Shown here: positions 1 to 64,000 of the stretch, one piece after another
Layout of the letters: each line of letters opens with the position of its first letter
Position numbering within the stretch: position 1 is the first letter of the stretch
Assembly: GCA_965215265.1 (NCBI GenBank)
Contig: OZ244048.1
Span: forward strand, 3,232,001-3,296,000
Reading direction: 5' to 3'
Origin: Candidatus Poribacteria bacterium
GTDB lineage: Bacteria; Poribacteria; WGA-4E; WGA-3G
Length of the DNA stretch: 64,000 nt
Translations under genes and position numbers: made by a program
Notes under the pieces: generated by a model
Seen by the model: only the letters and a program-made list of their open reading frames with translations
The model's database searches: none
Told to the model about the DNA's origin: nothing

Positions 1-1
1 T

Positions 2-334
2 ACGCATAAGATGGGACGGATTGTCATCGTTGGCGGCGCGAGTATCACACACGGTTTTGCAGCCGGACTCGGGAACGTTGACGTTATCAGTGCAGCACGT
101 ACCGGCCCCGGCTATCACGATGAAGCTTATGAACACGGTGCGGATTACCCACCCGTCTTCGTCTCGTGGCCGACACAGCGGAACTTGGAATTGGTTTTGC
201 GCATGATGTCAGAAGGCAAGATCCAGGTTAAGCCGTTGATAACAGATGTGGTTCCGATTGATGATGCCCCTGCCGCTTGTGAAAAATTGATTGAGAGCCC
301 CAATGAGGCGTTGGGCGTTATCTTTTCTATGTAA
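2..334 (+). CDS. C-terminal part of a zinc-binding alcohol dehydrogenase-like (MDR) oxidoreductase, truncated by the window edge
   Basis: Open frame from the window start. GRIVIVG and 'GKIQVKPLITDVVPIDDAPAACEKL..ALGVIF' are typical of an MDR C-terminus. Confidence 0.75.
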   Translation, partial: THKMGRIVIVGGASITHGFAAGLGNVDVISAARTGPGYHDEAYEHGADYPPVFVSWPTQRNLELVLRMMSEGKIQVKPLITDVVPIDDAPAACEKLIESPNEALGVIFSM

Positions 335-398
335 ATATGTAAATGTGTAAAAAGGTAAAAAGGTAAAAAAACAGAGAGTTTCTGCTATAGACAAAAAA

Positions 399-1604
399 AT
401 GGAAATTAGAGCCGTTCGCGAATTAGAATTAGAACAGGTCGTTGAACTGTCATGCCTAGCGTTTAATCCAGATGGGCATGAACGGTATTGGCAATATGTC
501 CATGGGGATAGGAGTTACAACCTTTCTCAGACGCGCGTTGTTGTTGTGAACCAGCGGGTTGTTTCAACTTTGCGGGTGTGGGAGCGCCGGATGCGGGTTG
601 GGGCATCTATTATAACAATGGGTGGTATCGGCGGCGTTTGTACGCATCCGAATTACCGTGGCGTTGGCTATGCTTCTGCTCTTATGGAGGATACGGTTGG
701 CTATCTGCGGACAATTGGCTGTGACATCGGTGCCCTTTTTACCATCATTCCTGATGGGTTCTATCGGCGGTTGGGCTGGGCCCCTTTCCCGTTAGCGGGG
801 TTTCAGGTTGCAGGTCCTTCTCTAAAGCGCCCCGTTAATACAGTGTGGGCGGTGCGGGATTTCAGTTTGCAGTCTGATTTAGATGCGGTTGCAGGCGTTT
901 ATGATGCTGCTAATGTTGAGCAGAGCGGTAGCGTGGTGCGAACACGTGCCTATTGGGACATGCAACCGTCACGTATCCGGGGGGTCCTGCCGACCGTGGT
1001 TGCGTACAAAAACGGGAGACTGGGTGGGTATCTCAATTATCAGATAGACGGAGACGCAGCGGAGGTATTTGAAGTTGTGGTGCATCCAGAAGAACCGGCT
1101 GTGTTAGACGCGCTCGGTTCGCATCTGCTGGAAGTGTGTGAGGAACAAGACGTTTCGGAAATATATGGCAAATTTTCGCATCGCCATCCTTTTGTGGCGC
1201 GGCTGGCACCGGAATCTAATGGCGGGGTAGGAGAGTGCGAGGACAGTTCGATGATGCTCTATGCGGTTAACCTACAAGTGTTTTTACGCCGTCTGTTGCT
1301 TGAGGGGCAGGCACGACTGGCGGCATCGGGTCAAGTATTCCCGGAGCTGGCGATGCGATTTACTGTCAATAATCAAGAGGCGGTTCTTCACCACGATGGA
1401 AATGGGACGCTGCAAATATACGCTGAACATCCGAATGCACTTGAGCTCGGCATCCCCGAGGCGGTGTTCTGGAAACTTCTCTTTGGCGAATTAAGTTCGG
1501 GGCAGGTTAAAGCGGATGTTTCCGGGCGGTCCGATATCTGGCGCTTTTTATCTACACTGTTTCCGCAACGCGATGTCATCTTCTGGTCTCCGGACCGGTA
1601 TTGA
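399..1604 (+). CDS. GNAT acetyltransferase, Eis-like
   Basis: Acetyl-CoA motif 'GIGGVCTHPNYRGVGYAS', 'FYRRLGW', a second GNAT-like domain and an SCP2-like C-terminus; 401 aa. Confidence 0.85.
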   Translation: MEIRAVRELELEQVVELSCLAFNPDGHERYWQYVHGDRSYNLSQTRVVVVNQRVVSTLRVWERRMRVGASIITMGGIGGVCTHPNYRGVGYASALMEDTVGYLRTIGCDIGALFTIIPDGFYRRLGWAPFPLAGFQVAGPSLKRPVNTVWAVRDFSLQSDLDAVAGVYDAANVEQSGSVVRTRAYWDMQPSRIRGVLPTVVAYKNGRLGGYLNYQIDGDAAEVFEVVVHPEEPAVLDALGSHLLEVCEEQDVSEIYGKFSHRHPFVARLAPESNGGVGECEDSSMMLYAVNLQVFLRRLLLEGQARLAASGQVFPELAMRFTVNNQEAVLHHDGNGTLQIYAEHPNALELGIPEAVFWKLLFGELSSGQVKADVSGRSDIWRFLSTLFPQRDVIFWSPDRY

Positions 1605-1831
1605 CAGAGACCGTAACTGGAATACCCGATGAAAATGATTTTGCTTTTCTTGATACTATTCTCTGTTACCGCTTATGAGCGGAGAGCCTCCGTCCCACAA
1701 TGTCTCCTCGTTGAGTCTGTGCCGCCGAAAACCATCGCCCCGAGCCGTCCGTTTCCCACAGGGAGCGCGTCTGTCCACTCTTCGGCTGGGTTTTGATACC
1801 ATAAAATGAGTTTATCTGTGTCCGTCATGGC

Positions 1832-4800
1832 TTATCCTTGATCGTCGAACTTAAGGCTGTCTGTAACGCTGGCGAGTACCTGGTTTATCTGTTCCAACAT
1901 CTCGGCTGACGGGGTTTCTCCCTTCGCGGTAATGACGAGCCGGAATTTGAAGTTGAGTTCAGGCGCGCTCTCTATCAGTTCGCCAACAGCCTCAGACAGA
2001 TCTTGAATTTCAACATCTGTTAGGGGCGATTCTGTATGGCCTACCCATGCTGGTTTCTGTACTCGCCTGTTTAGAAAGTCCTCATTATCTTCGGATAAAG
2101 TGATGGTGCCAGTGTTAATCGCTTTAGTTACAACGGCGCGAAACACCTCGTCGGGTATAGGGAAGCCTTTTTTGGTCTGGAGTGCGGTTTTAATGGCTCG
2201 GAGCGTCGCGGTTTGAGATTCCCCCCAGGCTGCTTCGACATCCGGACCGGTGAGCTCCGACGGTTCCAAGTCCGGAATAGGCTGCAACACTTTCAAATGG
2301 ACGTTATCCGCCTGTTCGGGGGTACAGGGCCATTCGGGTCCTCCGTCTATGATTTCAAAGAGGTTGGCATTCACGCCGCTGTCGATGGTATTAACAAGCA
2401 TCGACCACGGGATGGGGGTGGCTTTGCGTTGTGCTAACACGCTACGGATGCGCCCAACAGAGGTGGTTTCGTTATCCCACGCGTCGGACAGATTTTTGGG
2501 TGTGATGTGGGCGTGCTGAATCTGTGCGATCGGTTTTCGGAGCTGCAATGTATCGTTTCGGGCATCGTCCGGAATGGGTTCATTCTGATAGGCGTTATCT
2601 TGGTGGCAGGCCATAAGCATGCCGTTTTTAACGGCGGTCTGAATGGCTGTGAAAAGGACGTTGGGGTTGGCAATTGTTGGTGCCTGTGCTCCGTCAAAGA
2701 ACGCCCGTAGTGCTTCCACACTAATCGGGGCATTCTCATCGGGCCATACCTCCTGAAGCTTCCCGGGTACGAATAGGTTAGGTCTGAGGGTGTCGAGTTT
2801 AGCGTGTTGGATTGGTACGATATCGAAGTTTCGGTCCCGGAGTTCTGTCTCGGTAGTGGGTGCCTCGCGCCAATAGGTTAACTGGGTGCCGTCTGGCCGG
2901 GTGGATTGGAGTACGATTTGTCCTTCTTCGGCGGCACGTCGGAGGGTTTCAAGGAGTACCTGCTGGTTCAAGAGTCGCGGTAGTCTCGGCAGGCTGCCGA
3001 ACATCCGGTAGAAATCTTGTACCGGTTTCGCTGTCTCGTCTGGTCCCCATAATTCATAAGGGCCCGTTGGGGTGATGAGGGCTGGGTCTAGGGTGGCCTG
3101 GATCAATCTATCATCGCTGGTGAGTTTAGTTTTGACGCGCTCGAACGGTGAATCGTTCCCGGATGTCGGTATAGTGCTCGCTTCAATATTGCCGTCCGGG
3201 TTAACGGCTATCAGTACATTATACGCCCCGATGACCGAGTCAGCGATGCTGTTTTCGTCCTTGCGTTTCCGAGTGAGGAGCTGTGTCCGCTGCGATTCGG
3301 TCAAAGACCTCATCTCGTTCTCGTTCTGTTCGATGTTGTGCCATCCGAGGATTTTCCTGATGCTTTCTCGCAGTGTGTAGAGTCGGTTTGTATCGGCGGC
3401 GAGGATGAGTACGTTGTTCGGGAAGGTGCCGTCGAAGAACGCAGTGAGCGTCTCCGAGACCGCTTCTCCGGGGCGTGCTGTATCTTTGGGGTTTGCAATC
3501 ACAAAGTGGAGTTCGGGGGTGTCCGGCACATCGGTACGCGAGGTTGGCAGTGTGTGCAGCGCTACACCATCTCGTTTCCTGCCGAGGGAGGCATCTCTGA
3601 CGCGTTGGACGAGGTCGTCCGTGATCTGCTCGTCGGTAAGCCGTTCCATCGCACGGACGTGCATCCTGGTGAGATTAGTAGTGATGCTCAGGGACCATCT
3701 GGCTGGGTCTTCTTTGAGGAACCAGGAGCGTTCTCGCCAGGCATCGAGTCCTTTTTCGAGGGAGGCGGCATCCATGTCCGCGTGTGCGACGAGGCGGTAG
3801 AGGTCGGTGTCTTCTGCACTCTGCCCGGTGGGTTGCGAGTGCAGAAAAGTAGCGAGCACAGCAGCCTCGACCTCTCGGTGCTCGAGTTGGGGGAGTTGCG
3901 TCTGAACGGCCCGTGCTCTGTCTAGTTCGCCGTTGAGGATCGGTGTCCATTTATTGCTCTCTTCACAGGCGTTGATGAGTTCTTGGAGTGCATCCGAGAG
4001 TTCTGTATCGGTGGCGAGGAGTGTGCTGGGGCCGACGAACGGGGCGGTGTCTTTCCGTTCGGCTTCTTTCAGCATGAGTGCGAACGTTCGGAACATTCCG
4101 CGGGTGCCTTGGAAGCCTTTGAGCTGCGTCCATTTTTGATAGAGGACCTCGATGAGGTCGGGATGGAAGGGGTAGGATTTGAGGAGTGCGGCCTCTGGAT
4201 TATCGCTTTGTGTTGTGTCGAGTGAGAGTTTTTCGCGTGCGGCGAGCAGGCGTTTGACAATGGGTTTCCGTTTTTCTTCGGGTATGACGCTTTCAAAGAG
4301 TCGCCGTCTGAGCAGTTCTGCGATGTCGTCTCTGGAGACGGGTTCGACAGGCTTTTCCGTGCGGCGGAACACGCCCTCCAGCATAGTTAGGACGTTAGTG
4401 CCGGTCGGGTCGTCGGCGCTAATCTCGGCGGCGATGAGGCTGGCGACGATGGCGGCATGTTCCACTTTGTCTACTGCCTGCGTGAGTCCTTGGAAGAAGT
4501 CCTGCAGCGTTCCGAATCGATCGGGGTTGTCATTAACTGCACCGCGTGCGTACATCAGCGCTTCGTCGAGCAGGATGAGGGTAGACATCCCTTGCTTCTG
4601 TGGTGCTCTGAGGAGTTCGACGAGGGTCGGTTCGGCGGGCGGGACGTAGTCCCTATCATGGGCGGCGACCTTGGCGAGCCCTGCCTCACCGGCGAGTTGA
4701 TAGGCTAGTGCTCCCCAAGGCGTGTTAACGTGTCTCTGTTTCCCATCTGGGCCGAGCACCGAAAGTCCGTCTTTGACATCGAATTTGTCAAACGGGAGGA

Positions 4801-5188
4801 GGGCGACTCTGGCACGCGGCAACGTCGTTAACTCACTATCCTCCATGAATTCTTGGACTGTGGGGTGTGCTTGGAATTCAATGCCTCGTTCGGCGAGATG
4901 TAAGAGCGTAATCAGCGAGTGTGTTTTGCCACCGCCGTAGGCCACCTGCACCGTGATGACGGGGTTGCCATCCTCCCCAGCAAGCCGTCGAAGCACTTCG
5001 CGTACCAACCTTTTGAGGTTGCGGGTAGGGTAGGTGCGGTCGAAGAATTGGTCTGGGAGCCTGTAGACGTTAGGGGCATCCCCGGTTCGGACGCTGTAGA
5101 GGTCGGCTGCGAATTCTGCCAAGTTAAGGCTGCCGCTCCGGACATCTTCTCTTAATGTACACTCGGTATGCCATGCGTTACTGTTCAT
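1832..5188 (-). CDS. DUF499-family AAA+ ATPase (restriction-like defence system component)
   Basis: N-terminal 'EFAADL...FFDRTYPT', Walker A 'YGGGKTH', Walker B 'LILLDE', 'SYPFHP', 'FQGTRG'. Confidence 0.88.
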   Translation of the reverse strand: MNSNAWHTECTLREDVRSGSLNLAEFAADLYSVRTGDAPNVYRLPDQFFDRTYPTRNLKRLVREVLRRLAGEDGNPVITVQVAYGGGKTHSLITLLHLAERGIEFQAHPTVQEFMEDSELTTLPRARVALLPFDKFDVKDGLSVLGPDGKQRHVNTPWGALAYQLAGEAGLAKVAAHDRDYVPPAEPTLVELLRAPQKQGMSTLILLDEALMYARGAVNDNPDRFGTLQDFFQGLTQAVDKVEHAAIVASLIAAEISADDPTGTNVLTMLEGVFRRTEKPVEPVSRDDIAELLRRRLFESVIPEEKRKPIVKRLLAAREKLSLDTTQSDNPEAALLKSYPFHPDLIEVLYQKWTQLKGFQGTRGMFRTFALMLKEAERKDTAPFVGPSTLLATDTELSDALQELINACEESNKWTPILNGELDRARAVQTQLPQLEHREVEAAVLATFLHSQPTGQSAEDTDLYRLVAHADMDAASLEKGLDAWRERSWFLKEDPARWSLSITTNLTRMHVRAMERLTDEQITDDLVQRVRDASLGRKRDGVALHTLPTSRTDVPDTPELHFVIANPKDTARPGEAVSETLTAFFDGTFPNNVLILAADTNRLYTLRESIRKILGWHNIEQNENEMRSLTESQRTQLLTRKRKDENSIADSVIGAYNVLIAVNPDGNIEASTIPTSGNDSPFERVKTKLTSDDRLIQATLDPALITPTGPYELWGPDETAKPVQDFYRMFGSLPRLPRLLNQQVLLETLRRAAEEGQIVLQSTRPDGTQLTYWREAPTTETELRDRNFDIVPIQHAKLDTLRPNLFVPGKLQEVWPDENAPISVEALRAFFDGAQAPTIANPNVLFTAIQTAVKNGMLMACHQDNAYQNEPIPDDARNDTLQLRKPIAQIQHAHITPKNLSDAWDNETTSVGRIRSVLAQRKATPIPWSMLVNTIDSGVNANLFEIIDGGPEWPCTPEQADNVHLKVLQPIPDLEPSELTGPDVEAAWGESQTATLRAIKTALQTKKGFPIPDEVFRAVVTKAINTGTITLSEDNEDFLNRRVQKPAWVGHTESPLTDVEIQDLSEAVGELIESAPELNFKFRLVITAKGETPSAEMLEQINQVLASVTDSLKFDDQG

Positions 5189-5198
5189 AAATGTGTTC

Positions 5199-8144
5199 CT
5201 ATTTTCTATCTGTGCTCTGCTTTCGCGACAACGACTCTATGTCGAATAGAGATTGCTGTTGGTCTGTGTCAGTAGTCTTGCTTATATGAGTCCAGTCTGT
5301 ACCGATGCGTGCTGAGGGTTTGTAATTCAGCAGCGTCTCCAAAAGTGCCCTTTCATTGGAACCTTCGGGGTTCATCTCTATGAGTGCCTGTACAACTGGC
5401 TTGAAGACCTGGCTTTCCGCGAGCCCTGAATCGATAAAGTAGTCGTTTAGTTCGGCCCGTTCGTTGGCATCCCAGAGGAGCATGAGCCGATGGATAACGT
5501 CTATTATCGGAACCTGCCCTAAGGTGTGTGTATAACCGACGCGAGTTGCGTCGCGTTCGGTGTAACCGTGGAGTTTGAGTGCGTTGCCGGAGGCGACCTT
5601 CTTCAAGAAGCCGTCACGGCGGTTGCGGAGCTCGTCAAGGGATACGCCGTAGCCTTGTGCCAATAGGATACACTCGCCTACGGGGGCATCCGCGGTGCCG
5701 AAATGGTTCCTGTGCATCAGGTAGTAGGATGTCCATGCGTCTAAAGCCTCGGTGTTCTGGAGATTGAGAATCTGTCCCAATGCGAAGTTGGTGACGCGCC
5801 GTCTGACCTCCGTGAGAAATTCAGTTACCGTGAAGCGGTTGCCGGTTGCTCGCCGGACTTCTGTATGGGCGGAGTAGCTTTCGAGGGCGGGGCCGATGGC
5901 TGCCCAGACGAAGTCGGGGCCCCGGATGCCCATGTCCCAGAAGTCGCGGAGCCGTTCAGTGATGCGTGCTTTCATGGCCCTTGTGACTTGGTTGTACCAG
6001 CCGACTTTTGCGTCAGCGGGACGTTTCCGGCAGACGAGCCACAGCGACGTTGCGAGAGAGGCTTTCCTTTGTGAGCTCAGGCTGTTCTTTAGTTCTGTGT
6101 CAATAGGCCACGATGCGGTAACGACCAGCCCGGCTTCGATCATCGCTGTCACCAAGGTTTCCCATGCGTCTGGGGATTTGTGTGCGAACACAATCACTAT
6201 TCGCCCGGTGTCTACGAGTGCATTGCGTGCAGCTGAAAAAGTAGCGGCCATACCAGATTCGTAAAACTTCTTCGCCGCCTTATTATCGCCATCAAAATGA
6301 TCCGAATGTTGGACAAGTTCATCAGATTTTGGTGTGAGTGTGTCTGCAAAAATGTCAGGAAATTGTTCTCCAATTGAGCGCCGGAGCCATACATAGAAGA
6401 AGTCGGAGAGGTCTGCGTACGGAATCGCGTCATAGTAGGGCGGATCCGTAATAATTGCCGATACCTTTTGACTGACTTGACAACGGCTCGATTGTTGATT
6501 GATGTCGGGTGTGGAGGTTAATTTGGTCGCGAGCATGTTTTCCAGAAAACGTGTCACCGAACCAATGTGGGCGGAATAACTACCTGCGAGCTGAGAAAAG
6601 GGATTTAGCTCAGCAAAGTCCCAAACGATCGGCATTGCGAATCTCATAAAAGTGCTTCTTACTGCTTCGCTAGTGTTATGCCATGTACAGATCGTAGAAT
6701 TATAATCAGCAATTCTATTAACAAGGACTGCTAGGTAAGCCCAAACTGCCTCTATCCACGGCGTGGGATATCCAATTTTTTTCATTTCCTTACATGATGT
6801 AAGCGTCCATTTCACAAAAGTCATCAACGCCAGTAGCTGCCGGTCTCTAAAGAGCTGCGACCACTGCTTAAAGCCGTAGAGGGGGATGCTAAATCCGAGC
6901 GTTTTGGGGCTGGGCATCGGTTCATCGGGGATGCCGTGTGGGATTTGCGCTTCGATGGCTGCTAAGGTTTCGGGTGGTATCTCGGCTGCGTTAATCTCCT
7001 CTTGTGTGGGTGTGCGGTACTCCTTGCCGTAGGTTTCCTGATAAACGACGGCTGTCATCTGTGCCTTAAGTTTTCCGATATGTCCGCACCGTTTGATATG
7101 ATCGCCGGGTTGTGGAGCGCTGCAAAAGGGGCAGGTCGCAGCCGCCCCTCTACCGGACATTGTGGGAGTTCCAAGGTCGTCTACATTTTTCGGTGCGTAG
7201 ATTTCAAATTGGACGCGTTTCGTCTCGGGGTGCGTGGAGAGTTTGAGGGCGCGTTTTGCGTTGATGACGACTTTCTTCTGGTTTCTCGTCTCTTTGGTGC
7301 GTAGGAAATCGGGGCGTGCTCGATTTTCGGGTGTGTCAGGGAGCGTTTTCTCCGCTTTTTTGGACAAATAGAGGGTTTTGAGTAGCGGGATCTGCCCGTT
7401 GCAGCTCGGATCTTGACATGGGATTGTCCGTGTCCAGAGGTAGGCGACTGTCGGTTTGTCATCTATAGTCGGGTAGAAGTGCTTCAGTTCGTTGCGTGCG
7501 TTCTCTAAGACCCACTGTCCCCAGAGGCGGACGTGATCGACGAGGTCTCCGTTCTTCAGCTCGGGCGGTTCAGAGAGGTTGAGCTTCGGGAGTTGATGCG
7601 TTTTACCGGCGAGACGTTGCGGGTATTCGAGCGTGCATTTGAGGATGAACCATGCGACGGGGTTGTAGTCGTTGGCGATTGCTTCACAGCCGAGTCGCAT
7701 CGCTTCGAGGGGGATTGCCCCGCCGCCTGCGAATAGGTCGAGGACTTTCGGCGGCTTGCCGTTGTAAGCGGTCTGTATCAGTTCCCTAGCGATGCGGAGT
7801 TTATTGAGCCATCGTCCCTTCTGGTCTTTCTCGTGCCATTCTGCGTGTCCGTTTTCGTCGCCCCATCGGGTGAGTGCGGCGATGAGATCACAGAGATATT
7901 TGCGTTGGTCATCAGGGAGGGATGAGCCAGAGAGGCGTGTGTATTCGGCCTTGAGAGGCTCAGGTGCATCTTCGGGCTCTGGGAGTAGGGTAGCGAGTGT
8001 GACTGCTCGGCATGCGGCGAGGGGGCGTCGTGCGGGCCAAATATGGAGGTTGGAGATATGGCCGTGGTGTACGTTCTTTTCGTGTTTTGAATCTGTGGAG
8101 ACCTTTTCTAGGGGGAAGGCTTCCTCTATAAGCCTACGTGGCAT
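5199..8144 (-). CDS. DUF1156-containing adenine-specific DNA methyltransferase
   Basis: 'HIWPARRPLAACRA' DUF1156 signature, SAM motif 'DLFAGGGAIPLEA', catalytic 'TDPPYYD', Cys-pair zinc ribbon (CQDPSC..CPFC). Confidence 0.9.
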   Translation of the reverse strand: MPRRLIEEAFPLEKVSTDSKHEKNVHHGHISNLHIWPARRPLAACRAVTLATLLPEPEDAPEPLKAEYTRLSGSSLPDDQRKYLCDLIAALTRWGDENGHAEWHEKDQKGRWLNKLRIARELIQTAYNGKPPKVLDLFAGGGAIPLEAMRLGCEAIANDYNPVAWFILKCTLEYPQRLAGKTHQLPKLNLSEPPELKNGDLVDHVRLWGQWVLENARNELKHFYPTIDDKPTVAYLWTRTIPCQDPSCNGQIPLLKTLYLSKKAEKTLPDTPENRARPDFLRTKETRNQKKVVINAKRALKLSTHPETKRVQFEIYAPKNVDDLGTPTMSGRGAAATCPFCSAPQPGDHIKRCGHIGKLKAQMTAVVYQETYGKEYRTPTQEEINAAEIPPETLAAIEAQIPHGIPDEPMPSPKTLGFSIPLYGFKQWSQLFRDRQLLALMTFVKWTLTSCKEMKKIGYPTPWIEAVWAYLAVLVNRIADYNSTICTWHNTSEAVRSTFMRFAMPIVWDFAELNPFSQLAGSYSAHIGSVTRFLENMLATKLTSTPDINQQSSRCQVSQKVSAIITDPPYYDAIPYADLSDFFYVWLRRSIGEQFPDIFADTLTPKSDELVQHSDHFDGDNKAAKKFYESGMAATFSAARNALVDTGRIVIVFAHKSPDAWETLVTAMIEAGLVVTASWPIDTELKNSLSSQRKASLATSLWLVCRKRPADAKVGWYNQVTRAMKARITERLRDFWDMGIRGPDFVWAAIGPALESYSAHTEVRRATGNRFTVTEFLTEVRRRVTNFALGQILNLQNTEALDAWTSYYLMHRNHFGTADAPVGECILLAQGYGVSLDELRNRRDGFLKKVASGNALKLHGYTERDATRVGYTHTLGQVPIIDVIHRLMLLWDANERAELNDYFIDSGLAESQVFKPVVQALIEMNPEGSNERALLETLLNYKPSARIGTDWTHISKTTDTDQQQSLFDIESLSRKQSTDRK

Positions 8145-8411
8145 TCGTATTTCCCTTTGTTGTGTGGTTGATATAATAAATATAACTTACTTAATTGTGC
8201 GATTTCTGTCAAGCGGGGTTTAAGCCGCGTGTTTTTTTTCTGTTTCTGTGAGTATGCTAGCATATTTATAGAAATATGTCAAGTTTTTTTTATGTGTGTC
8301 ATTTTTCTAAACAAAAACCTTTCACCCTTCAAAAAAATGGGGGTAAGTGAGTTTTTGTGTCGGTTTCGGTTTAAATTGTAGGCTTGCAGCATGGATAGAT
8401 GAGGGTGGCTG

Positions 8412-11400
8412 TCAATTTTTTTTGTTTTGTGTATTGTTAAGGATATCAGCGGATTTGATGATATAGGTAGCTTTGCATTTCGCCTTGAGGTGGTTATAGG
8501 GGTCAGCGTGTATATGTAGCTGAGGATTGCTGTCGCAGTGATAGACGACGTAGAGCCAGTAGCGGTCGGGGTGGTTATCGGCTTGTCGCCATTCGTTTTC
8601 TGTTAATTGGATGTCGCCGGTTGTGGCGCGTCCTTTGACTTCGATGTAGCGGACTTCTCCGTTTGGGTGTCTGGATTCGAGGTCGAATCCGCGTTTGAGG
8701 TGTGGTGCGGAGACATCTTGGACGGTTGCGCCGCGTTGGCGTTCGTAGTTAATGACGGTGTTGATGGCGATGGCTTCGGTGTCAGGCAAGGTGCGGGTGG
8801 GGAGTCCGGGCTCGTCTGGGGGCGGTGGTGTGACAAAGGCGCGTGCGTAGAGTTCGACGGGTTCTAATCGAATGGTTTCGATTTCTTGGGTGAGTCGTGC
8901 TTTCGCGGCCTCGTGTTCTTCAGGGAGAGTCTTGAGGAGGCGGTTGCATCTCTCTAGTTTGGTTTGTGCGGCGGGGGTACCGCTGTTGACATCCGTTTTG
9001 AGCGTTTGGCGTTGCTTTAGCAGCTCAGACCTTTGTAAGTTAAACGAGACTTGGAGCTGCTCCTGTCTATTTTTTAATCCATTCTGAAACTGGTTGCGAA
9101 ATTGAAGCAGTTTCGGATTTCCGAAATTTTCACGGATGCAATCTTTGACTCGCTGCGTCTGCTCAGCGAGTGAGTGCAATTCGGGTGTGAGGAGTGTGGC
9201 TGTGTTCTGTTCAGCTGTAGGTGGGATGAGTGTTAACAAGAGATGTGCGGGTGTTTCGCTACATTTTGCGTCCGCGGTCTGTTTGATTCCGAGGAGGGTT
9301 TGGTCGAGGATTTGAGACGTTTCGCCGGTCTGTTGTACGATGTTGACTTTTGCGAGATAGAAGAGGTAGGGTTCCTCGGTGTGTGGGTCGAAAAAGATGG
9401 CGCCGTGTTTGGCTGCGGCGTTAAATTTTTGGAGGAAATGGGTTTGGACGGTGTCGAAGATAGGTTCGCCGGGGTGTAGCAAGATGGCCTCGGGTTTTTC
9501 TGCGGTGTTGGGGAGTGCGAGTTGGCGTGAGAAGGTGAGGTGGTGCTGGAGGTTGGGAGGGTATTCATCGATGGCGTTTTGTAATGGTGCGGGAGAGTTG
9601 ACAAGTTTAAAAGTGTGTTCGGTGCTGCCTTTGATATGTGCGCCGAGGTGTTGTGCGGCCTGTTCGAAGAAACTTCTGGCGTAAGCGGGTAGCATCCGGA
9701 AGGTTTCTGCGGCTTCGCGCTGGTGCTGGGTATCGGCGAGTAGGTGCTTAATGTCGCTTGGCATGACAGACTTTTGCTGCCTCTCCAGCTGTGTTTTGAA
9801 ATTTTCGGCAGTGAATTGCTCGTTGATAGCGCGGATAGATGCGTCGGTCTGGTTTTCTGTGATGGCTTTTGTGATGAGTTGTGAGAGAGATGTTTGGCTG
9901 AATTGCTGTCCGATGACATCGAAGACCTTATCGTCATCTAGTTCGTCGCGCATTTTCTGCAATTTATCGAGGAGTACCGTGAGTACTCGTCCTTCGCGCG
10001 TGTCTTCAGCGACGAGATTAAGCAGTACGACTGTGTGCGTCTGCTTGTATCGGTGTATGCGTCCCATGCGTTGTTCGAGTCGTGCGGGGTTCCATGGGAT
10101 ATCGTAGTTGACCATCAGCCAGCAGAATTGGAGGTTAATGCCTTCGCCTGCGGCATCGGTAGCGATGAGATATTGCGCGTCGTGTGTGTCTCGGAAACGT
10201 TCGACCTGTTTTTCGCGTTCAGTGTAATTCATCCCGCCGTGGATTTGGGCGACTTTTCCGGTAAAGCCCAACGCCTCTAAGCGGTGGGTAACAAATTCCA
10301 GTGTGTCTCGATGCTCGGTGAAGATGAGGACTTTTGTGTCGGGGTATTCGGAGAGTGCCTCCCAGAGTTTTTCAAATTTGCTTTCCGATTTGAGTCGGTA
10401 AACGTTCTCAGCGAGTGCTTTAATCGTTTGCAGGTGCTGGATTTCGGTTTCGAGCTGTTGCGTGGATTGTGCGGTGGTTGCACGTTCGAGTTCTCGATCT
10501 GCGTGTTCGGATTCTTCGGTGCCGTCAATGAATTCTTCCTCGTCGCCAGTTTTCTCTTCTCGGACATCGGTGTGTGAGAGCGTCTGCTGTCGTGTTTCTA
10601 GTTGTGCTGTTGAGAGGTTGCCGTTTCGGAGGTTTTGTAGGGTAGCGTGAAGTTTCTGCGTACGTCTGATAATGCTCTGCCGCAGTGCGAAGGTTGAGCT
10701 GGCGAGTCGTCGTTGTAGTACTAGCATGGCCATTTTTGCGGCGTTTCGGTTGTATTGGTTGGCGAGATCGAAATATTGTTCGCAATAGGTTGTGACGGCG
10801 TCGTAGAGGGCTTGCTCGCTAACGGGACCTTGCTTAAGGGGATAGGTGATTGTTCGGCTGTGTCGAGGCGGGTAGATGGGTTTTCCGTCGAAGGTGATCA
10901 TCTCCTCTTTCATGCGTCGGAGCAGATGTTTAGTTTTTTCGTCGGTGGCGAGTCGTTCGAAGGCTTTCTGTGCGGCGAGGCGTTCTGGCATCAGCAGTCG
11001 CCATAGAAAATAGTAAGCGTCCTCTTTTCCCATGTGTGGTGTAGCTGTGAGGAGGAGCAGATGTTTGCGTTGTGCGGCGATGCGCTCCGCCAAAAGGTAA
11101 CGTTTGGATTTGTGGATTGTGCCGTCGCGTTCGTAGCGTGCGGAGAGTTTATGTGCTTCGTCAAAGACGACGAGTTGATAATCTGGTGCGTTAAAGAGGT
11201 GTTTCTGCATCCGTTCTTGCCTTAGGGTATCCAAGCTGATGATCGCTAGGCGGTTTTTGGGTTCTGCAAATGGATTCGTTCTGTTTGCATCGTTACTAGA
11301 GAGGATACGGAAGTTGAGGCGGAAGCAGAGTCGTAGTTCCCGTTCCCAATTCCCGATGAGTCCGGCCGGTGGTACGACGAGTATCCGTTCTACTTGTCCA

Positions 11401-11885
11401 CGAAGGAGCAACTCTTGGATGTAGAGTCCGGTCATGATTGTTTTGCCAGCGCCGGCATCGTCAGCCAAGAGGAAGCGTAGGGGTGCGTGTTTGAGAAGAT
11501 GCTGATAGACGGCGATGAATTGGTGCGGTAGCGGGTCGATGAGAGATGTCTCTGTAGCGAAGATCGGGTTGAATAGATAGGCGTGTTGAAGTCTTCTGGC
11601 TTCAGCGACAAGCGTCACCAGTTTTGGGTCAGTTTGGAAAGCGTTGGGTGCGACTTGAAAACGCGTCTGTAGTTCATCGGTGGAATAGGTATATGTCTCC
11701 TCCTCGTCTTCAAAAAGGAGTTCGACGAAGGAATCGTGGGGTACGAGTTTACGGATGACGCGGGTTTTGTGGTGATGTGTGTCGATGAGTGCGGTGCCGG
11801 AGCGAATAGCGTTGGCTTGGATGGTGTCAGTTGGGTACGCCTCATCTCTCTGTTCAGGGTTTGGATGTTCTGCGTTATTGTTCAT
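8412..11885 (-). CDS. SNF2-type helicase with a C-terminal DUF3883-like PD-(D/E)xK nuclease domain
   Basis: 'LLADDAGAGKT', 'FDEAH', 'TATPH', 'EGINLQ', 'WNPARLEQRMGRIHR'; C-terminal 'GFDLES..EVKGR..LTENEW'. Confidence 0.9.
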   Translation of the reverse strand: MNNNAEHPNPEQRDEAYPTDTIQANAIRSGTALIDTHHHKTRVIRKLVPHDSFVELLFEDEEETYTYSTDELQTRFQVAPNAFQTDPKLVTLVAEARRLQHAYLFNPIFATETSLIDPLPHQFIAVYQHLLKHAPLRFLLADDAGAGKTIMTGLYIQELLLRGQVERILVVPPAGLIGNWERELRLCFRLNFRILSSNDANRTNPFAEPKNRLAIISLDTLRQERMQKHLFNAPDYQLVVFDEAHKLSARYERDGTIHKSKRYLLAERIAAQRKHLLLLTATPHMGKEDAYYFLWRLLMPERLAAQKAFERLATDEKTKHLLRRMKEEMITFDGKPIYPPRHSRTITYPLKQGPVSEQALYDAVTTYCEQYFDLANQYNRNAAKMAMLVLQRRLASSTFALRQSIIRRTQKLHATLQNLRNGNLSTAQLETRQQTLSHTDVREEKTGDEEEFIDGTEESEHADRELERATTAQSTQQLETEIQHLQTIKALAENVYRLKSESKFEKLWEALSEYPDTKVLIFTEHRDTLEFVTHRLEALGFTGKVAQIHGGMNYTEREKQVERFRDTHDAQYLIATDAAGEGINLQFCWLMVNYDIPWNPARLEQRMGRIHRYKQTHTVVLLNLVAEDTREGRVLTVLLDKLQKMRDELDDDKVFDVIGQQFSQTSLSQLITKAITENQTDASIRAINEQFTAENFKTQLERQQKSVMPSDIKHLLADTQHQREAAETFRMLPAYARSFFEQAAQHLGAHIKGSTEHTFKLVNSPAPLQNAIDEYPPNLQHHLTFSRQLALPNTAEKPEAILLHPGEPIFDTVQTHFLQKFNAAAKHGAIFFDPHTEEPYLFYLAKVNIVQQTGETSQILDQTLLGIKQTADAKCSETPAHLLLTLIPPTAEQNTATLLTPELHSLAEQTQRVKDCIRENFGNPKLLQFRNQFQNGLKNRQEQLQVSFNLQRSELLKQRQTLKTDVNSGTPAAQTKLERCNRLLKTLPEEHEAAKARLTQEIETIRLEPVELYARAFVTPPPPDEPGLPTRTLPDTEAIAINTVINYERQRGATVQDVSAPHLKRGFDLESRHPNGEVRYIEVKGRATTGDIQLTENEWRQADNHPDRYWLYVVYHCDSNPQLHIHADPYNHLKAKCKATYIIKSADILNNTQNKKN

Positions 11886-12016
11886 AGATTTGTTCCTGTT
11901 TCAAGCATAAGGTTTTTGTCCGCTTCTGCAAATAAGATAATCTGTTTGCAATTAGAAGGCGGTGATTCGATGTCTCTGTTGAGAATACTTTTCCCGGTTT
12001 AAAATTCTCCACTAAT

Positions 12017-12045
12017 TTTATAGCAGCGATGTGGAATTTTGTCAA
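12017..12045 (-). promoter_or_regulatory. Putative sigma70 promoter of the defence operon
   Basis: Minus-strand TTGACA-17 nt-TATAAA upstream of the helicase gene. Confidence 0.5.
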
Positions 12046-12395
12046 GGCTTTTATGATAGCGGAGCCGGGCTGTTGTGTGGAGAGGGAGATGTGCGGTTTT
12101 TTATGGGTTAAGGAAAGTTTCTATTGTAAAGGGGAGGCACGTGTATAGAAATTTTTGAAAGGAAACCTATTATTATATAATAAGTATTTAGCTAAAAATC
12201 GTTAGCATTAAAGGTGTCGACAAGGAAACTGATTTGGAAGGTGGGATGGAACAAGAGAGACAGCATGTTTCTTTAGCGAGCTCAGAGTGATGTGAAAGAT
12301 TTGTGGGTATCCCAAAAATTTTGAATTGACATGAAAAGCTAAATCTGCTAAAAATAGATTTTATAGGGTTTATATCTTAAAGGTTATGAGGACTT

Positions 12396-13265
12396 ATGCT
12401 TGAACAGAAAGATTCATTGTCCGTAGCGGGTGGGACACAAGCGTTGCCAGCGATGGGTTTTACGGATATTCTGGATGGTACGTTCAGTCTGTATCGGAGC
12501 CATTTCGGTCTGTTTTTGAGGATAAACTCACTTTATTTCAGTCTCACGTCGTTTTGCCTGACTGTGCTATTAAGATTTTCGCCTGCAGTTTCGGATTTTG
12601 ATATGTTATTGTCCATAGTTATTCTTTTTTGCATGAGTCTAATACCAATTTTGGTTATGGGTAGCCTAGCTTTGGCTGGGGCCCACACCTATTTAGGGTG
12701 GCAGATTAGCCCGCGAAGTGTCTACCAGCAAGTTTTTAATAGGTTTTTTCCGTATCTCGGTAGCAGTCTGCTTTGGTATTTAACGACGGTAGTTTTGGCA
12801 GCAACGGTCATTGGTATTCCGTTTGCTATCTATTTTGGTGTTCGGTGGTCTCTCTACGGTTTGCCTGTGCTGTTTGAAGGCACCGGTGTCCGGCAGTCCT
12901 TAAAACGGAGTGGCCAATTAGTCAAAGGGATGTGGTGGCGTGTGTTTGGGATTTCGCTTGGTATTTTTTTACTCTTTTTCGTGATTCAAACTATACTTCA
13001 ATCTAATTTAGGATTTGCCTTAACATTAGTCGGTGTCAAGTCTGAGGGCGATGTGAGAGACACGCTGCTAAGAATAATACTTGGTCCTTATCGATCTGAT
13101 GAACCGTTCTTCTTTTATGTACAGATGTTTATCCACTTCATTGTGAGTTTGTTCACGCTTCCGCTTTTACCGATCTGCTCCACGCTTCTCTACTTTGATC
13201 TGCGTATCCGGAAGGAAGGTTTTGATATTGGCATGGTGGAGAACAGTCGTGAATTGGTTGATTAA
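12396..13265 (+). CDS. Integral membrane protein (glycerophosphoryl diester phosphodiesterase membrane-domain-like), copy 1
   Basis: Multiple TM helices; 'MGFTDILDGTFSLYR', 'LKRSGQLVKG.WWRVFG', 'LLYFDLRIRKEGFDI'; this family is usually found in MoxR/DUF4129/DUF4350 clusters. Confidence 0.85.
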   Translation: MLEQKDSLSVAGGTQALPAMGFTDILDGTFSLYRSHFGLFLRINSLYFSLTSFCLTVLLRFSPAVSDFDMLLSIVILFCMSLIPILVMGSLALAGAHTYLGWQISPRSVYQQVFNRFFPYLGSSLLWYLTTVVLAATVIGIPFAIYFGVRWSLYGLPVLFEGTGVRQSLKRSGQLVKGMWWRVFGISLGIFLLFFVIQTILQSNLGFALTLVGVKSEGDVRDTLLRIILGPYRSDEPFFFYVQMFIHFIVSLFTLPLLPICSTLLYFDLRIRKEGFDIGMVENSRELVD

Positions 13266-13271
13266 GTCTGT

Positions 13272-13392
13272 CCATATAGGCAAGGTAGACGGGTGTTTTC
13301 TGTTCGGTATACGGTTTATTTTCGTGTTGGTGCTGTGTTCGGTTCTGCTCGTGCTTGGTTTCGTTGGCTTGGGTGCGGTAGTTATATTTTTG
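13272..13392 (+). pseudogene. Degenerate remnant of the duplicated DUF4129 gene 5' end
   Basis: Aligns to 14350-14427 and 14581-14624. ATG is changed to ATA and the 153 bp corresponding to 14428-14580 are missing. Confidence 0.75.
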
Positions 13393-13464
13393 AATTGACA
13401 TGAAAAGCTAAATCTGCTAAAAATAGATTTTATAGGGTTTATATCTTAAAGGTTGGGAGGACTT

Positions 13465-14343
13465 ATGCTTGAACAGAAAGATTCATTGTCCGTAGCGGAT
13501 GGGACACAAGCGTTGCCAGCGATGGGTTTTACGGATATTCTGGATGGTACGTTCAGTCTGTATCGGAGCCATTTCGGTCTATTTTTGAGGATAAACGCGG
13601 TTTATTTCGTTTTGGTGTTTTGCCTGAATCTGCTATCAAAATTTTCGACCGGATTTTCGGATGCGGCGGATGGGATTGTGTTATCGCCCATAGTTATTCT
13701 TTTTTTCATCAGTCTAGTAGCCATGTTGTTTACGGGTGGCATATTTTTGGCGGGTGCCCACACGTATTTAGGGCAGCAGATTAGCGCGGGGAGCGCCTAC
13801 CAGCAAGTTTTTAATCGGTTTTTGCCCTATCTGGGCAGCAATTTACTTTACCTATTAACGACGGGAGTTTTGGCAGTCACTGTGATTGGTATTCCGTTTG
13901 CTATCTATTTTGGTGTTCGGTGGTCTCTCTACGGTTTGCCTGTGCTGTTTGAAGGCACCGGTGTCCGGCAGTCCTTAAAACGGAGTGGCCAATTAGTCAA
14001 AGGGACGTGGTGGCGTGTGTTTGGGATTTCGCTTGGTATTTTTTTACTCTTTTTCATGATTCAAACTATACTTAAATCTACTTTAGGATTTGCGCTAACC
14101 TTAGTTGGGATTACGTCTGAGGGCGATGTGAGAGATACGCTGCTAAGAATAATACTTGGTCCTTATCGACTTGATGAACCGTTCTTCTCTTATACGATGC
14201 AGATGCTTGTCCACCTCGGTGTGAGTACGTTCACGCTCCCCATTTTATCGATCGGCTCCACGCTTCTCTACTTTGATCTGCGTATCCGGAAGGAAGGTTT
14301 TGATATTGGCATGGTGGAGAACAGTCGTGAATTGGCTAGCTAG
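13465..14343 (+). CDS. Integral membrane protein, copy 2 (paralog of 12396..13265)
   Basis: GGAGG RBS before ATG 13465; same motifs as copy 1. Confidence 0.87.
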   Translation: MLEQKDSLSVADGTQALPAMGFTDILDGTFSLYRSHFGLFLRINAVYFVLVFCLNLLSKFSTGFSDAADGIVLSPIVILFFISLVAMLFTGGIFLAGAHTYLGQQISAGSAYQQVFNRFLPYLGSNLLYLLTTGVLAVTVIGIPFAIYFGVRWSLYGLPVLFEGTGVRQSLKRSGQLVKGTWWRVFGISLGIFLLFFMIQTILKSTLGFALTLVGITSEGDVRDTLLRIILGPYRLDEPFFSYTMQMLVHLGVSTFTLPILSIGSTLLYFDLRIRKEGFDIGMVENSRELAS

Positions 14344-14353
14344 GGGTGTCCGC

Positions 14354-15013
14354 ATGCGCAAGATAGACGGGCGTTGGCTGTCCGCTATAGGGTTTATTTT
14401 TGTGTTGGTGCTGTTTCCGGTTTTGCTGGCGATGGAGACAACAGAAGAGCGTTTGAGAGAGGAGTTCGCTTCGGATGCGGCGGGGACAACGGTTTCATTT
14501 GAGAAATATCAATCAACTTTATCGAAGCTTTTGTCGGACGATGGTACAAGCTGGCATATAGGATTGCGTGATATTCTGTTCGTGTTTGGCTTCGTTGGGT
14601 TGGGGGCGGTGGTTATATTTTTTGTACGTCGGATTCGAGGAAATTTGATTGTTGAAGCATCAGATGAAGTGGTTTCTGCGTCAGTTGAAACGGTAGGAAC
14701 AGAAAAAGTCGCGCTCACGCATGCGGATGAGGCGTTGGCATCGTCTAACTTTCGGCATGCGCTGCGCTTCCTGTATCTCTCTGTCATTTTGCATCTACAA
14801 GAGCGAGGCGTTCTGAGTTATGATAAGAGTTTGACGAACCGTGAGTATCTACGTGCGTTGCAAACAGATCCAGAATTAGAAAGCACGTTGCACGCCTTGC
14901 GACCTGTGATTAGGATTTTTGATGAGGTGTGGTATGGACACAAACCGTGCGATGAAAAGACGGTCACAAATTACCGTGAGCTGTTGCAAGCCGTCTATCT
15001 AACTCGCGAATAA
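14354..15013 (+). CDS. DUF4129 domain membrane protein
   Basis: 'FRHALRFLYLS..L...G.L.YDKSLTNREYL', 'FDEVWYG'; start placed at ATG 14354. Confidence 0.85.
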   Translation: MRKIDGRWLSAIGFIFVLVLFPVLLAMETTEERLREEFASDAAGTTVSFEKYQSTLSKLLSDDGTSWHIGLRDILFVFGFVGLGAVVIFFVRRIRGNLIVEASDEVVSASVETVGTEKVALTHADEALASSNFRHALRFLYLSVILHLQERGVLSYDKSLTNREYLRALQTDPELESTLHALRPVIRIFDEVWYGHKPCDEKTVTNYRELLQAVYLTRE

Positions 15014-15070
15014 GAGCAGACACGCAGTGACTGGTATAAAATTGAGTGTGGGTAGAGAGCGGGGTGAGTT

Positions 15071-16240
15071 TTGATGTCAAGGCGAACTTACAGAGTCCTT
15101 CTACAAAAACTTTTGATAGGCTGCGTTTGTTTCATACTGGGATGCGATGGTTTGGATAGAGGGAGTACGCTGCACAATATTTTGCATGCCTTGAAATTTC
15201 GCGTCACAAAAATATCTGCGTTGTCGCCTGTGCAGTTGGATAGGTTGGATGTCCTATTCCTGAGAGAGCTTTCCAAGGCTCTGACTGACGAGGAAATTGA
15301 GGAGATACGCGATTTTGTGAGGGATGGGGGGATTCTGGTAGCAGCGGGAGACAGTGAAAAGTTTGATTCGCTCCTATCAGCATACAGGTTAAGAGGGCGA
15401 AAATTAGAAACGGTGTTGTCCAATTCACAACGGCTTCTAAAGTCTCCGCTCTTTCCAACGCGTCCAGTGCCAGAAATTCGCTCACGTACTGATTTTTTGA
15501 TTGAGCTTGCAGATGAGCCCGTGCCGGACGGTGAGGTAATTCCACTCTACGGGTTTGTGAGAGACGGTAGTGGTTTAGATTCGATTGTAGAGTTCTCAAT
15601 TGTGGGCTACTTTGAAGGTAAGGGGCGTGCGTTTTTCATCTCGTGTCCGTATATTTTCAGACGTTCTGGATTAAAATATGAGGAGAACGCGACGTTTCTT
15701 TACAATCTAATGTCTACGCTGCCGCGTAAAGCGCGGATTGGGCTGGCTGAGGTCCGTTACTATAGTTCGAGTTCAACGAGTACGACGGATCCGTTGATGT
15801 TTCTGTTGTTCAGAACGCCGGGTGGCTGGGCAGCGGTTTATATCGGGCTGACGCTTTTTATGTTTCTCATCCTGCGTGGGCAGCGATTTGGCAGGCCTTT
15901 GGAGCCGCAAGCGCGTCCCCGGCGTCTCAGTTCGGAGTATGTGCTGGCTATGACAACCCTCTACCAAAAAGCAGACACGCGGCTGGAGCTCTTGGAACAA
16001 ATCGGCAGCAGGTTCCGATTTGACCTGGGTGTGCATTGGGGTGTTGACGTGAATTTAGAGACTTCTGCGTTTGTTGAGGAAATTGCACGGGGCGCTGCGT
16101 CGGATGCAGATGAGCTCAAAGCGCTATTGAGCGTGTTAGACTCGAGGCGGAAGATATCGGAGGCGCAGCTGCTAGAAATTGCTAATCGGGTTGATGCCTA
16201 TTATGAAAGGACAAAAATGAGGCGGACGCGCCGCAGTTAG
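15071..16240 (+). CDS. DUF4350-like membrane-anchored protein
   Basis: 'FVRDGGILV', 'GKGRAF..S.P.IF', C-terminal TM followed by 'RFGRP...[12 protein letters not shown]'; lies upstream of MoxR. Confidence 0.75.
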
Positions 16241-16251
16241 AAAAGACAAAA

Positions 16252-17205
16252 ATGGAAAATATCGTTTACACCGTTTTTGAAAAGATGAAAGCGGAGGCTC
16301 AAAAGGTTATCATTGGGCAGGAAGAGTTGTTTAAATTGGTCGTAGTCGGTTTTTTCTCGGGTGGGCATATACTGCTGGAAGGGGTGCCGGGTACAGCGAA
16401 AACGTTGATCTCCAAGACGTTAGCGATGTTAATCTCGGGTGAATTCAGTCGCGTGCAATTCACGCCGGACTTGATGCCGTCAGATATTGTGGGTACAAGT
16501 GTTTATGATTTGTCAATGAACGCCTTTAATCTGAAACGCGGTCCTGTGTTTACGAATGTTCTCTTGGCGGATGAAATTAACCGTGCACCGGCTAAGACAC
16601 AATCGGCACTTTTGGAATGTATGGAAGAGAGGCAGGTGAGCATTGACGGTGTCTGCCATGAGCTCCCTCCGCCCTTTATGGTTTTAGCGACGCAAAATCC
16701 TATAGAGTATGAAGGCACGTATCCGCTACCTGAGGCGCAATTGGATCGGTTCCTTTTCAAGTTGAGGGTTGAATACCCTGGGCGAGACAGTGAACGTCAG
16801 CTTCTGATAAACTATCATAAAGGCTTTAGTGCTTTTCATCTGGGTGAGGCAGGGGTTGAAAGTGTTATCGACACGGAGTTACTAGAACGTTGCCAAAAAG
16901 CGATTCAAGAGGTGATGGTTGAGGATTCTATTTTCAACTATATTATCAGTCTTGCCGAAGCGTCGCGTGATTCGCCGGATCTGATTTTGGGTGCGAGTCC
17001 GCGTGCCTCAATTGCGTTGTTATTGGCGAGCAAAACGTACGCGGCGTTGGAAGGCAGGAATTACATCTTACCGGATGATGTTAAGGTTTTAGCCCCGCAT
17101 GTCTATCGTCACCGCATTCTGCTCAAACCGGAAACAGAAATTGAGGGCTTATCCCCGGAGAACGTGATTGATAGATTGCTGACTGCATCCGAGGTACCGC
17201 GTTAA
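16252..17205 (+). CDS. moxR: MoxR-family AAA+ ATPase
   Basis: '[13 protein letters not shown]', '[11 protein letters not shown]', '[19 protein letters not shown]', '[14 protein letters not shown]', 'GASPRA'. Confidence 0.95.
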
Positions 17206-17209
17206 GAGT

Positions 17210-18604
17210 ATGCAATTGAGTAACCGGCTGTTGTATCTGCTATTCCCTGGGGCGATACCGATTGCCCTTTACAACGTTTCACCAAATTTGTTGTTCGTTG
17301 GTGGTGGCTATCTGTTCCTGTTGTTTATCGTCAGTGCGGTAGACTATCTGACCAATCCACTTTTCACAGAGGTTGAAGTGCGTCGGAAAATGAACACTAA
17401 GTTTTCATTGGGAGCAGAGAACTTGGTGACACTGAATATTGTGAATCGTTCTCGTTATCCGTTAAAGTTACAGGTTAAAGATGATTTTCCGCCAGCCTTT
17501 CGGTTTCAGTTTGCGATGCATGATGTGCAGGTAGCGCCTGCTGCGAGTGAGGTAATTAGATACGTGCTCATGCCGTTGCGTAGAGGTGTGTATGCGTTTG
17601 AAGATATTCATCTTCGATGCTACGGAATTTTGGGGTTAGTTATCCGGCAGCGGTGCATCGCGGCGGCAGCGGAGGTCAAGGTTTACCCGAACCTGCAAGC
17701 GGTGGGCCAATATGAGCTGTTAGCACGGAGGGGCCTGCTGGGCCAATTGGGGTTAAAAAATTCACGGCAATTTGGGGTGGGGACGGAAATTGAGCGGCTC
17801 CGTGAATACGCGCCGGACGATGATTTCCGTCGTATTGATTGGAAGGCGACAGCACGGCATAGAAAACCCATCGTCAGGGAGTTTGAAACGGAGCGGAGCC
17901 AAGATGTTATCTTCATGTTAGACATTGGTAGATTAATGGCATCGCCTATTCCGATAAGCAGTGCTGGTGCGTTTTCCGAAACCGGGTTCCTTGATTCAAA
18001 TGGAGGTGCTGGGCTTTCAGCGGAAAATGCGCAGCAAGCGATGATTAAACTAGATTTCGCGATTAATACCATCTTAATGACAAGTTATGTCTCAACGCTC
18101 AAGGGCGATAAGATAGGGTTAATTGCCTTTGCTGATGCCGTTCAGCACTATCTCGCACCTAAGGGGGGAAAGGCACAGTTTCTGACGATCTTAGAGACTA
18201 TCTATGCGTTACAGGTTCATCCAGTAGAGCCTGATTTTCAAGATGCGTTTCAGTACTTAGCTGCGAAGCAGCGAAAGCGGGCGTTAATTTTACTTTTTAC
18301 GGATATCTTGGATAAAGATGCGGCAGAGGGGCTGTCACGCTATGTCGGGCAGCTCTCAAAGCATCATCTTGTTGGCTGTGTGACGTTGACAGACTCAACG
18401 ATTGTGGCGCTCGCGGAGCAGAAGTTAACGGATTCCAAAACGGTTTATCAGAAAGCGATTGCTGAGAAATTGCTTCAGGAAAAACATGCGACTTTGGAAA
18501 TCCTTCGGAGGCGAGGCGTTATTACACTTGATGTGCCTGCCCATCAGTTAACGATGACAGTTGTGAATAAGTACCTGGAACTTAAAGCGAAATCCAGTAT
18601 TTAG
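17210..18604 (+). CDS. DUF58 / vWA-domain MoxR partner protein
   Basis: 'LREYAPDDDFRRIDWKATAR', 'VREFETER', 'LDIGRLM'. Confidence 0.92.
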   Translation: MQLSNRLLYLLFPGAIPIALYNVSPNLLFVGGGYLFLLFIVSAVDYLTNPLFTEVEVRRKMNTKFSLGAENLVTLNIVNRSRYPLKLQVKDDFPPAFRFQFAMHDVQVAPAASEVIRYVLMPLRRGVYAFEDIHLRCYGILGLVIRQRCIAAAAEVKVYPNLQAVGQYELLARRGLLGQLGLKNSRQFGVGTEIERLREYAPDDDFRRIDWKATARHRKPIVREFETERSQDVIFMLDIGRLMASPIPISSAGAFSETGFLDSNGGAGLSAENAQQAMIKLDFAINTILMTSYVSTLKGDKIGLIAFADAVQHYLAPKGGKAQFLTILETIYALQVHPVEPDFQDAFQYLAAKQRKRALILLFTDILDKDAAEGLSRYVGQLSKHHLVGCVTLTDSTIVALAEQKLTDSKTVYQKAIAEKLLQEKHATLEILRRRGVITLDVPAHQLTMTVVNKYLELKAKSSI

Positions 18605-18643
18605 TTTGGTGGCGCTGCTGTGCTAAATATGACTGCAATTTTG

Positions 18644-19591
18644 TCATTTGTTATAAAAAAGATAACCGAACAAGAGAACACCGGTTATCACTCCGATTGT
18701 GATTTTAAGATAAGGCGACAGTCCGGAAGGTGAGATAAAACCTTCAATAATTCCTGCGATGAGGAAGAGTGCGATACATCCGCCGAGGAGGTGGACGGCG
18801 GTTTGTGCGGCATTGACGAGTGCGCGTTTGCGAGTGAGCAAGCCGGGCGCTATCAGTGCGTAGCCCATTTTTAGTCCGGCACCGCCTGCGATAAAAATCG
18901 CTGTCAATTCAATATAGCCGTGTGGGGAAACGAATGACCAGAGCGCGAGCGAGAATCCATGCACATGGCAAAGTCCTGCAACTGCGCCGATTGATACCCC
19001 GTTAAGGGCTAATACATAAACGGTGCCTATCATGAAGATAATGCCGGCGGCAAATGCCAGAAATGCCACTCGTATATTGTTGGTAATCACGAAAGAAGCA
19101 AATAGATTTCTCGCTTCTGCCGATGTATTGTTCCACGTCGCCTTGTCTGAGTCGTAAAGTTTATCGAGGAGGCTGGATGGAACGATATTTTCCGCAAAAT
19201 CTGGGTTGACTACAGCGAGGCAATAGGATGCTGCGAATCCGATGATGAACAGTGCAAATGCTGTGGCAATAAAGGTGAGATTGCTGCGGAAGAGTGCGGG
19301 AAAACCGGACTGAAGGAATTGGCGTAACGTGCCGCGTTTGAAAGGCGAAGTCTGGTAAATCCCAGTGTGTGCCTGGGATGCAAGTTGGTTGAGATATCTG
19401 GTGCAAGCGGTCTGCGGGAAATCGCGTCTCGCCATGGCTAAGTCTGAGGTAACACGTCGATACAGATAGCCTAAACGATTCAATTGGGCTGTGGACAAGT
19501 TGGCGCGCTGCGCGCTGCGCGTCCGCTTTAGCAATTCTTCCAATTCTGTCCAGATTGGCTGTTTTTTATGTACAAATTGTTCTAAAGTCAT
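18644..19591 (-). CDS. Stage II sporulation protein M (DUF95) family membrane protein
   Basis: 'LYRRVTSDLA', 'YLNQL', 'TNNIRVAF', 'PHGYIELTAI', 'AGIIEGFISP'. Confidence 0.9.
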   Translation of the reverse strand: MTLEQFVHKKQPIWTELEELLKRTRSAQRANLSTAQLNRLGYLYRRVTSDLAMARRDFPQTACTRYLNQLASQAHTGIYQTSPFKRGTLRQFLQSGFPALFRSNLTFIATAFALFIIGFAASYCLAVVNPDFAENIVPSSLLDKLYDSDKATWNNTSAEARNLFASFVITNNIRVAFLAFAAGIIFMIGTVYVLALNGVSIGAVAGLCHVHGFSLALWSFVSPHGYIELTAIFIAGGAGLKMGYALIAPGLLTRKRALVNAAQTAVHLLGGCIALFLIAGIIEGFISPSGLSPYLKITIGVITGVLLFGYLFYNK

Positions 19592-19670
19592 AATAACTCC
19601 GTTTTACAGACAGTTCTCTAATCGTGAATTGGCACTGACGTGCTCACCTCGTTGAAGGGCCCTCTCAAAA

Positions 19671-20174
19671 ATGAACGAACATTTATCTATTGAAACTCCT
19701 GAACAGATTGAACTCAGATATAATCTTGCGGGCATCGGTTCGCGTTTTTATGCAGCGTTGCTGGATACATCTCTGCTTTTGGTAATTATCTTTTTAGGGT
19801 TCTTTGTTACTTACTATACCCAATTCGAATTAGTGAGCCTTCTCGGGAACTGGCTTGCGGCGATAAGCGGGCTGGTTGTCTTCGCGCTGTTCTGGGGTTA
19901 CTATATGATTTTTGAAATTACGATGAATGGACAGTCACCGGGCAAACGTGCGTTGGGCTTACGCGTTATCAAAGAAGGTGGTTACCCTATCAGTTTCGCG
20001 GATTCTGCCATTCGGAATTTAGTTCGGATAATTGACTTTCTCCCGATCGGTTACGGGGTTGGGCTTCTCTCTATGCTGATGAATAAGAATTGGCGGCGAT
20101 TAGGTGACTTAGCCGCAGGGACCTTGGTTATTAAAGAGAGCACAAAGTCTAAAAAGCCGAGAACTTTCCGTTAA
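19671..20174 (+). CDS. RDD family protein
   Basis: 'IETPEQI..AGIGSRFYAALLD', 'GQSPGKRALGLRV', 'RRLGDLAAGTLVI'. Confidence 0.92.
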   Translation: MNEHLSIETPEQIELRYNLAGIGSRFYAALLDTSLLLVIIFLGFFVTYYTQFELVSLLGNWLAAISGLVVFALFWGYYMIFEITMNGQSPGKRALGLRVIKEGGYPISFADSAIRNLVRIIDFLPIGYGVGLLSMLMNKNWRRLGDLAAGTLVIKESTKSKKPRTFR

Positions 20175-20256
20175 CTCTACATGCAGATAGCAAAAAAGTC
20201 AACGTTAAAATTTATTTTGCTATTTTTGAGTGTATCTGGTATGGTATATTTTTATA

Positions 20257-20286
20257 TTGACAATCTCATCCTCAATTCCTTACAAT
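20257..20286 (+). promoter_or_regulatory. Putative sigma70 promoter of the corrinoid operon
   Basis: TTGACA-18 nt-TACAAT. Confidence 0.5.
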
Positions 20287-20510
20287 GTAACCTAAGTTGG
20301 CGAATGTAAGGGTATAAGAGATTTGCCAATCTCGGAAGGCAAACGGAGTTTGTGGCGAAAATTGTACGTTTGTGGCCGTGAAGAATTTTTGAGATGTAGA
20401 GAAATGGCGAGAGAGGCTTATGCAAATTCTAGACTGCATTTACAATGCAAAAAAGCGTGTTTTTTATTACTTCAAAACCTTTAAGATTTTAGGCAAGGAC
20501 AAGTTAACCT

Positions 20511-21269
20511 GTGGCATCTATTAATGACATTGCGAACGCGTTTCTGCGTGAGGAAATTGAAGAGTTTCTTGAACGTCCGGAAGAGATAGCTGTTTTTATT
20601 GAGATGTTCGCGCAAGCGGCACCGGCAATGCAGGATATCGCGGCAGCGCTAATTGATGGCGACCATCACACTGTCGATGATTTGACAGCGGGAGCACTTG
20701 CAGGAGGCACTGAGGCGCTAGAGGTTATGGATGATGGACTGATTGCAGGGATGGGCATCGTCGGCATAAAATTCCGTGAAAACTTCATTTTTGTCCCGGA
20801 GGTTTTAGCATGCGCGCGTGCGATGAAAGCCGGAATGGCACATATTGAACCGATACTCTCTGATTCTGGTATTGAACCGATCGGCACTGTGATTATGGGT
20901 ACTGTCAAAGGTGATTTGCACGATATCGGCAAAAATTTATGTATTATGATGCTGCGCGGTGCTGGATTTGTTGTCCATGATTTAGGCGTAGATACCTCTG
21001 AGGATGAATTCATTGAGGCAGTGGAGACGTACGAAGCTCCCATCTTGGGCATGTCCGCGCTGTTAACGACGACCATGCCGAATATGGGGAAAACGATTGA
21101 GGCATTTATTGATGAGGACCTGCGCGAGGATGTAAGGATTATGGTAGGCGGTGCACCCGTAACTCAGGGGTTTGCAGATGATATGGGTGCCGACGGTTAC
21201 GGAAAAGACGCACTCGCATGTGTGGCTTTAGCAAAGCAGTTCATGACGCAGGAAGGCAACGAGTTTTAA
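20511..21269 (+). CDS. Corrinoid (cobalamin-binding) methyltransferase protein
   Basis: Cap domain 'GMGIVG..F....FVPEVL' and B12 motif 'GDLHDIGKN...SALLTTT...GGAP'. Confidence 0.93.
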   Translation: MASINDIANAFLREEIEEFLERPEEIAVFIEMFAQAAPAMQDIAAALIDGDHHTVDDLTAGALAGGTEALEVMDDGLIAGMGIVGIKFRENFIFVPEVLACARAMKAGMAHIEPILSDSGIEPIGTVIMGTVKGDLHDIGKNLCIMMLRGAGFVVHDLGVDTSEDEFIEAVETYEAPILGMSALLTTTMPNMGKTIEAFIDEDLREDVRIMVGGAPVTQGFADDMGADGYGKDALACVALAKQFMTQEGNEF

Positions 21270-21296
21270 TCCAAGTACCGAAAGCAGAATTGGAAA

Positions 21297-23228
21297 ATGG
21301 AAAAAATAGACAAAACCGAGTATCAAAAACGACTGGATAAAATCACGCAGATTTTCGAGGGACTTGTCGTCCATGCTGACGAACAGGCAACGTATCGATG
21401 TCCCTACAAAAATAGAGAAGACCGGTGTACTGCTAAGTTCGGGTGCCGTAACCAACGGAAGGTTGGTGGAGAAAATAGGTCAGATTCATTACTGCTATGC
21501 GTAGGTGACGATAAGTTAGATTATCGTAGTGCTTGGGAAACAGAGCCGGAAAAGGGAGTGAGCTCTGGCGGCGGCACGATTAGTTCGGAGGGCAGCAATT
21601 TGCGAGCCGGGCTTCCGATTAGAGTAGGAAAAACGGTGTTTGACTATGCAGACGACTTAGCAGTTCAAGTGCCTACCTCCTGTTTCCGGACTGGGCAGTG
21701 CCACGAGTGTATTGTTGAGATAAAGCGAGGGATGGAATGTTTAACGCCCCGGAACGAAGCGGAGGCTTTTCTGGGTGAAAATTACCGGCTCGCGTGTCAA
21801 GCAGTGGTGCGGGATGCGGAAAGCGATATAGTTTTTGAGCCGCTGTGTCGCAAACCGAGGATTTTAGTAGAAGCGCCTTTGGAGCCTAACATAGAACTGC
21901 AGCCCTGCGTCACACATCGCGACGGTATTGTCTATTATGATGCTGAGCCGATAGATAGGTACCGTGGTCATCTCTACGGGCTCGCGCTTGACATCGGCAC
22001 AACGACGGTTGTTGCCAACCTCGTGGATTTGGAGAGGGGTGAGACGGTCTGTGTGAGTTCATTTGAGAATCCGCAGCGTTTCGGTGGGAGTGATATTATG
22101 CACCGCATCTCCTACGATGGTAAATTTCCGGGTGAGCTGCGGCGTTCGCTGGTTGCGGCGCTCAACAGTGAAATTATGGCGATGTGTGCACGGCACAACT
22201 TTGTCCGGCAGGAAATTTACGAGATTGTTGTGGTTGGCAACAGTACTATGCGGGATATTTTCTTCAAACAAGATGTCCAAAGCATTGGTCAAAAGCCTTA
22301 CAAGTCTATGATTGAGCATGCGTATCGTGATGGTGGGCGTTCAACGACCGGTCTCACGGAAAAAACGAGACGTTTAGGGATAAGGGCCAACCCAAAAGCG
22401 ATGGTTTATAGCCTGCCTTTAATTGCGAGCCACGTCGGTGCAGATGTTGCCGCGGACCTGGTTGCAATTGATATCTCTTCGCGGAACGGGACGGTGATGC
22501 TTGTTGATGTCGGTACAAACACTGAAGTCGTTATCGGAAATTCAGAGCGGATGGTTTGCGCTTCATGTCCTGCCGGGCCTGCTTTTGAAGGGCGCGGGAT
22601 TAAATACGGGATGCCTGCTTACCCTGGTGCTATTGAGTCGATCAGATGGCATGATGGGCAGGTTGAGTATCAGACGATTCAGGATGAGGAATCGCAAGAC
22701 GCAATGGTTCCGGCTGGGCTCTGCGGTTCTGGTCTGATTTCGCTGCTCGCGGAACTTCGTCGGCATCAGCAGATGAGCGCGAAAGGGGTTTTCGCTGATA
22801 GGAAGCAGAAAGAATTGGCACTTCTCCCGCAATACGGTATTACCTTCTCACGAGAAGATGCGAGCAATCTGGCACAAGCGAAAGCGGCGAACTACTGTGG
22901 GCAATATATTCTGCTCCGGTACTTCGGCTGTACTCCGCAAGACATCACAAAACTCTTTTTGGCAGGCGGATTTGCCAACTATGTGAACCTTCAAGATGCG
23001 ATTGAGATAGGGTTCTTAGCGCCTGTGCCGGAGGAACGGATTGTCAAGATAGGGAACGCCGCAGTCAGTGGTGCCAAAATCGTGTTGCTTTCGAAAAAGA
23101 GACGGGCTGATGTTGAGGCCTTTGTTAAAAACATTGAACACGTCGAGTTGGAAACAACCCCGGATTTTTTTGAAGTCTTCGTTGAGGGCTGTCAATTTAA
23201 ACCGATGCCGAGAGGGCTGTCAATTTAA
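21297..23228 (+). CDS. ASKHA-domain reductive activator of corrinoid proteins (RACo/RamA-like, DUF4445) with a 2Fe-2S ferredoxin domain and an extra Cys-containing N-terminal domain
   Basis: 'SC.RTGQCHEC...RLACQ' (2Fe-2S), 'ALDIGTTT', 'NPQRFGGSD', 'DVGTNTE', 'AGPAFEG', 'GLCGSG', 'LAGGF'. Confidence 0.9.
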   Translation: MEKIDKTEYQKRLDKITQIFEGLVVHADEQATYRCPYKNREDRCTAKFGCRNQRKVGGENRSDSLLLCVGDDKLDYRSAWETEPEKGVSSGGGTISSEGSNLRAGLPIRVGKTVFDYADDLAVQVPTSCFRTGQCHECIVEIKRGMECLTPRNEAEAFLGENYRLACQAVVRDAESDIVFEPLCRKPRILVEAPLEPNIELQPCVTHRDGIVYYDAEPIDRYRGHLYGLALDIGTTTVVANLVDLERGETVCVSSFENPQRFGGSDIMHRISYDGKFPGELRRSLVAALNSEIMAMCARHNFVRQEIYEIVVVGNSTMRDIFFKQDVQSIGQKPYKSMIEHAYRDGGRSTTGLTEKTRRLGIRANPKAMVYSLPLIASHVGADVAADLVAIDISSRNGTVMLVDVGTNTEVVIGNSERMVCASCPAGPAFEGRGIKYGMPAYPGAIESIRWHDGQVEYQTIQDEESQDAMVPAGLCGSGLISLLAELRRHQQMSAKGVFADRKQKELALLPQYGITFSREDASNLAQAKAANYCGQYILLRYFGCTPQDITKLFLAGGFANYVNLQDAIEIGFLAPVPEERIVKIGNAAVSGAKIVLLSKKRRADVEAFVKNIEHVELETTPDFFEVFVEGCQFKPMPRGLSI

Positions 23229-23237
23229 ACCGATGCC
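23184..23237 (+). repeat. 26-bp direct repeat (28-bp period) at the 3' end of the RACo gene
   Basis: gagggctgtcaatttaaaccgatgcc at 23184-23209 and 23212-23237. Confidence 0.95.
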
Positions 23238-23261
23238 AGCGTGCGGAGAACACGAATCACT

Positions 23262-24305
23262 GTGAAGACTTTTCGAGAACGTTTAAAATCGCATAAACCG
23301 ATACTTTACGACGGTGGGTTTGGCACGCAATTATTCGTTAGAGAGATAGAATTGGCGAATAGTGCACTTGCCAACGAATTGCATCCGGCTGCAGTGATAG
23401 ACATTCATTCAGATTATATTCGGGCGGGGGCAGAAGTTATTGGAACGAACACCTTTGTCGCCTCTCCTTTGCATTTACAGATGGCTGGACAGGATAAGTC
23501 TGGCGCGCAACGGCTTACGCAGCTCGCTGTGGAACACGCGAAGAGAGCGGTCGCTCTGAACGACAAGCACATCTACATCGCCGGGTCTGTGGGTCCATCG
23601 CCCGGTGCAATTGAGGCGGACAGCGGCGATACAACTTTCGGCATCGCAAATGCAGAAGTTCGAGAGGCGCACCAATTAGTTATCCACACGCTCGCAGAGG
23701 CAGGGGTAGATTTTTTCTGCATTGAGACGATGTTTTCCGCTAAAGAAGCCGCTATCGCCGTTGATGTGGCACGGGAAACAGGACTGCCGATTGCCTTGAA
23801 CCTTACCTACAAGTGGACACAGAACCGTCGGACCGGTGATGTTATCTATAGAACGGATTGGGGGCATTCTCCTGCAGATGTGCTTCAAATCCTTGATAGC
23901 GGTGAATTTTCGAAAGGTGACTCACTCTTAGAATCGGTTGACATTATCGGCATTAACTGCGGTGCTGAAACCCGGCACCCTGAACACACAGGGATGCCGT
24001 ATGCAATTATAGGTATCCAGCAATTACGTGAAGCGTTTTCTGAAAAAGGGCTTGACGTTAAACGAACGATGGCCTATCCGAACGCTGGCATGCCGCAGCT
24101 AGATAAAAGTATGAAAACGTTCTACACGCAAACGCCAGCCGAGATGGCGAGCTATATCCCTAAATTGATTGAAGTGGGTGCACATCTTATCGGAGGGTGT
24201 TGTGGTACGACACCTGCGCATATCAATGTTTTCCGAGAAGTAATAGATTCAGAGCAATCTGTCCCTGAAAGCGATGAAAATGGAAACGTTAACACTTGTC
24301 TATAA
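23262..24305 (+). CDS. Homocysteine S-methyltransferase family protein (MetH N-terminal/BHMT-like domain)
   Basis: 'YDGGFGT', 'TNTF', 'ETM', Zn ligands 'GINC' and 'IGGCCGT', 'YPNAG'; GTG 23262 preferred as start. Confidence 0.9.
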   Translation: MKTFRERLKSHKPILYDGGFGTQLFVREIELANSALANELHPAAVIDIHSDYIRAGAEVIGTNTFVASPLHLQMAGQDKSGAQRLTQLAVEHAKRAVALNDKHIYIAGSVGPSPGAIEADSGDTTFGIANAEVREAHQLVIHTLAEAGVDFFCIETMFSAKEAAIAVDVARETGLPIALNLTYKWTQNRRTGDVIYRTDWGHSPADVLQILDSGEFSKGDSLLESVDIIGINCGAETRHPEHTGMPYAIIGIQQLREAFSEKGLDVKRTMAYPNAGMPQLDKSMKTFYTQTPAEMASYIPKLIEVGAHLIGGCCGTTPAHINVFREVIDSEQSVPESDENGNVNTCL

Positions 24306-24768
24306 AAGACTTCCAGATCGAGTTGCCTATTTCCAACAGCAGTTGCTTTATGAAGATGAAAACGTCATTATCACGACGCAACGCGTTAAACCGTCCGCGC
24401 CTATTGTTTATAACGGCCAAACAGTATTAGGTGATAACTTCACAGCGATCTGGTTTGTGTTCCCGGAGCTTTGGTATGATATAGGCAAAATTTACAATCT
24501 GAATAACGAGTGGACAGGCTACTATTGCGATATTATCCTCCCTATGAAACGGACTGAAACGTTATTTGAAATTGTAGATCTGTTTCTCGATCTCTGGGTA
24601 TTTCCGGATGGTAGGTATGAAATTCAAGATGAGGACGAATTTGAAGCGGCACTTCAGACAGGCGCGATTGATGCCGAATTGGCACGAAAAGCGCGCGATG
24701 CACTGAATGCGCTAATTGCTGACGTTGCATCCGGAAAATTTCCACCAAAAATTGTGGAAGAATATTGA
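24274..24768 (+). CDS. DUF402 family protein (FomD/Ntdp-like nucleotide phosphatase)
   Basis: 'GYYCDI..P', 'DLFLDLWVFPDG...DEDEF'. Confidence 0.85.
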   Translation: MKMETLTLVYKRLPDRVAYFQQQLLYEDENVIITTQRVKPSAPIVYNGQTVLGDNFTAIWFVFPELWYDIGKIYNLNNEWTGYYCDIILPMKRTETLFEIVDLFLDLWVFPDGRYEIQDEDEFEAALQTGAIDAELARKARDALNALIADVASGKFPPKIVEEY

Positions 24769-24963
24769 TACCTTTTTGTTGTAATTAAACGGATAATAAA
24801 GATAGCAGAATTAAAGAACGGAGTAGTCCACAGAAATGCTGAACTGTGTAGCGCGCAGCTTGAAGCGATGACTTACAAACAGTCTCCTCACTATCCGCGG
24901 TGAGAATTAGAAATGCTGGTATAACTGACTCTTACCCGCAAATTATACAAAGGTGCCAAACGC

Positions 24964-26184
24964 ATGCCAACACTCGCAATAAACGGCGGAGAACCTATCC
25001 GCACTAAACCGTTTCCAGCCTGGCCGACGCTGGATGCGACGGATATTGAAGCCTTTCAGGATATCTACGACAGCCGACACTGGGGTGTTAGCGGTACGAA
25101 GGTGCCTGAATTTGAGAAAAAGTTCGCTGAGTTCCAAGGTGCTAACTACGGTGTTTGTGTCAATAGCGGTACCTCGGCACTCTATGTCTCCTTGAAGGCG
25201 GCAGGTGTCGGTCCGGGCGACGAGGTTATTACTACTGCTTATACCTTCCAAGCCACGGTTGTCGCAATTCTGATGACGCATGCGGTGCCTGTGTTTGTGG
25301 ATACTGCCCCGGATAATTTTCTGTTAGATGCATCGAAGGTTGAATCAGCGATAACAGGAAAGACCAAAGTTATCTTGCCTGTGCACATCGCAGGTTATCC
25401 TGCTGATATGGATGCGCTGGTTGAGATTGCCCGGAGACATCGTCTCAAATTGATTGAGGATTGCGCGCAGGCGCATGGTGCGGAGTGGCGCGGCCGCGGT
25501 GTAGGCAGCTGGGGGGATTTCGGGTGCTTTAGTTTTCAGTCCTCGAAAAACTTGTGCGCTGGCGAAGGTGGGATTATTCTCACCACCGATCGGGAGCTCT
25601 ATGAACGTGCTTGGGCATTTCATAACTGCGGGCGGACACCTCCGGATGCTGAATATGGAATGGTTGAGCCGTTCGGCGGGAACTTTCGGATGACAGAATG
25701 GCAGGCTGGACTTCTGCTATCCCGTTTGACGCGGCTTGAATCGGAAACGAACCACCGGCACATGAATATGCGCTGGTTAGATGGTTGGTTTGGCGAAATC
25801 CCTGGTATCAAAGTCACGCCGCTGGATCCACGTGCCACCCGCGGGGGGTGCCACGGTTACAAAGCGATTTTTGACGCTGAGGAATTCGGGGGCATCTCCC
25901 GGAAAATCTTCCTAAACGCAATGCGTGCGGAAGGCATCCCGATGGGATATTGGTACGCGACACCCATGTACCGCGCGGACTTCTTAGCATCCAATCTCTT
26001 TGGACAAGAACAAGACCTTTCCGAGGCACACTGTCCTGAGACGGAGAAACTGTGTCAAACAGGGCTTGCCTTGGGGCAGAATGTTTTAATGGGGAGCGAA
26101 GTAGATATGGAAGATATCATTGAGGCGGCAATGAAAGTGCGTAGGAACGTAGCAGAGCTCAAAGAAGCTAGTGCTGATGCTTAA
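24964..26184 (+). CDS. DegT/DnrJ/EryC1/StrS PLP-dependent aminotransferase
   Basis: 'NSGTSAL', 'EDCAQAHGA', 'FSFQSSKNLCAGEGG', 'NFRMTEWQA'. Confidence 0.93.
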   Translation: MPTLAINGGEPIRTKPFPAWPTLDATDIEAFQDIYDSRHWGVSGTKVPEFEKKFAEFQGANYGVCVNSGTSALYVSLKAAGVGPGDEVITTAYTFQATVVAILMTHAVPVFVDTAPDNFLLDASKVESAITGKTKVILPVHIAGYPADMDALVEIARRHRLKLIEDCAQAHGAEWRGRGVGSWGDFGCFSFQSSKNLCAGEGGIILTTDRELYERAWAFHNCGRTPPDAEYGMVEPFGGNFRMTEWQAGLLLSRLTRLESETNHRHMNMRWLDGWFGEIPGIKVTPLDPRATRGGCHGYKAIFDAEEFGGISRKIFLNAMRAEGIPMGYWYATPMYRADFLASNLFGQEQDLSEAHCPETEKLCQTGLALGQNVLMGSEVDMEDIIEAAMKVRRNVAELKEASADA

Positions 26185-26299
26185 AGCACGCATTCTCAAC
26201 GTTGAGGATACGCGATTTCTTCTGCGAAGGTTTGATGTTAATAAAGGCACGGTAGGAGCAATCTCCAGATATTGATGCTACGCGGAAGTGCATCTGCCG

Positions 26300-29005
26300 T
26301 TACCCAATTGATGCCATCTCCAATAGTCCTTTCATAGATGTCTGTAGCATTCGCTTCAGTAATTGGTGCTCAGGTGCCTTCAATTTCGCATCTGTTTTGA
26401 CGACTCGTGCTGCTTCCTTTTTCGCTTCTTCCAAAAGAGATATATCGCTGAGAATGTTAGCGATTTTAAAATTTGGGATTCCGGATTGCCGCGTGCCGAA
26501 GAATTCGCCGGGCCCGCGGATGCTGAGATCTTCTTCAGCCAATTCAAACCCGTTGTTTGAGCGGACCATCACCTGTACTCGGCGGTATGCATCATCCGTT
26601 TTCGGTGTAGCGATGAGGTAGCACGCGGATTTGTCGTGTCCTCTACCGACGCGCCCACGCAATTGATGCAGCTGCGCCAAGCCGAACCGTTCCGCGTTTT
26701 CAATTACCATCAACGTTGCATTAGGGATGTCGATGCCGACCTCAATGACGGTCGTCGCAACGAGGATATCAATCTGATGTGCGTTGAACTTAGACATGGT
26801 CTCCTGTTTTTCCGTAGACTTCATTTGGCCGTGCAGCAGCCCCACCCGCAGCTGTGGAAAGACCTCGTGTTGGAAGTGTTCCGCCATGCTTGTCGCCGCT
26901 TTCAACTCTTCAAGTTTCTCGGATTCTTCAACGAGCGGATAAACAATGTAAGCCTGTTTGCCTTTTCGGACTTCCTGTTCGAGCATGCGGTATAACCGTT
27001 CCCGATCTTTTTCTTTCATCCAGAAAGTTGCAATTTTCTGCCTGCCGGGTGGTAATTCATCAATGACGGAGACGTTTAGGTCTCCGTAAATGGTGAGTGA
27101 GAGGGTTCGCGGAATCGGAGTCGCTGTCATCACGAGTACATCTGGTGCTTGTCCTTTGTGCCGTAACGTTGCACGTTGCATCACACCGAACCGGTGTTGC
27201 TCGTCAATTATAGCGAGGCCTAGTTTATGAAATTCCACTCCTTCTTGTATTAACGCCTGCGTTCCAACGATGAGGTGCGCGGTGCCGTCTTTAATGGCTG
27301 CGAGAGCTGCTTGCCTTTCAGATTTCCGTAAATCGCTCTTGAGAAGAATGACGTTTAAGCCGAGAGGGGCAAAAAGCCCCGAGAGATTATGATGATGTTG
27401 CTCGGCGAGGATTTCAGTCGGTACCATCAACGCGCCTTGGTAGCCATTCTGAATTGCGCAGAGCAGTGCCATCGCGGCTACGACGGTTTTTCCTGAGCCG
27501 ACATCGCCTTGGATGAGGCGGTTCATGACTTTTTTGCTTCCCATATCCGCCTGAATTTCGTCGAAGACCTGTTTTTGCGCGCGAGTGAGTTCAAAGGGGA
27601 GGCTCTGAATGAATTTCTGTAGGAGTGAGTTTTGGCGATTCGCTTTAGAATCCACCCTAGCTCCGTGCTTATCGTTCTCAATCCGGAATTCAATGCCTTT
27701 TTGGGAAGTGCTGCGATCTTTCCTGAGCTCCATGCCGAGGCTGAGCAGGAAAAATTCATCGAACGCCAGGCGTCGCTGTGCGGCGAGTCGATGTGCTTCG
27801 GAGTCCGGAAAGTGAATGTGGTTAATCGCTGTTTGCCGATCAATCAACTGTTGATGCTGGCGGATTCGCGATGGTAAAAATTCGGGGATCTGCGTTCCGT
27901 ACTCATCAAGGGCGGTGCGAGTCCACGTGCGTAGCATTTTCGCTGTAATCTTCGCGGTAAGCGGATATTTAGGCACGATACGTTTTGTATGAATTAAAGT
28001 GTCGTTTTCTGCATCAAACACCTCAAATTCATAATCGGTTGCCTGAATTTCGTTGTAACGGCGTGAGAATTTGCCGCTCACGACGACTTCGGTGCCTATG
28101 GGTAAAATTGATTTGATATACCCTATACGTCGTCCGAAATTCACTAATACTGCAACCCCCGTCTCGTCGTAAATAGAGACTTTGCCGACGCGCGGGCGCC
28201 CTTTCGCGGTGCGTTTGTTGGCAGTATGATTCACCACCTTGCCTTGAATTGTCTCAGGTTCCCCATCGTCTGTTCTCCCGACGTTGTATATGTCCACTGT
28301 TTTGGATCTGTCGATGTAGTCGCGAGGGTAGTGCTCTAAGAGCTCGCCGACCGTCCGGATGTTCAGTTCCGCTGCTAACAGTGCTGCGCGGCGTGGTCCG
28401 ATGCCTTTAAGATATTGGAGCGATTTTGATAAGAAGGATAGGGATTCCACATCGGTTGAAACGGGTGTCTCTGAAATGTGAGCCGGTGCCTCGGAGACAG
28501 GACGCGTTGAAGAGACGGGAGCCGGGGAGGGGTGTGCCACAGAACCTGCTATCTCTTTCAGCAGCGGCAAATTGGCTGTTATTGTCGCGTGCTGCTGGCT
28601 GTTCGTGGTATAAGTCGTGCTTTCTTCTGCTAAAACAGGCGTTGACTGTTGCTTCTGTGTCGTCTGGAACAGGGGCAAATTTTTGTTTGATCTAGATTTG
28701 GGCGGACTGGAGGCAACGGATTTTCCTTTTCCTGCTCCCAATGCGTTTCCGATCTGCTGTATAGCGGCTTCAATGGTGTGCTGCCGTTCGGTAGGAGATG
28801 CGTGTTCGTAGTTTTCAAAAAGTGCTGAGAGTGCGTTCAAAACGGCTTTCTCATCTGGCTTGAGCGAGAAGGCCTCGCCATTTTTCACCCAGAGTCGGAC
28901 GTACGCGCCCAAGCCGTTAACAACAACACTGTCGTTACATCCCTTCTGAATTTCTTGCTGAAATGGACGGCGGATGGTGGTGAGAATTGTTTTGAAATTG
29001 TCCAT
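26300..29005 (-). CDS. recG: ATP-dependent DNA helicase RecG with an N-terminal extension
   Basis: 'QGDVGSGKT', 'IIDEQHRFG', 'MTATPIPRTL', 'AERFGLAQLHQLRGRVGRG', 'RGPGEFFGTRQSG'; start at ATG 29005. Confidence 0.96.
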   Translation of the reverse strand: MDNFKTILTTIRRPFQQEIQKGCNDSVVVNGLGAYVRLWVKNGEAFSLKPDEKAVLNALSALFENYEHASPTERQHTIEAAIQQIGNALGAGKGKSVASSPPKSRSNKNLPLFQTTQKQQSTPVLAEESTTYTTNSQQHATITANLPLLKEIAGSVAHPSPAPVSSTRPVSEAPAHISETPVSTDVESLSFLSKSLQYLKGIGPRRAALLAAELNIRTVGELLEHYPRDYIDRSKTVDIYNVGRTDDGEPETIQGKVVNHTANKRTAKGRPRVGKVSIYDETGVAVLVNFGRRIGYIKSILPIGTEVVVSGKFSRRYNEIQATDYEFEVFDAENDTLIHTKRIVPKYPLTAKITAKMLRTWTRTALDEYGTQIPEFLPSRIRQHQQLIDRQTAINHIHFPDSEAHRLAAQRRLAFDEFFLLSLGMELRKDRSTSQKGIEFRIENDKHGARVDSKANRQNSLLQKFIQSLPFELTRAQKQVFDEIQADMGSKKVMNRLIQGDVGSGKTVVAAMALLCAIQNGYQGALMVPTEILAEQHHHNLSGLFAPLGLNVILLKSDLRKSERQAALAAIKDGTAHLIVGTQALIQEGVEFHKLGLAIIDEQHRFGVMQRATLRHKGQAPDVLVMTATPIPRTLSLTIYGDLNVSVIDELPPGRQKIATFWMKEKDRERLYRMLEQEVRKGKQAYIVYPLVEESEKLEELKAATSMAEHFQHEVFPQLRVGLLHGQMKSTEKQETMSKFNAHQIDILVATTVIEVGIDIPNATLMVIENAERFGLAQLHQLRGRVGRGHDKSACYLIATPKTDDAYRRVQVMVRSNNGFELAEEDLSIRGPGEFFGTRQSGIPNFKIANILSDISLLEEAKKEAARVVKTDAKLKAPEHQLLKRMLQTSMKGLLEMASIG

Positions 29006-29708
29006 ATTTTTTTGAAAACGGTATCTATATCGTTTTGAATTGTGTAATAATTGTCGCCGGTTTTGGGGTGCCCCGCGAACCGTGCTGGCATTGAAAAAGA
29101 AAGTTAAGGAGTCCGGCTCTGTAATAGTATAACAAATTATTACCGTGATTGGCAAGTGAAATAGGTACCTCACTTACTCCAATTTTTGCAGCAGCCTTAC
29201 CGTTCTTCTCTTACCCATCCTACCTATCCTGATTTGGCACGTTACCTCACACGGTTGTTTCAAGGGCTATTTTTGTTGCATTGCTGCACACCTTATCCAC
29301 ACGAGGAACATACACTAAATGTTATTTATTTTTTTACTTGATTTTCATGCAGTAGGTGTGATAATATGAGTCATATCTCCTGCGAATTGAGAGGTGCGCC
29401 TAAGGTGTCTCTAGTACCCATTGACGCAGTACTGCTGTAGAAGACGTTTGCTCCACATCAAAATGCTCGGCGAATGATAATTGTGGAGGTGACGTAGTCG
29501 GCAGTTGTAGAGAGAATTGCTCTTGCGAGAGTTGTTGTGACTCTTTCTGTTCACAAGGTTCATCTGCTTCCAACAGATGTGAGGAAGGTTGTAACGAATC
29601 AGATATTGGCCGAAGTAGTTAGGGAGTGCCTGATAGAACTTCCTAAAAATTCTATAACGCACAATTTGCGATCTTTTGCCGCTCACTGTGAAAAAAAACG
29701 GGAGGTAT

Positions 29709-31703
29709 ATGGTGGAAAATCGGAAGGTACAGACATTTACACAAGGTTCTGACATTACTACGGATGTTATCACGTGGGCTTTACCAGAGGGCGCGATTGC
29801 CCGCTTGGCACGAGGCAGGGCTCAAGACGTGGCCTTCTCTCCGAAAAGGAACACGCTTGCCGTCGGCAGTCGTGTTGGAGTCTGGCTATACGATATGTCC
29901 ACCATTTCCCCTATTGCTTTGTGGGATACAGAACGCGGCGTTGTTTTTGCTGTCGCATTTTCACCGGACGGGAACTTGCTTGCTACCGGCAATTGGGACG
30001 GAGATGTCAAAGTGTGGGACGTACAGAGCAAACGGTGCATCTCAAAAATGAGGCGAGAGGGGCATTTTGATGCTGCTTCCCAACTCGCATTTTCGCCGGA
30101 TGGACAACGTCTTGCCTCTTCTGGTGGACGCTACGATGCGGTTTATGTTTGGTGTCCGGAAACTGGCGAACAGGTTGCGAAATTCACCGTTGAAAATGCT
30201 CCCAAAGGGAGTGCACGCCCCACCATCATCCCGCTTACCTTTTCACCAGACGGAAAACAGGTCGCCGCCGCGACACCCGAAAACACTTTTTCTATCTGGG
30301 ATATTGAGACAGGCGAACGCTTCGCTTGTTTCAGTGGACAGACTGAAATGGTAGTTGCCATCACTTTCTCACCGTGTGGTAGGTTTATTGCCTCTGGAGA
30401 TAGAAAGGGGACACTACGACAATGGGATGTCAGAGCTGCACATCTGATTGGAACCCCTGTTCAATATTCAAAGAACGCAGTGATGCCTAGCTATGCTGTG
30501 GCAGGTGTCTTACGAGCTGCAGCGGTTTATCAAACGACTATCGCCGTGTGGGATGTGGAACGCGATGAGAAGCTGGAGACGTTTGAACATCGTGGGAAGA
30601 TTGACGCGATGCGCTTTTCAAATGGCACAGATCTGGCGGTCACAAGCTACTCTGATTTCAAAGTGTGGACTGCGGATACCGCTCATCAGGTTTCTTCTAT
30701 TCCTGGGCACACTCACGTCCCCTATTCTCTGACGTTATCACCTGATGGGAAGACGCTGGCAAGTGTCGGCTTCGGACTTGCCACTTGTTGGGATGTAGCG
30801 ACGAAACAACCTCGGCGTATCTGCTGTGCCCAAACACACGTCCGTTCGCTCTCTTTTTCCCCGGATGGCAGCAGACAAGCATTGGGCACCCAGGGACAAT
30901 CGGGAAGCACGCTTAGTGTGTGGAATGTTGAAACCAACGAAACCTTCGCCACTTTTACTGCCCATGAGAAAGTTCCAACTGAAGCGGCATTTGCCCCTAT
31001 AGGTGGGCTTTGGGCAAGTGGAGATGTAGAAGGGACAGTGTATGTGTGGGATGGTTCTGGGAAACAGACGGCCTGCCGAGGGCATACCGAGTCTATTAAG
31101 GCCCTGGCGTTCTCTCCGGATGAGAAGCACCTTGCGAGTGCGTCAAGAGATAAAACGGCGCGGGTGTGGGATGTTGCGTCAGGTGAACAGATTATCTCCC
31201 TGCCTTTATCACTACCGGTGCATATCTGTTTACCTGCTTCAAGAGCGCGGTTAGCCCCGGAGGTCTATAAAGGCGATTTTGATAGGATCGAATCTGTATT
31301 GAACGGAGAAAAACCCCGGTCGCACAACCCGGCAATCATGGCGATTACATTTTCCGCGTGTGGGAATCTCATCGCCGGGGGTTTTGAGGGTGGTATTCGG
31401 ATATGGGATGCTCATTCCTATGAAACTTACATGCTCCTACTCTTACAGCGAGAATATAGACGGCAATATGCTTTAGCCTTTTCTCCGTGTAGTCGGTATC
31501 TGGTCTCAGGGGCGTGGTGGTGGTCGCCTCTGGAAAAAGTTCCTATCTATGTGTGGGATGTTGGCACGGGTGAGAATGTTGCGACGTTCTGGGGCCACTC
31601 GACGGATGTGCAAGATTTGGCGTTTTCGCCCGATGGCACGTTATTAGCGAGTGGGGGTTTTGATGGCACTATCCTGCTCTGGGATATGAAGCCTTATCTA
31701 TGA
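29709..31703 (+). CDS. WD40 repeat (double beta-propeller) protein
   Basis: Many 'AFSPDG..LASG..DGT..LWD' repeats; N-terminal 'WALPEGAIARL'; GGAGG at 29701. Confidence 0.93.
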   Translation: MVENRKVQTFTQGSDITTDVITWALPEGAIARLARGRAQDVAFSPKRNTLAVGSRVGVWLYDMSTISPIALWDTERGVVFAVAFSPDGNLLATGNWDGDVKVWDVQSKRCISKMRREGHFDAASQLAFSPDGQRLASSGGRYDAVYVWCPETGEQVAKFTVENAPKGSARPTIIPLTFSPDGKQVAAATPENTFSIWDIETGERFACFSGQTEMVVAITFSPCGRFIASGDRKGTLRQWDVRAAHLIGTPVQYSKNAVMPSYAVAGVLRAAAVYQTTIAVWDVERDEKLETFEHRGKIDAMRFSNGTDLAVTSYSDFKVWTADTAHQVSSIPGHTHVPYSLTLSPDGKTLASVGFGLATCWDVATKQPRRICCAQTHVRSLSFSPDGSRQALGTQGQSGSTLSVWNVETNETFATFTAHEKVPTEAAFAPIGGLWASGDVEGTVYVWDGSGKQTACRGHTESIKALAFSPDEKHLASASRDKTARVWDVASGEQIISLPLSLPVHICLPASRARLAPEVYKGDFDRIESVLNGEKPRSHNPAIMAITFSACGNLIAGGFEGGIRIWDAHSYETYMLLLLQREYRRQYALAFSPCSRYLVSGAWWWSPLEKVPIYVWDVGTGENVATFWGHSTDVQDLAFSPDGTLLASGGFDGTILLWDMKPYL

Positions 31704-31751
31704 ATTTCACCGGTAAAGTCAGGTTTATGTCATTCAAAAAGGGAGGGATTA

Positions 31752-32395
31752 GGTGAAACATCAAATACTCCAGATTCCGCCCTCGCTTTTTCAGCGTGTG
31801 GTGAGTGGCTTGCGGTTGGTAATACGGACGGTATTGTGAAAGTGTGGAACGTGAAGCGTGGCATCTGCGTCACTCAGACAGAACGTCTCCAGCGGGTAAG
31901 GCGAACCATCCAGTAACTTTGGTGTTGTGGTATGGTGCGATGGCATACTCGCAGTGGGTGGGTAAACGCCTGCCCACCGAGGCGGAGTGGGAAAAAGCGG
32001 TGCGGGGTGGGCAGGAAGGACTGAAGTACCCGTGGGGCGACACGATAACGCCTGATGACACGAACTATGATTTGAATGTAGGGGATACGATGCTAGTGGG
32101 GAGTTATGCGGCGAACGGATATGGGCTATATGACATGGCGGGCAACGTGTGGGAGTGGTGTCTGGACGAGTGGGAGCGGGATTTCTATTCTAAATCGCCG
32201 TCGAGTAATCCGTTGAGTGGTGTGTCTGGTAGTACGCTAGCGAATGTGTATGAGATTGCAAATCATTTTACAGAAGTTAAGTCCTCTCGCGTGTAGCGCG
32301 GCGGTAGCTGGTTCTCTGATAATCGCTACGGGCTTACTCCAACGTACGCGAGCGACTTCGGCGGGTTCCGGTGCACGAGGAGTGTAACGCCTTAA
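31752..32395 (+). pseudogene. Chimeric pseudogene: one WD40-repeat fragment joined out of frame to the C-terminal half of an FGE/sulfatase-modifying-factor (SUMF1) domain
   Basis: One frame gives '[25 protein letters not shown]'. Another gives '[22 protein letters not shown]', '[16 protein letters not shown]', then RV-[TAG]-RGGSW...GFRC, ending at TAA 32395. Confidence 0.8.
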
Positions 32396-32446
32396 ATCTT
32401 TACCCCTTTACCCCTTCCGAGCCGCTGTTGCGCGGTTTGTGAGCAG

Positions 32447-32507
32447 CCAAAGATAACGCCCGGGGTGTGATGGTGAGTAGGGCGTGTGCCGAATGCTATC
32501 ACACCTC
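32447..32507 (+). repeat. About 60-bp hairpin-forming direct repeat, copy 1 (upstream of the Rpn gene)
   Basis: ccaaagataa..ccggggtgtgatggtgagtagg..tgtgccgaatgcta..acac, shared with 33949-34008. Confidence 0.85.
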
Positions 32508-32649
32508 TTTCTCTTTCAGGCGATACCGATTTCTCTGCCTGATTTGTTTATCTCTGCTTGATAATGATTCCCTGATGTGTTATCATAAATAAAAAGTAGC
32601 CGTTTTGAGAAAAAAGCACTTGACAACTGATACGTTTTAGGAGTATAAT

Positions 32650-33750
32650 ATGCAGAAGGGGGACATCCACGACTTTTTGTCCGAGATGTCTATTTCGAAC
32701 TTTTCCGATCGGAGCATACGCCGCCTATTAGAAAACAAGGAAAACGTCCGGGGCTTGTTAGAAATCGTTGCGGCAGAACTCGCCGAACTGATTGACTTTG
32801 AGCACCTGGTTCTAATCAATAGGAGTCTGCTGCCCGCCACTCTCCGAGAACAAGAGGCAGACATTGTGTATCGGGTGCCCTTCAAAAGTGATACGGATGA
32901 GGGTAGTGAGGAGCTGCTCATCTATCTGCTGATTGAACACCAATCGACGGTAGATGCGACGATGGGGTTTCGTGTGCTTTTCTACATGATGCTGATTTGG
33001 GACGCAGAGCGGCGGCGGTGGGCGGCAGAGAAAGTGCCGAGAAGAGAGCGTGTATTGCCGCCGATTTTGCCCGTGGTGTTTTACACGGGGGAGCGGCGGT
33101 GGGAAAAGCCACTGACACTTGAGGCGCTGATGAATCTGCCCGCGGCGCTCTCTAGATTCGTTTCGAGATTTGACATCCTGTTTCTGAATCTGAAAGGCAC
33201 AGACAAGGCGACGCTGACAGAGGCGGCTCATCCGTTCGGGTGGCTGATGAGAGTGCTTCAACAAGGAGATTCAGACAAAGCGTCTATAAGGCGTGCCTTA
33301 GTGGAGACTTTGACGCAGTTGGCGACGCTTGATGCTGCGGATTCGGGGCAGCGTAGGGAAGCGATAATGTATCTGGTATCGCTGATTGTGCATCGGCGTT
33401 CAAAGGAAGAACAGGAAGAGTTGATAGAGTTGGTAGACCGGCATACGAGTGATATGGAGGTAGCACCGATGGCAGAGACAATGGCCGAATTCCTCTTCGA
33501 ACGAGGCATAGCACAAGGCATGGAAAAAGGGCGAGAAGAAGGGCGAGAAGAAGGGCGAGAACAGGGGGCGTGCCAGACGGCTATCAAAAATATAACCGCC
33601 GTCCTCAACGCGCGATTCCCTGACCGTGATATAGAGCCTGCCACGCAGAAACTCGAAACGCTTTCTAACCTAGAACACCTCGAGCAATTGCTGCTGACAG
33701 CCGTCAAAGCCGACAGTTTTGAAGCATTCCTACAAGCTTTAGAGTTATAG
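32650..33750 (+). CDS. Rpn/YhgA-like (recombination-promoting nuclease, PD-(D/E)xK 'transposase_31') protein
   Basis: 'EADIVY', 'LIEHQS', 'PVVFYTG...W', C-terminal 'G.EKGREEGREEG' repeats and helical tail. Confidence 0.9.
   Translation: MQKGDIHDFLSEMSISNFSDRSIRRLLENKENVRGLLEIVAAELAELIDFEHLVLINRSLLPATLREQEADIVYRVPFKSDTDEGSEELLIYLLIEHQSTVDATMGFRVLFYMMLIWDAERRRWAAEKVPRRERVLPPILPVVFYTGERRWEKPLTLEALMNLPAALSRFVSRFDILFLNLKGTDKATLTEAAHPFGWLMRVLQQGDSDKASIRRALVETLTQLATLDAADSGQRREAIMYLVSLIVHRRSKEEQEELIELVDRHTSDMEVAPMAETMAEFLFERGIAQGMEKGREEGREEGREQGACQTAIKNITAVLNARFPDRDIEPATQKLETLSNLEHLEQLLLTAVKADSFEAFLQALEL
33469..33750 (+). CDS. Putative intragenic small Rpn-S protein (antitoxin), in frame within the Rpn gene
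   Basis: GGAGG at 33456-33460, 8 nt upstream of the in-frame ATG 33469, just before the GxxEG repeats; 93 aa. Confidence 0.6.
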   Translation: MAETMAEFLFERGIAQGMEKGREEGREEGREQGACQTAIKNITAVLNARFPDRDIEPATQKLETLSNLEHLEQLLLTAVKADSFEAFLQALEL

Positions 33751-33836
33751 GACGGCATGCCTGGAACACCATGGCCGGCACCGGGCTGCTCTTGTCGGGG
33801 TGTCAGGTAGGAACCCTACCATTATTATACCCCCTC

Positions 33837-33930
33837 ACAAGCGGAGCATGGAAGGTTGCGTACAGTTTTGAAGCGTTCCTACAAGCCTTGCACACTTAGA
33901 CTGACAAGCGGAGCATGGAAGGTTGCGTAC
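33837..33930 (+). repeat. 27-bp direct repeat enclosing a copy of the Rpn 3' end
   Basis: acaagcggagcatggaaggttgcgtac at 33837 and 33904; the intervening 'agttttgaagcgttcctacaagc' matches 33715-33737. Confidence 0.85.
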
Positions 33931-33948
33931 TATACCGTGTGAGATGAA

Positions 33949-34008
33949 CCAAAGATAAACCCGGGGTGTGATGGTGAGTAGGCAATGTGCCGAATGCTAC
34001 TACACTTC
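33949..34008 (+). repeat. About 60-bp hairpin-forming direct repeat, copy 2 (downstream of the Rpn gene)
   Basis: Near-identical to 32447-32507. Confidence 0.85.
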
Positions 34009-34079
34009 TCTCGATCGTGATTCTCTGATTCCGACCTGCCCGTGCTAAATGCCCAAGGAATTCCATGCCGCCGCCATTC

Positions 34080-34108
34080 TTGACTTAAAATTGCGAAGTC
34101 GCTATAAT
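34080..34108 (+). promoter_or_regulatory. Putative sigma70 promoter
   Basis: TTGACT-17 nt-TATAAT upstream of the PhyH gene. Confidence 0.6.
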
Positions 34109-34146
34109 TCTCAAAAATCGGGCCAGATTAGGAAGGACAACCTATT

Positions 34147-34971
34147 ATGAAGTATTTGACGGATCTCCAGCGAAAGCAGTGGCAGGAAGAAGGTTTTCTA
34201 CTCATCAAGCAGGTGCTCTCACCTGCTGAAATTAAGGGACTTTTAACAGTTGTGGATGCAGTCATTGAAGCTTACTGCCAGCGGACATCAAGTTTACAAG
34301 GCACACGCTTTGGGAAAGGAGCCTATACGATTATCCGCGCGATTGAGCAGACAGCGGCGCTTGATGCGCTCACCGACCATCCCCGGACGTTCGGAACTAT
34401 CCTTTCGCTAATGGGTCCCTATCTTCAAATCATGGGCACGCAAATCTATGTGCGGCACCCTGATGAGGCAGCATTGATGGCCTTTCATACTGATGCAGGT
34501 CCTTCACTCCAGCACATCCACCCACACGCGGATAGTCTCCCACTGCAATTCAAAGTCCAATTCTTCTTGACAGAGCTTTCGCAACCTAACCAAGGCAACT
34601 TCATGTGTGTGCCGGGCAGTCATAAGCGGCCTTTTAAAGGGAATTTTGAGAAAGGCACCTACCCAGACGGTGCGATGCAACTGCTCGCAGAGGCGGGCGA
34701 CGCGGTTATCTTCCCTTGGGCTTTATGGCACGGGGTTGGCCCAAACCGGACAGGGCGCATCCGCAAAAGTGTGACGTTCCGATACGGGCAAATGTGGTGC
34801 CGCCCTTATGACTATGAGAGCCTACCGGTGGAGGTTCTGGACCGGATGACACCGCGCCGCCGCCGACTTTTTGGCGATATGGGAGAAAACCACCACCCCA
34901 CTGACTATTACAAGCCTCACGATCAGCTCGAAATTATCTGTGGCGATGAGTGGCACGTCTGGCAAGAGTAA
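34147..34971 (+). CDS. Phytanoyl-CoA dioxygenase (PhyH) family Fe(II)/2-oxoglutarate oxygenase
   Basis: 'EEGFLLIKQVLS', HxD 'FHTD', 'VPGSH', 'AGDAVIF...LWHG..PN...RKS'. Confidence 0.92.
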   Translation: MKYLTDLQRKQWQEEGFLLIKQVLSPAEIKGLLTVVDAVIEAYCQRTSSLQGTRFGKGAYTIIRAIEQTAALDALTDHPRTFGTILSLMGPYLQIMGTQIYVRHPDEAALMAFHTDAGPSLQHIHPHADSLPLQFKVQFFLTELSQPNQGNFMCVPGSHKRPFKGNFEKGTYPDGAMQLLAEAGDAVIFPWALWHGVGPNRTGRIRKSVTFRYGQMWCRPYDYESLPVEVLDRMTPRRRRLFGDMGENHHPTDYYKPHDQLEIICGDEWHVWQE

Positions 34972-34993
34972 CCCCCGGTCATATCGCACCTGG

Positions 34994-35920
34994 CTAATTC
35001 GCGTGCTGCTCCAATTTCTGAAATAGGTCCCGGAAGATTGCATCTCGATTGACCCCTGTTGCAACGCGGATGAGGTGACGGCTGTCATCAAAACTCCACG
35101 TCATCGCATCTGTTAAGATGGGACTGTGGACAACCGAGCTCGGCACCCAATCGCTATTGAGCAGGTACGCTGTTGCAGAGATGTCCCATATCACTTTTGA
35201 CCAGGCGAAGTGGTCTGTCTGGTAAGCTTTGAAAATTTCAACGAGGTAATCCCCTACTTTTCCTTGTCCTTGGACGTAACGCTCCATTTCAGCGACAGTT
35301 GTAAGCAGGTGTGAGACAACCCCACGCGCGGGGAGATGGACAAAAGGCACACCGCAATCGAGTACGAGTTGTGCACTGCGTACATCTTGTTGAAGGTTAA
35401 ATTCTCTGGTGTGTTGCCAGTACAACGGATTGCCCCCCAACCAGACGACAACTATCCGTTTAATAATTTCCGGTTCAAGTAAAATGGCAGATGCAACGTT
35501 GGTTATTGCCCCGATGGCGACGACGTAGAGGGGTTCGGTTGTACTTGCCATCGCCCGTTCAATCAGGTGTGTTGTTGCATCGCTAGAAACGGGCTTGGCT
35601 ATATTTGTCAGAAATGCGTTTGCCCCGCGATAGACGAACCGATCGGCGGAAATATCCAAGAAATCTAACAGTCTAAGGATTTCAGCATAACTTTTTTCCA
35701 TGCCGTCCTCGGGTCCGTCGGCCCGATTGTTGTTAAAAGGGGCAGCATATATTGCTTCTACGTTGAGTTGTTCGGGCGATAACATTGCGTGAACAACGGC
35801 AAACTGGTCATCGATTTCATTATAGGTGTCGGTGTCAAGCACCATCCGGACACGCCCCGTTGGCGGATGTAGCATCTCCAGACGTTTTGCCTCAGTCAGC
35901 GGTGGGAAATTCATTTTCAA
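34994..35920 (-). CDS. Inosine/uridine-preferring nucleoside hydrolase family protein
   Basis: 'LDTDTYNEIDD', 'IGAITNVA', 'WLGG..EFNL.QD', 'IWD'. Confidence 0.9.
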   Translation of the reverse strand: MKMNFPPLTEAKRLEMLHPPTGRVRMVLDTDTYNEIDDQFAVVHAMLSPEQLNVEAIYAAPFNNNRADGPEDGMEKSYAEILRLLDFLDISADRFVYRGANAFLTNIAKPVSSDATTHLIERAMASTTEPLYVVAIGAITNVASAILLEPEIIKRIVVVWLGGNPLYWQHTREFNLQQDVRSAQLVLDCGVPFVHLPARGVVSHLLTTVAEMERYVQGQGKVGDYLVEIFKAYQTDHFAWSKVIWDISATAYLLNSDWVPSSVVHSPILTDAMTWSFDDSRHLIRVATGVNRDAIFRDLFQKLEQHAN

Positions 35921-36220
35921 CCTTTCAAGTTTTTAGTATTCTACTTCTAAACTCTATGCTATAAAATGGATTTGTAATCTACGCCTAAAACAAGCCTCTA
36001 TCTTGAAGCTTACAGTGAGCAGTATATCACATTTTCATATTTTTTCCTATGATATGGCATTATTGATACCGTACCCAATAACAAGCTTATCCTCGCGCTT
36101 TTTCAGACCTCTACCGATAAATGATTCTGAGAAGTAGGACGTTATGTCTATAAAGATAGGCGACATAACGTTTAGCGAAGCTTTCACTTCACCCTATTAA
36201 AATTCAGATACGAGATTTTT

Positions 36221-36250
36221 TTGACATAAATCACGGTTTTAGTGTATAAT
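36221..36250 (+). promoter_or_regulatory. Putative sigma70 promoter
   Basis: TTGACA-18 nt-TATAAT upstream of the GT2 gene. Confidence 0.6.
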
Positions 36251-36290
36251 TTTAAGATAATATAACGTTACTAAGATATAACGAAAATAA

Positions 36291-36953
36291 ATGAACGTGT
36301 GCTTGCTTCTGCCGGCTTACAATGAATCTCGTGCTATCGGTGTGATAATTCAGGAAGCATCAGAGTTCGTCAGTGATATAATTGTTATTGACGACGGTTC
36401 CACGGATAACACAGCCGAGATTGCAGCAGCAAAGGGTGCGCTCTGTTTGTCTAACCCGACTAATCGTGGAAAAGGGGTTGCCCTGCGAAAAGGCTTTGGA
36501 TACGCGCTCAACAAGGGATACGAACTCGTTTTGACGATGGACAGCGATGGACAGCATGAACCGTCGGATATACCGCGATTTTTTGAGCATTTCAAGCGGA
36601 CACAGCCAGATATACTCATTGGTGCCCGTCTCAAAGCCCGCGAGACGATGCCTTTGCTAAGACGGCTCAATAACGGGGTGATTTCGTCTGTAGGTTCCAA
36701 GTTATGTGGGCAGCGCATCCCTGATTTCCAATCCGGATATCGCCTGATTCAGACAGCAGTCTTACGACAGATATCTCTAAAAACAGAGCGGTATGAGACT
36801 GAGGCGGAGCTGCTGATTAAAGCTGCGCGGCTCGGTTTTCGTATAGAAAGTCTGCCGATTTACGCCCGCTATGGGGATTACATCAGTTATATTAAACCGT
36901 TCCGGGAGATACGTCTTTTTACGAAGTTATTGTTGTCGCTACGGGACATCTAA
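36291..36953 (+). CDS. Glycosyltransferase family 2 (DPM1-like)
   Basis: 'PAYNE', 'IDDGSTD', 'NRGKG', 'DSDGQH', 'DFQSGYR'. Confidence 0.93.
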   Translation: MNVCLLLPAYNESRAIGVIIQEASEFVSDIIVIDDGSTDNTAEIAAAKGALCLSNPTNRGKGVALRKGFGYALNKGYELVLTMDSDGQHEPSDIPRFFEHFKRTQPDILIGARLKARETMPLLRRLNNGVISSVGSKLCGQRIPDFQSGYRLIQTAVLRQISLKTERYETEAELLIKAARLGFRIESLPIYARYGDYISYIKPFREIRLFTKLLLSLRDI

Positions 36954-37005
36954 TCTAAAAAAGGGCTTGCTGTGTCTAGAGTTGTCAAATCGTCTACGTG
37001 TGGGA

Positions 37006-37083
37006 GTGGCAGGATAGGTTTTCTTGTCTCTCCTGCAAGGAGAGAGGAGTTGGGCGGGTGGGAGCCACCTGCCACCCACTGGG
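37006..37083 (+). repeat. Palindromic REP/MITE-like element, copy A
   Basis: gtggcaggataggt..tgtctctcc-tgcaa-ggagaga..cctgccacccactggg; related copies at 39545, 41428 and 45306. Confidence 0.8.
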
Positions 37084-37176
37084 AGCCTCTTTATGCTATG
37101 CCCAAGGAATCTCCGACGAGATTTACACACGAGTGCTCACGACATAAGCGTTGACGGTACGGAGATATACGAAAAA

Positions 37177-38208
37177 ATGAATGCTATTCGGCACATTGTC
37201 AACGGTTTTCTGATAGGCCTAGCGAATATCATTCCCGGTATGAGCGGTGGAACCCTCGCGCTGGTTTTAGGAATTTATGAACGGCTTATCGCTGCATTAC
37301 GCAACATAGGTAAGCCATCAACTGTAAAAAAACTGCTTCGTGTTTTCACGTTGCGTAAGGAGTCAGTTAGGCAAGCGTTAGCAGAATTGCAGCATCGGGA
37401 TATTGGATTCCTTGCACTTTTAGGCGTGGGTGCCGTTGCCTCCGTATTGTTGACATCCAAACTCATCGTCTACGTGCTAAGTCACCATCATGATGCCACG
37501 TACGGCTTCTTTAGTGGCCTGATTCTGGCATCAATTTGGATACCTGCACGAATGCTTTCCCGGTTCGGCAGTAAGGAGTTACTCGTGCTGCTCGTCGCTG
37601 TGGCATTAATACTTAGCCTTTCTTTTACTACAGGAACAGCTGCTTTGGCAGAAGCAGAAGTTGCGAGTGATGGCTCTACGTCAGTTCCATCTCTCTTAGA
37701 GTTAGGAATATTTTTGGGCGGCGGTGCGCTTGCTATCTCCGCGATGATCTTGCCGGGCATCAGCGGTTCTTTTCTGATGTTGGCGTTTGGGCTCTACTTC
37801 CCGATGCTCGCCGCTATCCAGCATGTTTTGGACGGTGCAGCCCAAACCTTGACGACAGGACATTTAAACCCTGAGCTGTTAAGTAACGTTCTCCGATTGG
37901 TTTGCTTCGTGCTGGGATGTTTATTGGGGTTGGTGGCGTTTACACGTCTGCTGAATTATCTATTGGAAAGTTACCGTAATCTTACAATCGCTTTTCTAAT
38001 TGGCTTGATGGTGGGTTCACTCTACGGCCTGTGGCCATTCCGCGATTTTGAGATGGTTGCTGGCGAACGTATGGATACCACGCATCTTCTCCCGCAATTG
38101 GATACAAACTTCCTGATAACGCTAACAATGTTTCTAATTGGTGTCGGTGTTATTCTCGGTTTTATCTGCTTAGGAATGGGAAAGACGAACCTACGTAAAA
38201 ATCCGTAG
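37177..38208 (+). CDS. DUF368 family membrane protein (putative undecaprenyl-phosphate translocase)
   Basis: 'IIPGMSGGTLALVLGIYERL', 'AMILPGISGSFLML', 'GLMVGSL..LWPF'; ATG 37177. Confidence 0.92.
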   Translation: MNAIRHIVNGFLIGLANIIPGMSGGTLALVLGIYERLIAALRNIGKPSTVKKLLRVFTLRKESVRQALAELQHRDIGFLALLGVGAVASVLLTSKLIVYVLSHHHDATYGFFSGLILASIWIPARMLSRFGSKELLVLLVAVALILSLSFTTGTAALAEAEVASDGSTSVPSLLELGIFLGGGALAISAMILPGISGSFLMLAFGLYFPMLAAIQHVLDGAAQTLTTGHLNPELLSNVLRLVCFVLGCLLGLVAFTRLLNYLLESYRNLTIAFLIGLMVGSLYGLWPFRDFEMVAGERMDTTHLLPQLDTNFLITLTMFLIGVGVILGFICLGMGKTNLRKNP

Positions 38209-38409
38209 TTTTTTTCCGATTTTACGATGTCCCGTGATTGAGGAGCTTGCGAGATAAAGTGATTGAGGAATCATAGCCTAGTGAGGCTCTGACGAGATTT
38301 ACACACGCACTTCCAAAATCATAGACGTTGATGGTACGGAGATATACGAAAAAGCCAGAAAGGGAATGGCTGGCACCCATGCGACGATAAACAAGAAAAT
38401 TAGGTAGAC

Positions 38410-39399
38410 ATGAAGATCGGTTTTTTTGTCAATACTACCAAAGAAAACGCAGCAGAGCTGGTTGCAGAATTAACCCGATGGTTAAAGCAGCAGGATGTTG
38501 TCTCGCTGCTTCCGGATGAACAAGCAGAAAAACTTGGCTTTGCCAAAACAGGGTTGAGTACCGCCGAAATCGTGGAACGTTCGGACGTGCTTTTGGTGCT
38601 TGGTGGAGATGGTACCTTGCTGAGTGCGGCACATACCCCACGGATTGAAAAGGTCCCGATTCTCGCGATGAATCTCGGGACGCTCGGTTTTTTGACGGAT
38701 GCCTCGCTTGACGAACTTTACCCGACGTTGAAAGCGACGTTGAATGGGGACTATCGGGTAGAGCATAGGATGATGTTAGAAGTCGTTGTGAACGGTGATT
38801 TTCAGGGCAATTCCACGAAGCTCAGAAGTCAAACCGCTAGCAGTTTACCGCCGATGGTTGGGGAGCAGGGCTTTGCGCATGCCGATGAAAAACCGTTTCA
38901 AGCGTTCGCCCTTAATGATGTTGTGCTCCGGCACTATACACATCTGATTGAATTAGAGGCGTACATTGATGGGGAGTTTTTTATTCCATATAACGCTGAT
39001 GGACTGATTATCGCGACACCGAGTGGCTCGACTGGGTACTCGCTGTCGTGTGGGGGTACAATTGTCGCGCCGCAGGTGAAGGCGATGCTGATGACTCCCA
39101 TTGCGCCCCATAGCCTCACAGTGCGTCCTTTCATCGCCCATAGCGACGCGGAGATTCACGTCAAAATGCGTGCAGCAGATGGAAATGTTGATGTCTTCGT
39201 TGATGGGCAGCGGGAAACACACGCTTTGGGCACGGAGGCAATCATACGTGTCAGGAAGGCTGAACGGACTATTCAGCTCATCCGTTCACAACACCATAGT
39301 TATTATGGAGTGCTACGCGAGAAGCTAATGTTGGGGGAAAGTAGAAAGGGAACCGGGAGATATCGCAAACCTTTGCCTAAGGAAATGAATTTTTTGTAA
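38410..39399 (+). CDS. nadK: NAD kinase
   Basis: 'LGGDGTLL', 'NLGTLGFL', 'ALND', 'DGLIIATPSGSTGYSLSCGG'; lies upstream of recN. Confidence 0.95.
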   Translation: MKIGFFVNTTKENAAELVAELTRWLKQQDVVSLLPDEQAEKLGFAKTGLSTAEIVERSDVLLVLGGDGTLLSAAHTPRIEKVPILAMNLGTLGFLTDASLDELYPTLKATLNGDYRVEHRMMLEVVVNGDFQGNSTKLRSQTASSLPPMVGEQGFAHADEKPFQAFALNDVVLRHYTHLIELEAYIDGEFFIPYNADGLIIATPSGSTGYSLSCGGTIVAPQVKAMLMTPIAPHSLTVRPFIAHSDAEIHVKMRAADGNVDVFVDGQRETHALGTEAIIRVRKAERTIQLIRSQHHSYYGVLREKLMLGESRKGTGRYRKPLPKEMNFL

Positions 39400-39416
39400 A
39401 GGGGAGCGCCATGAGA

Positions 39417-39631
39417 GCAGCTGCTTTGACAATGACTATACAAATCTCGTCAGAGGTTTTTTGTAGGTTGGCGTACCATAAAGGCAGCTGCTTTGATAGC
39501 AACTATACAAATCTCGTCAGAGGCTTTTTATGCCATTCCAGCGGGTGGCAGGTAAAAGGTAATCTTCTCTGTTCTTCAGGACAGACAAAGATACCTATCC
39601 TGCCACTTGTAGACAAATCTCGCTAGAGGCT
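39417..39631. repeat. Composite repeat cluster: degenerate 67-bp tandem unit, three 'acaaatctcg..agagg' motifs and an inverted copy of the palindromic element (39545-39606)
   Basis: gcagctgctttga..actatacaaatctcgtcagagg at 39417 and 39484; gtggcaggtaaaaggtaatc...gatacctatcctgccac. Confidence 0.8.
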
Positions 39632-39669
39632 TTTTGTGCCGTGGTTACTTCTTGTTGAGCGGTAAAAAA

Positions 39670-41568
39670 ATGATAGAAACTTTCTTACTCCGCAACATTG
39701 CGCTTATTGACGAACTTGCTTTGGAACTCTCACCGGGGTTAAATATTTTCACTGGTGAGACAGGTGCGGGTAAATCCGTCATCCTCAAATCGGTGGGGCT
39801 GGTATTAGGCGAACGCGCCACAGCTGACATCGTCCGCGAAGGAGCAGATGTTGCCACGGTGGAAGTGGCTGTTGCCCCGCCCCAACAGCCCCGGGTAGCT
39901 GCAGGGTACGAAGATAGCGAACATCGGACAACTCAAGGCGATGCGTTTGAAAATAGATACATAGAATTAGCTGATGAAGATAGCCTCATCCTTTCTCGAC
40001 AGATAAATGCGTCGGGTCGAAGCCGGGGCTGTATAAACGGACGCCTGGCGACCTTAAAACAGTTACAAGCATTGGGTACACAGCTCGTAGATATTCATGG
40101 GCAACATGAACATCAATCGCTATTTAAAACCGAAACGCATCTTAATCTCTTAGATGCGTTTGGCGGGTGTGGTGAACTGCGGAAACAGATTCACAAATTA
40201 TACGAACATAGACAGAGATTGCAACAAGAGATCTCCGAGTTGAGACGAGACTTGCAAACTACCGCTCGCGAGAAGGAGCGACTCGAATTTGAGTGTGCGG
40301 AATTGGAGGCGGCGACTCTTGAAGAAGGGGAAGAAGAGAAACTGATAGCTGAAGCGCGAAGACTCACCCACGCAGAGACGCTGTTTGAATCTGCAAATCA
40401 GGTGTATGGCTGTTTAGACAGTGGCGGGCATCACACGCTCAGCGTGATGGAGCTGTTAAAAAGCACGACAAAAACGCTTACGTCATTAAGTGATGTGGAT
40501 GCATCTTTGTCCACGTTGAATCAGCAGTTGGAGTCAGCAAGTTATGAAATAGAGGATGTTGCGTTACAAATCCGCCGATACGCCGATACCGTAGAACTCA
40601 ATCCGATACGTCTTGCTGAAGTCAACGACCGGTTAGAACAACTCTCAAAACTGAAGCGGCGCTACGGCAATTCTGTCTCGGAAATATTAGCATACCACGC
40701 TGAGGCATCGGAGCAGCTGCAACGTTTAAACCTCAGCACCGAAAAAATGGCCTCCCTCGACGTTGAGATGGACAAAGTGAACCAGGAGGCACAACAGCTG
40801 TGTGCTGCCTTGTCAGCCAAACGAAAACAGGTCGCGAAACGGCTGTCGAGCTTGATTGAAAAAGAATTAAGGATGCTCAGCATGGACAAGGCAAGATTCC
40901 GCGTGTCTGTCGTGCCGAAAGTTGACGGTACCGGTCCGCTTCTAATTGATGGGCAGCGCTATGCTTTCGGTGCCGATGGGATGGACAGTGTTGAATTTTT
41001 AATCGCCCCCAACGTCGGTTCTACACTCCGGCCTATAGCCAGCATTGCCTCCGGTGGAGAGATTTCACGCATCATGCTGGCTCTAAAAACCGTCCTCGTC
41101 CAAGTTGACAATATCCGCACGTTGATATTTGATGAAATTGATAGTGGAATTGGTGGGAAGGTTGCCGATGTCATAGGGCAAAAACTGAAGGAACTGTCTG
41201 CATCTTCACAGGTTATTTGTATTACACACCTGCCGCAGCTAGCGCGATTCGCAGATCAGCATTTTCGTGTAGAGAAAAAAATTGTTGGACATAGAACGTT
41301 GATTACGGCGAAGCCTCTAACAGAAGAGGAACGCGTCTACGAGATTGCGAGAATGCACGGGGGTGAAGAGACGGAAATCGGGCTCGCCCATGCACGAGAG
41401 ATGCTGTCTGAATCTACTCAACCTGTGGTGGCGGGGATAAGGTATTCTTCTCTCATGGCAGAGAAAGAAAACGAAGTTGAGGGTAAAGGGTATTCAGGTC
41501 TCTCCTCGCAGGAGAGACAAGAAAACCTATCCCTCAACCGAACCCCGCCATCCGAGTGCGCCGGGTAA
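39670..41568 (+). CDS. recN: DNA repair protein RecN with a repeat-derived C-terminal extension
   Basis: 'FTGETGAGKS', 'DIHGQHEHQ', 'ASGGEISRIMLALK', 'FDEIDSGIGG', 'QVICITHLPQLA'. Confidence 0.96.
   Translation: MIETFLLRNIALIDELALELSPGLNIFTGETGAGKSVILKSVGLVLGERATADIVREGADVATVEVAVAPPQQPRVAAGYEDSEHRTTQGDAFENRYIELADEDSLILSRQINASGRSRGCINGRLATLKQLQALGTQLVDIHGQHEHQSLFKTETHLNLLDAFGGCGELRKQIHKLYEHRQRLQQEISELRRDLQTTAREKERLEFECAELEAATLEEGEEEKLIAEARRLTHAETLFESANQVYGCLDSGGHHTLSVMELLKSTTKTLTSLSDVDASLSTLNQQLESASYEIEDVALQIRRYADTVELNPIRLAEVNDRLEQLSKLKRRYGNSVSEILAYHAEASEQLQRLNLSTEKMASLDVEMDKVNQEAQQLCAALSAKRKQVAKRLSSLIEKELRMLSMDKARFRVSVVPKVDGTGPLLIDGQRYAFGADGMDSVEFLIAPNVGSTLRPIASIASGGEISRIMLALKTVLVQVDNIRTLIFDEIDSGIGGKVADVIGQKLKELSASSQVICITHLPQLARFADQHFRVEKKIVGHRTLITAKPLTEEERVYEIARMHGGEETEIGLAHAREMLSESTQPVVAGIRYSSLMAEKENEVEGKGYSGLSSQERQENLSLNRTPPSECAG
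41428..41538 (+). repeat. Palindromic element copies inside the recN 3' end
   Basis: gtggcggggataaggtattc...; gttgagggtaaagggtattc..gtctctcc-tcgca-ggagagac..cctatccctcaac. Confidence 0.75.
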
Positions 41569-41634
41569 AATAAACGTAATTTTAACCGGCACGCTTGCTC
41601 TCTATTTTCCAACTAAAGGTAGGAGCACAAAACT

Positions 41635-44600
41635 ATGGATGAAAGGTTTACACAACCCAACGGCACTCATGTCTATACCGGTTGCGAATTGTTAGTCAAA
41701 GGTGCCTTAGAGAGCGGTGTTAGTCTATTTACAGGGTACCCTGGTTCTCCGTTGGCCGAGGTATTTGATGTCATTCAACGCAACGCTGAGCTCTTCAAAG
41801 CCAACGGCATTGTCGCGCAGATAGCGAATAACGAAGCGTTGAGTATTGCCCGATTAAACGGTTCGCAAATGGCTGAGCTCCGTGCAATCGCTTTTATGAA
41901 AAGTGTAGGCTTGCATGTCGCCTCCGATGCACTCGCAATCAGTAACCTTGCGGGTACAACCGGCGGTGCTGTTGTGGTTGTAGGTGATGATACTTGGGGA
42001 CATAGTACTCAGGTTCCGGCAGATTCTCGTTACCTTGCGCGCCATCTCTATATGCCACTTGTTGAGCCTGCAACCTTTCAGGAGCTCAAAGATTGGGTCA
42101 AGCCTGCTTTTCAGATATCGAACCGGGCGAATCTTTATGTCTGTTATTTAGTTACACAGAACCAAGCCGATGGTGGTGGTAACGTCGAGCTTCATCCGAA
42201 TTCCTATCCGGACCTGAATGAACAGAACCAAACTGTTCTTGATACGAGTCTGATTGATGCGGAGCGACGCGTCGTCTTACCCCCGGATACAGCACGGATT
42301 GAGGTGGAAACATTACAGCACCGTCTACCGACTGCGCTGGAAACCGCACGTACACTGAACCTGAACCAGATTTGCTATAAACGGGATACACCGTATCAAT
42401 TTGGCTTTGTTACCGCCGGGCTCGCCTATAGTTATTTGCTGCACGCCCTCGGTGAACTGAATCTAGTTGGGGAAGTTCCGATCCTCAAATTGGGCATGAC
42501 CCACCCAATTGACACAGACATCCTTCGCGAATTTGCATCACAAGTAGACGAACTGTACGTGGTTGAAGAAAAGCGTCCACTGCTTGAAAATGAGCTCAAG
42601 GCGACGCTGACACAGATGTATCAAACTGGGGATATCAAGCAATTTATTAAGGTATGGGGCAAGGAATTTCCTGCCGGTTTACCGGGGTTCCCCAAAGAAG
42701 CGGGTTTGGATACCTCGATTATCATTCAACGGCTTCTGCCGCTCTTTAAAAATTTGGCGGCTCCGGCTCAGAGCAGTTCTCTTTTAGGAAAAGCAGAGCG
42801 GCGCTCGGCAAGGCTACAGATTGAAGAGGTTCGCTTTTCCAATGAAGCCGTGCTCCAAGAGGAGGTCTCTGCCAAGCAGTTTGACATTCCGCAACGCACG
42901 CCGACCTTCTGCCCTGGGTGCCCACATCGCGATTCTGCGAGCGTTCTTCAAGAAATCACTGAGCAATTTATGGACGCGGCGTATATGAAGAAGCATCACA
43001 ATACGGGGCCGGTCGATTTAGTATTTCACGGGGATATAGGCTGCTATTCTATGCTAAAATACGAACCTTTTCCCCGTTTGATGCACAACCTCTCCGCGAT
43101 GGCATTAGGTGGCGGTGCGGGTGCAGGCATAGACCCGTTTATTACTAACAAGCAAGTGGTTTTCATGGGAGATTCGACCTTTTTTCACGGTGGCATATCC
43201 GCTATCTCTGACTCCATCAAAAACAACCAGGACATCGCTTACATCATTTTAGATAACCAAACGACTGCGATGACAGGGCATCAACCGACACCCGCTGTAG
43301 ATATAGACATTCTGGGCAATCCCACGTTTGCCCAAGACATTGAGAAGGTCGTGCAAGGGCTCGCTGGTAATGCCGAAATAGACATCGTGCGGACCAACCC
43401 AGAGGATAGGGTTCACTATAAAACGTATCTGGAAAAAGTATTACTCAAAGAAGGCGTAAAAATTGTGATTGCCGATAAAGAGTGTGCGATTACCTATCAG
43501 CGCCGTCTGCGGCAGGAGCAACAAAAAACAGTCGCTAAACAAGGGTTTTTAAAGCATGAAAGGCATATCAACATCACCTCTGAGGTCTGTGAATTCTGCT
43601 TAGAATGCACAACGTCTACAGGCTGTCCGGCCCTAAAAATCATCAACACAGACTATGGCGATAAAATAGAAATTGACACGTCTACCTGCGTCTCCGATGG
43701 TGCGTGCGCGCGGATTAAGTTTGCCTGCCCTTCCTTTGAAGAAGTGCTGATTACGCGCAAACGTCCGCCTCGCCGTTTGTCACCGCTGCTTCACAACGAT
43801 ACTTCAAATTTTGATGTGCTGTCAGAGAGGTTACCGCCGCCTCGGCTCCAAGATTTTGAGAGAACCTGGAGTGTTTATGCAGCGGGTGTAGGTGGCATGG
43901 GCATCGGCACCATCTCAAAAATCCTCGTGGTGGCAGGATATCTCCAAGGTTACGATGTTAACTTCTGTGATAGAAAAGGTTTGGCGATCCGGAATGGCGG
44001 TGTCTATACGCACGTGACTTACACCAAGTCGGGTGTTCACGCTGCGCCGATTATACCTTACGGCAAGGCGGATCTGCTCTTAGGGCTAGATATTTTAGAA
44101 ACAGTCCGCGGTATCAATGCAAGCTCCCTGTTCCGTGTTGCAAGTCGGACACGCACTGCTGCTGTTATCAATACTGCGAAAACGGAAACGATGTCAACGC
44201 TCATCGGAAAAGACACCTTTGAAACTGCGACGCTTGAAGCCGCTATCCGGGAGAGCACTAGGGCGGACGCTTATGTGGGCCTAGATGTCTTTGCTATTTC
44301 AGAGCGGAGTTTCGGTAACAAGGTTTATGCGAACATCATGCTTCTTGGTACTGCCTTCCAACGCGGGTTGATTCCGCTTGAATTAAAACCGATCCAACTT
44401 GCTCTTAAACAGATGGTGCGCCCCGCGGATTTAGAAACAAACCTCAATGCTTTTACACTCGGGCGGCAATTGGGCTTAGAAAGGGGGACACGGCACGAGC
44501 AGGTTTCTGTCAGCAACGCCACTTATACAGAAATGCTTACCTCAAAACGTGCGATTTTGGAAAAACAGCGAAGTGGGCGGCGTGGCAAAAATTTAGCACA

Positions 44601-45264
44601 GACTTATGAGACTCTTGTCCAAAATACGGTTGACGAACTTTGTATGGACGAGAACGTAAACCGCATTCTCGCCCTCTACATCTACGATATGATTCAGTTT
44701 GAGAATCTGCGTTACGCCCAGCGATACGTTGAAAAGATTAAAAACATTTACGAACACGATAGTCAAACACAAGCCTATCGCGCCACTAAAGCCGCTATCC
44801 GAGGACTCCACAAGGTTATGCTGATTAAGGACGAAGTCTACGTTTCACATCTCCTTACCAGTGAAGAGAAATTTGAGCGCGATAAACAACGATATCAGAT
44901 TGATGAATCTAACGGAGATCGAATAAAGTATCTGCATCTGAACCGTCCGCATTTTCGCGTTATGGGTTTTGAGATTGAGATGGACATTGATACGCGAAAT
45001 TGGCAACTCAACATAATGAAGCGGATGAAGTTTCTCAGGCGATGGCTTTCGCAGTGGCATGCCAAAGAGCGGGCGTTCCGCGAGTGGTACCTCACTCACG
45101 TTATTGATACCTTCGCGCCGACTGATGACAGTGCTTACGAAACCCATGTTCGCGCAATAGAAACTGTTGAGCTCGTTCGTGGCTATAGACAAATTCGTTA
45201 TCCGAAAATGGAGCAGGCGCAGCAGACGATTCAAAAACTGCTTAAACCGGATCAAGATGGCTAA
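41635..45264 (+). CDS. Single-chain indolepyruvate/2-oxoacid:ferredoxin oxidoreductase (fused alpha/beta, with TPP and ferredoxin domains)
   Basis: 'TGYPGSP', 'RTPTFCPGCPHR', 'GDIGC', 'GDSTFFHGG', 'LDNQTTAMTGHQP', 'CEFCLEC..C', 'GVGGMGI', 'KDEVYV'. Confidence 0.9.
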   Translation: MDERFTQPNGTHVYTGCELLVKGALESGVSLFTGYPGSPLAEVFDVIQRNAELFKANGIVAQIANNEALSIARLNGSQMAELRAIAFMKSVGLHVASDALAISNLAGTTGGAVVVVGDDTWGHSTQVPADSRYLARHLYMPLVEPATFQELKDWVKPAFQISNRANLYVCYLVTQNQADGGGNVELHPNSYPDLNEQNQTVLDTSLIDAERRVVLPPDTARIEVETLQHRLPTALETARTLNLNQICYKRDTPYQFGFVTAGLAYSYLLHALGELNLVGEVPILKLGMTHPIDTDILREFASQVDELYVVEEKRPLLENELKATLTQMYQTGDIKQFIKVWGKEFPAGLPGFPKEAGLDTSIIIQRLLPLFKNLAAPAQSSSLLGKAERRSARLQIEEVRFSNEAVLQEEVSAKQFDIPQRTPTFCPGCPHRDSASVLQEITEQFMDAAYMKKHHNTGPVDLVFHGDIGCYSMLKYEPFPRLMHNLSAMALGGGAGAGIDPFITNKQVVFMGDSTFFHGGISAISDSIKNNQDIAYIILDNQTTAMTGHQPTPAVDIDILGNPTFAQDIEKVVQGLAGNAEIDIVRTNPEDRVHYKTYLEKVLLKEGVKIVIADKECAITYQRRLRQEQQKTVAKQGFLKHERHINITSEVCEFCLECTTSTGCPALKIINTDYGDKIEIDTSTCVSDGACARIKFACPSFEEVLITRKRPPRRLSPLLHNDTSNFDVLSERLPPPRLQDFERTWSVYAAGVGGMGIGTISKILVVAGYLQGYDVNFCDRKGLAIRNGGVYTHVTYTKSGVHAAPIIPYGKADLLLGLDILETVRGINASSLFRVASRTRTAAVINTAKTETMSTLIGKDTFETATLEAAIRESTRADAYVGLDVFAISERSFGNKVYANIMLLGTAFQRGLIPLELKPIQLALKQMVRPADLETNLNAFTLGRQLGLERGTRHEQVSVSNATYTEMLTSKRAILEKQRSGRRGKNLAQTYETLVQNTVDELCMDENVNRILALYIYDMIQFENLRYAQRYVEKIKNIYEHDSQTQAYRATKAAIRGLHKVMLIKDEVYVSHLLTSEEKFERDKQRYQIDESNGDRIKYLHLNRPHFRVMGFEIEMDIDTRNWQLNIMKRMKFLRRWLSQWHAKERAFREWYLTHVIDTFAPTDDSAYETHVRAIETVELVRGYRQIRYPKMEQAQQTIQKLLKPDQDG

Positions 45265-45305
45265 TGTTGCTGTAAAAGCGAGTTTATGAGATGAGCGCGA
45301 TGGTA

Positions 45306-45441
45306 GTGGCAGGATAGGTATTCTTTGTCTCTCCTACAAGGAGAGACAAGTGGCGAGATAGGTATCTTTCTCTGTCCATAAGAGAAGATAACCTTTTGTT
45401 CGCCACCCATTGGGATTACCTTTTACCTGCCACCCACTGGG
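45306..45441 (+). repeat. Palindromic element, nested/tandem copies
   Basis: gtggcaggataggtattctttgtctctcc-tacaa-ggagagacaa, then gtggcgagataggtatc...tcgccac, then gattaccttttacctgccacccactggg. Confidence 0.8.
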
Positions 45442-45473
45442 CAGCAATCTCTAGTATGACTGCGTAGGAAAAA

Positions 45474-46382
45474 ATGGAAACTAATAGGACACGTACACAA
45501 GATATCCGCCCATACATCACCGGGCGTAGCCGTGTAGTCGGTGTAATCGGTTCCCCGGTTCAGCACAGCCGTTCGCCCCAAATGCACAACGCTGCGTTTG
45601 TTAAAGCTGGACTGGATTATGCCTATCTCCCATTTCACGTTCATCCTGCGGATATAGAGCAAGCGATTGCAGGATTTCAAGCGATAAACGTGGTTGGACT
45701 CAACGTCACTGTGCCACATAAACAGGCAGTTATCCCTTTTCTGACGAGTCTCTCGCGTGAAGCGGAACTTATTGGTGCTGTCAATACACTTATTTTTTCG
45801 GAGGGCACCATACACGGTGATAATACGGATGCCCGTGGATTTTTACACGCACTCGAAGAGGCTAGCAAGTCACCGATTAACAGTCCGGATGAAAGCAGTT
45901 TTATTAGAGGAGAACACATTGTGATCTTAGGTGCGGGTGGTTCTGCTCGCGCAGTTGTTGTTGCACTTGCGCTCGCCGGTGCCGCTTCGATTTTCATTGC
46001 CAACCGTACAGCTGCTAAAGCTATCGCCTTAGCAGACGAATTTCACCAAAAAACAGGCATCCCGATGTACGGCAGCGGACTCAACGATGGAAGATTGCCA
46101 AAGGCACTACACCAAAGTAGCCTACTCGTCAATACTGCAACTGCCAGCATGGATGCCTCACATCCGCTGCTTATTTCTGAAGAGTGGCTCCAGCCACACA
46201 CTTTCGTTTACGACATTGTCTATACTCCTCCTGTTACACCTCTGATGCACGCCGCTGTGAAACGTGGCTGCAAAACCCTGGGGGGGCTCGGAATGCTCGT
46301 CCATCAAGGTGCTATCGCCTTTGAAAAATGGACAGGTATCAGGCCTTGTATAGAGACAATGCGCCATGCACTTGAGTCATAA
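45474..46382 (+). CDS. aroE: Shikimate dehydrogenase
   Basis: 'HSRSPQMHN', 'NVTVPHK', 'GAVNT', 'GDNTD', 'GAGGSARA', 'NRT', 'DIVY', 'GMLVHQG'. Confidence 0.95.
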   Translation: METNRTRTQDIRPYITGRSRVVGVIGSPVQHSRSPQMHNAAFVKAGLDYAYLPFHVHPADIEQAIAGFQAINVVGLNVTVPHKQAVIPFLTSLSREAELIGAVNTLIFSEGTIHGDNTDARGFLHALEEASKSPINSPDESSFIRGEHIVILGAGGSARAVVVALALAGAASIFIANRTAAKAIALADEFHQKTGIPMYGSGLNDGRLPKALHQSSLLVNTATASMDASHPLLISEEWLQPHTFVYDIVYTPPVTPLMHAAVKRGCKTLGGLGMLVHQGAIAFEKWTGIRPCIETMRHALES

Positions 46383-46405
46383 TTTGAGGAGGTGCCGAAC
46401 AAAGC

Positions 46406-46687
46406 ATGCAAGAACAAGAAAATCAAGCCATTCGATTCGTCATTCTTGGAACGCCTTATTCTATCAAACCGAGTGATGATTTACCGCGTGAGGATATCCA
46501 CGAATTGATAGAATACGTTAAGGGCTTAGTTGAATCCTATACTCAAAAAGGTTTTGATGAACAAAAAATTCCGCTGCTCGTTGCTTTCCACGTTGCTGAT
46601 GAGATGCGGCGACTTCAACACTTTTATGAAGCCCCATTGCAGCAATTAGTGGATAAGTTACAGGGCGCAATTGAAGAAAAGGCTTAA
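46406..46687 (+). CDS. zapA: Cell division protein ZapA
   Basis: 93 aa; 'ILGTPYSIK', 'LIEYV', 'LLVAFHVADE' and a coiled-coil tail. Confidence 0.7.
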   Translation: MQEQENQAIRFVILGTPYSIKPSDDLPREDIHELIEYVKGLVESYTQKGFDEQKIPLLVAFHVADEMRRLQHFYEAPLQQLVDKLQGAIEEKA

Positions 46688-46916
46688 CTGAGCACGAGCG
46701 ATAGCGGTTTGAATGAAACTAACGATTGGATAAGTTTTTAAGTCTTCTCAAATTTTGTGCGAGGTTGATGTCCCGCCTTGCTCAGAGACTTTCGTTCTTT
46801 TTAAGTTAAGCGGAGATTCAACTTGGAATCGAAAGTAGAATAAAAAAAATGAAATTGTGTATGAAATTGTGGTATAATATTGACTTAATTTTAGATTTAC
46901 TCAGGGGGAGTTAATT

Positions 46917-48509
46917 TTGAAAACAAGGGTTCTCGTGCACCGAGGAATTAGTGTCTTAGCACAGCTAACGATTTTGATGTGTTTCGTTTCTTTTATTGTC
47001 ATACCTGCAACTGCCCAGGTGAGTTACCACGAACAGATTGTCCCTATTCTCAAGCGAAGCTGCCAAGGGTGCCATCACCCTGGCGATGCGAATGGCGATC
47101 TGATTGTCACAACATACGCTGAGCTCAAGCGGGGCGGAATGGCTGGCGAAGCCTTGATACCGGGAAAACCGGATGAAAGTCTAATCATCAAGCTTATTTC
47201 GGGCGATGAGCCCGCGATGCCACAGAACCAAGAACCACTGTCTACTGAAGAAGTGACTCTGTTCCGGCAGTGGATTCTGGAGGGCGCGAACGACGACACT
47301 CCCGCAGAAACTGATGCCCTGGATGAAGGGAACTATCCGGTATACACAGTGCCCCCCGTTATTTCTGCGATGGCGTATTCTCCAGATGGCAGCACGTTGG
47401 CGGTATCTGGGTTCCGCGAAGTTCTATTGTATGATACAGAAACTTTTGAAATCAGCGCACGATTGGTGGGAAAATCGCATCGTATTGAATCGCTTACCTA
47501 TACAACCGATGGAAAAATTTTAGGTGTCGCTGGCGGTTCGCCAGCACAATTCGGCGAAGTGCAATTGTGGGATACTGGAACGAATACGCTCATCAAGGCG
47601 ATGCGTTCGAGCTACGATACCATCTACGGGCTCTCTTTTTCTCCTGATGGGAGTCGAGTTGCATTCGGATGTGCAGACCAAACTGTCCGCGTTCTCTCCG
47701 TTGAAGATGAGACAGAGTTAATTAAATTTGACAATCATAGCGACTGGGTATTCGGGACTATTTTTTCTACCGATGGTTCGCATTTCGTCAGTTGTGGGCG
47801 CGATACAGCTTTAAAGTTGGTTGAAGTAGAAACCGGGTCGTTTGTGGATGATATCAATTCCAGCAATAAAGGGTATGGGGAAATTAATACGCTTGCACGG
47901 CATCCAGCCGCCGACCAGGTGCTAAGCGGAGGAGAGGATAGAATTCCGAGACTCTACAAGATTTTCCGGGAAATCCGGCGGGACGTTGGAAACACAGACT
48001 TCAATCTCATCAAAGCCTACGAAGCGCAATCCGGTTCAATTGAGGCAGTCGCATTCTCGGGAGACGGGAAAAGTTTTGCTGTTGGAAATGCGGCAGGTGA
48101 AGTGCGCGTTTATGATGTAGAAACTGGAACGCGATTATCAACTATGTCCGGGGACACCGTTGGTGTATTTGCAGTAACTTTTCATCCAGATGGTACAAAA
48201 GTCGCCGCCGGTGGTTTCGACGGGAAGATTCGTATCTTTGATGCCGCTACCGGGAAACTTGTCAAAGCCTTTATAGCCGTACCAATCGAAGCCTCAGCAA
48301 CCCAAGACATGGCTTTGACGGTAAGCGGGATGACGTGAGGGGCTTGTGTCGTTAAAGTGCAGGATGCACTCTCAAATCTCCAACACGTTATCAACGTTGA
48401 GGTTTCGCTGCCTGATAAGGCAGTGATTCAGGTTCGGAAGAACGCCATCACCGAAAATGAGCTGGCCAACGTCATTAAAGCAGCTGGGTTTAACGTGCCT
48501 AGGAAGTAG
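46917..48509 (+). CDS. Secreted planctomycete-type cytochrome c + WD40 beta-propeller + C-terminal HMA domain, with a predicted selenocysteine at TGA 48336-48338
   Basis: Signal peptide; CQGCH heme motif and 'PAMP' Met ligand; WD40 repeats. Read-through gives LTVSGMT-U-GACVVKVQDALSNLQHVINVEVSLPDKAVIQVRKNAITENELANVIKAAGF, ending at TAG 48507-48509 (530 aa). Confidence 0.85.
48356..48370 (+). promoter_or_regulatory. Putative bacterial SECIS hairpin
   Basis: AGTGCA-GGA-TGCACT perfect stem; the G-first apical loop lies 23 nt after the in-frame UGA. Confidence 0.65.
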
Positions 48510-48640
48510 AACGCATCATACTGTTTAAGTAAAAATTTAATACGGTATGGATTGCAGGGCACTAACGAAGATGCCCGGCGGAATTTACTGCTTTAATCAA
48601 GAAGGGGTGCTGCTTAAATAGACGACGAGGAGCTCGTAGA

Positions 48641-48686
48641 TTGACGGGAAAAGGTATTGACGTGAGGTCAATACCTTACCCGTCAA
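48641..48686. repeat. Long inverted repeat related to the palindromic element family (possible terminator)
   Basis: ttgacggg-aaaaggtattgac-gtgag-gtcaatacctta-cccgtcaa. Confidence 0.7.
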
Positions 48687-48744
48687 CTGAACGAACATAA
48701 ACTGTTCAAACTTTCGTACGTACGTACATATAAAAGGCTAAATT

Positions 48745-50205
48745 ATGGCTGGTAAAACTCCAAATATCCTCTGGATTTGTACAGATCAGCAGCGTTACGA
48801 TACGATAGGCGTGCTCGGCAATTCCCACGTCTCAACACCGAATATCGATAGTCTGGTTGAAGAGGGCGTTGCCTTTACTCACGCATACTGCCAAAGTCCA
48901 ATATGTACGCCAAGTCGTGCCAGTTTTCTGACTGGTATGTATCCGAGTGCTGTCCATCTGAACGGCAATGGAAATGATTTCTTTCCGAGTACCTATCCCC
49001 TTGTAACTCGGACACTTGCTGATGCTGGGTACGATTGTGGGTTGATTGGGAAGCTACATCTTGCCAGTGCCTACCGGCGGATTGAGCCGCGAGCGGATGA
49101 CGGTTATCGGTATTGGCAATATAGCCACGCGCCGCGGGATGACTGGGAGGTTGGACATGATTATGCTGATTGGGTCCGTTCCAAAGGTTATATTCTCGGA
49201 GAATTGAATCGGGATGCCGCGGGTGTGCCCGCCGAGCTCCATCAAACAACGTGGTGCGCCGAAAAGACGATCGATTTTATACACGAGGAACGTGACGGAC
49301 CATGGCTAGCAAGTGTAAATATTTATGACCCGCATCCCCCCTTCAACCCCCCGCAAAGCCATAGAGAACGATTCAATCCGATCGAGATGCCTGCCCCGCT
49401 TTTCCAAGAGAGCGATCTGGAACAACAGAGACGATTGCAAAACGTCGATTTCCAATCATCCGGACGAACTCCGGACGAACTTGATATTCGGAATCCAATC
49501 TTACCAAAGCGCCCAGGAAGGCACTCATCCACAGAAATAGACTTAATGAGCGGAAGAGATGCACGAACCCTTAAAGCCGCCTATTATGCTATGATTCAAC
49601 TCCTTGATGAACAGATAGGAAGAATACTTGAAACCCTTAAGGAGACAGGTCAACGCGATAACACGCTTATCATCTTTACCAGCGATCACGGTGAAACCCT
49701 TGGTGACCACGGGCTAATTCAGAAAGGCTGTCGATTTTATGAGGGGCTTGTGCGTGTCCCGCTCATCTTCTCATATCCGGAGCAATTTGTCCAAGGCATG
49801 AAAAGCGATGCACTCGTTGAATTGACTGACAAAACCCCAACGTTATTGGAGTTAGTTGGACTTCCGGTGCCGGAAAATATGCACGGCCGTTCGCTACTCG
49901 CTATCCTACGTGGCGAGTCAAATCCGCACCACCATCGCGATTTTGTGCGATGCGAATACTATGATGCCCTTGATATGCCAAATCATACCTTCGCAACAAT
50001 GTACCGCGATAAGCGTTACAAATTAGTTGTGTATCACGGACACGAAGAAGGCGAGTTGTATGATTTAACCGAAGACCCGTGTGAGTTTGATAACTTATGG
50101 CACAGGGCGGAAAAGCAGAACGTCAAATACCAATTGTTGAAACGTAGTTTCGATGCCGCTATGTTTTGCATGGATAGGGGGCCTCGGCGAGTCGGTCCTA
50201 TGTGA
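48745..50205 (+). CDS. Formylglycine-dependent sulfatase
   Basis: 'PNILWICTDQQR', 'CTPSRASFLTG' (CxPxR), 'GKLH', 'PHPP', 'SDHG', 'ELYDL..DP.E'. Confidence 0.94.
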   Translation: MAGKTPNILWICTDQQRYDTIGVLGNSHVSTPNIDSLVEEGVAFTHAYCQSPICTPSRASFLTGMYPSAVHLNGNGNDFFPSTYPLVTRTLADAGYDCGLIGKLHLASAYRRIEPRADDGYRYWQYSHAPRDDWEVGHDYADWVRSKGYILGELNRDAAGVPAELHQTTWCAEKTIDFIHEERDGPWLASVNIYDPHPPFNPPQSHRERFNPIEMPAPLFQESDLEQQRRLQNVDFQSSGRTPDELDIRNPILPKRPGRHSSTEIDLMSGRDARTLKAAYYAMIQLLDEQIGRILETLKETGQRDNTLIIFTSDHGETLGDHGLIQKGCRFYEGLVRVPLIFSYPEQFVQGMKSDALVELTDKTPTLLELVGLPVPENMHGRSLLAILRGESNPHHHRDFVRCEYYDALDMPNHTFATMYRDKRYKLVVYHGHEEGELYDLTEDPCEFDNLWHRAEKQNVKYQLLKRSFDAAMFCMDRGPRRVGPM

Positions 50206-50367
50206 AAAAGTAAAAACATCGGCATCTCCTTTTTTTCTAGGTGAATTTATACATGCAGTCAGCAAAAACGAATACGGACTATCTGTCAACTGATATTGTA
50301 AAAGTCTCCAAGGTTGTGTTGTAGAGAATTGTATCGGCCTACTTAGACCTATTTGATATAAAAGGGT

Positions 50368-51162
50368 ATGATGCTTCAACTAAATACTATCCATTGCGGG
50401 GACACGTTTGAATTACTAAACAGTTTGGAAGATGACTCAATAGATTTAATTGTCTGTGACGGTCCCTATGGTGTAACAGAGAAGGCATGGGATAAGATTC
50501 CGTCGATTCAAGAATTTAACCTAAACCTCATGAAGCGTTTTGCGCCGAAATTAAAACGGGGCGGCTCGTTGTATCTCTTTGGGAAACCTGATTGCATTGA
50601 CTTTATAGATTATCGGCAATTCTTAACGCTGCGTGCAAAGATTGTCTGGTATCAGCCAAGTAGACTCGCGCAAGGACGAATCAATTACACCAATAACTAC
50701 GACATTATCTGCTACTTCATTAAAGGCAAACGCCCAAGGTGCTATAATATTGATGCAATCCGAGTGGATCAACTTGCCGGGTTGACGCACCGGAGACGTT
50801 GCGAGAATGTGCCCTCTGTGGTGAACGGCAAGTTTGGCAAGACGAAATATAATCCGAACGGGAAGAACCCGGGCGATGTGTGGGGTGATATAAAACAGTT
50901 AACCTATAACTCGAAGGAGTTAGTAAGTCGGGAGGCTCTTAATACCATCCAAAAGCCGGAGCGGTTAATTGAACGGATTGTGTTAGCCAGTTCGTCACCG
51001 AGGGATCTGGTCTTGGATGCGTTTGCAGGGGTGGGGACGTGTGCTGTGGTGTGCAAGCGGCATCGGCGGGATTTTATCGGGTTTGAAATGGATCCGGACT
51101 TCGTAAAAATAGGCAATGAACGCCTGTTCTGCGGAGCTAACTCGCCAGAGCTATTTTTCTAA
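50368..51162 (+). CDS. Orphan N4/N6 DNA methyltransferase (beta class)
   Basis: Catalytic 'CDGPYG' (DPPY variant) N-terminal; 'QKPERL', SAM motif 'LDAFAGVGT', 'FIGFE'. Confidence 0.88.
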   Translation: MMLQLNTIHCGDTFELLNSLEDDSIDLIVCDGPYGVTEKAWDKIPSIQEFNLNLMKRFAPKLKRGGSLYLFGKPDCIDFIDYRQFLTLRAKIVWYQPSRLAQGRINYTNNYDIICYFIKGKRPRCYNIDAIRVDQLAGLTHRRRCENVPSVVNGKFGKTKYNPNGKNPGDVWGDIKQLTYNSKELVSREALNTIQKPERLIERIVLASSSPRDLVLDAFAGVGTCAVVCKRHRRDFIGFEMDPDFVKIGNERLFCGANSPELFF

Positions 51163-51189
51163 ACAGATACAAAATTTGTAGTAAGAATT

Positions 51190-51218
51190 TTGACAAAAAC
51201 ATTAGCGCATGATAATCT
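51190..51218 (+). promoter_or_regulatory. Putative sigma70 promoter with extended -10
   Basis: TTGACA-17 nt-TAATCT, preceded by TGn. Confidence 0.55.
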
Positions 51219-51402
51219 CTATGTTATAGAAGAAGAAGGTACAGGACTTGGAGGCTCAAGTTGCTTAACAGTGCATGATAATCTCTATGTTATAGAAGAA
51301 GAGGGTTTTAACCAAACAGTGGTATTTCCACCAACTATTACTGTGATTAATGCCATAGTTTTTTTCAATAAGTTTTAACCAAACAGTGGTATTTCCACCA
51401 AC
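51207..51402 (+). repeat. Two adjacent pairs of exact direct repeats (30 bp and 31 bp), each with a 36-bp unique spacer
   Basis: gcatgataatctctatgttatagaagaaga at 51207 and 51273; gttttaaccaaacagtggtatttccaccaac at 51305 and 51372. Confidence 0.9.
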
Positions 51403-51500
51403 AAAGGCGTTAAATTCCGCACTGATAACGGACAAGTGAAAAATGAAAAACAAATTTCCCCGGCTTGCAGCGGCGGATAAGAGATGTGAAGAGGTAAATT

Positions 51501-54221
51501 ATGAAGCATCACACTGATGAATGCATCGTGCATGAACAGACATTTGAAATAATGAAAGACGTTAAGTTAGCAGTAATTGTGTTTATATTGACTGCAGCGT
51601 TCAATTTAAGTTCCTGGTGTGAAACGTTCACGTACCACTGGGAGATATCTGAGATGCCTTCAGGGGTTGAAACGGTCTCCGTTGTCCAACCGATACAGGT
51701 TGACATACTGGGGAATCTTATACAAGCGAGTTCGGACAGTGCAGCTTTGAAACTCGCAAATTACTACTCTGTCTACCTGTCGCAGCAATGGGAACCTAAT
51801 CAAGCGTACCTATTGCTTCAGATGCTGGAGGCTATACCGCAGCATCGAAATTATCTCGGCAATCCGGAGAGACAAAAAGATCTGAGTTTCTGGTTTATAA
51901 TTGACGGATATGTAGAGAACGATATTCGGTTCAGTGAAATAGGAGGTACGAGGTTTGTTACTATATCGTCTGAGGTGTTTAACTATGCTGATCAGAAGCT
52001 TGCTCGAATCGAAGGTGTGCGTGGGCGCTTCTTCTCCAAGCGACTCCATCACGCCGTCGTTCGGTACGTGACTGACAACGGGGCAGACCGATATGCTATC
52101 GAACGTATCCTACGGGATAGGTATGATGTGCGTGTGAGCGTGCCGGATTATCAGGAACTGACCCGCAACACAACGGGTGAACACGCCGGACGCTTTTCAG
52201 AGTTTAAGAATGAAGAGTTGATCGATATAGTGTCGATGCTGGAGGAATTTCCTTCGGGGATGCTCAAAACCCCGGGGCTGCAGTATCTGGTCCGTCGCCT
52301 GGATGGTACCCCACATCCGTTGCATCCTGAGGCGGGGGCAGTGGCTTGGCCCTCAGCGGGCTACATAGAGTTTATGGAAGGGGCTTTTAAAGGCGGGAGC
52401 CCGGACAGTATTCATCGGTTGATTCTGCATGAGAAAGCACATTTCTTATGGGCACATCTGTTCGATGACCAGCTCAAACAAGATTGGATAGAACTAGGCG
52501 GATGGTTTGAAACTCCAGACGATGGCGATGGGTGGGCTACCACGAAGCAGATTGAATTTGTTTCTGCTTACGCGCACGGGAAAAATCCGAACGAGGATAT
52601 GGCGGAGAGTATCAGTTTTTACATCGTGAATCCGGATAAACTCCGTTCTCGGTCTCCTGCGAAATATGAGTTTATCCAGAATAGAGTGATGCACGGCACG
52701 CGCTACATCTCACGGATACGTGAAGACCTCACTTTCCATGTCTATAACCTCTATCCGGATTATGTCTATCCCGGTAAGATTATACGGGTAGATATCACCG
52801 CGGACGGGGGGCCGGAGGAAGATAAACTGGTAACAGTCGAGATCGAAATTCATGGGGAAAGCGATTTAGATGCGGCACGTTCGCTCTATGTACGGATATT
52901 TAGTGAGGCAGGCACCTTTAACGATATCCGACTATATGCGATAGATGAGAACGGGCGGAACGTCCCAGAGGGGCATGTGTTCAGAGGACAGGAAGTCTTC
53001 TCTCGATATGCTAAAAGTGGGTACTGGGCTCCTGACCAGATTAGCTTTGAAGATGCACACGGTCATGAGAGACATCAGTCGGAGCGTGATTTCGGGTGGA
53101 AACTTTACATAGATAACCCGCTTGAAGATTTAGCCCCGCCTGAATATGTGAAGGACTCGATGGGTCTTGCCTTGTCTCAAGCGGTTACCTCTGATGGCAG
53201 ACCGTATCAGATCGTTACGGCGAGCTGGGAAGTGATAGAGGCCTCCGGTATAGCCAGAGTGAACGCTGCATTGAATGATAATTTTCAGGAGACATATTCG
53301 ACGCTGAACGAATTTGAATATGGCGGCTATGTGCCTGAATTAGGTAAGGTGGTGGTTAAGTTCAATCTACCTGACTATATGCCAAGCGGTATGTACGCGT
53401 TAAACAAAATAGGAATGTTGGATGTTGCGAGAAACTCTTCAAAAGTCTATTTCACTGCTGGTGGCAAGGATGAAGCACCGAAGACGATTCGGGTGGAAAC
53501 GTCACGTCCGGATCTGTCGCCTCCGGTTTTGGATATTAATCGGATAACGGTTCGCGCAGAACCGACTATACCTGAGGCACCTAACGGTGAGACTATCGTC
53601 GATATTAGTTTCTGGATTAAGGACAACATCAGCGGTTATGCCAAAAGTGGGATGTATTTACGGGATCCGCACGGTGTTATGCATCATTTTTGGCATTTGC
53701 CGCCCGGGCGTGGCAGCTTGTATTTCAACGGGGATCCGACAGTTTTTAAGGAATATCACCAACGGATAGTTCTACCCGTAGGTAGCACCCCCGGCACATG
53801 GGGCTTAGCCGAAATGACACTGTTCGATAAAGCGAGTAACATCCTGAAATTGGACTTTACCGAGATTGTTAGATTTGAGGTCGGTGATAATCCGGCCGCT
53901 CCGACATTGCTGCTGACGAGCATACCTGAAAGGACTCAACTCTTGACTAACTATCCGAATCCGTTTAATCCTGAGACATGGATCCCGTATCATTTATCTG
54001 AAGGCACAGATGTCAAAATCAGAATTTGCGATATTACGGGCTCGCTGGTACGCTTAATCGATGTAGGTTTCCAACCTGCGGGGTTCTATGAGTCAAGTAG
54101 CAGAGCAGCAAGGTGGGATGGGCGTAACGGTTTCGGTGAGCAGGCTGCGAACGGCATTTACTTCTATCAGCTAGATGCCGGCAGTCTATCCGATTTACGA
54201 AAAATGGTGATATTGAAATAG
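51501..54221 (+). CDS. Secreted putative zinc metallopeptidase with Ig-like repeats and a C-terminal FlgD-Ig/secretion-tail domain
   Basis: Signal-like N-terminus; HExxH 'LHEKAH' plus downstream 'NPNEDMAES'; C-terminus 'LLTNYPNPFNPETWIPY...WDGRN..GE..A.GIYFYQL..RKMVILK'. Confidence 0.8.
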   Translation: MKHHTDECIVHEQTFEIMKDVKLAVIVFILTAAFNLSSWCETFTYHWEISEMPSGVETVSVVQPIQVDILGNLIQASSDSAALKLANYYSVYLSQQWEPNQAYLLLQMLEAIPQHRNYLGNPERQKDLSFWFIIDGYVENDIRFSEIGGTRFVTISSEVFNYADQKLARIEGVRGRFFSKRLHHAVVRYVTDNGADRYAIERILRDRYDVRVSVPDYQELTRNTTGEHAGRFSEFKNEELIDIVSMLEEFPSGMLKTPGLQYLVRRLDGTPHPLHPEAGAVAWPSAGYIEFMEGAFKGGSPDSIHRLILHEKAHFLWAHLFDDQLKQDWIELGGWFETPDDGDGWATTKQIEFVSAYAHGKNPNEDMAESISFYIVNPDKLRSRSPAKYEFIQNRVMHGTRYISRIREDLTFHVYNLYPDYVYPGKIIRVDITADGGPEEDKLVTVEIEIHGESDLDAARSLYVRIFSEAGTFNDIRLYAIDENGRNVPEGHVFRGQEVFSRYAKSGYWAPDQISFEDAHGHERHQSERDFGWKLYIDNPLEDLAPPEYVKDSMGLALSQAVTSDGRPYQIVTASWEVIEASGIARVNAALNDNFQETYSTLNEFEYGGYVPELGKVVVKFNLPDYMPSGMYALNKIGMLDVARNSSKVYFTAGGKDEAPKTIRVETSRPDLSPPVLDINRITVRAEPTIPEAPNGETIVDISFWIKDNISGYAKSGMYLRDPHGVMHHFWHLPPGRGSLYFNGDPTVFKEYHQRIVLPVGSTPGTWGLAEMTLFDKASNILKLDFTEIVRFEVGDNPAAPTLLLTSIPERTQLLTNYPNPFNPETWIPYHLSEGTDVKIRICDITGSLVRLIDVGFQPAGFYESSSRAARWDGRNGFGEQAANGIYFYQLDAGSLSDLRKMVILK

Positions 54222-54262
54222 TCAGGTGCGTATTAGTTTGCGTAAACAGATGAGGAGGCAAT

Positions 54263-55084
54263 ATGGGACGGAAAATTGGAATTTATTTGACTTTTATGCT
54301 GCTTTGTGTTATAAATATTAGCAATGCGGCTGTGAAAGTAGGATTTGTTTATCTGGGTGATAATGGACCATTTACCTCGCCTGCATTGGAATTCGCAGAG
54401 AAGGCATTCGAAACCACACAGTTGGCGAAAGGCGACCTGAAGAGCGGGACGTTTAAACAGTACGGTGTGGTGTGGTGGCATGAAGGCGACAGCGACCCGG
54501 GGGCTCTGTCCAATGCAGAAATTCAAGCGTTTTTGGATTATGCCGAGAGCGGTGGTGCGGTGCTATTGACAGGGTGGGCGATTCGCTATGCAACGCCCAT
54601 GGGGCTTGAAAAGGCAGAAGCCCGTGCCTTCGGGCCCGTCGCGGAAGATGGAATCAACGTTGGCATTACCGTGCTAGAGCAGACGCTGGATCTCGGTTTG
54701 GTGGAAGGACTCGAAAATATAGATGGAAAAATCCCACAAGTCGACGATAGAATTCAGGTGAATTCAACAGGTTACCCTAAAAGCGGGGATTATTATGACA
54801 AAATTTGGACGGATTTCATTACGCTCGCGAATGCGTGGGGTCCGCCTGCTAACGATTGGGGAGACCGAATTGCAGCTTTTGGGTATTGGGAAGCTGGCAA
54901 CGGAAAAATCTTCAATATGAATTGGCGGCTCCCAAACTACCACAAAAATAACAAGGATATTGAGCAGCTGGAACGACTGACAGAAAACGTTATCAATTGG
55001 TTGGCGAGTGAATCAGAATTCGCTGAAGTTTCTCCCGCCGATAAGTTATCGATGGTCTGGGGAGAGTTGAAAAACCAGAGGTAA
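54263..55084 (+). CDS. Secreted protein, class I glutamine amidotransferase-like fold, with a conserved C-terminal 'V.P.DKL...WG.LK' tail
   Basis: Signal peptide; 'FLDYAESGGAVLLTG', 'GNGKIF', 'LTENVINWL'; ends AEVSPADKLSMVWGELKNQR. Confidence 0.7.
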   Translation: MGRKIGIYLTFMLLCVINISNAAVKVGFVYLGDNGPFTSPALEFAEKAFETTQLAKGDLKSGTFKQYGVVWWHEGDSDPGALSNAEIQAFLDYAESGGAVLLTGWAIRYATPMGLEKAEARAFGPVAEDGINVGITVLEQTLDLGLVEGLENIDGKIPQVDDRIQVNSTGYPKSGDYYDKIWTDFITLANAWGPPANDWGDRIAAFGYWEAGNGKIFNMNWRLPNYHKNNKDIEQLERLTENVINWLASESEFAEVSPADKLSMVWGELKNQR

Positions 55085-55213
55085 ACACAACTCGGACAAT
55101 CAGCATTTTTGAATTTTACACGGTTCTAACTGAAAATTTCGGTGATACGAATAGAGTCTGTCCCAGGGGGTAGACACCTAACGAAAAGTTTCATATCACG
55201 CTTGGAGGATAAT

Positions 55214-57694
55214 ATGAAACCCAACTTTAACTTTGTCACGGCACTCCTTATGGCAATAACATACACCATCTGTTTTAGCTGTCCGCTAATAGGTTGGTGT
55301 CAAATGGAGAACGCCGGGCACGTCGAAATTCCCAAAGTTACGGCGTTGAAAGTTCAACCCATGTCCCTGACACTGGAACACGCACGCGATGGCCGCCGTG
55401 TTGTTGTATCAGGACGTACACAAGATGGTAGCTGGATCGATGTAACGCGCTGGGCGATCCTTACAGCCACGGATGCTAAAGTCGAAGTGCAACAAGATGG
55501 CTATATCTACCCGAAAGCAACCGGTGCTACTAAAGTTGCTGTCACGCTCAAGGGCCTCACTACAGAGTTACCGGTTGAAGTGAAGAGCATGGATGCCCCT
55601 GCAGTCAGTTTCGTACGAGATGTCATGCCGGTCTTGAGTCACGCTGGTTGTAACAACGGCACTTGCCACGGTGCTGCTAAGGGAAAAAATGGATTCAAGT
55701 TGTCCCTGCGCGGCTATGATCCGGAGTTTGACTATGAGCTCTTAATTGCAGATATCTCTGGACGCCGCTTTAACCGCGCATTTCCTGAACAGAGTTTAAT
55801 GCTGCTCAAGCCGACATCCGAAGTCCCGCATAAAGGTGGCCAGGTGATTGTCCCTGGTTCTAAGGACTACCGGCTTATCCACCAATGGATATCTGAAGGG
55901 GCTGTTTCTGACGTAAAGACCACTCAGCGGGTAGAACGTTTAGAGGTACTGCCCAATTCGTCTGAGTTGGCAATGCCCGGAGCAAAGCAACAGTTAATAG
56001 CGATTGCGCATTATCCTGATGGAACGATGCGTGATGTTACCCGCGAGGCGAAATTTACGAGCAGCGTTAATGAAGTGGCGAAAGTAAATGACGACGGAGT
56101 CGTCACGGCTGAACGTCGCGGCGAAACCGCGATACTGACGCGTTACGAAGGTGCTTATAGTACAAATGGCATCATCGTGATGGGCGATCGAAGCGGCTAC
56201 AAGTGGGTTGAAACCGCGGAATATAACTATATTGATACACACGTCCACAACAAACTCAAGCGGATGAAAATTCTGACATCTGAGCTTTGTACGGATGAAG
56301 AATTTGTGCGTCGAATCTATCTTGATTTAACCGGCATCCCGCCGACACCAGACCAGGTACGTAGTTTCCTTAATGACGGTACCCCGTCCAAGGCGAAGCG
56401 CGAACAGTTAATTGATGTCTTGGTTGAAACGCCAGAGTTTGTCGACCATTGGGCACATAAATGGGCAGATTTGTTGCAGTCTAACCGTAAGTTTCTAGGA
56501 GAACGCGGGGTGTGGCTTTTCCAGCAATGGATTCATGAGTCGATTGCTGAGAATCGTCCGTACGATCAGTTTGTCCGCGACCTGATTACTGCAACAGGGA
56601 GTAGTTACACCAACCCGGCTGCTAATTATTTCCGCGTTTCCCGTGAGTATACTGCTGCTGTGGAAAATACGACGCAACTCTTCTTGGGTGTTCGTTTTTC
56701 ATGTAATAAGTGCCACGATCATCCGTTTGAAAAGTGGACGCAAAACCAGTATTATGAGTTCGGTGCGTTCTTCGCGGATGTCAAGGTAAAGCCGGGGCAG
56801 CTGCCCGGTGATGAGGTGGTTTATGCGAGTTTCGCCGAAACGCCTGTGAAACACCCGCGAACCCTTGCCGTGGTTGAACCAACAGTACCTTTTGGCAAAG
56901 TAAATTCAGAGACTGAGGATAAACGTGCAATGCTCGCAGAGTGGCTCACAGATGCCGACAATCCTATGTTCGCACGGGCAGGTGTGAATCGCCTCTGGAG
57001 TTATTTCATGGGACGCGGTATTATTGAGCCCGTTGATGATATTCGAACGAGTAACCCGCCGACCAATCCTGAGCTTCTTGATGCGCTGACACAAGATTTT
57101 GTGACGAGTGGTTTCGATCTCAAGCACATGATGAAAACCATTACACGTTCCAGAACCTATCAGCAGAGCATCAAAACCAACAAGTGGAACAAGGCAGACA
57201 CCATTAATTTTTCTCATGCTGTTGCGAGACGTTTGACAGCAGAACAGTTGCTGGATTCCATCGGTGTTGCAACTGGGAGCCGCCCGAAATTTGAGTCGAT
57301 GCCCAAAAGCTTCAGAGCCGTTCAATTGCCGGATAGTAAGGTCAAAGATGATGGGTTTTTGAAGTTGTTCGGTCGTCCGGAACGTGAGACTTCGTGTGAA
57401 TGCGAACGGACTACAGAAGTCAGCCTTGCACACGCGATGAACCTTATTAACGGGCCGACGGTTGCGGATGCGCTGATAGATAAAAACGGCCGGATTGCAC
57501 AACTCCTTAAAAAGAATGTGGATAACCGAACTATAGTTGAGGAGTTGTACCTTGCGACGTTTTCGCGGTTGCCATTGGAGCATGAGTACAAAGTAGCAGT
57601 TGAACATCTCGCAAACGCCGAATCAAAGGAAGCAGGCGCGCAAGATTTGTTGTGGGCGTTGATTAACAGCCCCGCATTTTTATTTAATCGGTAA
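55214..57694 (+). CDS. DUF1549/DUF1553 (PSCyt2/PSD1) protein with Ig-like (BIG2) domains
   Basis: 'SFVRDVMPVL...GCNNGTCHG...GFKLSL', 'DEEFVRRIYLDLTG.PPT', 'CNKCHDHPFEKW', 'NRLWSYFMGRG', 'RRLTAEQL', 'FLFNR'; GGAGG before ATG 55214. Confidence 0.92.
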   Translation: MKPNFNFVTALLMAITYTICFSCPLIGWCQMENAGHVEIPKVTALKVQPMSLTLEHARDGRRVVVSGRTQDGSWIDVTRWAILTATDAKVEVQQDGYIYPKATGATKVAVTLKGLTTELPVEVKSMDAPAVSFVRDVMPVLSHAGCNNGTCHGAAKGKNGFKLSLRGYDPEFDYELLIADISGRRFNRAFPEQSLMLLKPTSEVPHKGGQVIVPGSKDYRLIHQWISEGAVSDVKTTQRVERLEVLPNSSELAMPGAKQQLIAIAHYPDGTMRDVTREAKFTSSVNEVAKVNDDGVVTAERRGETAILTRYEGAYSTNGIIVMGDRSGYKWVETAEYNYIDTHVHNKLKRMKILTSELCTDEEFVRRIYLDLTGIPPTPDQVRSFLNDGTPSKAKREQLIDVLVETPEFVDHWAHKWADLLQSNRKFLGERGVWLFQQWIHESIAENRPYDQFVRDLITATGSSYTNPAANYFRVSREYTAAVENTTQLFLGVRFSCNKCHDHPFEKWTQNQYYEFGAFFADVKVKPGQLPGDEVVYASFAETPVKHPRTLAVVEPTVPFGKVNSETEDKRAMLAEWLTDADNPMFARAGVNRLWSYFMGRGIIEPVDDIRTSNPPTNPELLDALTQDFVTSGFDLKHMMKTITRSRTYQQSIKTNKWNKADTINFSHAVARRLTAEQLLDSIGVATGSRPKFESMPKSFRAVQLPDSKVKDDGFLKLFGRPERETSCECERTTEVSLAHAMNLINGPTVADALIDKNGRIAQLLKKNVDNRTIVEELYLATFSRLPLEHEYKVAVEHLANAESKEAGAQDLLWALINSPAFLFNR

Positions 57695-57731
57695 TAGGTT
57701 TGTAGTATAGAAAAAATGGAGGAAACAACTG

Positions 57732-59177
57732 ATGTTATCGTTACCTCAAATGCCTGGACGCTTGTGTGACGGGTTTTCTCGTCGTGAATTTATCCGCGTC
57801 GGCGGTGCAGCAATGCTGGGCATCAGTCTACCACAAGTTTTGGCGCTCCAAGCCGAAGCGAATACGACAGTCGATCCCGCGAAACCTCTAAACGGATGGG
57901 GAAAAGCAAATGCTGTTATTCTCCTCTTTTTGCAAGGCGGCCCGAGCCATCTGGATATCTGGGACCCGAAGCCGGAAGCGCCATCTAATATCCGGGGGGA
58001 ATTCAACCCGATTCCGACGAACGTCCCGGGGATACAGTTGTCTGAAACCATGCCCCGTTTGGCACAGCAGATGGATAAAGCGTGCCTCATCCGATCGGTA
58101 AGTTATACCCCGGCAGGTCTTTTCAACCATACGGCGGCGATGTATCAGATGGTGACGGGCGAAACGCCGGATAAGGTTGCTCCATCTGGGCAGCTTGACC
58201 CGCCGTCCCCTGCAGATCATCCCAACGCCGCGGCACACATCGCAAACTTCCGTCCGCCCGATGAACCGATGCTGGCGGCTGTCCAACTCCCACGCCCGAT
58301 GCAGGAAAGTAACATCATCGGTAAGGGCGGGAATGCTGGCTTCCTCGGTAGGGCCTATGATCCGTATTTCCTATTCCAGGATCCAAATCAAGAGATTAAT
58401 CTTGACGATTTGACGTTGAGGCCGGAAGTGCCGCCTGTGCGTCTGAAACGACGGAAAAACCTACTAGAAACGATTAACGCCGGTATGCCGGAAATTGATA
58501 AGGTTGCTGACTCTTACGCGCTCAATGAATATTATGAGAAGGCGTATAACCTCATCTTGTCCCAACGTGCGCGTAATGCATTTGATTTGTCTCAAGAATC
58601 CGATGAAATGCGTGACCGTTACGGCCGGCATACCTTCGGGCAAAGTGCGCTGCTTGCACGCCGTCTAGTTGAAGCTGGTACGCGTTTTGTGCAGGTGAAC
58701 TGGCCCTCTGTTGCTAACGGTGATCCGAACACGACAGCCTGGGATACGCACGCCACCAATTTCGGACCGCTCAAAAACTTGCACTGTCCGAAATTAGATA
58801 GTGCGGTTTCTTCACTCTTGGAAGACTTGGATGGGCGTGGCATGTTAGATGATACCCTGGTGTTGGCTATCGGTGAATTTGGCCGTTCTCCACGGATGGG
58901 CATTAGTACCTCCGGAAATAGCAATGCCCCCGATGGGCGTGATCACTGGCCGTATTGCTATACTGGCTTAATTGCGGGTGCCGGTGTACAGGGTGGGCAG
59001 GTTTACGGCAAGTCGGATGCCACTGGCTCAACACCACTTGAGAACCCGGTGCATCCACGCGATATTCTTGCGACAGTCTACCATACGCTCGGAATCGATC
59101 CGCATACTATCGTGTTAAATCACTTAGAACAACCTCGCGAATTGGTGAAAGGCGAACCGATTGCTGGGATTTTCTAA
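57732..59177 (+). CDS. DUF1501 family protein (Tat-exported, alkaline-phosphatase/sulfatase-like fold)
   Basis: Tat motif 'SRREFI', 'LFLQGGPSHLDIWDPKP', 'ARRLVEAGTRFV', 'WDTH', 'GEFGRSP', 'GRDHW'. Confidence 0.93.
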   Translation: MLSLPQMPGRLCDGFSRREFIRVGGAAMLGISLPQVLALQAEANTTVDPAKPLNGWGKANAVILLFLQGGPSHLDIWDPKPEAPSNIRGEFNPIPTNVPGIQLSETMPRLAQQMDKACLIRSVSYTPAGLFNHTAAMYQMVTGETPDKVAPSGQLDPPSPADHPNAAAHIANFRPPDEPMLAAVQLPRPMQESNIIGKGGNAGFLGRAYDPYFLFQDPNQEINLDDLTLRPEVPPVRLKRRKNLLETINAGMPEIDKVADSYALNEYYEKAYNLILSQRARNAFDLSQESDEMRDRYGRHTFGQSALLARRLVEAGTRFVQVNWPSVANGDPNTTAWDTHATNFGPLKNLHCPKLDSAVSSLLEDLDGRGMLDDTLVLAIGEFGRSPRMGISTSGNSNAPDGRDHWPYCYTGLIAGAGVQGGQVYGKSDATGSTPLENPVHPRDILATVYHTLGIDPHTIVLNHLEQPRELVKGEPIAGIF

Positions 59178-59195
59178 CCCGAATCACTTCCTCTA

Positions 59196-59224
59196 TAGGG
59201 GCGGATTCGCATATCCGTCCCTAT
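59196..59224 (+). terminator. Hairpin downstream of the DUF1501 gene (terminator or REP-like)
   Basis: agggg-cggat-tcgcat-atccg-tccct inverted repeat. Confidence 0.45.
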
Positions 59225-59826
59225 CCAATCTTCGCCAGGATAAACAGAAATTAAAGTAGATATGGACATCTCCTTTAATAGCCAATTTAGGCTAAAAAGC
59301 AATGCCAAAAGCGATGCAGAACTCTCCGTAAAAGGTTTCATTACCCCAATTGAATACATGAAACCTAACTTTCACGTGGAATGGGGTGCATTGGCGAATT
59401 TGCGTGTTGCTGAGCCTGAAAAAAATATCCTGCATCAATTTTCTGAGATTTTCTCCCGCCTAAGGCCGTTCTCGTTGGTGAATGCTGGCCGATTCAAAAA
59501 CACGGCGTGCTTGCATTGTTATACTCCGTTTCTACAAATCCCAACAAATTCATTGGATACCGTTTGAAGAATCTTTGGAAATAGTGCCTGCACAATAGAA
59601 GTTTGATGTACTTCTGACTGATGAATCGTGCTGAGGAAGTGGCAAAAACTTGAGGGCAGTTGTCCTCTCTGATAGACAGAATATTGAATTTTTGAATGAC
59701 AATTTCATCGACGGATGGGTGCGTAATACTGCACTAAGGCGACAGCGTGATACCAAAGGACTTGACCGAATGCGAGTCTTGGCAAGTATAGTCATTAATT
59801 AATCTCAAAACATGAGGTAATCAGAA

Positions 59827-62424
59827 ATGCATGACAGGTTATTTCATAGGAAAAAGCGTGACAATTTTTTATATAGTGTTCAAACAGAGGTATCTCAGTG
59901 CGAAAAAAGGATTATCAAGTTCGTGAGAGATAGTGCGGCATGCTTGCTACAATACTTCTACTTCTTAGCAACGCGGTTATCTATCGTCTTTTTCATCTTT
60001 TTCATGGATATCGGGATGGTGCAAGCACAACGGCCGCCTGAACTGACTGACATTTTTCCACAAGGTGGACAGCAAGGGAACGTTGTTGAAGTGGCACTAA
60101 GCGGTAAAAATTTTGGAGCGGGCGCAACGTTATGGTTCAGTGGGGATGGCATTGCTGGCGAAATCAAAGAAAAAATGGGCGAAGCTGCGGTGCTGTTTAA
60201 CGGTGCAGGCATCTCAGGGCATATCCCAAAAGATGAAAGTTTGGTTGCATCTTTGACAATCGCGCCCACCACACCCTTAGGTATACAGCAGATACGTATT
60301 GTTACCCCACACGGTGTCTCTAATGCACGAAGTTTTGTGGTTGGGGCTCTTCCAGAAATAATAGAGGATGACACGGCTGCTACGCGCGATTCAGATAACT
60401 GGCTGGAGTTACCTGTCACGGTAAACGGCAGCATCGCTTCAATTGATGATGTGGATGCCTACAACTTTAGCCTAAAAAAAGACGCGAGACTGATCTGTGA
60501 TGTGACGGCACAGCGCATAGGTTCTTTACTCGATTCTTACCTTGTATTGCGAAATGCTGATGGCACTGAAGTTGCAACCAGCGGACTCGGAAATGGGTTT
60601 GATTCATTATTGGATTACACCGCAACCGTCGCTGGAAAATATACACTTCAGATTCGAGATATCCGATATAAAGGGGGCGGAGGTTACGGCTATCGGTTAA
60701 GCGTTGGAGAATTGCCCTATCTTGAAACTATATTCCCGCTTGGTGGACAGCGCGGTTCAGAAAACACAATTGCCCTCAGTGGTGCCAACCTTGGAACGTT
60801 TGAGTCTATAGAGATATCGATCGGAGGAAAAACGGAGGTAGGCAACCAGTCGTTGAGAGTAAAAACCTCGTCTGGATTAGTTACGAATCCACACGCTTTT
60901 GCCATAGGACACTTAGCGGAAATGACCGAGGCTGAGCCCAACAACATTTTCGAAAAAGCAACTCCTATCACGCTACCTCTAACCGTCAACGGGAAAATTG
61001 ATAAACCGGGGGATGTTGACCAGTTCTCATTTGAGATAAAAACGGCGCAACGTCTCGTATTTGTCGTGAATGCGCTTTCCTTGGGTTCACAACTGGATGC
61101 ACTGCTCACGCTTTACGATGCAGAGAATACGGCTGCAGAGTCCGACGAAGGTATGGACGGCGAGAATCTGAAAAAGACTAATGTTTTGATGTTCAATGAC
61201 GATGCAAGCGGTGCGGATGCCCGCATTGAATGGATGTTTGAAAAGGCTGGGAAGTATTCGATCTCTGTCCGAGATTTGAATAACCATGGTGGCACGGATT
61301 ATCCGTACCGGCTTAGCATCCGGCCGTTACAACCAGATTGTGAACTCGCGGTAGTTGCGCTTGATAACCGTAACCGCCCTATAACCTTGGATACGCCTCG
61401 TGTTTATCGTGGGGGTAGTGTCGCAATGGAGGTTGACGTAACACGACTTGATAGTTTTGATGGCCCAATTCACTTAACTTGTCCGGCGTTGCCAAAAACG
61501 TTTGAGGTGAGCCACACCGTTGTTGAAGCAGGACAAAATCGGGCGCTTCTGACGGTAACTGCGCCGTCGGATGCGCCGCTTGGGCTAATACCGGTTTCTG
61601 TCGTCGGCGTTTATGCTGTTGGCAATAAACAGATGGAACGTGCTGCTACGCCGAATCCTATTCTACTCACCGTAATGGACAAACCGCAATTTTCGCTAAC
61701 ACTTGCTGAAATTAGTTTAAGCATTGTTCACAACAAGACTGCTAATCTTCACGTAACTGCAGAGCGAAGCGACGGTTTTGTCGGCCCGATTGTCTTGTCA
61801 GTCTTAGGACTTCCCAATCGTGTTTCCGCCATACCTATTACGATAACTGAAGGGAAAACCGAATCAACACTTTCGATTAAAGCCGGAAGTTTTGAGCGAA
61901 GGGAGCAATTCTCTGTTGTACCACCACCCGGCACAAATTATATTTCGGTCATCGGGAGCGCGACTATCAATGGCGACACCGTCAAACAGAGCACGCCTGC
62001 CATCCCATTGACAATTGTCGAGGCACCTTTCATTGTAACCGTGGAACCGTTACGCTTTAGTATGGTCTTCCCTGCAACTGCGGCACCGGAAGCGGAAACC
62101 GTACCAATTGCCGGTACAACCCAAGCCGAGGGCGGAACGGGGGAGCAAAGTGCTACCACAAAGGAGGCGATATTAACGTTGAGTGTGGTACGGCAAGGCG
62201 GCTTCACAGATGAAGTAACGCTTACACCGTTAGGTTTGCCCAAAGGCATCACGACTTCTAAAGCGACAATTCCTGCTAACGAAACCGAGGTTAAGATTCC
62301 GCTACACGCAGTTAGTTCCTTAACGCCGGATACATACCAGTTTAAGTTCCATGGCTCGGCGATGATTAACGGGACGCTTTTTGAACAAGAGAGTCCGGTT
62401 ATCAGTGTTAAGATTATTCACTAA
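59827..62424 (+). CDS. Secreted PPC (pre-peptidase C-terminal) domain protein, planctomycete type; true start probably downstream
   Basis: 'IFPQGGQQG', 'LPVTVNG.I....DVD.Y.F', 'EAEPNN', 'NDDA', repeated PPC units. Confidence 0.85.
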   Translation: MHDRLFHRKKRDNFLYSVQTEVSQCEKRIIKFVRDSAACLLQYFYFLATRLSIVFFIFFMDIGMVQAQRPPELTDIFPQGGQQGNVVEVALSGKNFGAGATLWFSGDGIAGEIKEKMGEAAVLFNGAGISGHIPKDESLVASLTIAPTTPLGIQQIRIVTPHGVSNARSFVVGALPEIIEDDTAATRDSDNWLELPVTVNGSIASIDDVDAYNFSLKKDARLICDVTAQRIGSLLDSYLVLRNADGTEVATSGLGNGFDSLLDYTATVAGKYTLQIRDIRYKGGGGYGYRLSVGELPYLETIFPLGGQRGSENTIALSGANLGTFESIEISIGGKTEVGNQSLRVKTSSGLVTNPHAFAIGHLAEMTEAEPNNIFEKATPITLPLTVNGKIDKPGDVDQFSFEIKTAQRLVFVVNALSLGSQLDALLTLYDAENTAAESDEGMDGENLKKTNVLMFNDDASGADARIEWMFEKAGKYSISVRDLNNHGGTDYPYRLSIRPLQPDCELAVVALDNRNRPITLDTPRVYRGGSVAMEVDVTRLDSFDGPIHLTCPALPKTFEVSHTVVEAGQNRALLTVTAPSDAPLGLIPVSVVGVYAVGNKQMERAATPNPILLTVMDKPQFSLTLAEISLSIVHNKTANLHVTAERSDGFVGPIVLSVLGLPNRVSAIPITITEGKTESTLSIKAGSFERREQFSVVPPPGTNYISVIGSATINGDTVKQSTPAIPLTIVEAPFIVTVEPLRFSMVFPATAAPEAETVPIAGTTQAEGGTGEQSATTKEAILTLSVVRQGGFTDEVTLTPLGLPKGITTSKATIPANETEVKIPLHAVSSLTPDTYQFKFHGSAMINGTLFEQESPVISVKIIH

Positions 62425-62938
62425 AGGCTCTTGCGTTTTCTTCAACTTGAAAGGGCAAGAGCAGGTGTAAAAGCGTAGTTTTTTTAGACCTGATTTTAGG
62501 ATGTACTTTATAGTAAAGTTTTAGAATTAACCGGACACCGTCGCTCGGCACGCTTTGATAACGATTACGAGTGTCATCCGGGAATGTCCGTGCCGGTGGC
62601 GGTTCCGAAATGGATGCGGGGCAGCGTGTCCTAAAAGTCTTGAACGCCTCTAATTTGACTAATGTTTTGCTACAGAGAACTTTTACAAGAAAACGCCCAT
62701 GCAAATGAATACCCAACGTAACGTCAATATCTCAACGCCTCAGAATTTGAATGTCTCTTCATTGATGCACTCGGTTAGGACACTCATACACAAATGCTCA
62801 ACATAACGGTAAGAGAGTTAACCTTTTCTCGTTGAGATTTCTTTTGCATAAGTTGAATATCTCACATAAATCAAAGAAAATGTCCATATATTTTTAGCGT
62901 TTACTATAATGTTTCTATGAATAAGCATAAAAAAAATT

Positions 62939-62967
62939 TTGACAAATCTTAAAAAATATGATATAAT
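62939..62967 (+). promoter_or_regulatory. Consensus sigma70 promoter for the Rieske/cytochrome b operon
   Basis: TTGACA-17 nt-TATAAT with TGn extension. Confidence 0.7.
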
Positions 62968-63132
62968 AATTAACGCCAAACGCTCGAGATTACTTAAAGA
63001 TGCGTCATTTAATCGACTCAGCATGGGATTTTGGATCTCATCTTAATAGTAATGTCAATACGAGTGCTCTGACGTAGCTGTCAGACAAGGCGATTCTATC
63101 AAAAAGCGACAGAAGTTGAATCATTCAAGAGA

Positions 63133-63639
63133 TTGGGGGCAGAGACAGAAGTGGTATCTCGACGTAAATTTTTCAAATTTTTGGGTTGGGGGAATTTCAC
63201 AGCGGCACTGGGTCTGAGTTTTGGGCCGGGTTTGGTTCGCTACCTATATCCACGTGTGTTGTTTGAACCGTCTTCTATTTTTAAAGCGGGCTTCCCAGCC
63301 GAGTACCCGCCGGGAAGCGTGAGTGAAAAATTTAAAAAAGAACCTTTTGGTGTTTGGATTGTCCGCCGGGAAGATGGCGAGTTCTATGCGTTGTTAACGA
63401 TTTGTACGCATTTGGGCTGTACGCCCCGTTGGCTCGGTTCGGAAAATAAATTCAAGTGTCCATGCCACGGGAGTGGTTTTGACCGAGATGGGTTAAACTA
63501 TGAAGGTCCAGCGCCTCGTCCTCTTGAGCGCGTTAAAATTACCTTGGCAGAAGATGGCCAGATTGAAATCGACAAATCAGTTAAGTTTTTAGGTGAAAAG
63601 GGCCAGTGGGGCGATCCAGGTTCCTTTTTGAAAGTTTAG
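63133..63639 (+). CDS. qcrA: Rieske 2Fe-2S subunit of a cytochrome bc complex
   Basis: Tat motif 'SRRKFF', 'CTHLGC', 'CPCHGS', 'GPAPRPL'. Confidence 0.92.
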   Translation: MGAETEVVSRRKFFKFLGWGNFTAALGLSFGPGLVRYLYPRVLFEPSSIFKAGFPAEYPPGSVSEKFKKEPFGVWIVRREDGEFYALLTICTHLGCTPRWLGSENKFKCPCHGSGFDRDGLNYEGPAPRPLERVKITLAEDGQIEIDKSVKFLGEKGQWGDPGSFLKV

Positions 63640-63789
63640 CATCAGCGGACTTTGGTATCTACTGAAGATAACGGTAGTTGATGTTTCGTTTATCAACTTT
63701 TAAATTGCTCTATTTTCAGTGCATACAAAGATATCCGTGCGTGCGGAAAGGAGACTATCTGTGTCTGGCTCGGATCAGACAGAAAAAGT

Positions 63790-64000
63790 ATGAACGAAGA
63801 ACGTAAAGGGCTAAAAGAAAAAATTACCAATTCCGATATTTGGCGCTCTATATTTCGACATGGGTATGAAAACACCGGGCGTCGCTATACCTTGCAGATT
63901 CTCCAAAACGTCTGGCTGCATTTGCATCCGCCGCGGGTTTCCCGTCATGCGCTGAACTTCCGCTTCACGTGGTGTATGGGTGGGATAACCTTCCTCATGT
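63790..64000 (+). CDS. qcrB: Cytochrome b (N-terminal part, truncated by the window edge)
   Basis: Open frame MNEERKG...'WLHLHP..V...ALNFRFTWCMGGITF' directly after the Rieske gene; absent from the ORF track because it has no stop in the window. Confidence 0.85.
   Translation, partial: MNEERKGLKEKITNSDIWRSIFRHGYENTGRRYTLQILQNVWLHLHPPRVSRHALNFRFTWCMGGITFLM

Follow-up and report, generated by a model that had tools for sequence, protein, structure and literature searches.

An apparent stop codon that almost certainly encodes selenocysteine in the HMA domain of a predicted exported cytochrome c–WD40 protein of Candidatus Poribacteria

The window analyzed here is a stretch of 64,000 nucleotides from a Candidatus Poribacteria genome (GCA_965215265.1, contig OZ244048.1, positions 3,232,001 to 3,296,000). 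On its plus strand, an open reading frame begins with a TTG start codon at 46917 and ends at a TGA codon (48336–48338), after which the same frame remains open for 56 further codons, up to a TAG at 48507–48509. The codons around the TGA read GGG ATG ACG TGA GGG GCT TGT, or G-M-T-U-G-A-C when the TGA is taken as selenocysteine (Sec, U), which confirms the claim of an earlier note on this DNA that the frame stops at the first cysteine of an HMA motif. The features of the locus are given below, with residues numbered along the 530-residue product.

46849..46878, plus strand: promoter-like site with a TG-extended −10 element TATAAT, 39 nt upstream of the start codon
46903..46910, plus strand: Shine–Dalgarno-like AGGGGGAG, 6 nt before TTG 46917, from direct sequence reading
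46917..48509, plus strand: full predicted selenoprotein gene, 530 codons, Sec as codon 474, stop TAG 48507–48509
46917..47015, plus strand: putative N-terminal export signal, residues 1–33
47061..47222, plus strand: PSCyt1 c-type cytochrome domain, residues 49–102
47061–47075, plus strand: haem motif C49-Q-G-C-H53
47364..48281, plus strand: seven-bladed WD40 β-propeller, about residues 150–455
48300..48494, plus strand: HMA domain, residues 462–526, in the order β-α-β-β-α-β
48336..48338, plus strand: UGA almost certainly read as selenocysteine (U474), first ligand of GMT-U-GA-C
48345–48347, plus strand: C477, second ligand of GMT-U-GA-C
48356..48370, plus strand: SECIS-type hairpin, stem A-GUGCA/UGCAC-U, triloop G48362-G48363-A48364
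48634..48690, no strand assigned: palindromic repeat element, folding at −37.6 kcal/mol
48745..50205, plus strand: Cys-type sulfatase with a C-T-P-S-R formylglycine motif

The promoter-like site matches the consensus at 10 of 12 positions, and sites of this kind are not more numerous in the region than in shuffled sequences; for the selenoprotein gene it is only a positional hint. Residues 1–33 probably form an export signal, as suggested by inspection (a basic start, a hydrophobic core, and A-T-A before Q34) and by the AlphaFold model, which places a single helix over residues 2–25. The PSCyt1 domain (Pfam PF07635, 37.5 bits, cut-off 22) carries a CQGCH haem motif that is kept in 60/60 orthologs, and three cytochrome-c assembly genes (Cytochrom_C_asm) score above the cut-off in the genome. 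The description of the haem c–WD40 part as planctomycete-type in the earlier note holds for the name of the Pfam domain and not for the host, which is a sponge symbiont of Candidatus Poribacteria and no planctomycete. The propeller (Pfam WD40, 99.8 bits, cut-off 27) comprises 28 strands in the full-length AlphaFold model, arranged in seven blades of four, and the best Foldseek match of this model is the seven-bladed propeller 7bie (TM 0.91 on the target), with 5yzv, another seven-bladed propeller, also among the best matches. Only WD40 propellers are found among the 50 Foldseek matches listed for the full-length model, and none of these is a solved structure of the whole architecture.

The Pfam match to the HMA domain (PF00403) extends over residues 467–525 with 39.1 bits (cut-off 24.8) and spans the TGA, in agreement with the proposal that the 56 codons complete an HMA domain. 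In a six-frame search of the genome the domain scores 34.2 bits, and a profile search of the PDB with it returns 45 HMA matches. The structure of the domain modeled with Cys in place of Sec (pLDDT 82.9) contains strands at residues 8–14, 37–43, and 47–53 and helices at residues 21–32 and 59–68, with the Sec position (model residue 20) lying just before helix 1; Foldseek aligns this model with MerP (1osd, TM 0.82) and CopZ (6ff2, TM 0.81). The order of elements along the protein, from signal peptide through haem-c PSCyt1 domain and seven-bladed WD40 propeller to Sec-HMA domain, is that of a new carrier.

The TGA is not an assembly error, because in each of four runs, from four studies, a single contig spans 48150–48600, and these contigs disagree at no positions other than 48251, 48399, and 48502. 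The 56-codon open frame is likewise not a product of chance, because in 42 orthologs taken together the other two frames of the same stretch carry 57 and 252 stops. The expectation that standard annotation would miss the tail is borne out by the database relatives, as all among the 120 matches listed are 439–494 aa long and end at the TGA.

The phylum is represented by 176 genomes, and orthologs of the gene occur in 133 of them. The TGA is shared by every ortholog examined in the host family, where 109 of 111 genomes, together with the window's own, hold a full-length match with exactly one TGA (110/112), and Cys is found at the codon only in a sister family. Codon-by-codon reading, which took in 37 genomes of the host family, 4 of family f4, and G081, places TGA there in all 41 Sec-form genomes, and the same codon is TGA in 80/80 further named Poribacteria loci (81 sites). 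The motif at the TGA sites read is always GM[T/M]-U-x-x-C, and the downstream frame has exactly 56 open codons in 77/79 sites. Cys (TGC or TGT) occupies the position in nine genomes of the sister family, eight of them from one genus; these Cys-form orthologs (genera g11 and g17, for example G044 and G083) share the architecture, at 57–61% identity, and have Cys for Sec in a GMT/S-C-x-x-C motif. In the tree, Sec forms fall into three clades and Cys forms into two, with one Sec/Cys sister pair (support 99/94). The stretch after the TGA is under purifying selection, with a median dN/dS of 0.137 over the 56 codons vs 0.113 over the 60 codons before it (861 pairs of 42 sequences, synonymous differences near saturation). 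Nine genomes in three clades carry orthologs with no HMA domain at all, which end right after the propeller, and the ortholog in G081 contains two Sec-HMA domains; loss and gain of the HMA domain happened repeatedly. A protein-database search with residues 450–530 yielded 27 candidates, none of them significant, and is uninformative on Cys forms.

The machinery for selenocysteine insertion, which the genome had to contain for the TGA to be decoded in this way, was found in full. A tRNA-Sec scores 80 bits (cut-off 47), is called SeC(tca) by ARAGORN, and lies directly after selB; SelA reaches 588.6 bits, SelB is full length (336.5 bits over model positions 1–579 of 581), and SelD (359.6 bits) has its own in-frame TGA and is itself Sec-containing. 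Among 61 relatives, 60 have SelA, and the one in which it was missed is an 86%-complete draft.

A bacterial SECIS is described as a stem-loop immediately 3′ of the UGA (PMC9312934), and a hairpin with the consensus GUGCA-GGN-UGCAC follows the UGA here, the core stem beginning 18 nt after it. The hairpin has 5–7 bp, a GGN loop, and a start 16–18 nt after the UGA. In a comparison of synonymous variation over 94 distinct sequences, which covered 36 conserved degenerate codons between −60 and +56, the four least variable codons are +7 GTG (94/94), +8 CAG (92/92), +6 AAA (84/85), and +10 GCA (92/94); random five-codon sets are as low in synonymous variation in 1 of 100,000 draws. The loop codon encodes D, G, A, or V, yet its first base is always G, and a Q-to-R change at one locus (L136) keeps the pair as G-U. 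All nine Cys forms have A at this loop position, lack the two loop G, and have GCG instead of GCA, with stem-breaking codons in a few of them (GTA in 2/9, CAA in 1/9). Hairpin energies average −7.40 kcal/mol in the Sec forms (n = 43) vs −4.19 kcal/mol in the Cys forms (n = 9), in which the hairpin is weakened and not abolished, six of the nine lying at −5.4 to −6.6 kcal/mol; this contrast rests on few independent lineages, as 8/9 Cys forms come from one genus. RNAalifold and pair counting both recovered the hairpin, but neither detected covariation above controls. The upper helix is 97.1% paired across 84 distinct sequences, a value that shuffled controls equal in 287/500 cases because the stem hardly varies, and a proposed lower helix (TGTGT/ACACA), with 77.9% paired, was discarded. 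Folded as a whole, 48330–48400 does not exceed shuffled sequences in stability (z = −0.65), the hairpin being too small for this test, and a search of Rfam at E ≤ 10 gave no matching family, its output being confined to miRNA and snoRNA families matched by chance. In selD of the same genome the stem begins 11 nt after the UGA, and the present loop is separated from its UGA by about 4 nt more than the loop in selD, so that the spacing here is not classical. The genome also has two small genes for Sec-HMA lipoproteins in which a TGA is followed, at the same 18-nt spacing, by the same hairpin. The sequence GTGCAGGNTGCAC occurs six times in the genome, and three of these sites were set aside as unrelated, having no upstream TGA. 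We infer that the hairpin serves as the SelB-binding site for Sec insertion, and the apparent stop codon at 48336–48338, as judged from sequence, almost certainly encodes selenocysteine in an HMA metal-binding domain.

P-type ATPases and small metal-binding proteins with a Sec-type HMA domain are already on record, and the novelty lies in the carrier; the view of the earlier note that the domain type was known and the fusion was not agrees with the NCBIfam models and with the text of the reviews checked. Literature searches found no Sec-HMA domain fused to WD40 or PSCyt1 and no selenoproteins of Poribacteria, while supplementary tables might list the family: neither WD40 nor Poribacteria is mentioned in the text of PMC13188914 or bioRxiv 10.1101/2022.07.06.499078, ‘propeller’ is not mentioned in the text of the former, and WD40 is not mentioned in the text of PMC9312934. 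The Sec-HMA P-type ATPases (TIGR01525-type) likewise place Sec at the first Cys of GMxCxxC (UxxC); they, too, are purely sequence-based predictions with a connection to the handling of soft metals. In these membrane pumps the HMA domain forms the N-terminus and lies in the cytoplasm, whereas here it is the C-terminus of a predicted exported cytochrome-c/WD40 protein with no ATPase domain, which the NCBIfam ATPase models match through the HMA stretch only. NF041115 (‘UxxU metal-binding (seleno)protein’) and NF045683 (‘MerT/CopZ fusion-like heavy metal transport selenoprotein’) also have an HMA-type fold with Sec in the metal loop; however, the former is UxxU and not UxxC (37.8 vs a cut-off of 95), and the latter scores 15.6 vs 375 and has a MerT part that is absent here. 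MerP (TIGR02052; 1osd, 1afi) and CopZ (6ff2, 1cpz) share the fold and motif position, and MerP acts outside the cytoplasm, as is predicted here, but both are stand-alone two-Cys proteins of mer or cop operons, in contrast to the Sec, the haem/propeller fusion, and the lack of mer or cop neighbours in the present case. The MerP model TIGR02052 gives 31 bits vs its cut-off of 92.55, and the protein falls below the cut-off of every named CopZ, MerP, and Sec-HMA model in NCBIfam: it would work like the catalogued Sec-HMA families, yet is no member of them.

The neighbours of the selenoprotein gene are an aroE-like gene, zapA, the sulfatase gene, and a DNA methylase gene, and a mer- or cop-operon reading was rejected on this gene context and on the family scores. 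The sulfatase (Pfam PF00884, 164 bits) lies on the same strand in 33/33 loci where it was found, of 37 family loci, and is likely an operon partner of the selenoprotein gene in the family. The spacer between the two genes, 8–24 nt in 23 of 33 orthologous loci, is unusually long here (235 nt) and contains the palindromic repeat, of which 53–57-nt copies with 96–98% identity occur at two other genomic sites and shorter, partial matches at two more. Because no signal peptide is evident in the sulfatase, the case for its direct physical link to the predicted exported selenoprotein is weaker. DUF1501 enzymes and sulfatases belong to the same alkaline-phosphatase superfamily. In Planctomycetes and Verrucomicrobia, PSCyt1/PSCyt2/PSD1 proteins paired with DUF1501 enzymes have been described, and electron transfer to specific acceptors was proposed for the PSCyt proteins (Kamneva et al. 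2012, PMC3542564). Those pairs likewise set an exported PSCyt1 haem-c protein beside a hydrolase gene, whereas the present pair, in Poribacteria, is without PSCyt2 and PSD1 and has a PF00884 sulfatase as the partner, with the propeller and the Sec-HMA domain as additions relative to the pairs described (PMC3542564). The genome has 58 matches to the FGE-sulfatase domain, and Sec-HMA modules are spread across the order.

At a probability of roughly 0.87, the locus is best explained as one gene for a 530-residue exported selenoprotein and not for a 473-residue WD40 protein. SelB with Sec-tRNA(Sec) would bind the GUGCA-GGN-UGCAC hairpin with its two invariant loop G, and this binding would lead to the insertion of Sec at the UGA in place of termination. 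Sec-dependent export and haem attachment at CQGCH would place the protein outside the cytoplasm, where the seven-bladed propeller may serve as a scaffold that holds a soft-metal site of selenolate and thiolate (U-x-x-C) together with the mono-haem c domain. The U/C pair may bind a thiophilic metal such as Cu(I), in the way that the two Cys of CopZ and MerP do, and the selenium ligand would be deprotonated and hard to over-oxidize in an oxidizing compartment. Judging from the motif, the HMA domain may bind a thiophilic metal through its two motif residues, and metal handling outside the cytoplasm, deduced from domain identities, is put forward tentatively, at slightly less than even odds, as the function of the selenoprotein. 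Coupling of haem to selenol would involve the passage of single electrons between the haem and the U/C site or its bound metal. When selenium is lacking, termination at the UGA would give a cytochrome-propeller protein of the extent of the natural HMA-less orthologs, and such a short isoform is plausible in view of those orthologs.

The TGA could instead be a true stop, with a 473-residue cytochrome-propeller product; the HMA-like stretch would then be either a small ORF of its own or a remnant in decay. Gene callers chose this for all among the 120 relatives listed, natural orthologs without HMA exist in nine genomes, and TGA is a common stop in the genome. A remnant, however, would not keep a dN/dS of 0.137 over 56 codons with synonymous differences near saturation, nor hold exactly 56 open codons in 77/79 sites, and the codon is TGA and never another stop in the family genomes; the sole internal start, GTG 48357, would give a piece of 50 residues without strand 1 and the metal loop, and termination is thus a very improbable account. 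Equally remote is read-through without Sec, by a code in which TGA is reassigned to Trp or Gly, or by near-cognate or suppressor decoding. The inserted residue cannot be named from sequence alone, which leaves room for such decoding, but the position alternates with Cys only, a signature of Sec, the full Sec machinery is present, and a constrained hairpin stands where a SelB site is expected. TGA is moreover an ordinary stop that closes 472 of 2,157 long frames in the genome and occurs in frame once in the 530-codon gene and not at all in selA and selB; code reassignment was rejected on this stop usage.

Two further readings accept the insertion of Sec and differ over what it does. The U-x-x-C may form a redox-active selenenylsulfide fed by the haem, with the HMA fold only as a scaffold, as most bacterial selenoproteins are described as carrying Sec in UxxC or CxxU redox motifs (PMC9312934), and the haem c domain in the same chain, like the electron-transfer proposal of Kamneva et al. 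for PSCyt proteins (PMC3542564), suggests electron transfer. GMT-x-x-x-C, the fold, and the position of Sec before helix 1 are, however, features of metal-binding HMA domains, the best sequence and fold matches are all copper or mercury binders, and the Sec-HMA families catalogued in the sources consulted are all tied to metal transport, which makes the redox role the less likely one, at about one chance in five. It is somewhat less probable again that the UGA is chiefly a selenium-dependent switch between a long HMA form and a short form, both functional, a role that would add to the preferred explanation and not replace it. The short product would end about 20 residues past the last blade, like the HMA-less orthologs in three clades, and the repeated loss and gain of HMA and the two Sec-HMA domains in G081 fit such a role; against it, non-switchable Cys forms persist in nine genomes that still use Sec elsewhere, and one of these (G044) retains a small Sec-HMA gene and selA.

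Beyond the preferred selenoprotein reading lies a more specific and improbable proposal, in which a selenium-dependent extracytoplasmic copper-handling redox module supplies Cu(I) to the copper-dependent formylglycine-generating enzymes (FGEs) that activate the sulfatases of the symbiont. FGE is described as a Cu(I) enzyme (PMC5324649). The haem c would serve as the reductant of Cu(II), the HMA domain would capture the resulting Cu(I) at its Sec/Cys site, and the propeller would dock a client. This proposal links the sulfatase gene that lies 8–24 nt downstream in most family members, the 58 FGE-sulfatase matches, and the order-wide Sec-HMA modules; if it is true, the foraging of sponge symbionts on sulfated glycans would be tied to both selenium and copper.

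The analysis adds a conserved, phylum-specific family of predicted selenoproteins, whose public gene calls, among those examined, are all truncated, and it provides an annotation rule by which such genes may be rescued: GMT-TGA-xx-TGY, followed 18 nt later by GTGCAGGNTGCAC. Sec-HMA appears as a building block on several Poribacteria carriers, namely the cytochrome-propeller protein, small lipoproteins, and tandem arrays. The predicted protein would place a selenolate metal site outside the cytoplasm beside a haem, a combination not present in the Sec-HMA families as described in the reviews searched. For the biology of sponge symbionts, the finding suggests a connection, which can be tested, of selenium supply with soft-metal handling and an expanded sulfatase–FGE repertoire.

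The fusion gene (window ORF 46917-48509, + strand), which joins a PSCyt1 haem-c domain and a WD40 propeller to a very probably Sec-containing HMA domain, starts with TTG at 46917 and runs to a TGA at 48336-48338 (U474), around which the local translation reads G-M-T-[TGA]-G-A-C. The frame remains open for 56 codons past the TGA, up to a TAG at 48507-48509, giving a read-through product of 530 residues with three Pfam domains.

Pfam domains of the read-through product
Residues 49-102: PSCyt1 haem-c domain, 37.5 bits (cut-off 22)
Propeller: WD40 repeats, 99.8 bits (cut-off 27)
Residues 467-525: HMA domain straddling the TGA, 39.1 bits (cut-off 24.8)

The earlier note had placed this TGA on the first Cys of the HMA motif and had let the further 56 codons complete an HMA domain, and the window sequence and the Pfam match spanning the TGA confirm both claims. 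The TGA might otherwise be an assembly error, a private nonsense mutation or a codon of a reassigned code. Contigs from four runs, belonging to four different studies, span 48150-48600 unbroken and vary within it only at 48251, 48399, and 48502, which excludes an assembly error as the source of the TGA. In the window's own genome (G000, a single contig of 4.83 Mb), TGA closes 472 of 2,157 stop-to-stop frames of at least 300 codons (TAA 1,065; TAG 620) and is therefore an ordinary stop, so that code reassignment was rejected. The frame after the TGA is conserved, with a median dN/dS of 0.137 over the 56 downstream codons (0.130 after dropping the hairpin codons), against 0.113 over the 60 codons before it (Nei-Gojobori, 861 pairs, 42 sequences). 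As synonymous differences are close to saturation in these sequences (mean pS 0.64-0.71), the conservation after the TGA is at the protein level.

The Sec machinery that the earlier note proposed to look for is complete in G000. The tRNA-Sec (80 bits, cut-off 47; typed SeC, anticodon tca) lies directly downstream of selB, and SelA (588.6 bits), SelB (336.5 bits, model positions 1-579 of 581), and SelD (359.6 bits) are all present; 60 of 61 relatives also have a SelA, and the one without a match is an 86%-complete draft. The selD gene has an in-frame TGA of its own and encodes a selenoprotein (…CAG-U-ASK…; L019:1450-2560 = G000:C1:4044300-4045226). By eye, its sequence contains a small hairpin whose loop reads CGGGU and whose 5-bp stem begins 11 nt past the UGA, a spacing class that differs from that of the HMA genes.

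Orthologs were sought in six frames, in 61 relatives and then in 176 genomes of the phylum (E <= 1e-90), and were found in 133 of the 176. In the host family (f1), 109 of 111 genomes, in addition to G000, have a full-length match containing exactly one TGA; the other two genomes are draft assemblies broken into 300 and 170 contigs. Direct codon reading finds TGA in 37 f1 genomes, in four genomes of family f4, as well as in G081 (family f3), always within the motif GM[T/M]-U-x-x-C. An independent scan of species-representative genomes finds it in 80 of 80 loci (81 sites), nearly all of them Candidatus or uncultured Poribacteria MAGs by record title; these loci overlap partly with the genomes of the six-frame search. 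The TGA is thus no private mutation. Cys replaces Sec in nine genomes (eight of genus g11, one of g17), and nine others have HMA-less orthologs that end shortly after the propeller (three in f4 genus g12, one in f3 genus g14, and five in family f8 of another order). The cytochrome-propeller core gave a maximum-likelihood tree (60 rows, none omitted) whose midpoint root serves drawing only, so that the direction of Sec/Cys change is not readable from it. In this tree, Sec forms fall into three clades, Cys forms into two, and HMA-less forms into three, and G081 (Sec) and G083 (Cys) are sisters (support 99/94). The spread and the tree indicate that the TGA is old and maintained, and that Sec gave way to Cys or Cys to Sec on more than one occasion.

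The G081 ortholog is a double form with two tandem Sec-HMA domains (L067, G081:C1:395700-399000, at about 2168-2620), in which GMTUGAC occurs twice and each domain has its own TGA and its own hairpin. In G010, the full copy is followed ~440 nt later by a second, partial copy (L024:3484-4056, on G010:C53; residues 340-530, 73% identical, TGA included).

Downstream of the UGA, a GUGCA-GGN-UGCAC hairpin starts after 18 nt, with one or two A-U pairs extending the stem; its loop lies ~4 nt farther from the UGA than that of G000 selD, whose stem begins at 11 nt.

48356-48370, + strand: SECIS candidate hairpin, loop G48362-G48363-A48364

Synonymous diversity was compared across 94 distinct Sec-form sequences at those 36 codons between -60 and +56 (counted from the TGA) whose amino acid is degenerate and stays the same in 90% or more of them. 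The lowest values fall at +7 Val (GTG 94/94), +8 Gln (CAG 92/92), +6 Lys (AAA 84/85), and +10 Ala (GCA 92/94), with +11 Leu sixth lowest, against a median of 0.50 for the remaining codons; random five-codon sets are as low in 1 of 100,000 draws, and relatedness does not explain the invariance because the codons are compared within the same sequences. The loop codon of Sec forms encodes Asp, Gly, Ala or Val, yet its first base is always G. Two loci change the Gln codon: CAG to CGG in L136, where an A-U pair becomes G-U, and CAG to CTG in L141, where one pair opens and the two loop G are kept. In the nine Cys forms, by contrast, the loop codon is AAC, AGC, ACT or AGT, GCG replaces GCA in all nine, stem-breaking synonymous variants occur (GTA in two, CAA in one), and the 21-nt segment has a mean folding energy of -4.19 kcal/mol against -7.40 for Sec hairpins (n=43), a contrast that rests on Cys forms of which eight belong to one genus. 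On the neutral or unfavourable side, besides the longer spacing and the single genus behind eight of the Cys forms, the upper helix is 97.1% paired over 84 distinct sequences without covariation above shuffled controls; in the same sequences, pair counting gave no support for a putative lower helix, which was rejected. No Rfam family matches the hairpin, which would be a constrained RNA element and is a SECIS candidate. From these lines of sequence evidence, we put the probability that UGA 48336-48338 is decoded as Sec at about 0.9.

A six-frame search of G000 finds five HMA domains, of which two are ordinary Cys forms (in frames of 756 and 73 residues) and three have an in-frame TGA: the fusion gene and two adjacent small genes.

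Predicted small Sec-HMA genes (G000:C1:2909770-2910617) and tandem HMA arrays
L084:1276-1707: small Sec-HMA gene, 143 residues
L084:1770-2123: small Sec-HMA gene, 117 residues
G004:C1:39360-40421: tandem HMA array
G002:C1:1192428-1193570: tandem HMA array
G007:C1:3124238-3125161: tandem HMA array
G009:C44:316696-317595: tandem HMA array

The product of each small gene comprises a lipoprotein-type signal that ends in Cys, an acidic linker, and an HMA domain carrying GMT-U-GAC. As in the fusion gene, a GUGCAGGCUGCAC hairpin lies 18 nt past each TGA, and behind it stands a terminator-like hairpin. Both genes fall short of every NCBIfam cut-off and probably form a second unannotated selenoprotein family. 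Of 41 genomes of the order, 39 have relatives, almost all with one TGA; families without the fusion protein are among them, and this spread marks the Sec-HMA module as a lineage-wide building block. Also among them is G044, which has the Cys form of the fusion protein; as G044 keeps a TGA small gene, losing the Sec trait does not account for the Cys fusion forms. The gene after the two small ones (L084:2506-2988) codes for a lipoprotein that starts like an HMA domain (…VTGMT-R-VTS…) in which both ligand positions are lost. The arrays contain four to six HMA domains, with TGA in some copies only.

When the HMA domain was modelled by itself, on an alignment of 28 rows and with Cys substituted for Sec, the model (mean pLDDT 82.9) had the order beta-alpha-beta-beta-alpha-beta, and the Sec position fell within the loop that immediately precedes helix 1. 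Its best Foldseek matches in the PDB, where a profile search finds 45 HMA sequences, include the CopZ-type copper protein 2l3m (TM 0.81), MerP 1osd (TM 0.82, rmsd 1.7, 32% identity), CopZ 6ff2, and ATP7A/B domains. In the full-length model (mean pLDDT 77.8, pTM 0.71), residues 2-25 form an N-terminal helix. Next comes a helical domain, the first helix of which leads into C49-Q-G-C-H53, and then 28 strands at 152-453, which fit seven blades of four strands; the HMA domain occupies 462-526. Confidence is low for the cytochrome part, as is to be expected of a model that has no haem. All 60 of 60 orthologs carry CQGCH, and G000 has three cytochrome-c assembly genes. The best 50 Foldseek matches of the full-length model align to the propeller only.

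Upstream of the fusion gene lie an aroE-like gene and zapA, kept adjacent only within the genus, and the downstream neighbours are a sulfatase of Cys type, which has a CTPSR motif and no evident signal peptide, and a DNA methylase. A same-strand sulfatase follows in 33 of 37 f1 loci, after a spacer, extrapolated from tblastn starts, of 8-24 nt in 23, 75 nt in two, and 193-781 nt in eight, the window included; in families f3, f4, and f8, no sulfatase follows the ortholog. In two f4 loci (L060 and L062, from G039 and G042), the product of the next gene contains another haem-type motif (…C-N-A-G-T-C-H-G…) and may resemble PSCyt2-type proteins. The window's long spacer holds a palindromic element (48634-48690, 53-57 nt, -37.6 kcal/mol) with copies of 96-98% identity at G000:C1:4349754-4349806 and 723410-723466 and, at two further sites, shorter partial matches; it has the look of a small repeat inserted where relatives have a short spacer. 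The FGE-sulfatase domain (PF03781) is matched 58 times in G000, several matches being three tandem domains in one frame, and one match, with an in-frame TAG, lies in the window at 31829-32377. DUF1501 proteins and sulfatases belong to one superfamily. The pairing of fusion gene and sulfatase resembles the known, unexplained module of PVC bacteria in which PSCyt1 proteins lie beside DUF1501 hydrolases, as described in PMC3542564.

Sec in the metal loop of an HMA domain is of a known kind, and NCBIfam has models for Sec-bearing HMA proteins (NF041115, UxxU; NF045683, a MerT/CopZ fusion); the fusion protein differs in scoring below the cut-off of each and in having no ATPase or MerT part. WD40 is unmentioned in the main texts of the reviews PMC9312934 and PMC13188914 and of a 2022 preprint on new selenoprotein families, 'propeller' is absent from that of PMC13188914, and Poribacteria are unmentioned in those of PMC13188914 and the preprint; the supplementary tables of these papers might list the family. 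Among the papers listed by full-text literature searches, none treats a Sec-HMA/WD40/PSCyt1 fusion or poribacterial selenoproteins. As far as these texts go, they agree with the view that the Sec-type HMA is known and its WD40/haem-c fusion is not. The expectation that standard annotation misses the Sec tail was borne out: among the matches listed, at least 120 database relatives are all of 439-494 residues and are named only 'hypothetical protein' or 'WD40 repeat protein'.

From its domains, the protein may, tentatively and at somewhat less than even odds, serve in soft-metal handling at the U/C site beside the haem, outside the cytoplasm; the main rival is pure redox chemistry at the same site. 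A tie to sulfatase/FGE copper supply, the boldest reading that the data allow, is improbable. Adding no new principle, the fusion protein is a conserved, unannotated selenoprotein and a new carrier architecture for the known Sec-HMA module, and would be useful to selenoprotein and sponge-symbiont specialists.

Follow-up and report, generated by a model that had tools for sequence, protein, structure and literature searches.

A putative selenocysteine-containing HMA tail on the PSCyt1-WD40 protein of a four-gene DUF1501 module in Poribacteria

Introduction

What the four-gene DUF1501 module handles, and whether an HMA domain that seems to begin before an in-frame TGA and to continue behind it belongs to that module, are the questions raised by the locus described here. 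Kamneva et al. 2012 (PMC3542564) reported a DUF1501/PSCyt/PSD/PPC module of PVC bacteria with unknown function and proposed that it served membrane-targeted electron transport. The window analysed in this study comprises 64,000 nucleotides of contig OZ244048.1 from Candidatus Poribacteria bacterium, a sponge-symbiont-type bacterium. A sequence-only reading had suggested that four exported proteins in this window form an extracytoplasmic metal-dependent redox complex, possibly linked to the bc complex. Here we followed up the identity of the module, the decoding of the TGA and the distribution of the HMA tail.

Results

The region is the Poribacteria version of a known module

The region 46917-62424 holds the known four-gene DUF1501 module in its Poribacteria form, consisting of PSCyt1/WD40, PSCyt2/PSD1, Tat-DUF1501 and PPC proteins. 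All four co-oriented genes were found where they had been placed (46917, 55142 or 55214, 57732 and 59827). The genes of the module other than the first, those between them and the one downstream are:

48745-50205, forward strand: type I sulfatase with CTPSR motif, no obvious signal peptide by eye; position conserved within the family
50368-51162, forward strand: N6/N4 DNA methyltransferase; intervening gene, kept by some members of the family
51501-54221, forward strand: 906-aa protein that ends in a T9SS sorting domain; insertion in this genome only
54263-55084, forward strand: 273-aa exported hypothetical protein, immediately preceding the DUF1549/1553 gene; conservation limited to the family
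55142-57694, forward strand: DUF1549/1553 (PSCyt2/PSD1) protein, likely start ATG 55214
57732-59177, forward strand: Tat-DUF1501 protein with SRREFI twin-arginine motif; predicted alkaline-phosphatase-superfamily fold
59827-62424, forward strand: 865-aa PPC-type domain protein with Ig-like repeats, exported or anchored; true start uncertain
63133-63639, forward strand: Rieske protein with Tat motif, first gene of a Rieske/split cytochrome b/multihaem cytochrome c operon

The architecture is identical to the one given in the module description of PMC3542564, with a Tat-DUF1501 protein, a PPC protein with signal peptide, a (PSCyt1)/Big_2/PSCyt2/PSD1 protein and a PSCyt1/WD40 protein, and in both cases the cluster recurs across phyla, as the earlier reading had stated. 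The present locus differs from that description in three respects: PSCyt1/WD40 carries a C-terminal selenocysteine-HMA domain, which the description does not mention, the cluster is split by three or four unrelated genes, and in the PSCyt2/PSD1 protein the haem motif that comes first has the form C-x4-CH and does not receive a Pfam PSCyt1 call.

Of 20 regions taken from related genomes, 17 have all four genes in identical order on one strand, the PPC gene being linked to the module in 17/20, and in 5/20 they are contiguous; the linkage is therefore not due to chance. The check for contiguity in relatives that the sequence-only reading had called for thus gave a positive answer. The contiguous form was found in more distant Poribacteria; in this genome the copy is interrupted by four genes. 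Outside the phylum the module was detected with shuffled gene order in Verrucomicrobiota, Acidobacteriota and Planctomycetota, and it is also present in MAGs of Acidobacteriota, Armatimonadota and Acidimicrobiia. The complete set of four genes was present at 21 of the 57 loci of other phyla (14/25 when only loci with wide flanks were counted).

Among the intervening genes the sulfatase and the methylase agreed with their earlier description, but the supposed peptidase did not, as no peptidase domain was found in the product of 51501-54221, only the T9SS tail and an Ig-like domain. This gene was absent from 20/20 related regions, and the 273-aa protein is a hypothetical protein restricted to Poribacteria. 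The Rieske/cytochrome b operon is indeed located downstream, with the split cytochrome b and the multihaem cytochrome c lying past the end of the window. Its adjacency was however confined to one family (7/20 regions) and seen in 0/5 regions with a contiguous module, which does not bear out the suggested link to the bc complex. We regard the operon as a neighbour, and its membership in the module is unsupported.

DUF1549/1553 and DUF1501 proteins

In the DUF1549/1553 protein an Ig-like domain is followed by a divergent PSCyt1-like domain whose motif, CNNGTCH, is of the C-x4-CH type; then come a weak match to Big_2, the PSCyt2 domain (CNKCHDHP) and PSD1. The CxxCH-type motifs expected for this protein, CNNGTCH and CNKCHDHP, were both present in 55/55 orthologues, and altogether the module holds three CxnCH sites. 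For the model of residues 350-850 (pLDDT 88) no solved relative was found.

DUF1501 is the most conserved gene of the module, with 82-97% identity within the phylum and 57-71% in other phyla. Its anticipated Tat export and metalloenzyme-like fold are in line with the SRREFI motif and with a model that points to the alkaline-phosphatase superfamily, to which LtaS, type I sulfatases, phosphonate monoester hydrolases and MCR-1 belong. The model gave 104 Foldseek matches at E <= 0.001, LtaS 4uor and 2w8d being the top ones, although TM-scores were low (0.3-0.45). A Ser and the Asp/His pairs D338, H340, D404 and H405 are invariant. Unlike the superfamily members, DUF1501 lacks the C/S-x-P/A-x-R formylglycine motif, has a Tat signal and is always accompanied by a PSCyt2/PSD1 partner.

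An in-frame UGA is probably decoded as selenocysteine

The first gene of the module was analysed at the following positions:

46917-48509, forward strand: predicted PSCyt1-WD40-HMA selenoprotein gene, 530 codons with UGA 474 as selenocysteine
46917-48338, forward strand: first ORF as conventionally ended, PSCyt1 and WD40 propeller, stop TGA 48336-48338
47061-47075, forward strand: CQGCH haem c attachment motif of PSCyt1, residues 49-53
48312-48497, forward strand: HMA domain (Pfam HMA), residues 466-527, with motif G-M-T-U-G-A-C
48336-48338, forward strand: in-frame UGA, putatively read as selenocysteine U474, replacing the first Cys of CxxC
48354-48372, forward strand: SECIS-like hairpin AAAGUGCA-GGA-UGCACU(C), 19-35 nt after the UGA

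The protein starts with a hydrophobic signal-like segment (signal peptides were assessed by eye), followed by a mono-haem PSCyt1 domain, a WD40 propeller and the C-terminal HMA domain. C49, C52 and H53 of CQGCH were invariant in 23 diverse homologues, and CxxCH was kept in 44/45 orthologues. Readthrough past the TGA adds 56 residues up to the true stop, TAG 48507-48509. The Pfam HMA match extends across the TGA (E 4.3e-11; 43.5 bits, cut-off 24.8), and this codon falls within the domain, behind its first beta strand and GMT.

Five lines of evidence support the view that the PSCyt1-WD40 subunit is a selenoprotein in which UGA 474 is decoded as selenocysteine, giving a UxxC HMA domain, and the earlier claim of such a fusion is supported. 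These are the selenocysteine machinery, the conservation of the TGA, the orthologues with Cys, a frozen hairpin and database gene calls that end at the TGA. The genome encodes tRNA-Sec, SelA, SelB and SelD; tRNA-Sec scored 80 bits, has a TCA anticodon and is adjoined by the SelB gene, and the SelD gene itself contains one TGA. Exactly one in-frame TGA, a match up to residue ~527 and conserved downstream sequence were found in 80/81 genomes of the same family. In an alignment of 36 family genomes, own included, the U474 column held TGA in 36/36 (motif GM[TM]U..C), with the preceding codon fixed as ACG in 35/35, and GMTUGAC was also present in family f4. In genus g9 the same column held TGC or TGT (GM[TS]CGAC) at 4/4 loci. 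Among database homologues the best 120 have lengths of 439-494 aa and span 83-89% of the query, so that their gene calls are likely truncated at the TGA. Current gene calls thus appear to cut the PSCyt1-WD40-HMA protein short, and its probable selenoprotein nature, overlooked until now, is reported here as new.

The apical GG loop of the hairpin starts 23 nt after the UGA. Synonymous entropy was about 0 at codons +6 to +12 compared to about 1-2 bits in the flanks; the hairpin codons were fixed (GTG 36/36, CAG 36/36, GCA 35/36, ACA 29/29), whereas flanking codons varied freely. An identical hairpin was found in family f4 at a protein identity of 57-58%, and two paralogous HMA selenoprotein genes of this genome also carry it. 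The GG of the loop is lost in the Cys forms. No Rfam model matched the hairpin, the SECIS models included, its single-sequence folding energy was unremarkable (z -0.7 to -2.1), and because the stem is invariant there is no compensatory covariation.

The HMA tail is restricted to Poribacteria

The fusion had been taken as a Rosetta-stone clue to the chemistry of the whole module, a generalisation which did not hold up. HMA is confined to Poribacteria: its motif was present in 0/150 representative homologues, and an HMA domain, fused or separate, lay within about 10 kb of the module at 0/57 loci of other phyla. HMA-less forms are nested among HMA-bearing ones in the tree, with a backbone support of only 85-89%. 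For these reasons the tail looks like a dispensable, lineage-specific accessory and not like part of the module core. It was lost or never gained in several lineages of Poribacteria, and genus g9 has Cys at the selenocysteine position despite having kept SelA; the module can thus do without the tail and without selenium.

Similar to the tail are small exported HMA selenoproteins with a wide distribution in the order. Stand-alone genes of this type were found in 55/61 genomes (families f1 36/36, f2 6/6, f3 11/11, f4 1/1, f5-f8 0/6), share the GMTUGAC motif and the hairpin with the module tail and occur also in genomes without the WD40 gene (f2 and genus g7). With known HMA selenoproteins (table in PMC9312934; NCBIfam entries NF041115, 'UxxU metal-binding (seleno)protein', and NF045683, 'MerT/CopZ fusion-like heavy metal transport selenoprotein') the tail has in common the HMA fold and a selenocysteine where the GMTCxxC loop has its first Cys. 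The table lists UxxC in cation-transporting P-type ATPases and UxxU in a putative mercuric reductase. In those known proteins the domain is a cytoplasmic part of a pump or reductase, or the protein is small or fused to MerT, whereas here the domain is part of an exported cytochrome c-WD40 fusion in a DUF1501 module, and scores against those models were far below cut-off (37.8 vs 95 and 15.6 vs 375). The NCBIfam CopZ and MerP models, as well as UxxU, matched the HMA domain far below their own cut-offs. MerP and CopZ, whose models were the best NCBIfam matches, share with it an HMA domain of ~70 residues with GMT(C)xxC and, in the case of MerP, export; the module HMA differs in having selenocysteine for Cys, in not being free-standing and in that no mer or cop genes lie beside it or its free paralogues. 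As its scores are below the family cut-offs, it is not a member of the MerP/CopZ equivalogs.

Discussion

That TGA 48336 is an ordinary stop, followed by a decaying remnant or a chance frame, would agree with the gene callers that end the gene there and with the unexceptional folding of the single hairpin sequence. We give this reading hardly any credence, as the sequence data already contradict it: in 36 genomes the 56 codons after the TGA are conserved as protein with synonymous change free outside the hairpin, the TGA divides an HMA domain, Cys orthologues read straight through and the genome has the full selenocysteine machinery. If the codon is decoded, UxxC might form a redox-active selenenylsulfide instead of a metal site, and the tail might be a small thiol-disulfide oxidoreductase exchanging electrons with haem c or a partner in the module. 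Selenocysteine of most bacterial selenoproteins is found at redox sites, as UxxC or CxxU (table in PMC9312934; abstract of PMC1794560), and a haem c domain is located in the same polypeptide, with three CxnCH sites in the module. Against this stand the clear HMA match with the GMT(C/U)xxC metal-binding signature, the metallochaperones and MerP as nearest curated models, and the classification of the known HMA selenoproteins, in the PMC9312934 table and in NF041115 and NF045683, as metal-binding; we hold the redox alternative to be unlikely, if the most plausible of the alternatives.

Tat export usually implies that folding and cofactor loading precede export, although exceptions exist, and enzymes of the alkaline-phosphatase superfamily are known to depend on hard metals (Zn, Mg, Ca, Mn) rather than on the soft ones that Se/S pairs prefer. 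Both points, given the Tat motif of DUF1501 and its predicted fold, speak against a version of the sequence-only proposal in which the HMA domain is a metallochaperone loading the DUF1501 active site after export and the module is a metal-dependent redox complex in all phyla. The predicted metalloenzyme fold with its invariant Asp/His residues and the linkage of the HMA and DUF1501 genes are in its favour, but DUF1501 orthologues with 57-71% identity do without a nearby HMA at 57/57 loci of other phyla, as they do in HMA-less Poribacteria. We consider this proposal improbable, and metal delivery from HMA to DUF1501 is unsupported. Scarcely more probable is that the tail serves detoxification or buffering as a tethered MerP/CopZ-like device, carried by a periplasmic protein that is abundant but without a part in what the module does chemically. 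Free exported selenoproteins of the same kind, some of them in genomes without the WD40 gene, and the repeated loss of the tail would be consistent with this. However, the fusion with its UGA codon and hairpin has been retained by 80/81 genomes of one family and, at 57-58% identity, by a second family, which argues for selection on the fused state.

The explanation we favour, and consider on the whole rather likely, is that of a selenocysteine-HMA subunit in an envelope assembly that exchanges soft metal through an optional, selenium-dependent tail. UGA 474 would be decoded with the help of the short downstream hairpin. The protein would be exported by the Sec pathway, receive haem c at CQGCH in the periplasm and form one envelope-associated assembly with PSCyt2/PSD1, the Tat-exported DUF1501 enzyme and the PPC protein. 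HMA domains such as those of CopZ/CopA and MerP bind Cu(I) or Hg(II) by two thiolates and pass the metal to partner HMA domains. The tail, which may have been recruited from the order-wide family of small exported HMA selenoproteins, would most likely use its Se and S to hold a soft metal ion, Cu(I) or Hg(II)-like, which it would trade with the free selenoproteins by the ligand swap usual between HMA domains. Haem c, being carried by the same chain, would be placed so that it could reduce the metal or maintain the Se-S pair in its reduced state. When selenium is short, the UGA would stay undecoded; as this codon stands right where the accessory domain begins, translation would end after 473 residues and give the equivalent of the HMA-less form of other phyla. 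The tail would then be an add-on rather than module core. A metal or redox role is what we infer for it, and as such the selenocysteine-HMA tail may offer the first testable hint at what the four-gene cluster handles.

Gene content of the window

The sequence-only reading placed a four-gene module in this window, and its coordinates and gene list were correct except for a 'peptidase' at 51501-54221: no peptidase domain was found in this 906-aa protein, and no catalytic domain was recognised in it. On the plus strand the gene order begins with an indolepyruvate/pyruvate-ferredoxin-oxidoreductase-like gene and a shikimate dehydrogenase gene. The features of the region are the following.

46917-48338, plus strand: PSCyt1-WD40 ORF, 473 codons to a TGA, with CQGCH at residues 49-53 and a WD40 propeller
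48745-50205, plus strand: type I sulfatase, CTPSR motif present, no obvious signal peptide
50368-51162, plus strand: N6/N4 DNA methyltransferase
51501-54221, plus strand: 906-aa protein with a T9SS C-terminal sorting domain
between the T9SS-tail gene and the DUF1549/1553 gene, plus strand: 273-aa hypothetical protein
following gene, plus strand: PSCyt2 (DUF1549) and PSD1 (DUF1553) protein, 850 aa
57732-59177, plus strand: DUF1501 protein, 481 aa, twin-arginine motif SRREFI at residues 16-21
59262-59567, plus strand: 101-codon ORF between the DUF1501 and PPC genes
following gene, plus strand: PPC-domain protein, 865 aa
63133-63639, plus strand: Rieske gene

The four module genes (WD40, DUF1549/1553, DUF1501 and PPC) lie inside 15.5 kb on one strand. 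The WD40 protein matched PSCyt1 at 37.5 bits (cut-off 22) and WD40 at 101 bits, and the DUF1501 protein matched PF07394 at 343.6 bits. In the PPC protein a PPC domain was found (39.6 bits, cut-off 25.9) and the N-terminus was judged by eye to be hydrophobic. The DUF1549/1553 protein contains clear PSCyt2 and PSD1 domains, with Big_2 at 19.5 bits, under the cut-off of 22.8.

Such a module was already published in 2012. In its passages on DUF1501, the study of Kamneva et al. (PMC3542564) calls the surroundings of these genes 'the most complex gene clusters' and describes four genes, encoding a Tat-signal DUF1501 protein, a signal-peptide protein with weak PPC domains, a PSCyt1/Big_2/PSCyt2/PSD1 protein and a PSCyt1/WD40 protein; the function is given there as unknown, and membrane-targeted electron transport is suggested. 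The window genes fit this description, apart from the PSCyt1 of the DUF1549/1553 protein, which was not called by Pfam, and we consider it very likely that they belong to the module. He et al. 2017 (PMC5615132) note that sulfatases often adjoin PSCyt genes. The own genome has one copy of the four-gene module, plus two further DUF1549/1553 and DUF1501 pairs and some orphan genes.

A very probable selenocysteine codon in the WD40 gene

Translation past the TGA at 48336-48338 continued as TVSGMT-U-GACVVKVQDAL, with 56 more residues to a TAG at 48507-48509. The 79 residues spanning the TGA matched the Pfam HMA domain (PF00403) at 43.5 bits against a cut-off of 24.8, and the TGA occupies the first Cys position of the GMTCxxC motif, giving GMT-U-GAC. 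The genome, a single contig of 4.83 Mb, encodes a tRNA-Sec (80 bits; ARAGORN gives a TCA anticodon), SelB immediately upstream of it, SelA and SelD. SelD (C1:4044300-4045226) is itself a selenoprotein with one in-frame TGA in the context KCAG-U-ASK; about 15-30 nt past this codon, inspection by eye showed a short CGGGU-loop stem that resembles the hairpin of the WD40-HMA gene.

The best 120 homologues in a collection of 5.8 billion proteins were 69-99% identical and all 439-494 aa long. With a coverage of only 83-89% of the read-through protein they are calls that stop at the TGA, and the few named ones among them are 'Candidatus Poribacteria' hypotheticals. A search that read through stop codons then covered 121 genomes of the phylum. 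Of the 81 other family members, 80 gave a match (71-85% identity) that reached about residue 527 of 530 and contained a single TGA; in a further genus (g9), five genomes gave a full-length match without a stop. When the loci were read, GM[TM]-U-xx-C was present in 36/36 genomes of the family, the own genome included, and GM[TS]CGAC, with Cys at the UGA column, in all four g9 loci and in one additional locus (L105). Two loci of another family stop just past the propeller, without an HMA tail. In family f4 the motif GMTUGAC was found in two genomes, behind a longer linker. The genomes G080 and G008 had no tail. A search with residues 425-530 alone, which was word-based and insensitive, returned only seven truncated Sec forms and no Cys form, and so carries no weight for other phyla.

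This pattern is, at the level of sequence, the classical signature of a true selenoprotein, and the WD40-HMA protein is almost certainly a real one. As an origin of the Cys form in g9, loss of the Sec trait is ruled out, since SelA was kept in 5/5 g9 genomes; the replacement is therefore a change at the WD40-HMA locus.

The putative decoding hairpin

A hairpin, AAAGUGCA-GGA-UGCACUU, was common to all Sec forms. Its apical loop, which contains GG, starts 23 nt downstream of the UGA. The invariant stem leaves no covariation to score. Single-sequence folding of the stretch after the UGA was unremarkable (z of -0.7, +0.1 and -2.1) and too weak alone, and an Rfam scan of 48200-48600 (E <= 10) returned no SECIS family, only chance snoRNA matches.

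The case for the hairpin as decoding signal is made by frozen synonymous sites. The codon before the UGA was ACG in 35/35 sequences, and codons +6 to +12 were AAA (32/33), GTG (36/36), CAG (36/36), GAT (29/30), GCA (35/36), CTT (31/35) and ACA (29/29); the synonymous entropy of flanking codons was approx. 1-2 bits. In family f4 the hairpin was letter-identical though the protein identity was only 57-58%, and it was letter-identical also in two paralogous HMA genes of the own genome. In the Cys forms the loop was AGAAC and the GG was gone.

Distribution and origin of the HMA tail

Among the best 150 representative homologues, obtained with a whole-protein query in a list swamped by long multi-WD40 proteins, no HMA motif was found; those with PSCyt1-WD40 architecture stop approx. 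ten residues past the 'VPVP' that is conserved in the last propeller blade. Six-frame translations of 100 loci, in which TGA was taken as Cys, were then scanned with a local HMA profile. In 34 Poribacteria loci the profile matched the 3' end of the WD40 gene and nothing else; the 57 loci of other phyla gave no match. The tail itself fell under the NCBIfam cut-offs for CopZ (38.7 vs 91), UxxU (37.8 vs 95) and MerP (31 vs 92.55).

In a tree of the cytochrome-plus-propeller part (36 rows) Poribacteria formed one clade (support 99/97), with a backbone support of only 85-89. The HMA-less forms were nested among Sec and Cys forms, with G080 beside the Sec forms of f4, and family f5 together with locus L078 beside the Sec forms of family f1. 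The tail has therefore been lost at least twice or gained several times.

Five HMA domains were found in the own genome, and a TGA interrupts three of them, that of the window gene and those of two tandem genes outside the window (C1:2909752-2910201 and 2910249-2910617; locus L065, 7752-8617). The tandem genes are predicted to encode lipoprotein-like exported proteins with the motif VTGMTUGAC...KVQAAL. Among their neighbours no mer or cop genes were found, which was uninformative. Stand-alone HMA selenoprotein genes were present in 55/61 genomes of the phylum, mostly as tandem pairs and almost all with one TGA: in 36/36 of family f1, 6/6 of f2, 11/11 of f3 and 1/1 of f4; in f5-f8 none was found with the query used (0/6). 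One genome (G060) had an array of eight stand-alone HMA matches. Since such genes also occur in genomes that have no WD40 gene, and in g9, the tail of the WD40-HMA protein was most likely recruited from this stand-alone family.

Conservation of the module within and beyond the phylum

We compared 20 regions of 20 kb each from related genomes. The WD40(-HMA), DUF1549/1553, DUF1501 and PPC genes were found in one order on one strand in 17 regions, and the WD40 gene was alone in the other three. The sequence-only reading had raised the question of contiguity in relatives, and the four genes were indeed contiguous in five regions (four of g9, and L064). In the family of the window a sulfatase, often a methylase, and the 273-aa gene are interposed within the module; the sulfatase and methyltransferase between the WD40-HMA gene and the rest form an unusual, stable break in the operon-like cluster across much of the family. 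The T9SS-tail gene at 51501-54221 was unique to the own genome and absent from all 20 related regions; it is therefore a recent insertion. A 52%-identical copy of the 101-codon ORF at 59262-59567 was found at C1:3112082-3112273, and weaker copies at the same intergenic site in L069-L071; the ORF may represent a small element, repeated or mobile.

Within the phylum, DUF1501 (82-97% identity) was by far the most constrained of the four module proteins, the others being DUF1549/1553 (64-86%), WD40-HMA (58-85%) and the PPC protein (41-71%). A scan with the DUF1501 protein, one genome per species, gave 80 loci, 23 of Poribacteria type and 57 others. The latter were 57-71% identical (mostly 63-71%) and came from Verrucomicrobiota, Acidobacteriota, Planctomycetota, Armatimonadota, Acidimicrobiia MAGs and others. 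Such conservation across phyla, well above that of its three partners, suggests either a heavily constrained enzyme or a recent interphylum spread. A PSCyt1-WD40 gene was present at 28 of these 57 loci and all four genes at 21, or at 14 of the 25 with wide flanks. The order differed, being 1549-1501-PPC-WD40 in Verrucomicrobiota and WD40-PPC-1549-1501 in Acidobacteriota. Because the linkage outlasts this shuffling between phyla, the four genes appear to be functionally coupled.

Domains and predicted folds of the subunits

The CxxCH motif was present in 44/45 WD40 proteins. All 55 DUF1549/1553 orthologues contained an N-terminal C-x4-CH (CNNGTCH in the window) and a C-x2-CHDHP. The C-x4-CH region, for which Pfam did not call PSCyt1, aligned to the PSCyt1 of the WD40 protein (BLASTP E 1e-4), with two extra residues inside the motif.

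A model of DUF1501 built from 44 sequences (pLDDT 75, pTM 0.80) matched the alkaline-phosphatase superfamily, namely LtaS, type I sulfatases, phosphonate monoester hydrolases and MCR-1, with 104 Foldseek matches at E <= 0.001 and TM-scores of only 0.3-0.45. Residues invariant among orthologues and three paralogues include S72, D78, K80, N132, H133, D338, H340, E382, R385, R403, D404 and H405. The protein is not a type I (formylglycine) sulfatase, as the motif C/S-x-P/A-x-R is absent and the fold alone is in common.

The PSCyt2 and PSD1 model (window 56189-57691; pLDDT 88, pTM 0.89) was mostly helical and gave no Foldseek match at E <= 0.001. Its best VIA match, a phycobilisome linker domain over the last 150 residues, had a Z of 6.4, below the stated noise level for helical models. 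Neither comparison gave a persuasive relative of solved structure, which does not establish a new fold. Sequence searches of the PDB with the DUF1501, DUF1549/1553 and PPC proteins returned only Ig-like or PPC domain matches.

Discussion

What was observed here is the structure of the gene, its recoding signals and a conserved linkage. From these we propose that codon 474 is decoded as Sec by SelB, bound to the hairpin together with Sec-tRNA. The WD40-HMA protein would be exported unfolded and gain haem c; at the envelope it would associate with the other three module proteins: PSCyt2/PSD1, the PPC protein and DUF1501, an enzyme exported by Tat. There the Se/S pair of the HMA tail could bind a soft metal ion and swap the metal with the free HMA selenoproteins, and the haem on the same chain might serve to reduce the metal or to hold the pair in its reduced state. 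Metal exchange between HMA domains is well known, for example between CopZ and CopA or MerP and MerT. Because the UGA lies at a domain boundary and termination there would give a product equal to the HMA-less form of other phyla, the protein would carry the tail only in the presence of selenium. On balance we favour this explanation as a whole, a Sec-HMA subunit of the Kamneva module with metal hand-off; for soft-metal binding and hand-off by the tail, argued from analogy, the odds appear close to even and slightly unfavourable.

A possible link of the module to the bc complex had been put forward in the sequence-only reading, which saw a Rieske/cytochrome b operon just downstream. A Rieske operon was near the module in 7/20 related regions, at variable distance, and in 0/5 regions where the four genes are contiguous; the adjacency was seen only inside the family of the window, which leaves this link unsupported. 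The Rieske operon itself (63133-63639, then C1:3295790-3301088) encodes a split cytochrome b, with a 256-aa b6-like and a 288-aa petD-like protein, a 1052-aa multihaem cytochrome c and a 118-aa cytochrome c; this makes it a variant of complex III, b6f-like and with a giant cytochrome c subunit. Metal delivery to DUF1501 by the HMA domain, as put forward in the sequence-only reading, likewise found no support: DUF1501 has a Tat signal, and its orthologues in other phyla do without an HMA domain. Enzymes of the alkaline-phosphatase superfamily are known to use hard metals. A more far-reaching reading, which we regard as quite unlikely, would hold that the Poribacteria fusion reveals the substrate of the module: periplasmic c-type haems would feed electrons to soft-metal or chalcogen species that the alkaline-phosphatase-like enzyme processes, the selenium hand-off domain would be filled from the small exported HMA selenoproteins, and the UGA would act as a selenium switch.

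HMA domains with Sec in their CxxC motif are already known: a review table (PMC9312934) lists them in P-type ATPases and mercuric reductase, and they are also curated in NCBIfam. In the literature searched, neither an HMA(Sec) domain fused to a cytochrome c-WD40 protein nor a family of HMA selenoproteins in Poribacteria was described. HMA, heavy metal, WD40 and Poribacteria are all absent from the main texts of BSepDB and deep-Sep; the supplements of these two may list the fusion.

The DUF1501/PSCyt/PSD module is conserved and multiply duplicated in Planctomycetes, Verrucomicrobia and allies, and has been flagged since 2012 with its function unknown, no solved structure and no known substrate. 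Its fusion to a predicted metal-binding selenoprotein domain is the first concrete, testable hint at the chemistry of the module, even if in one phylum only, and the Cys orthologues that occur naturally in g9 should be easy to express and to assay for metal binding. For annotation, at least 80 Poribacteria species have a gene call that stops short at the Sec codon, and the stand-alone HMA genes carry the same in-frame TGA in their DNA (55/61 genomes searched). For these reasons the selenoproteome of sponge-associated Poribacteria may be underestimated.
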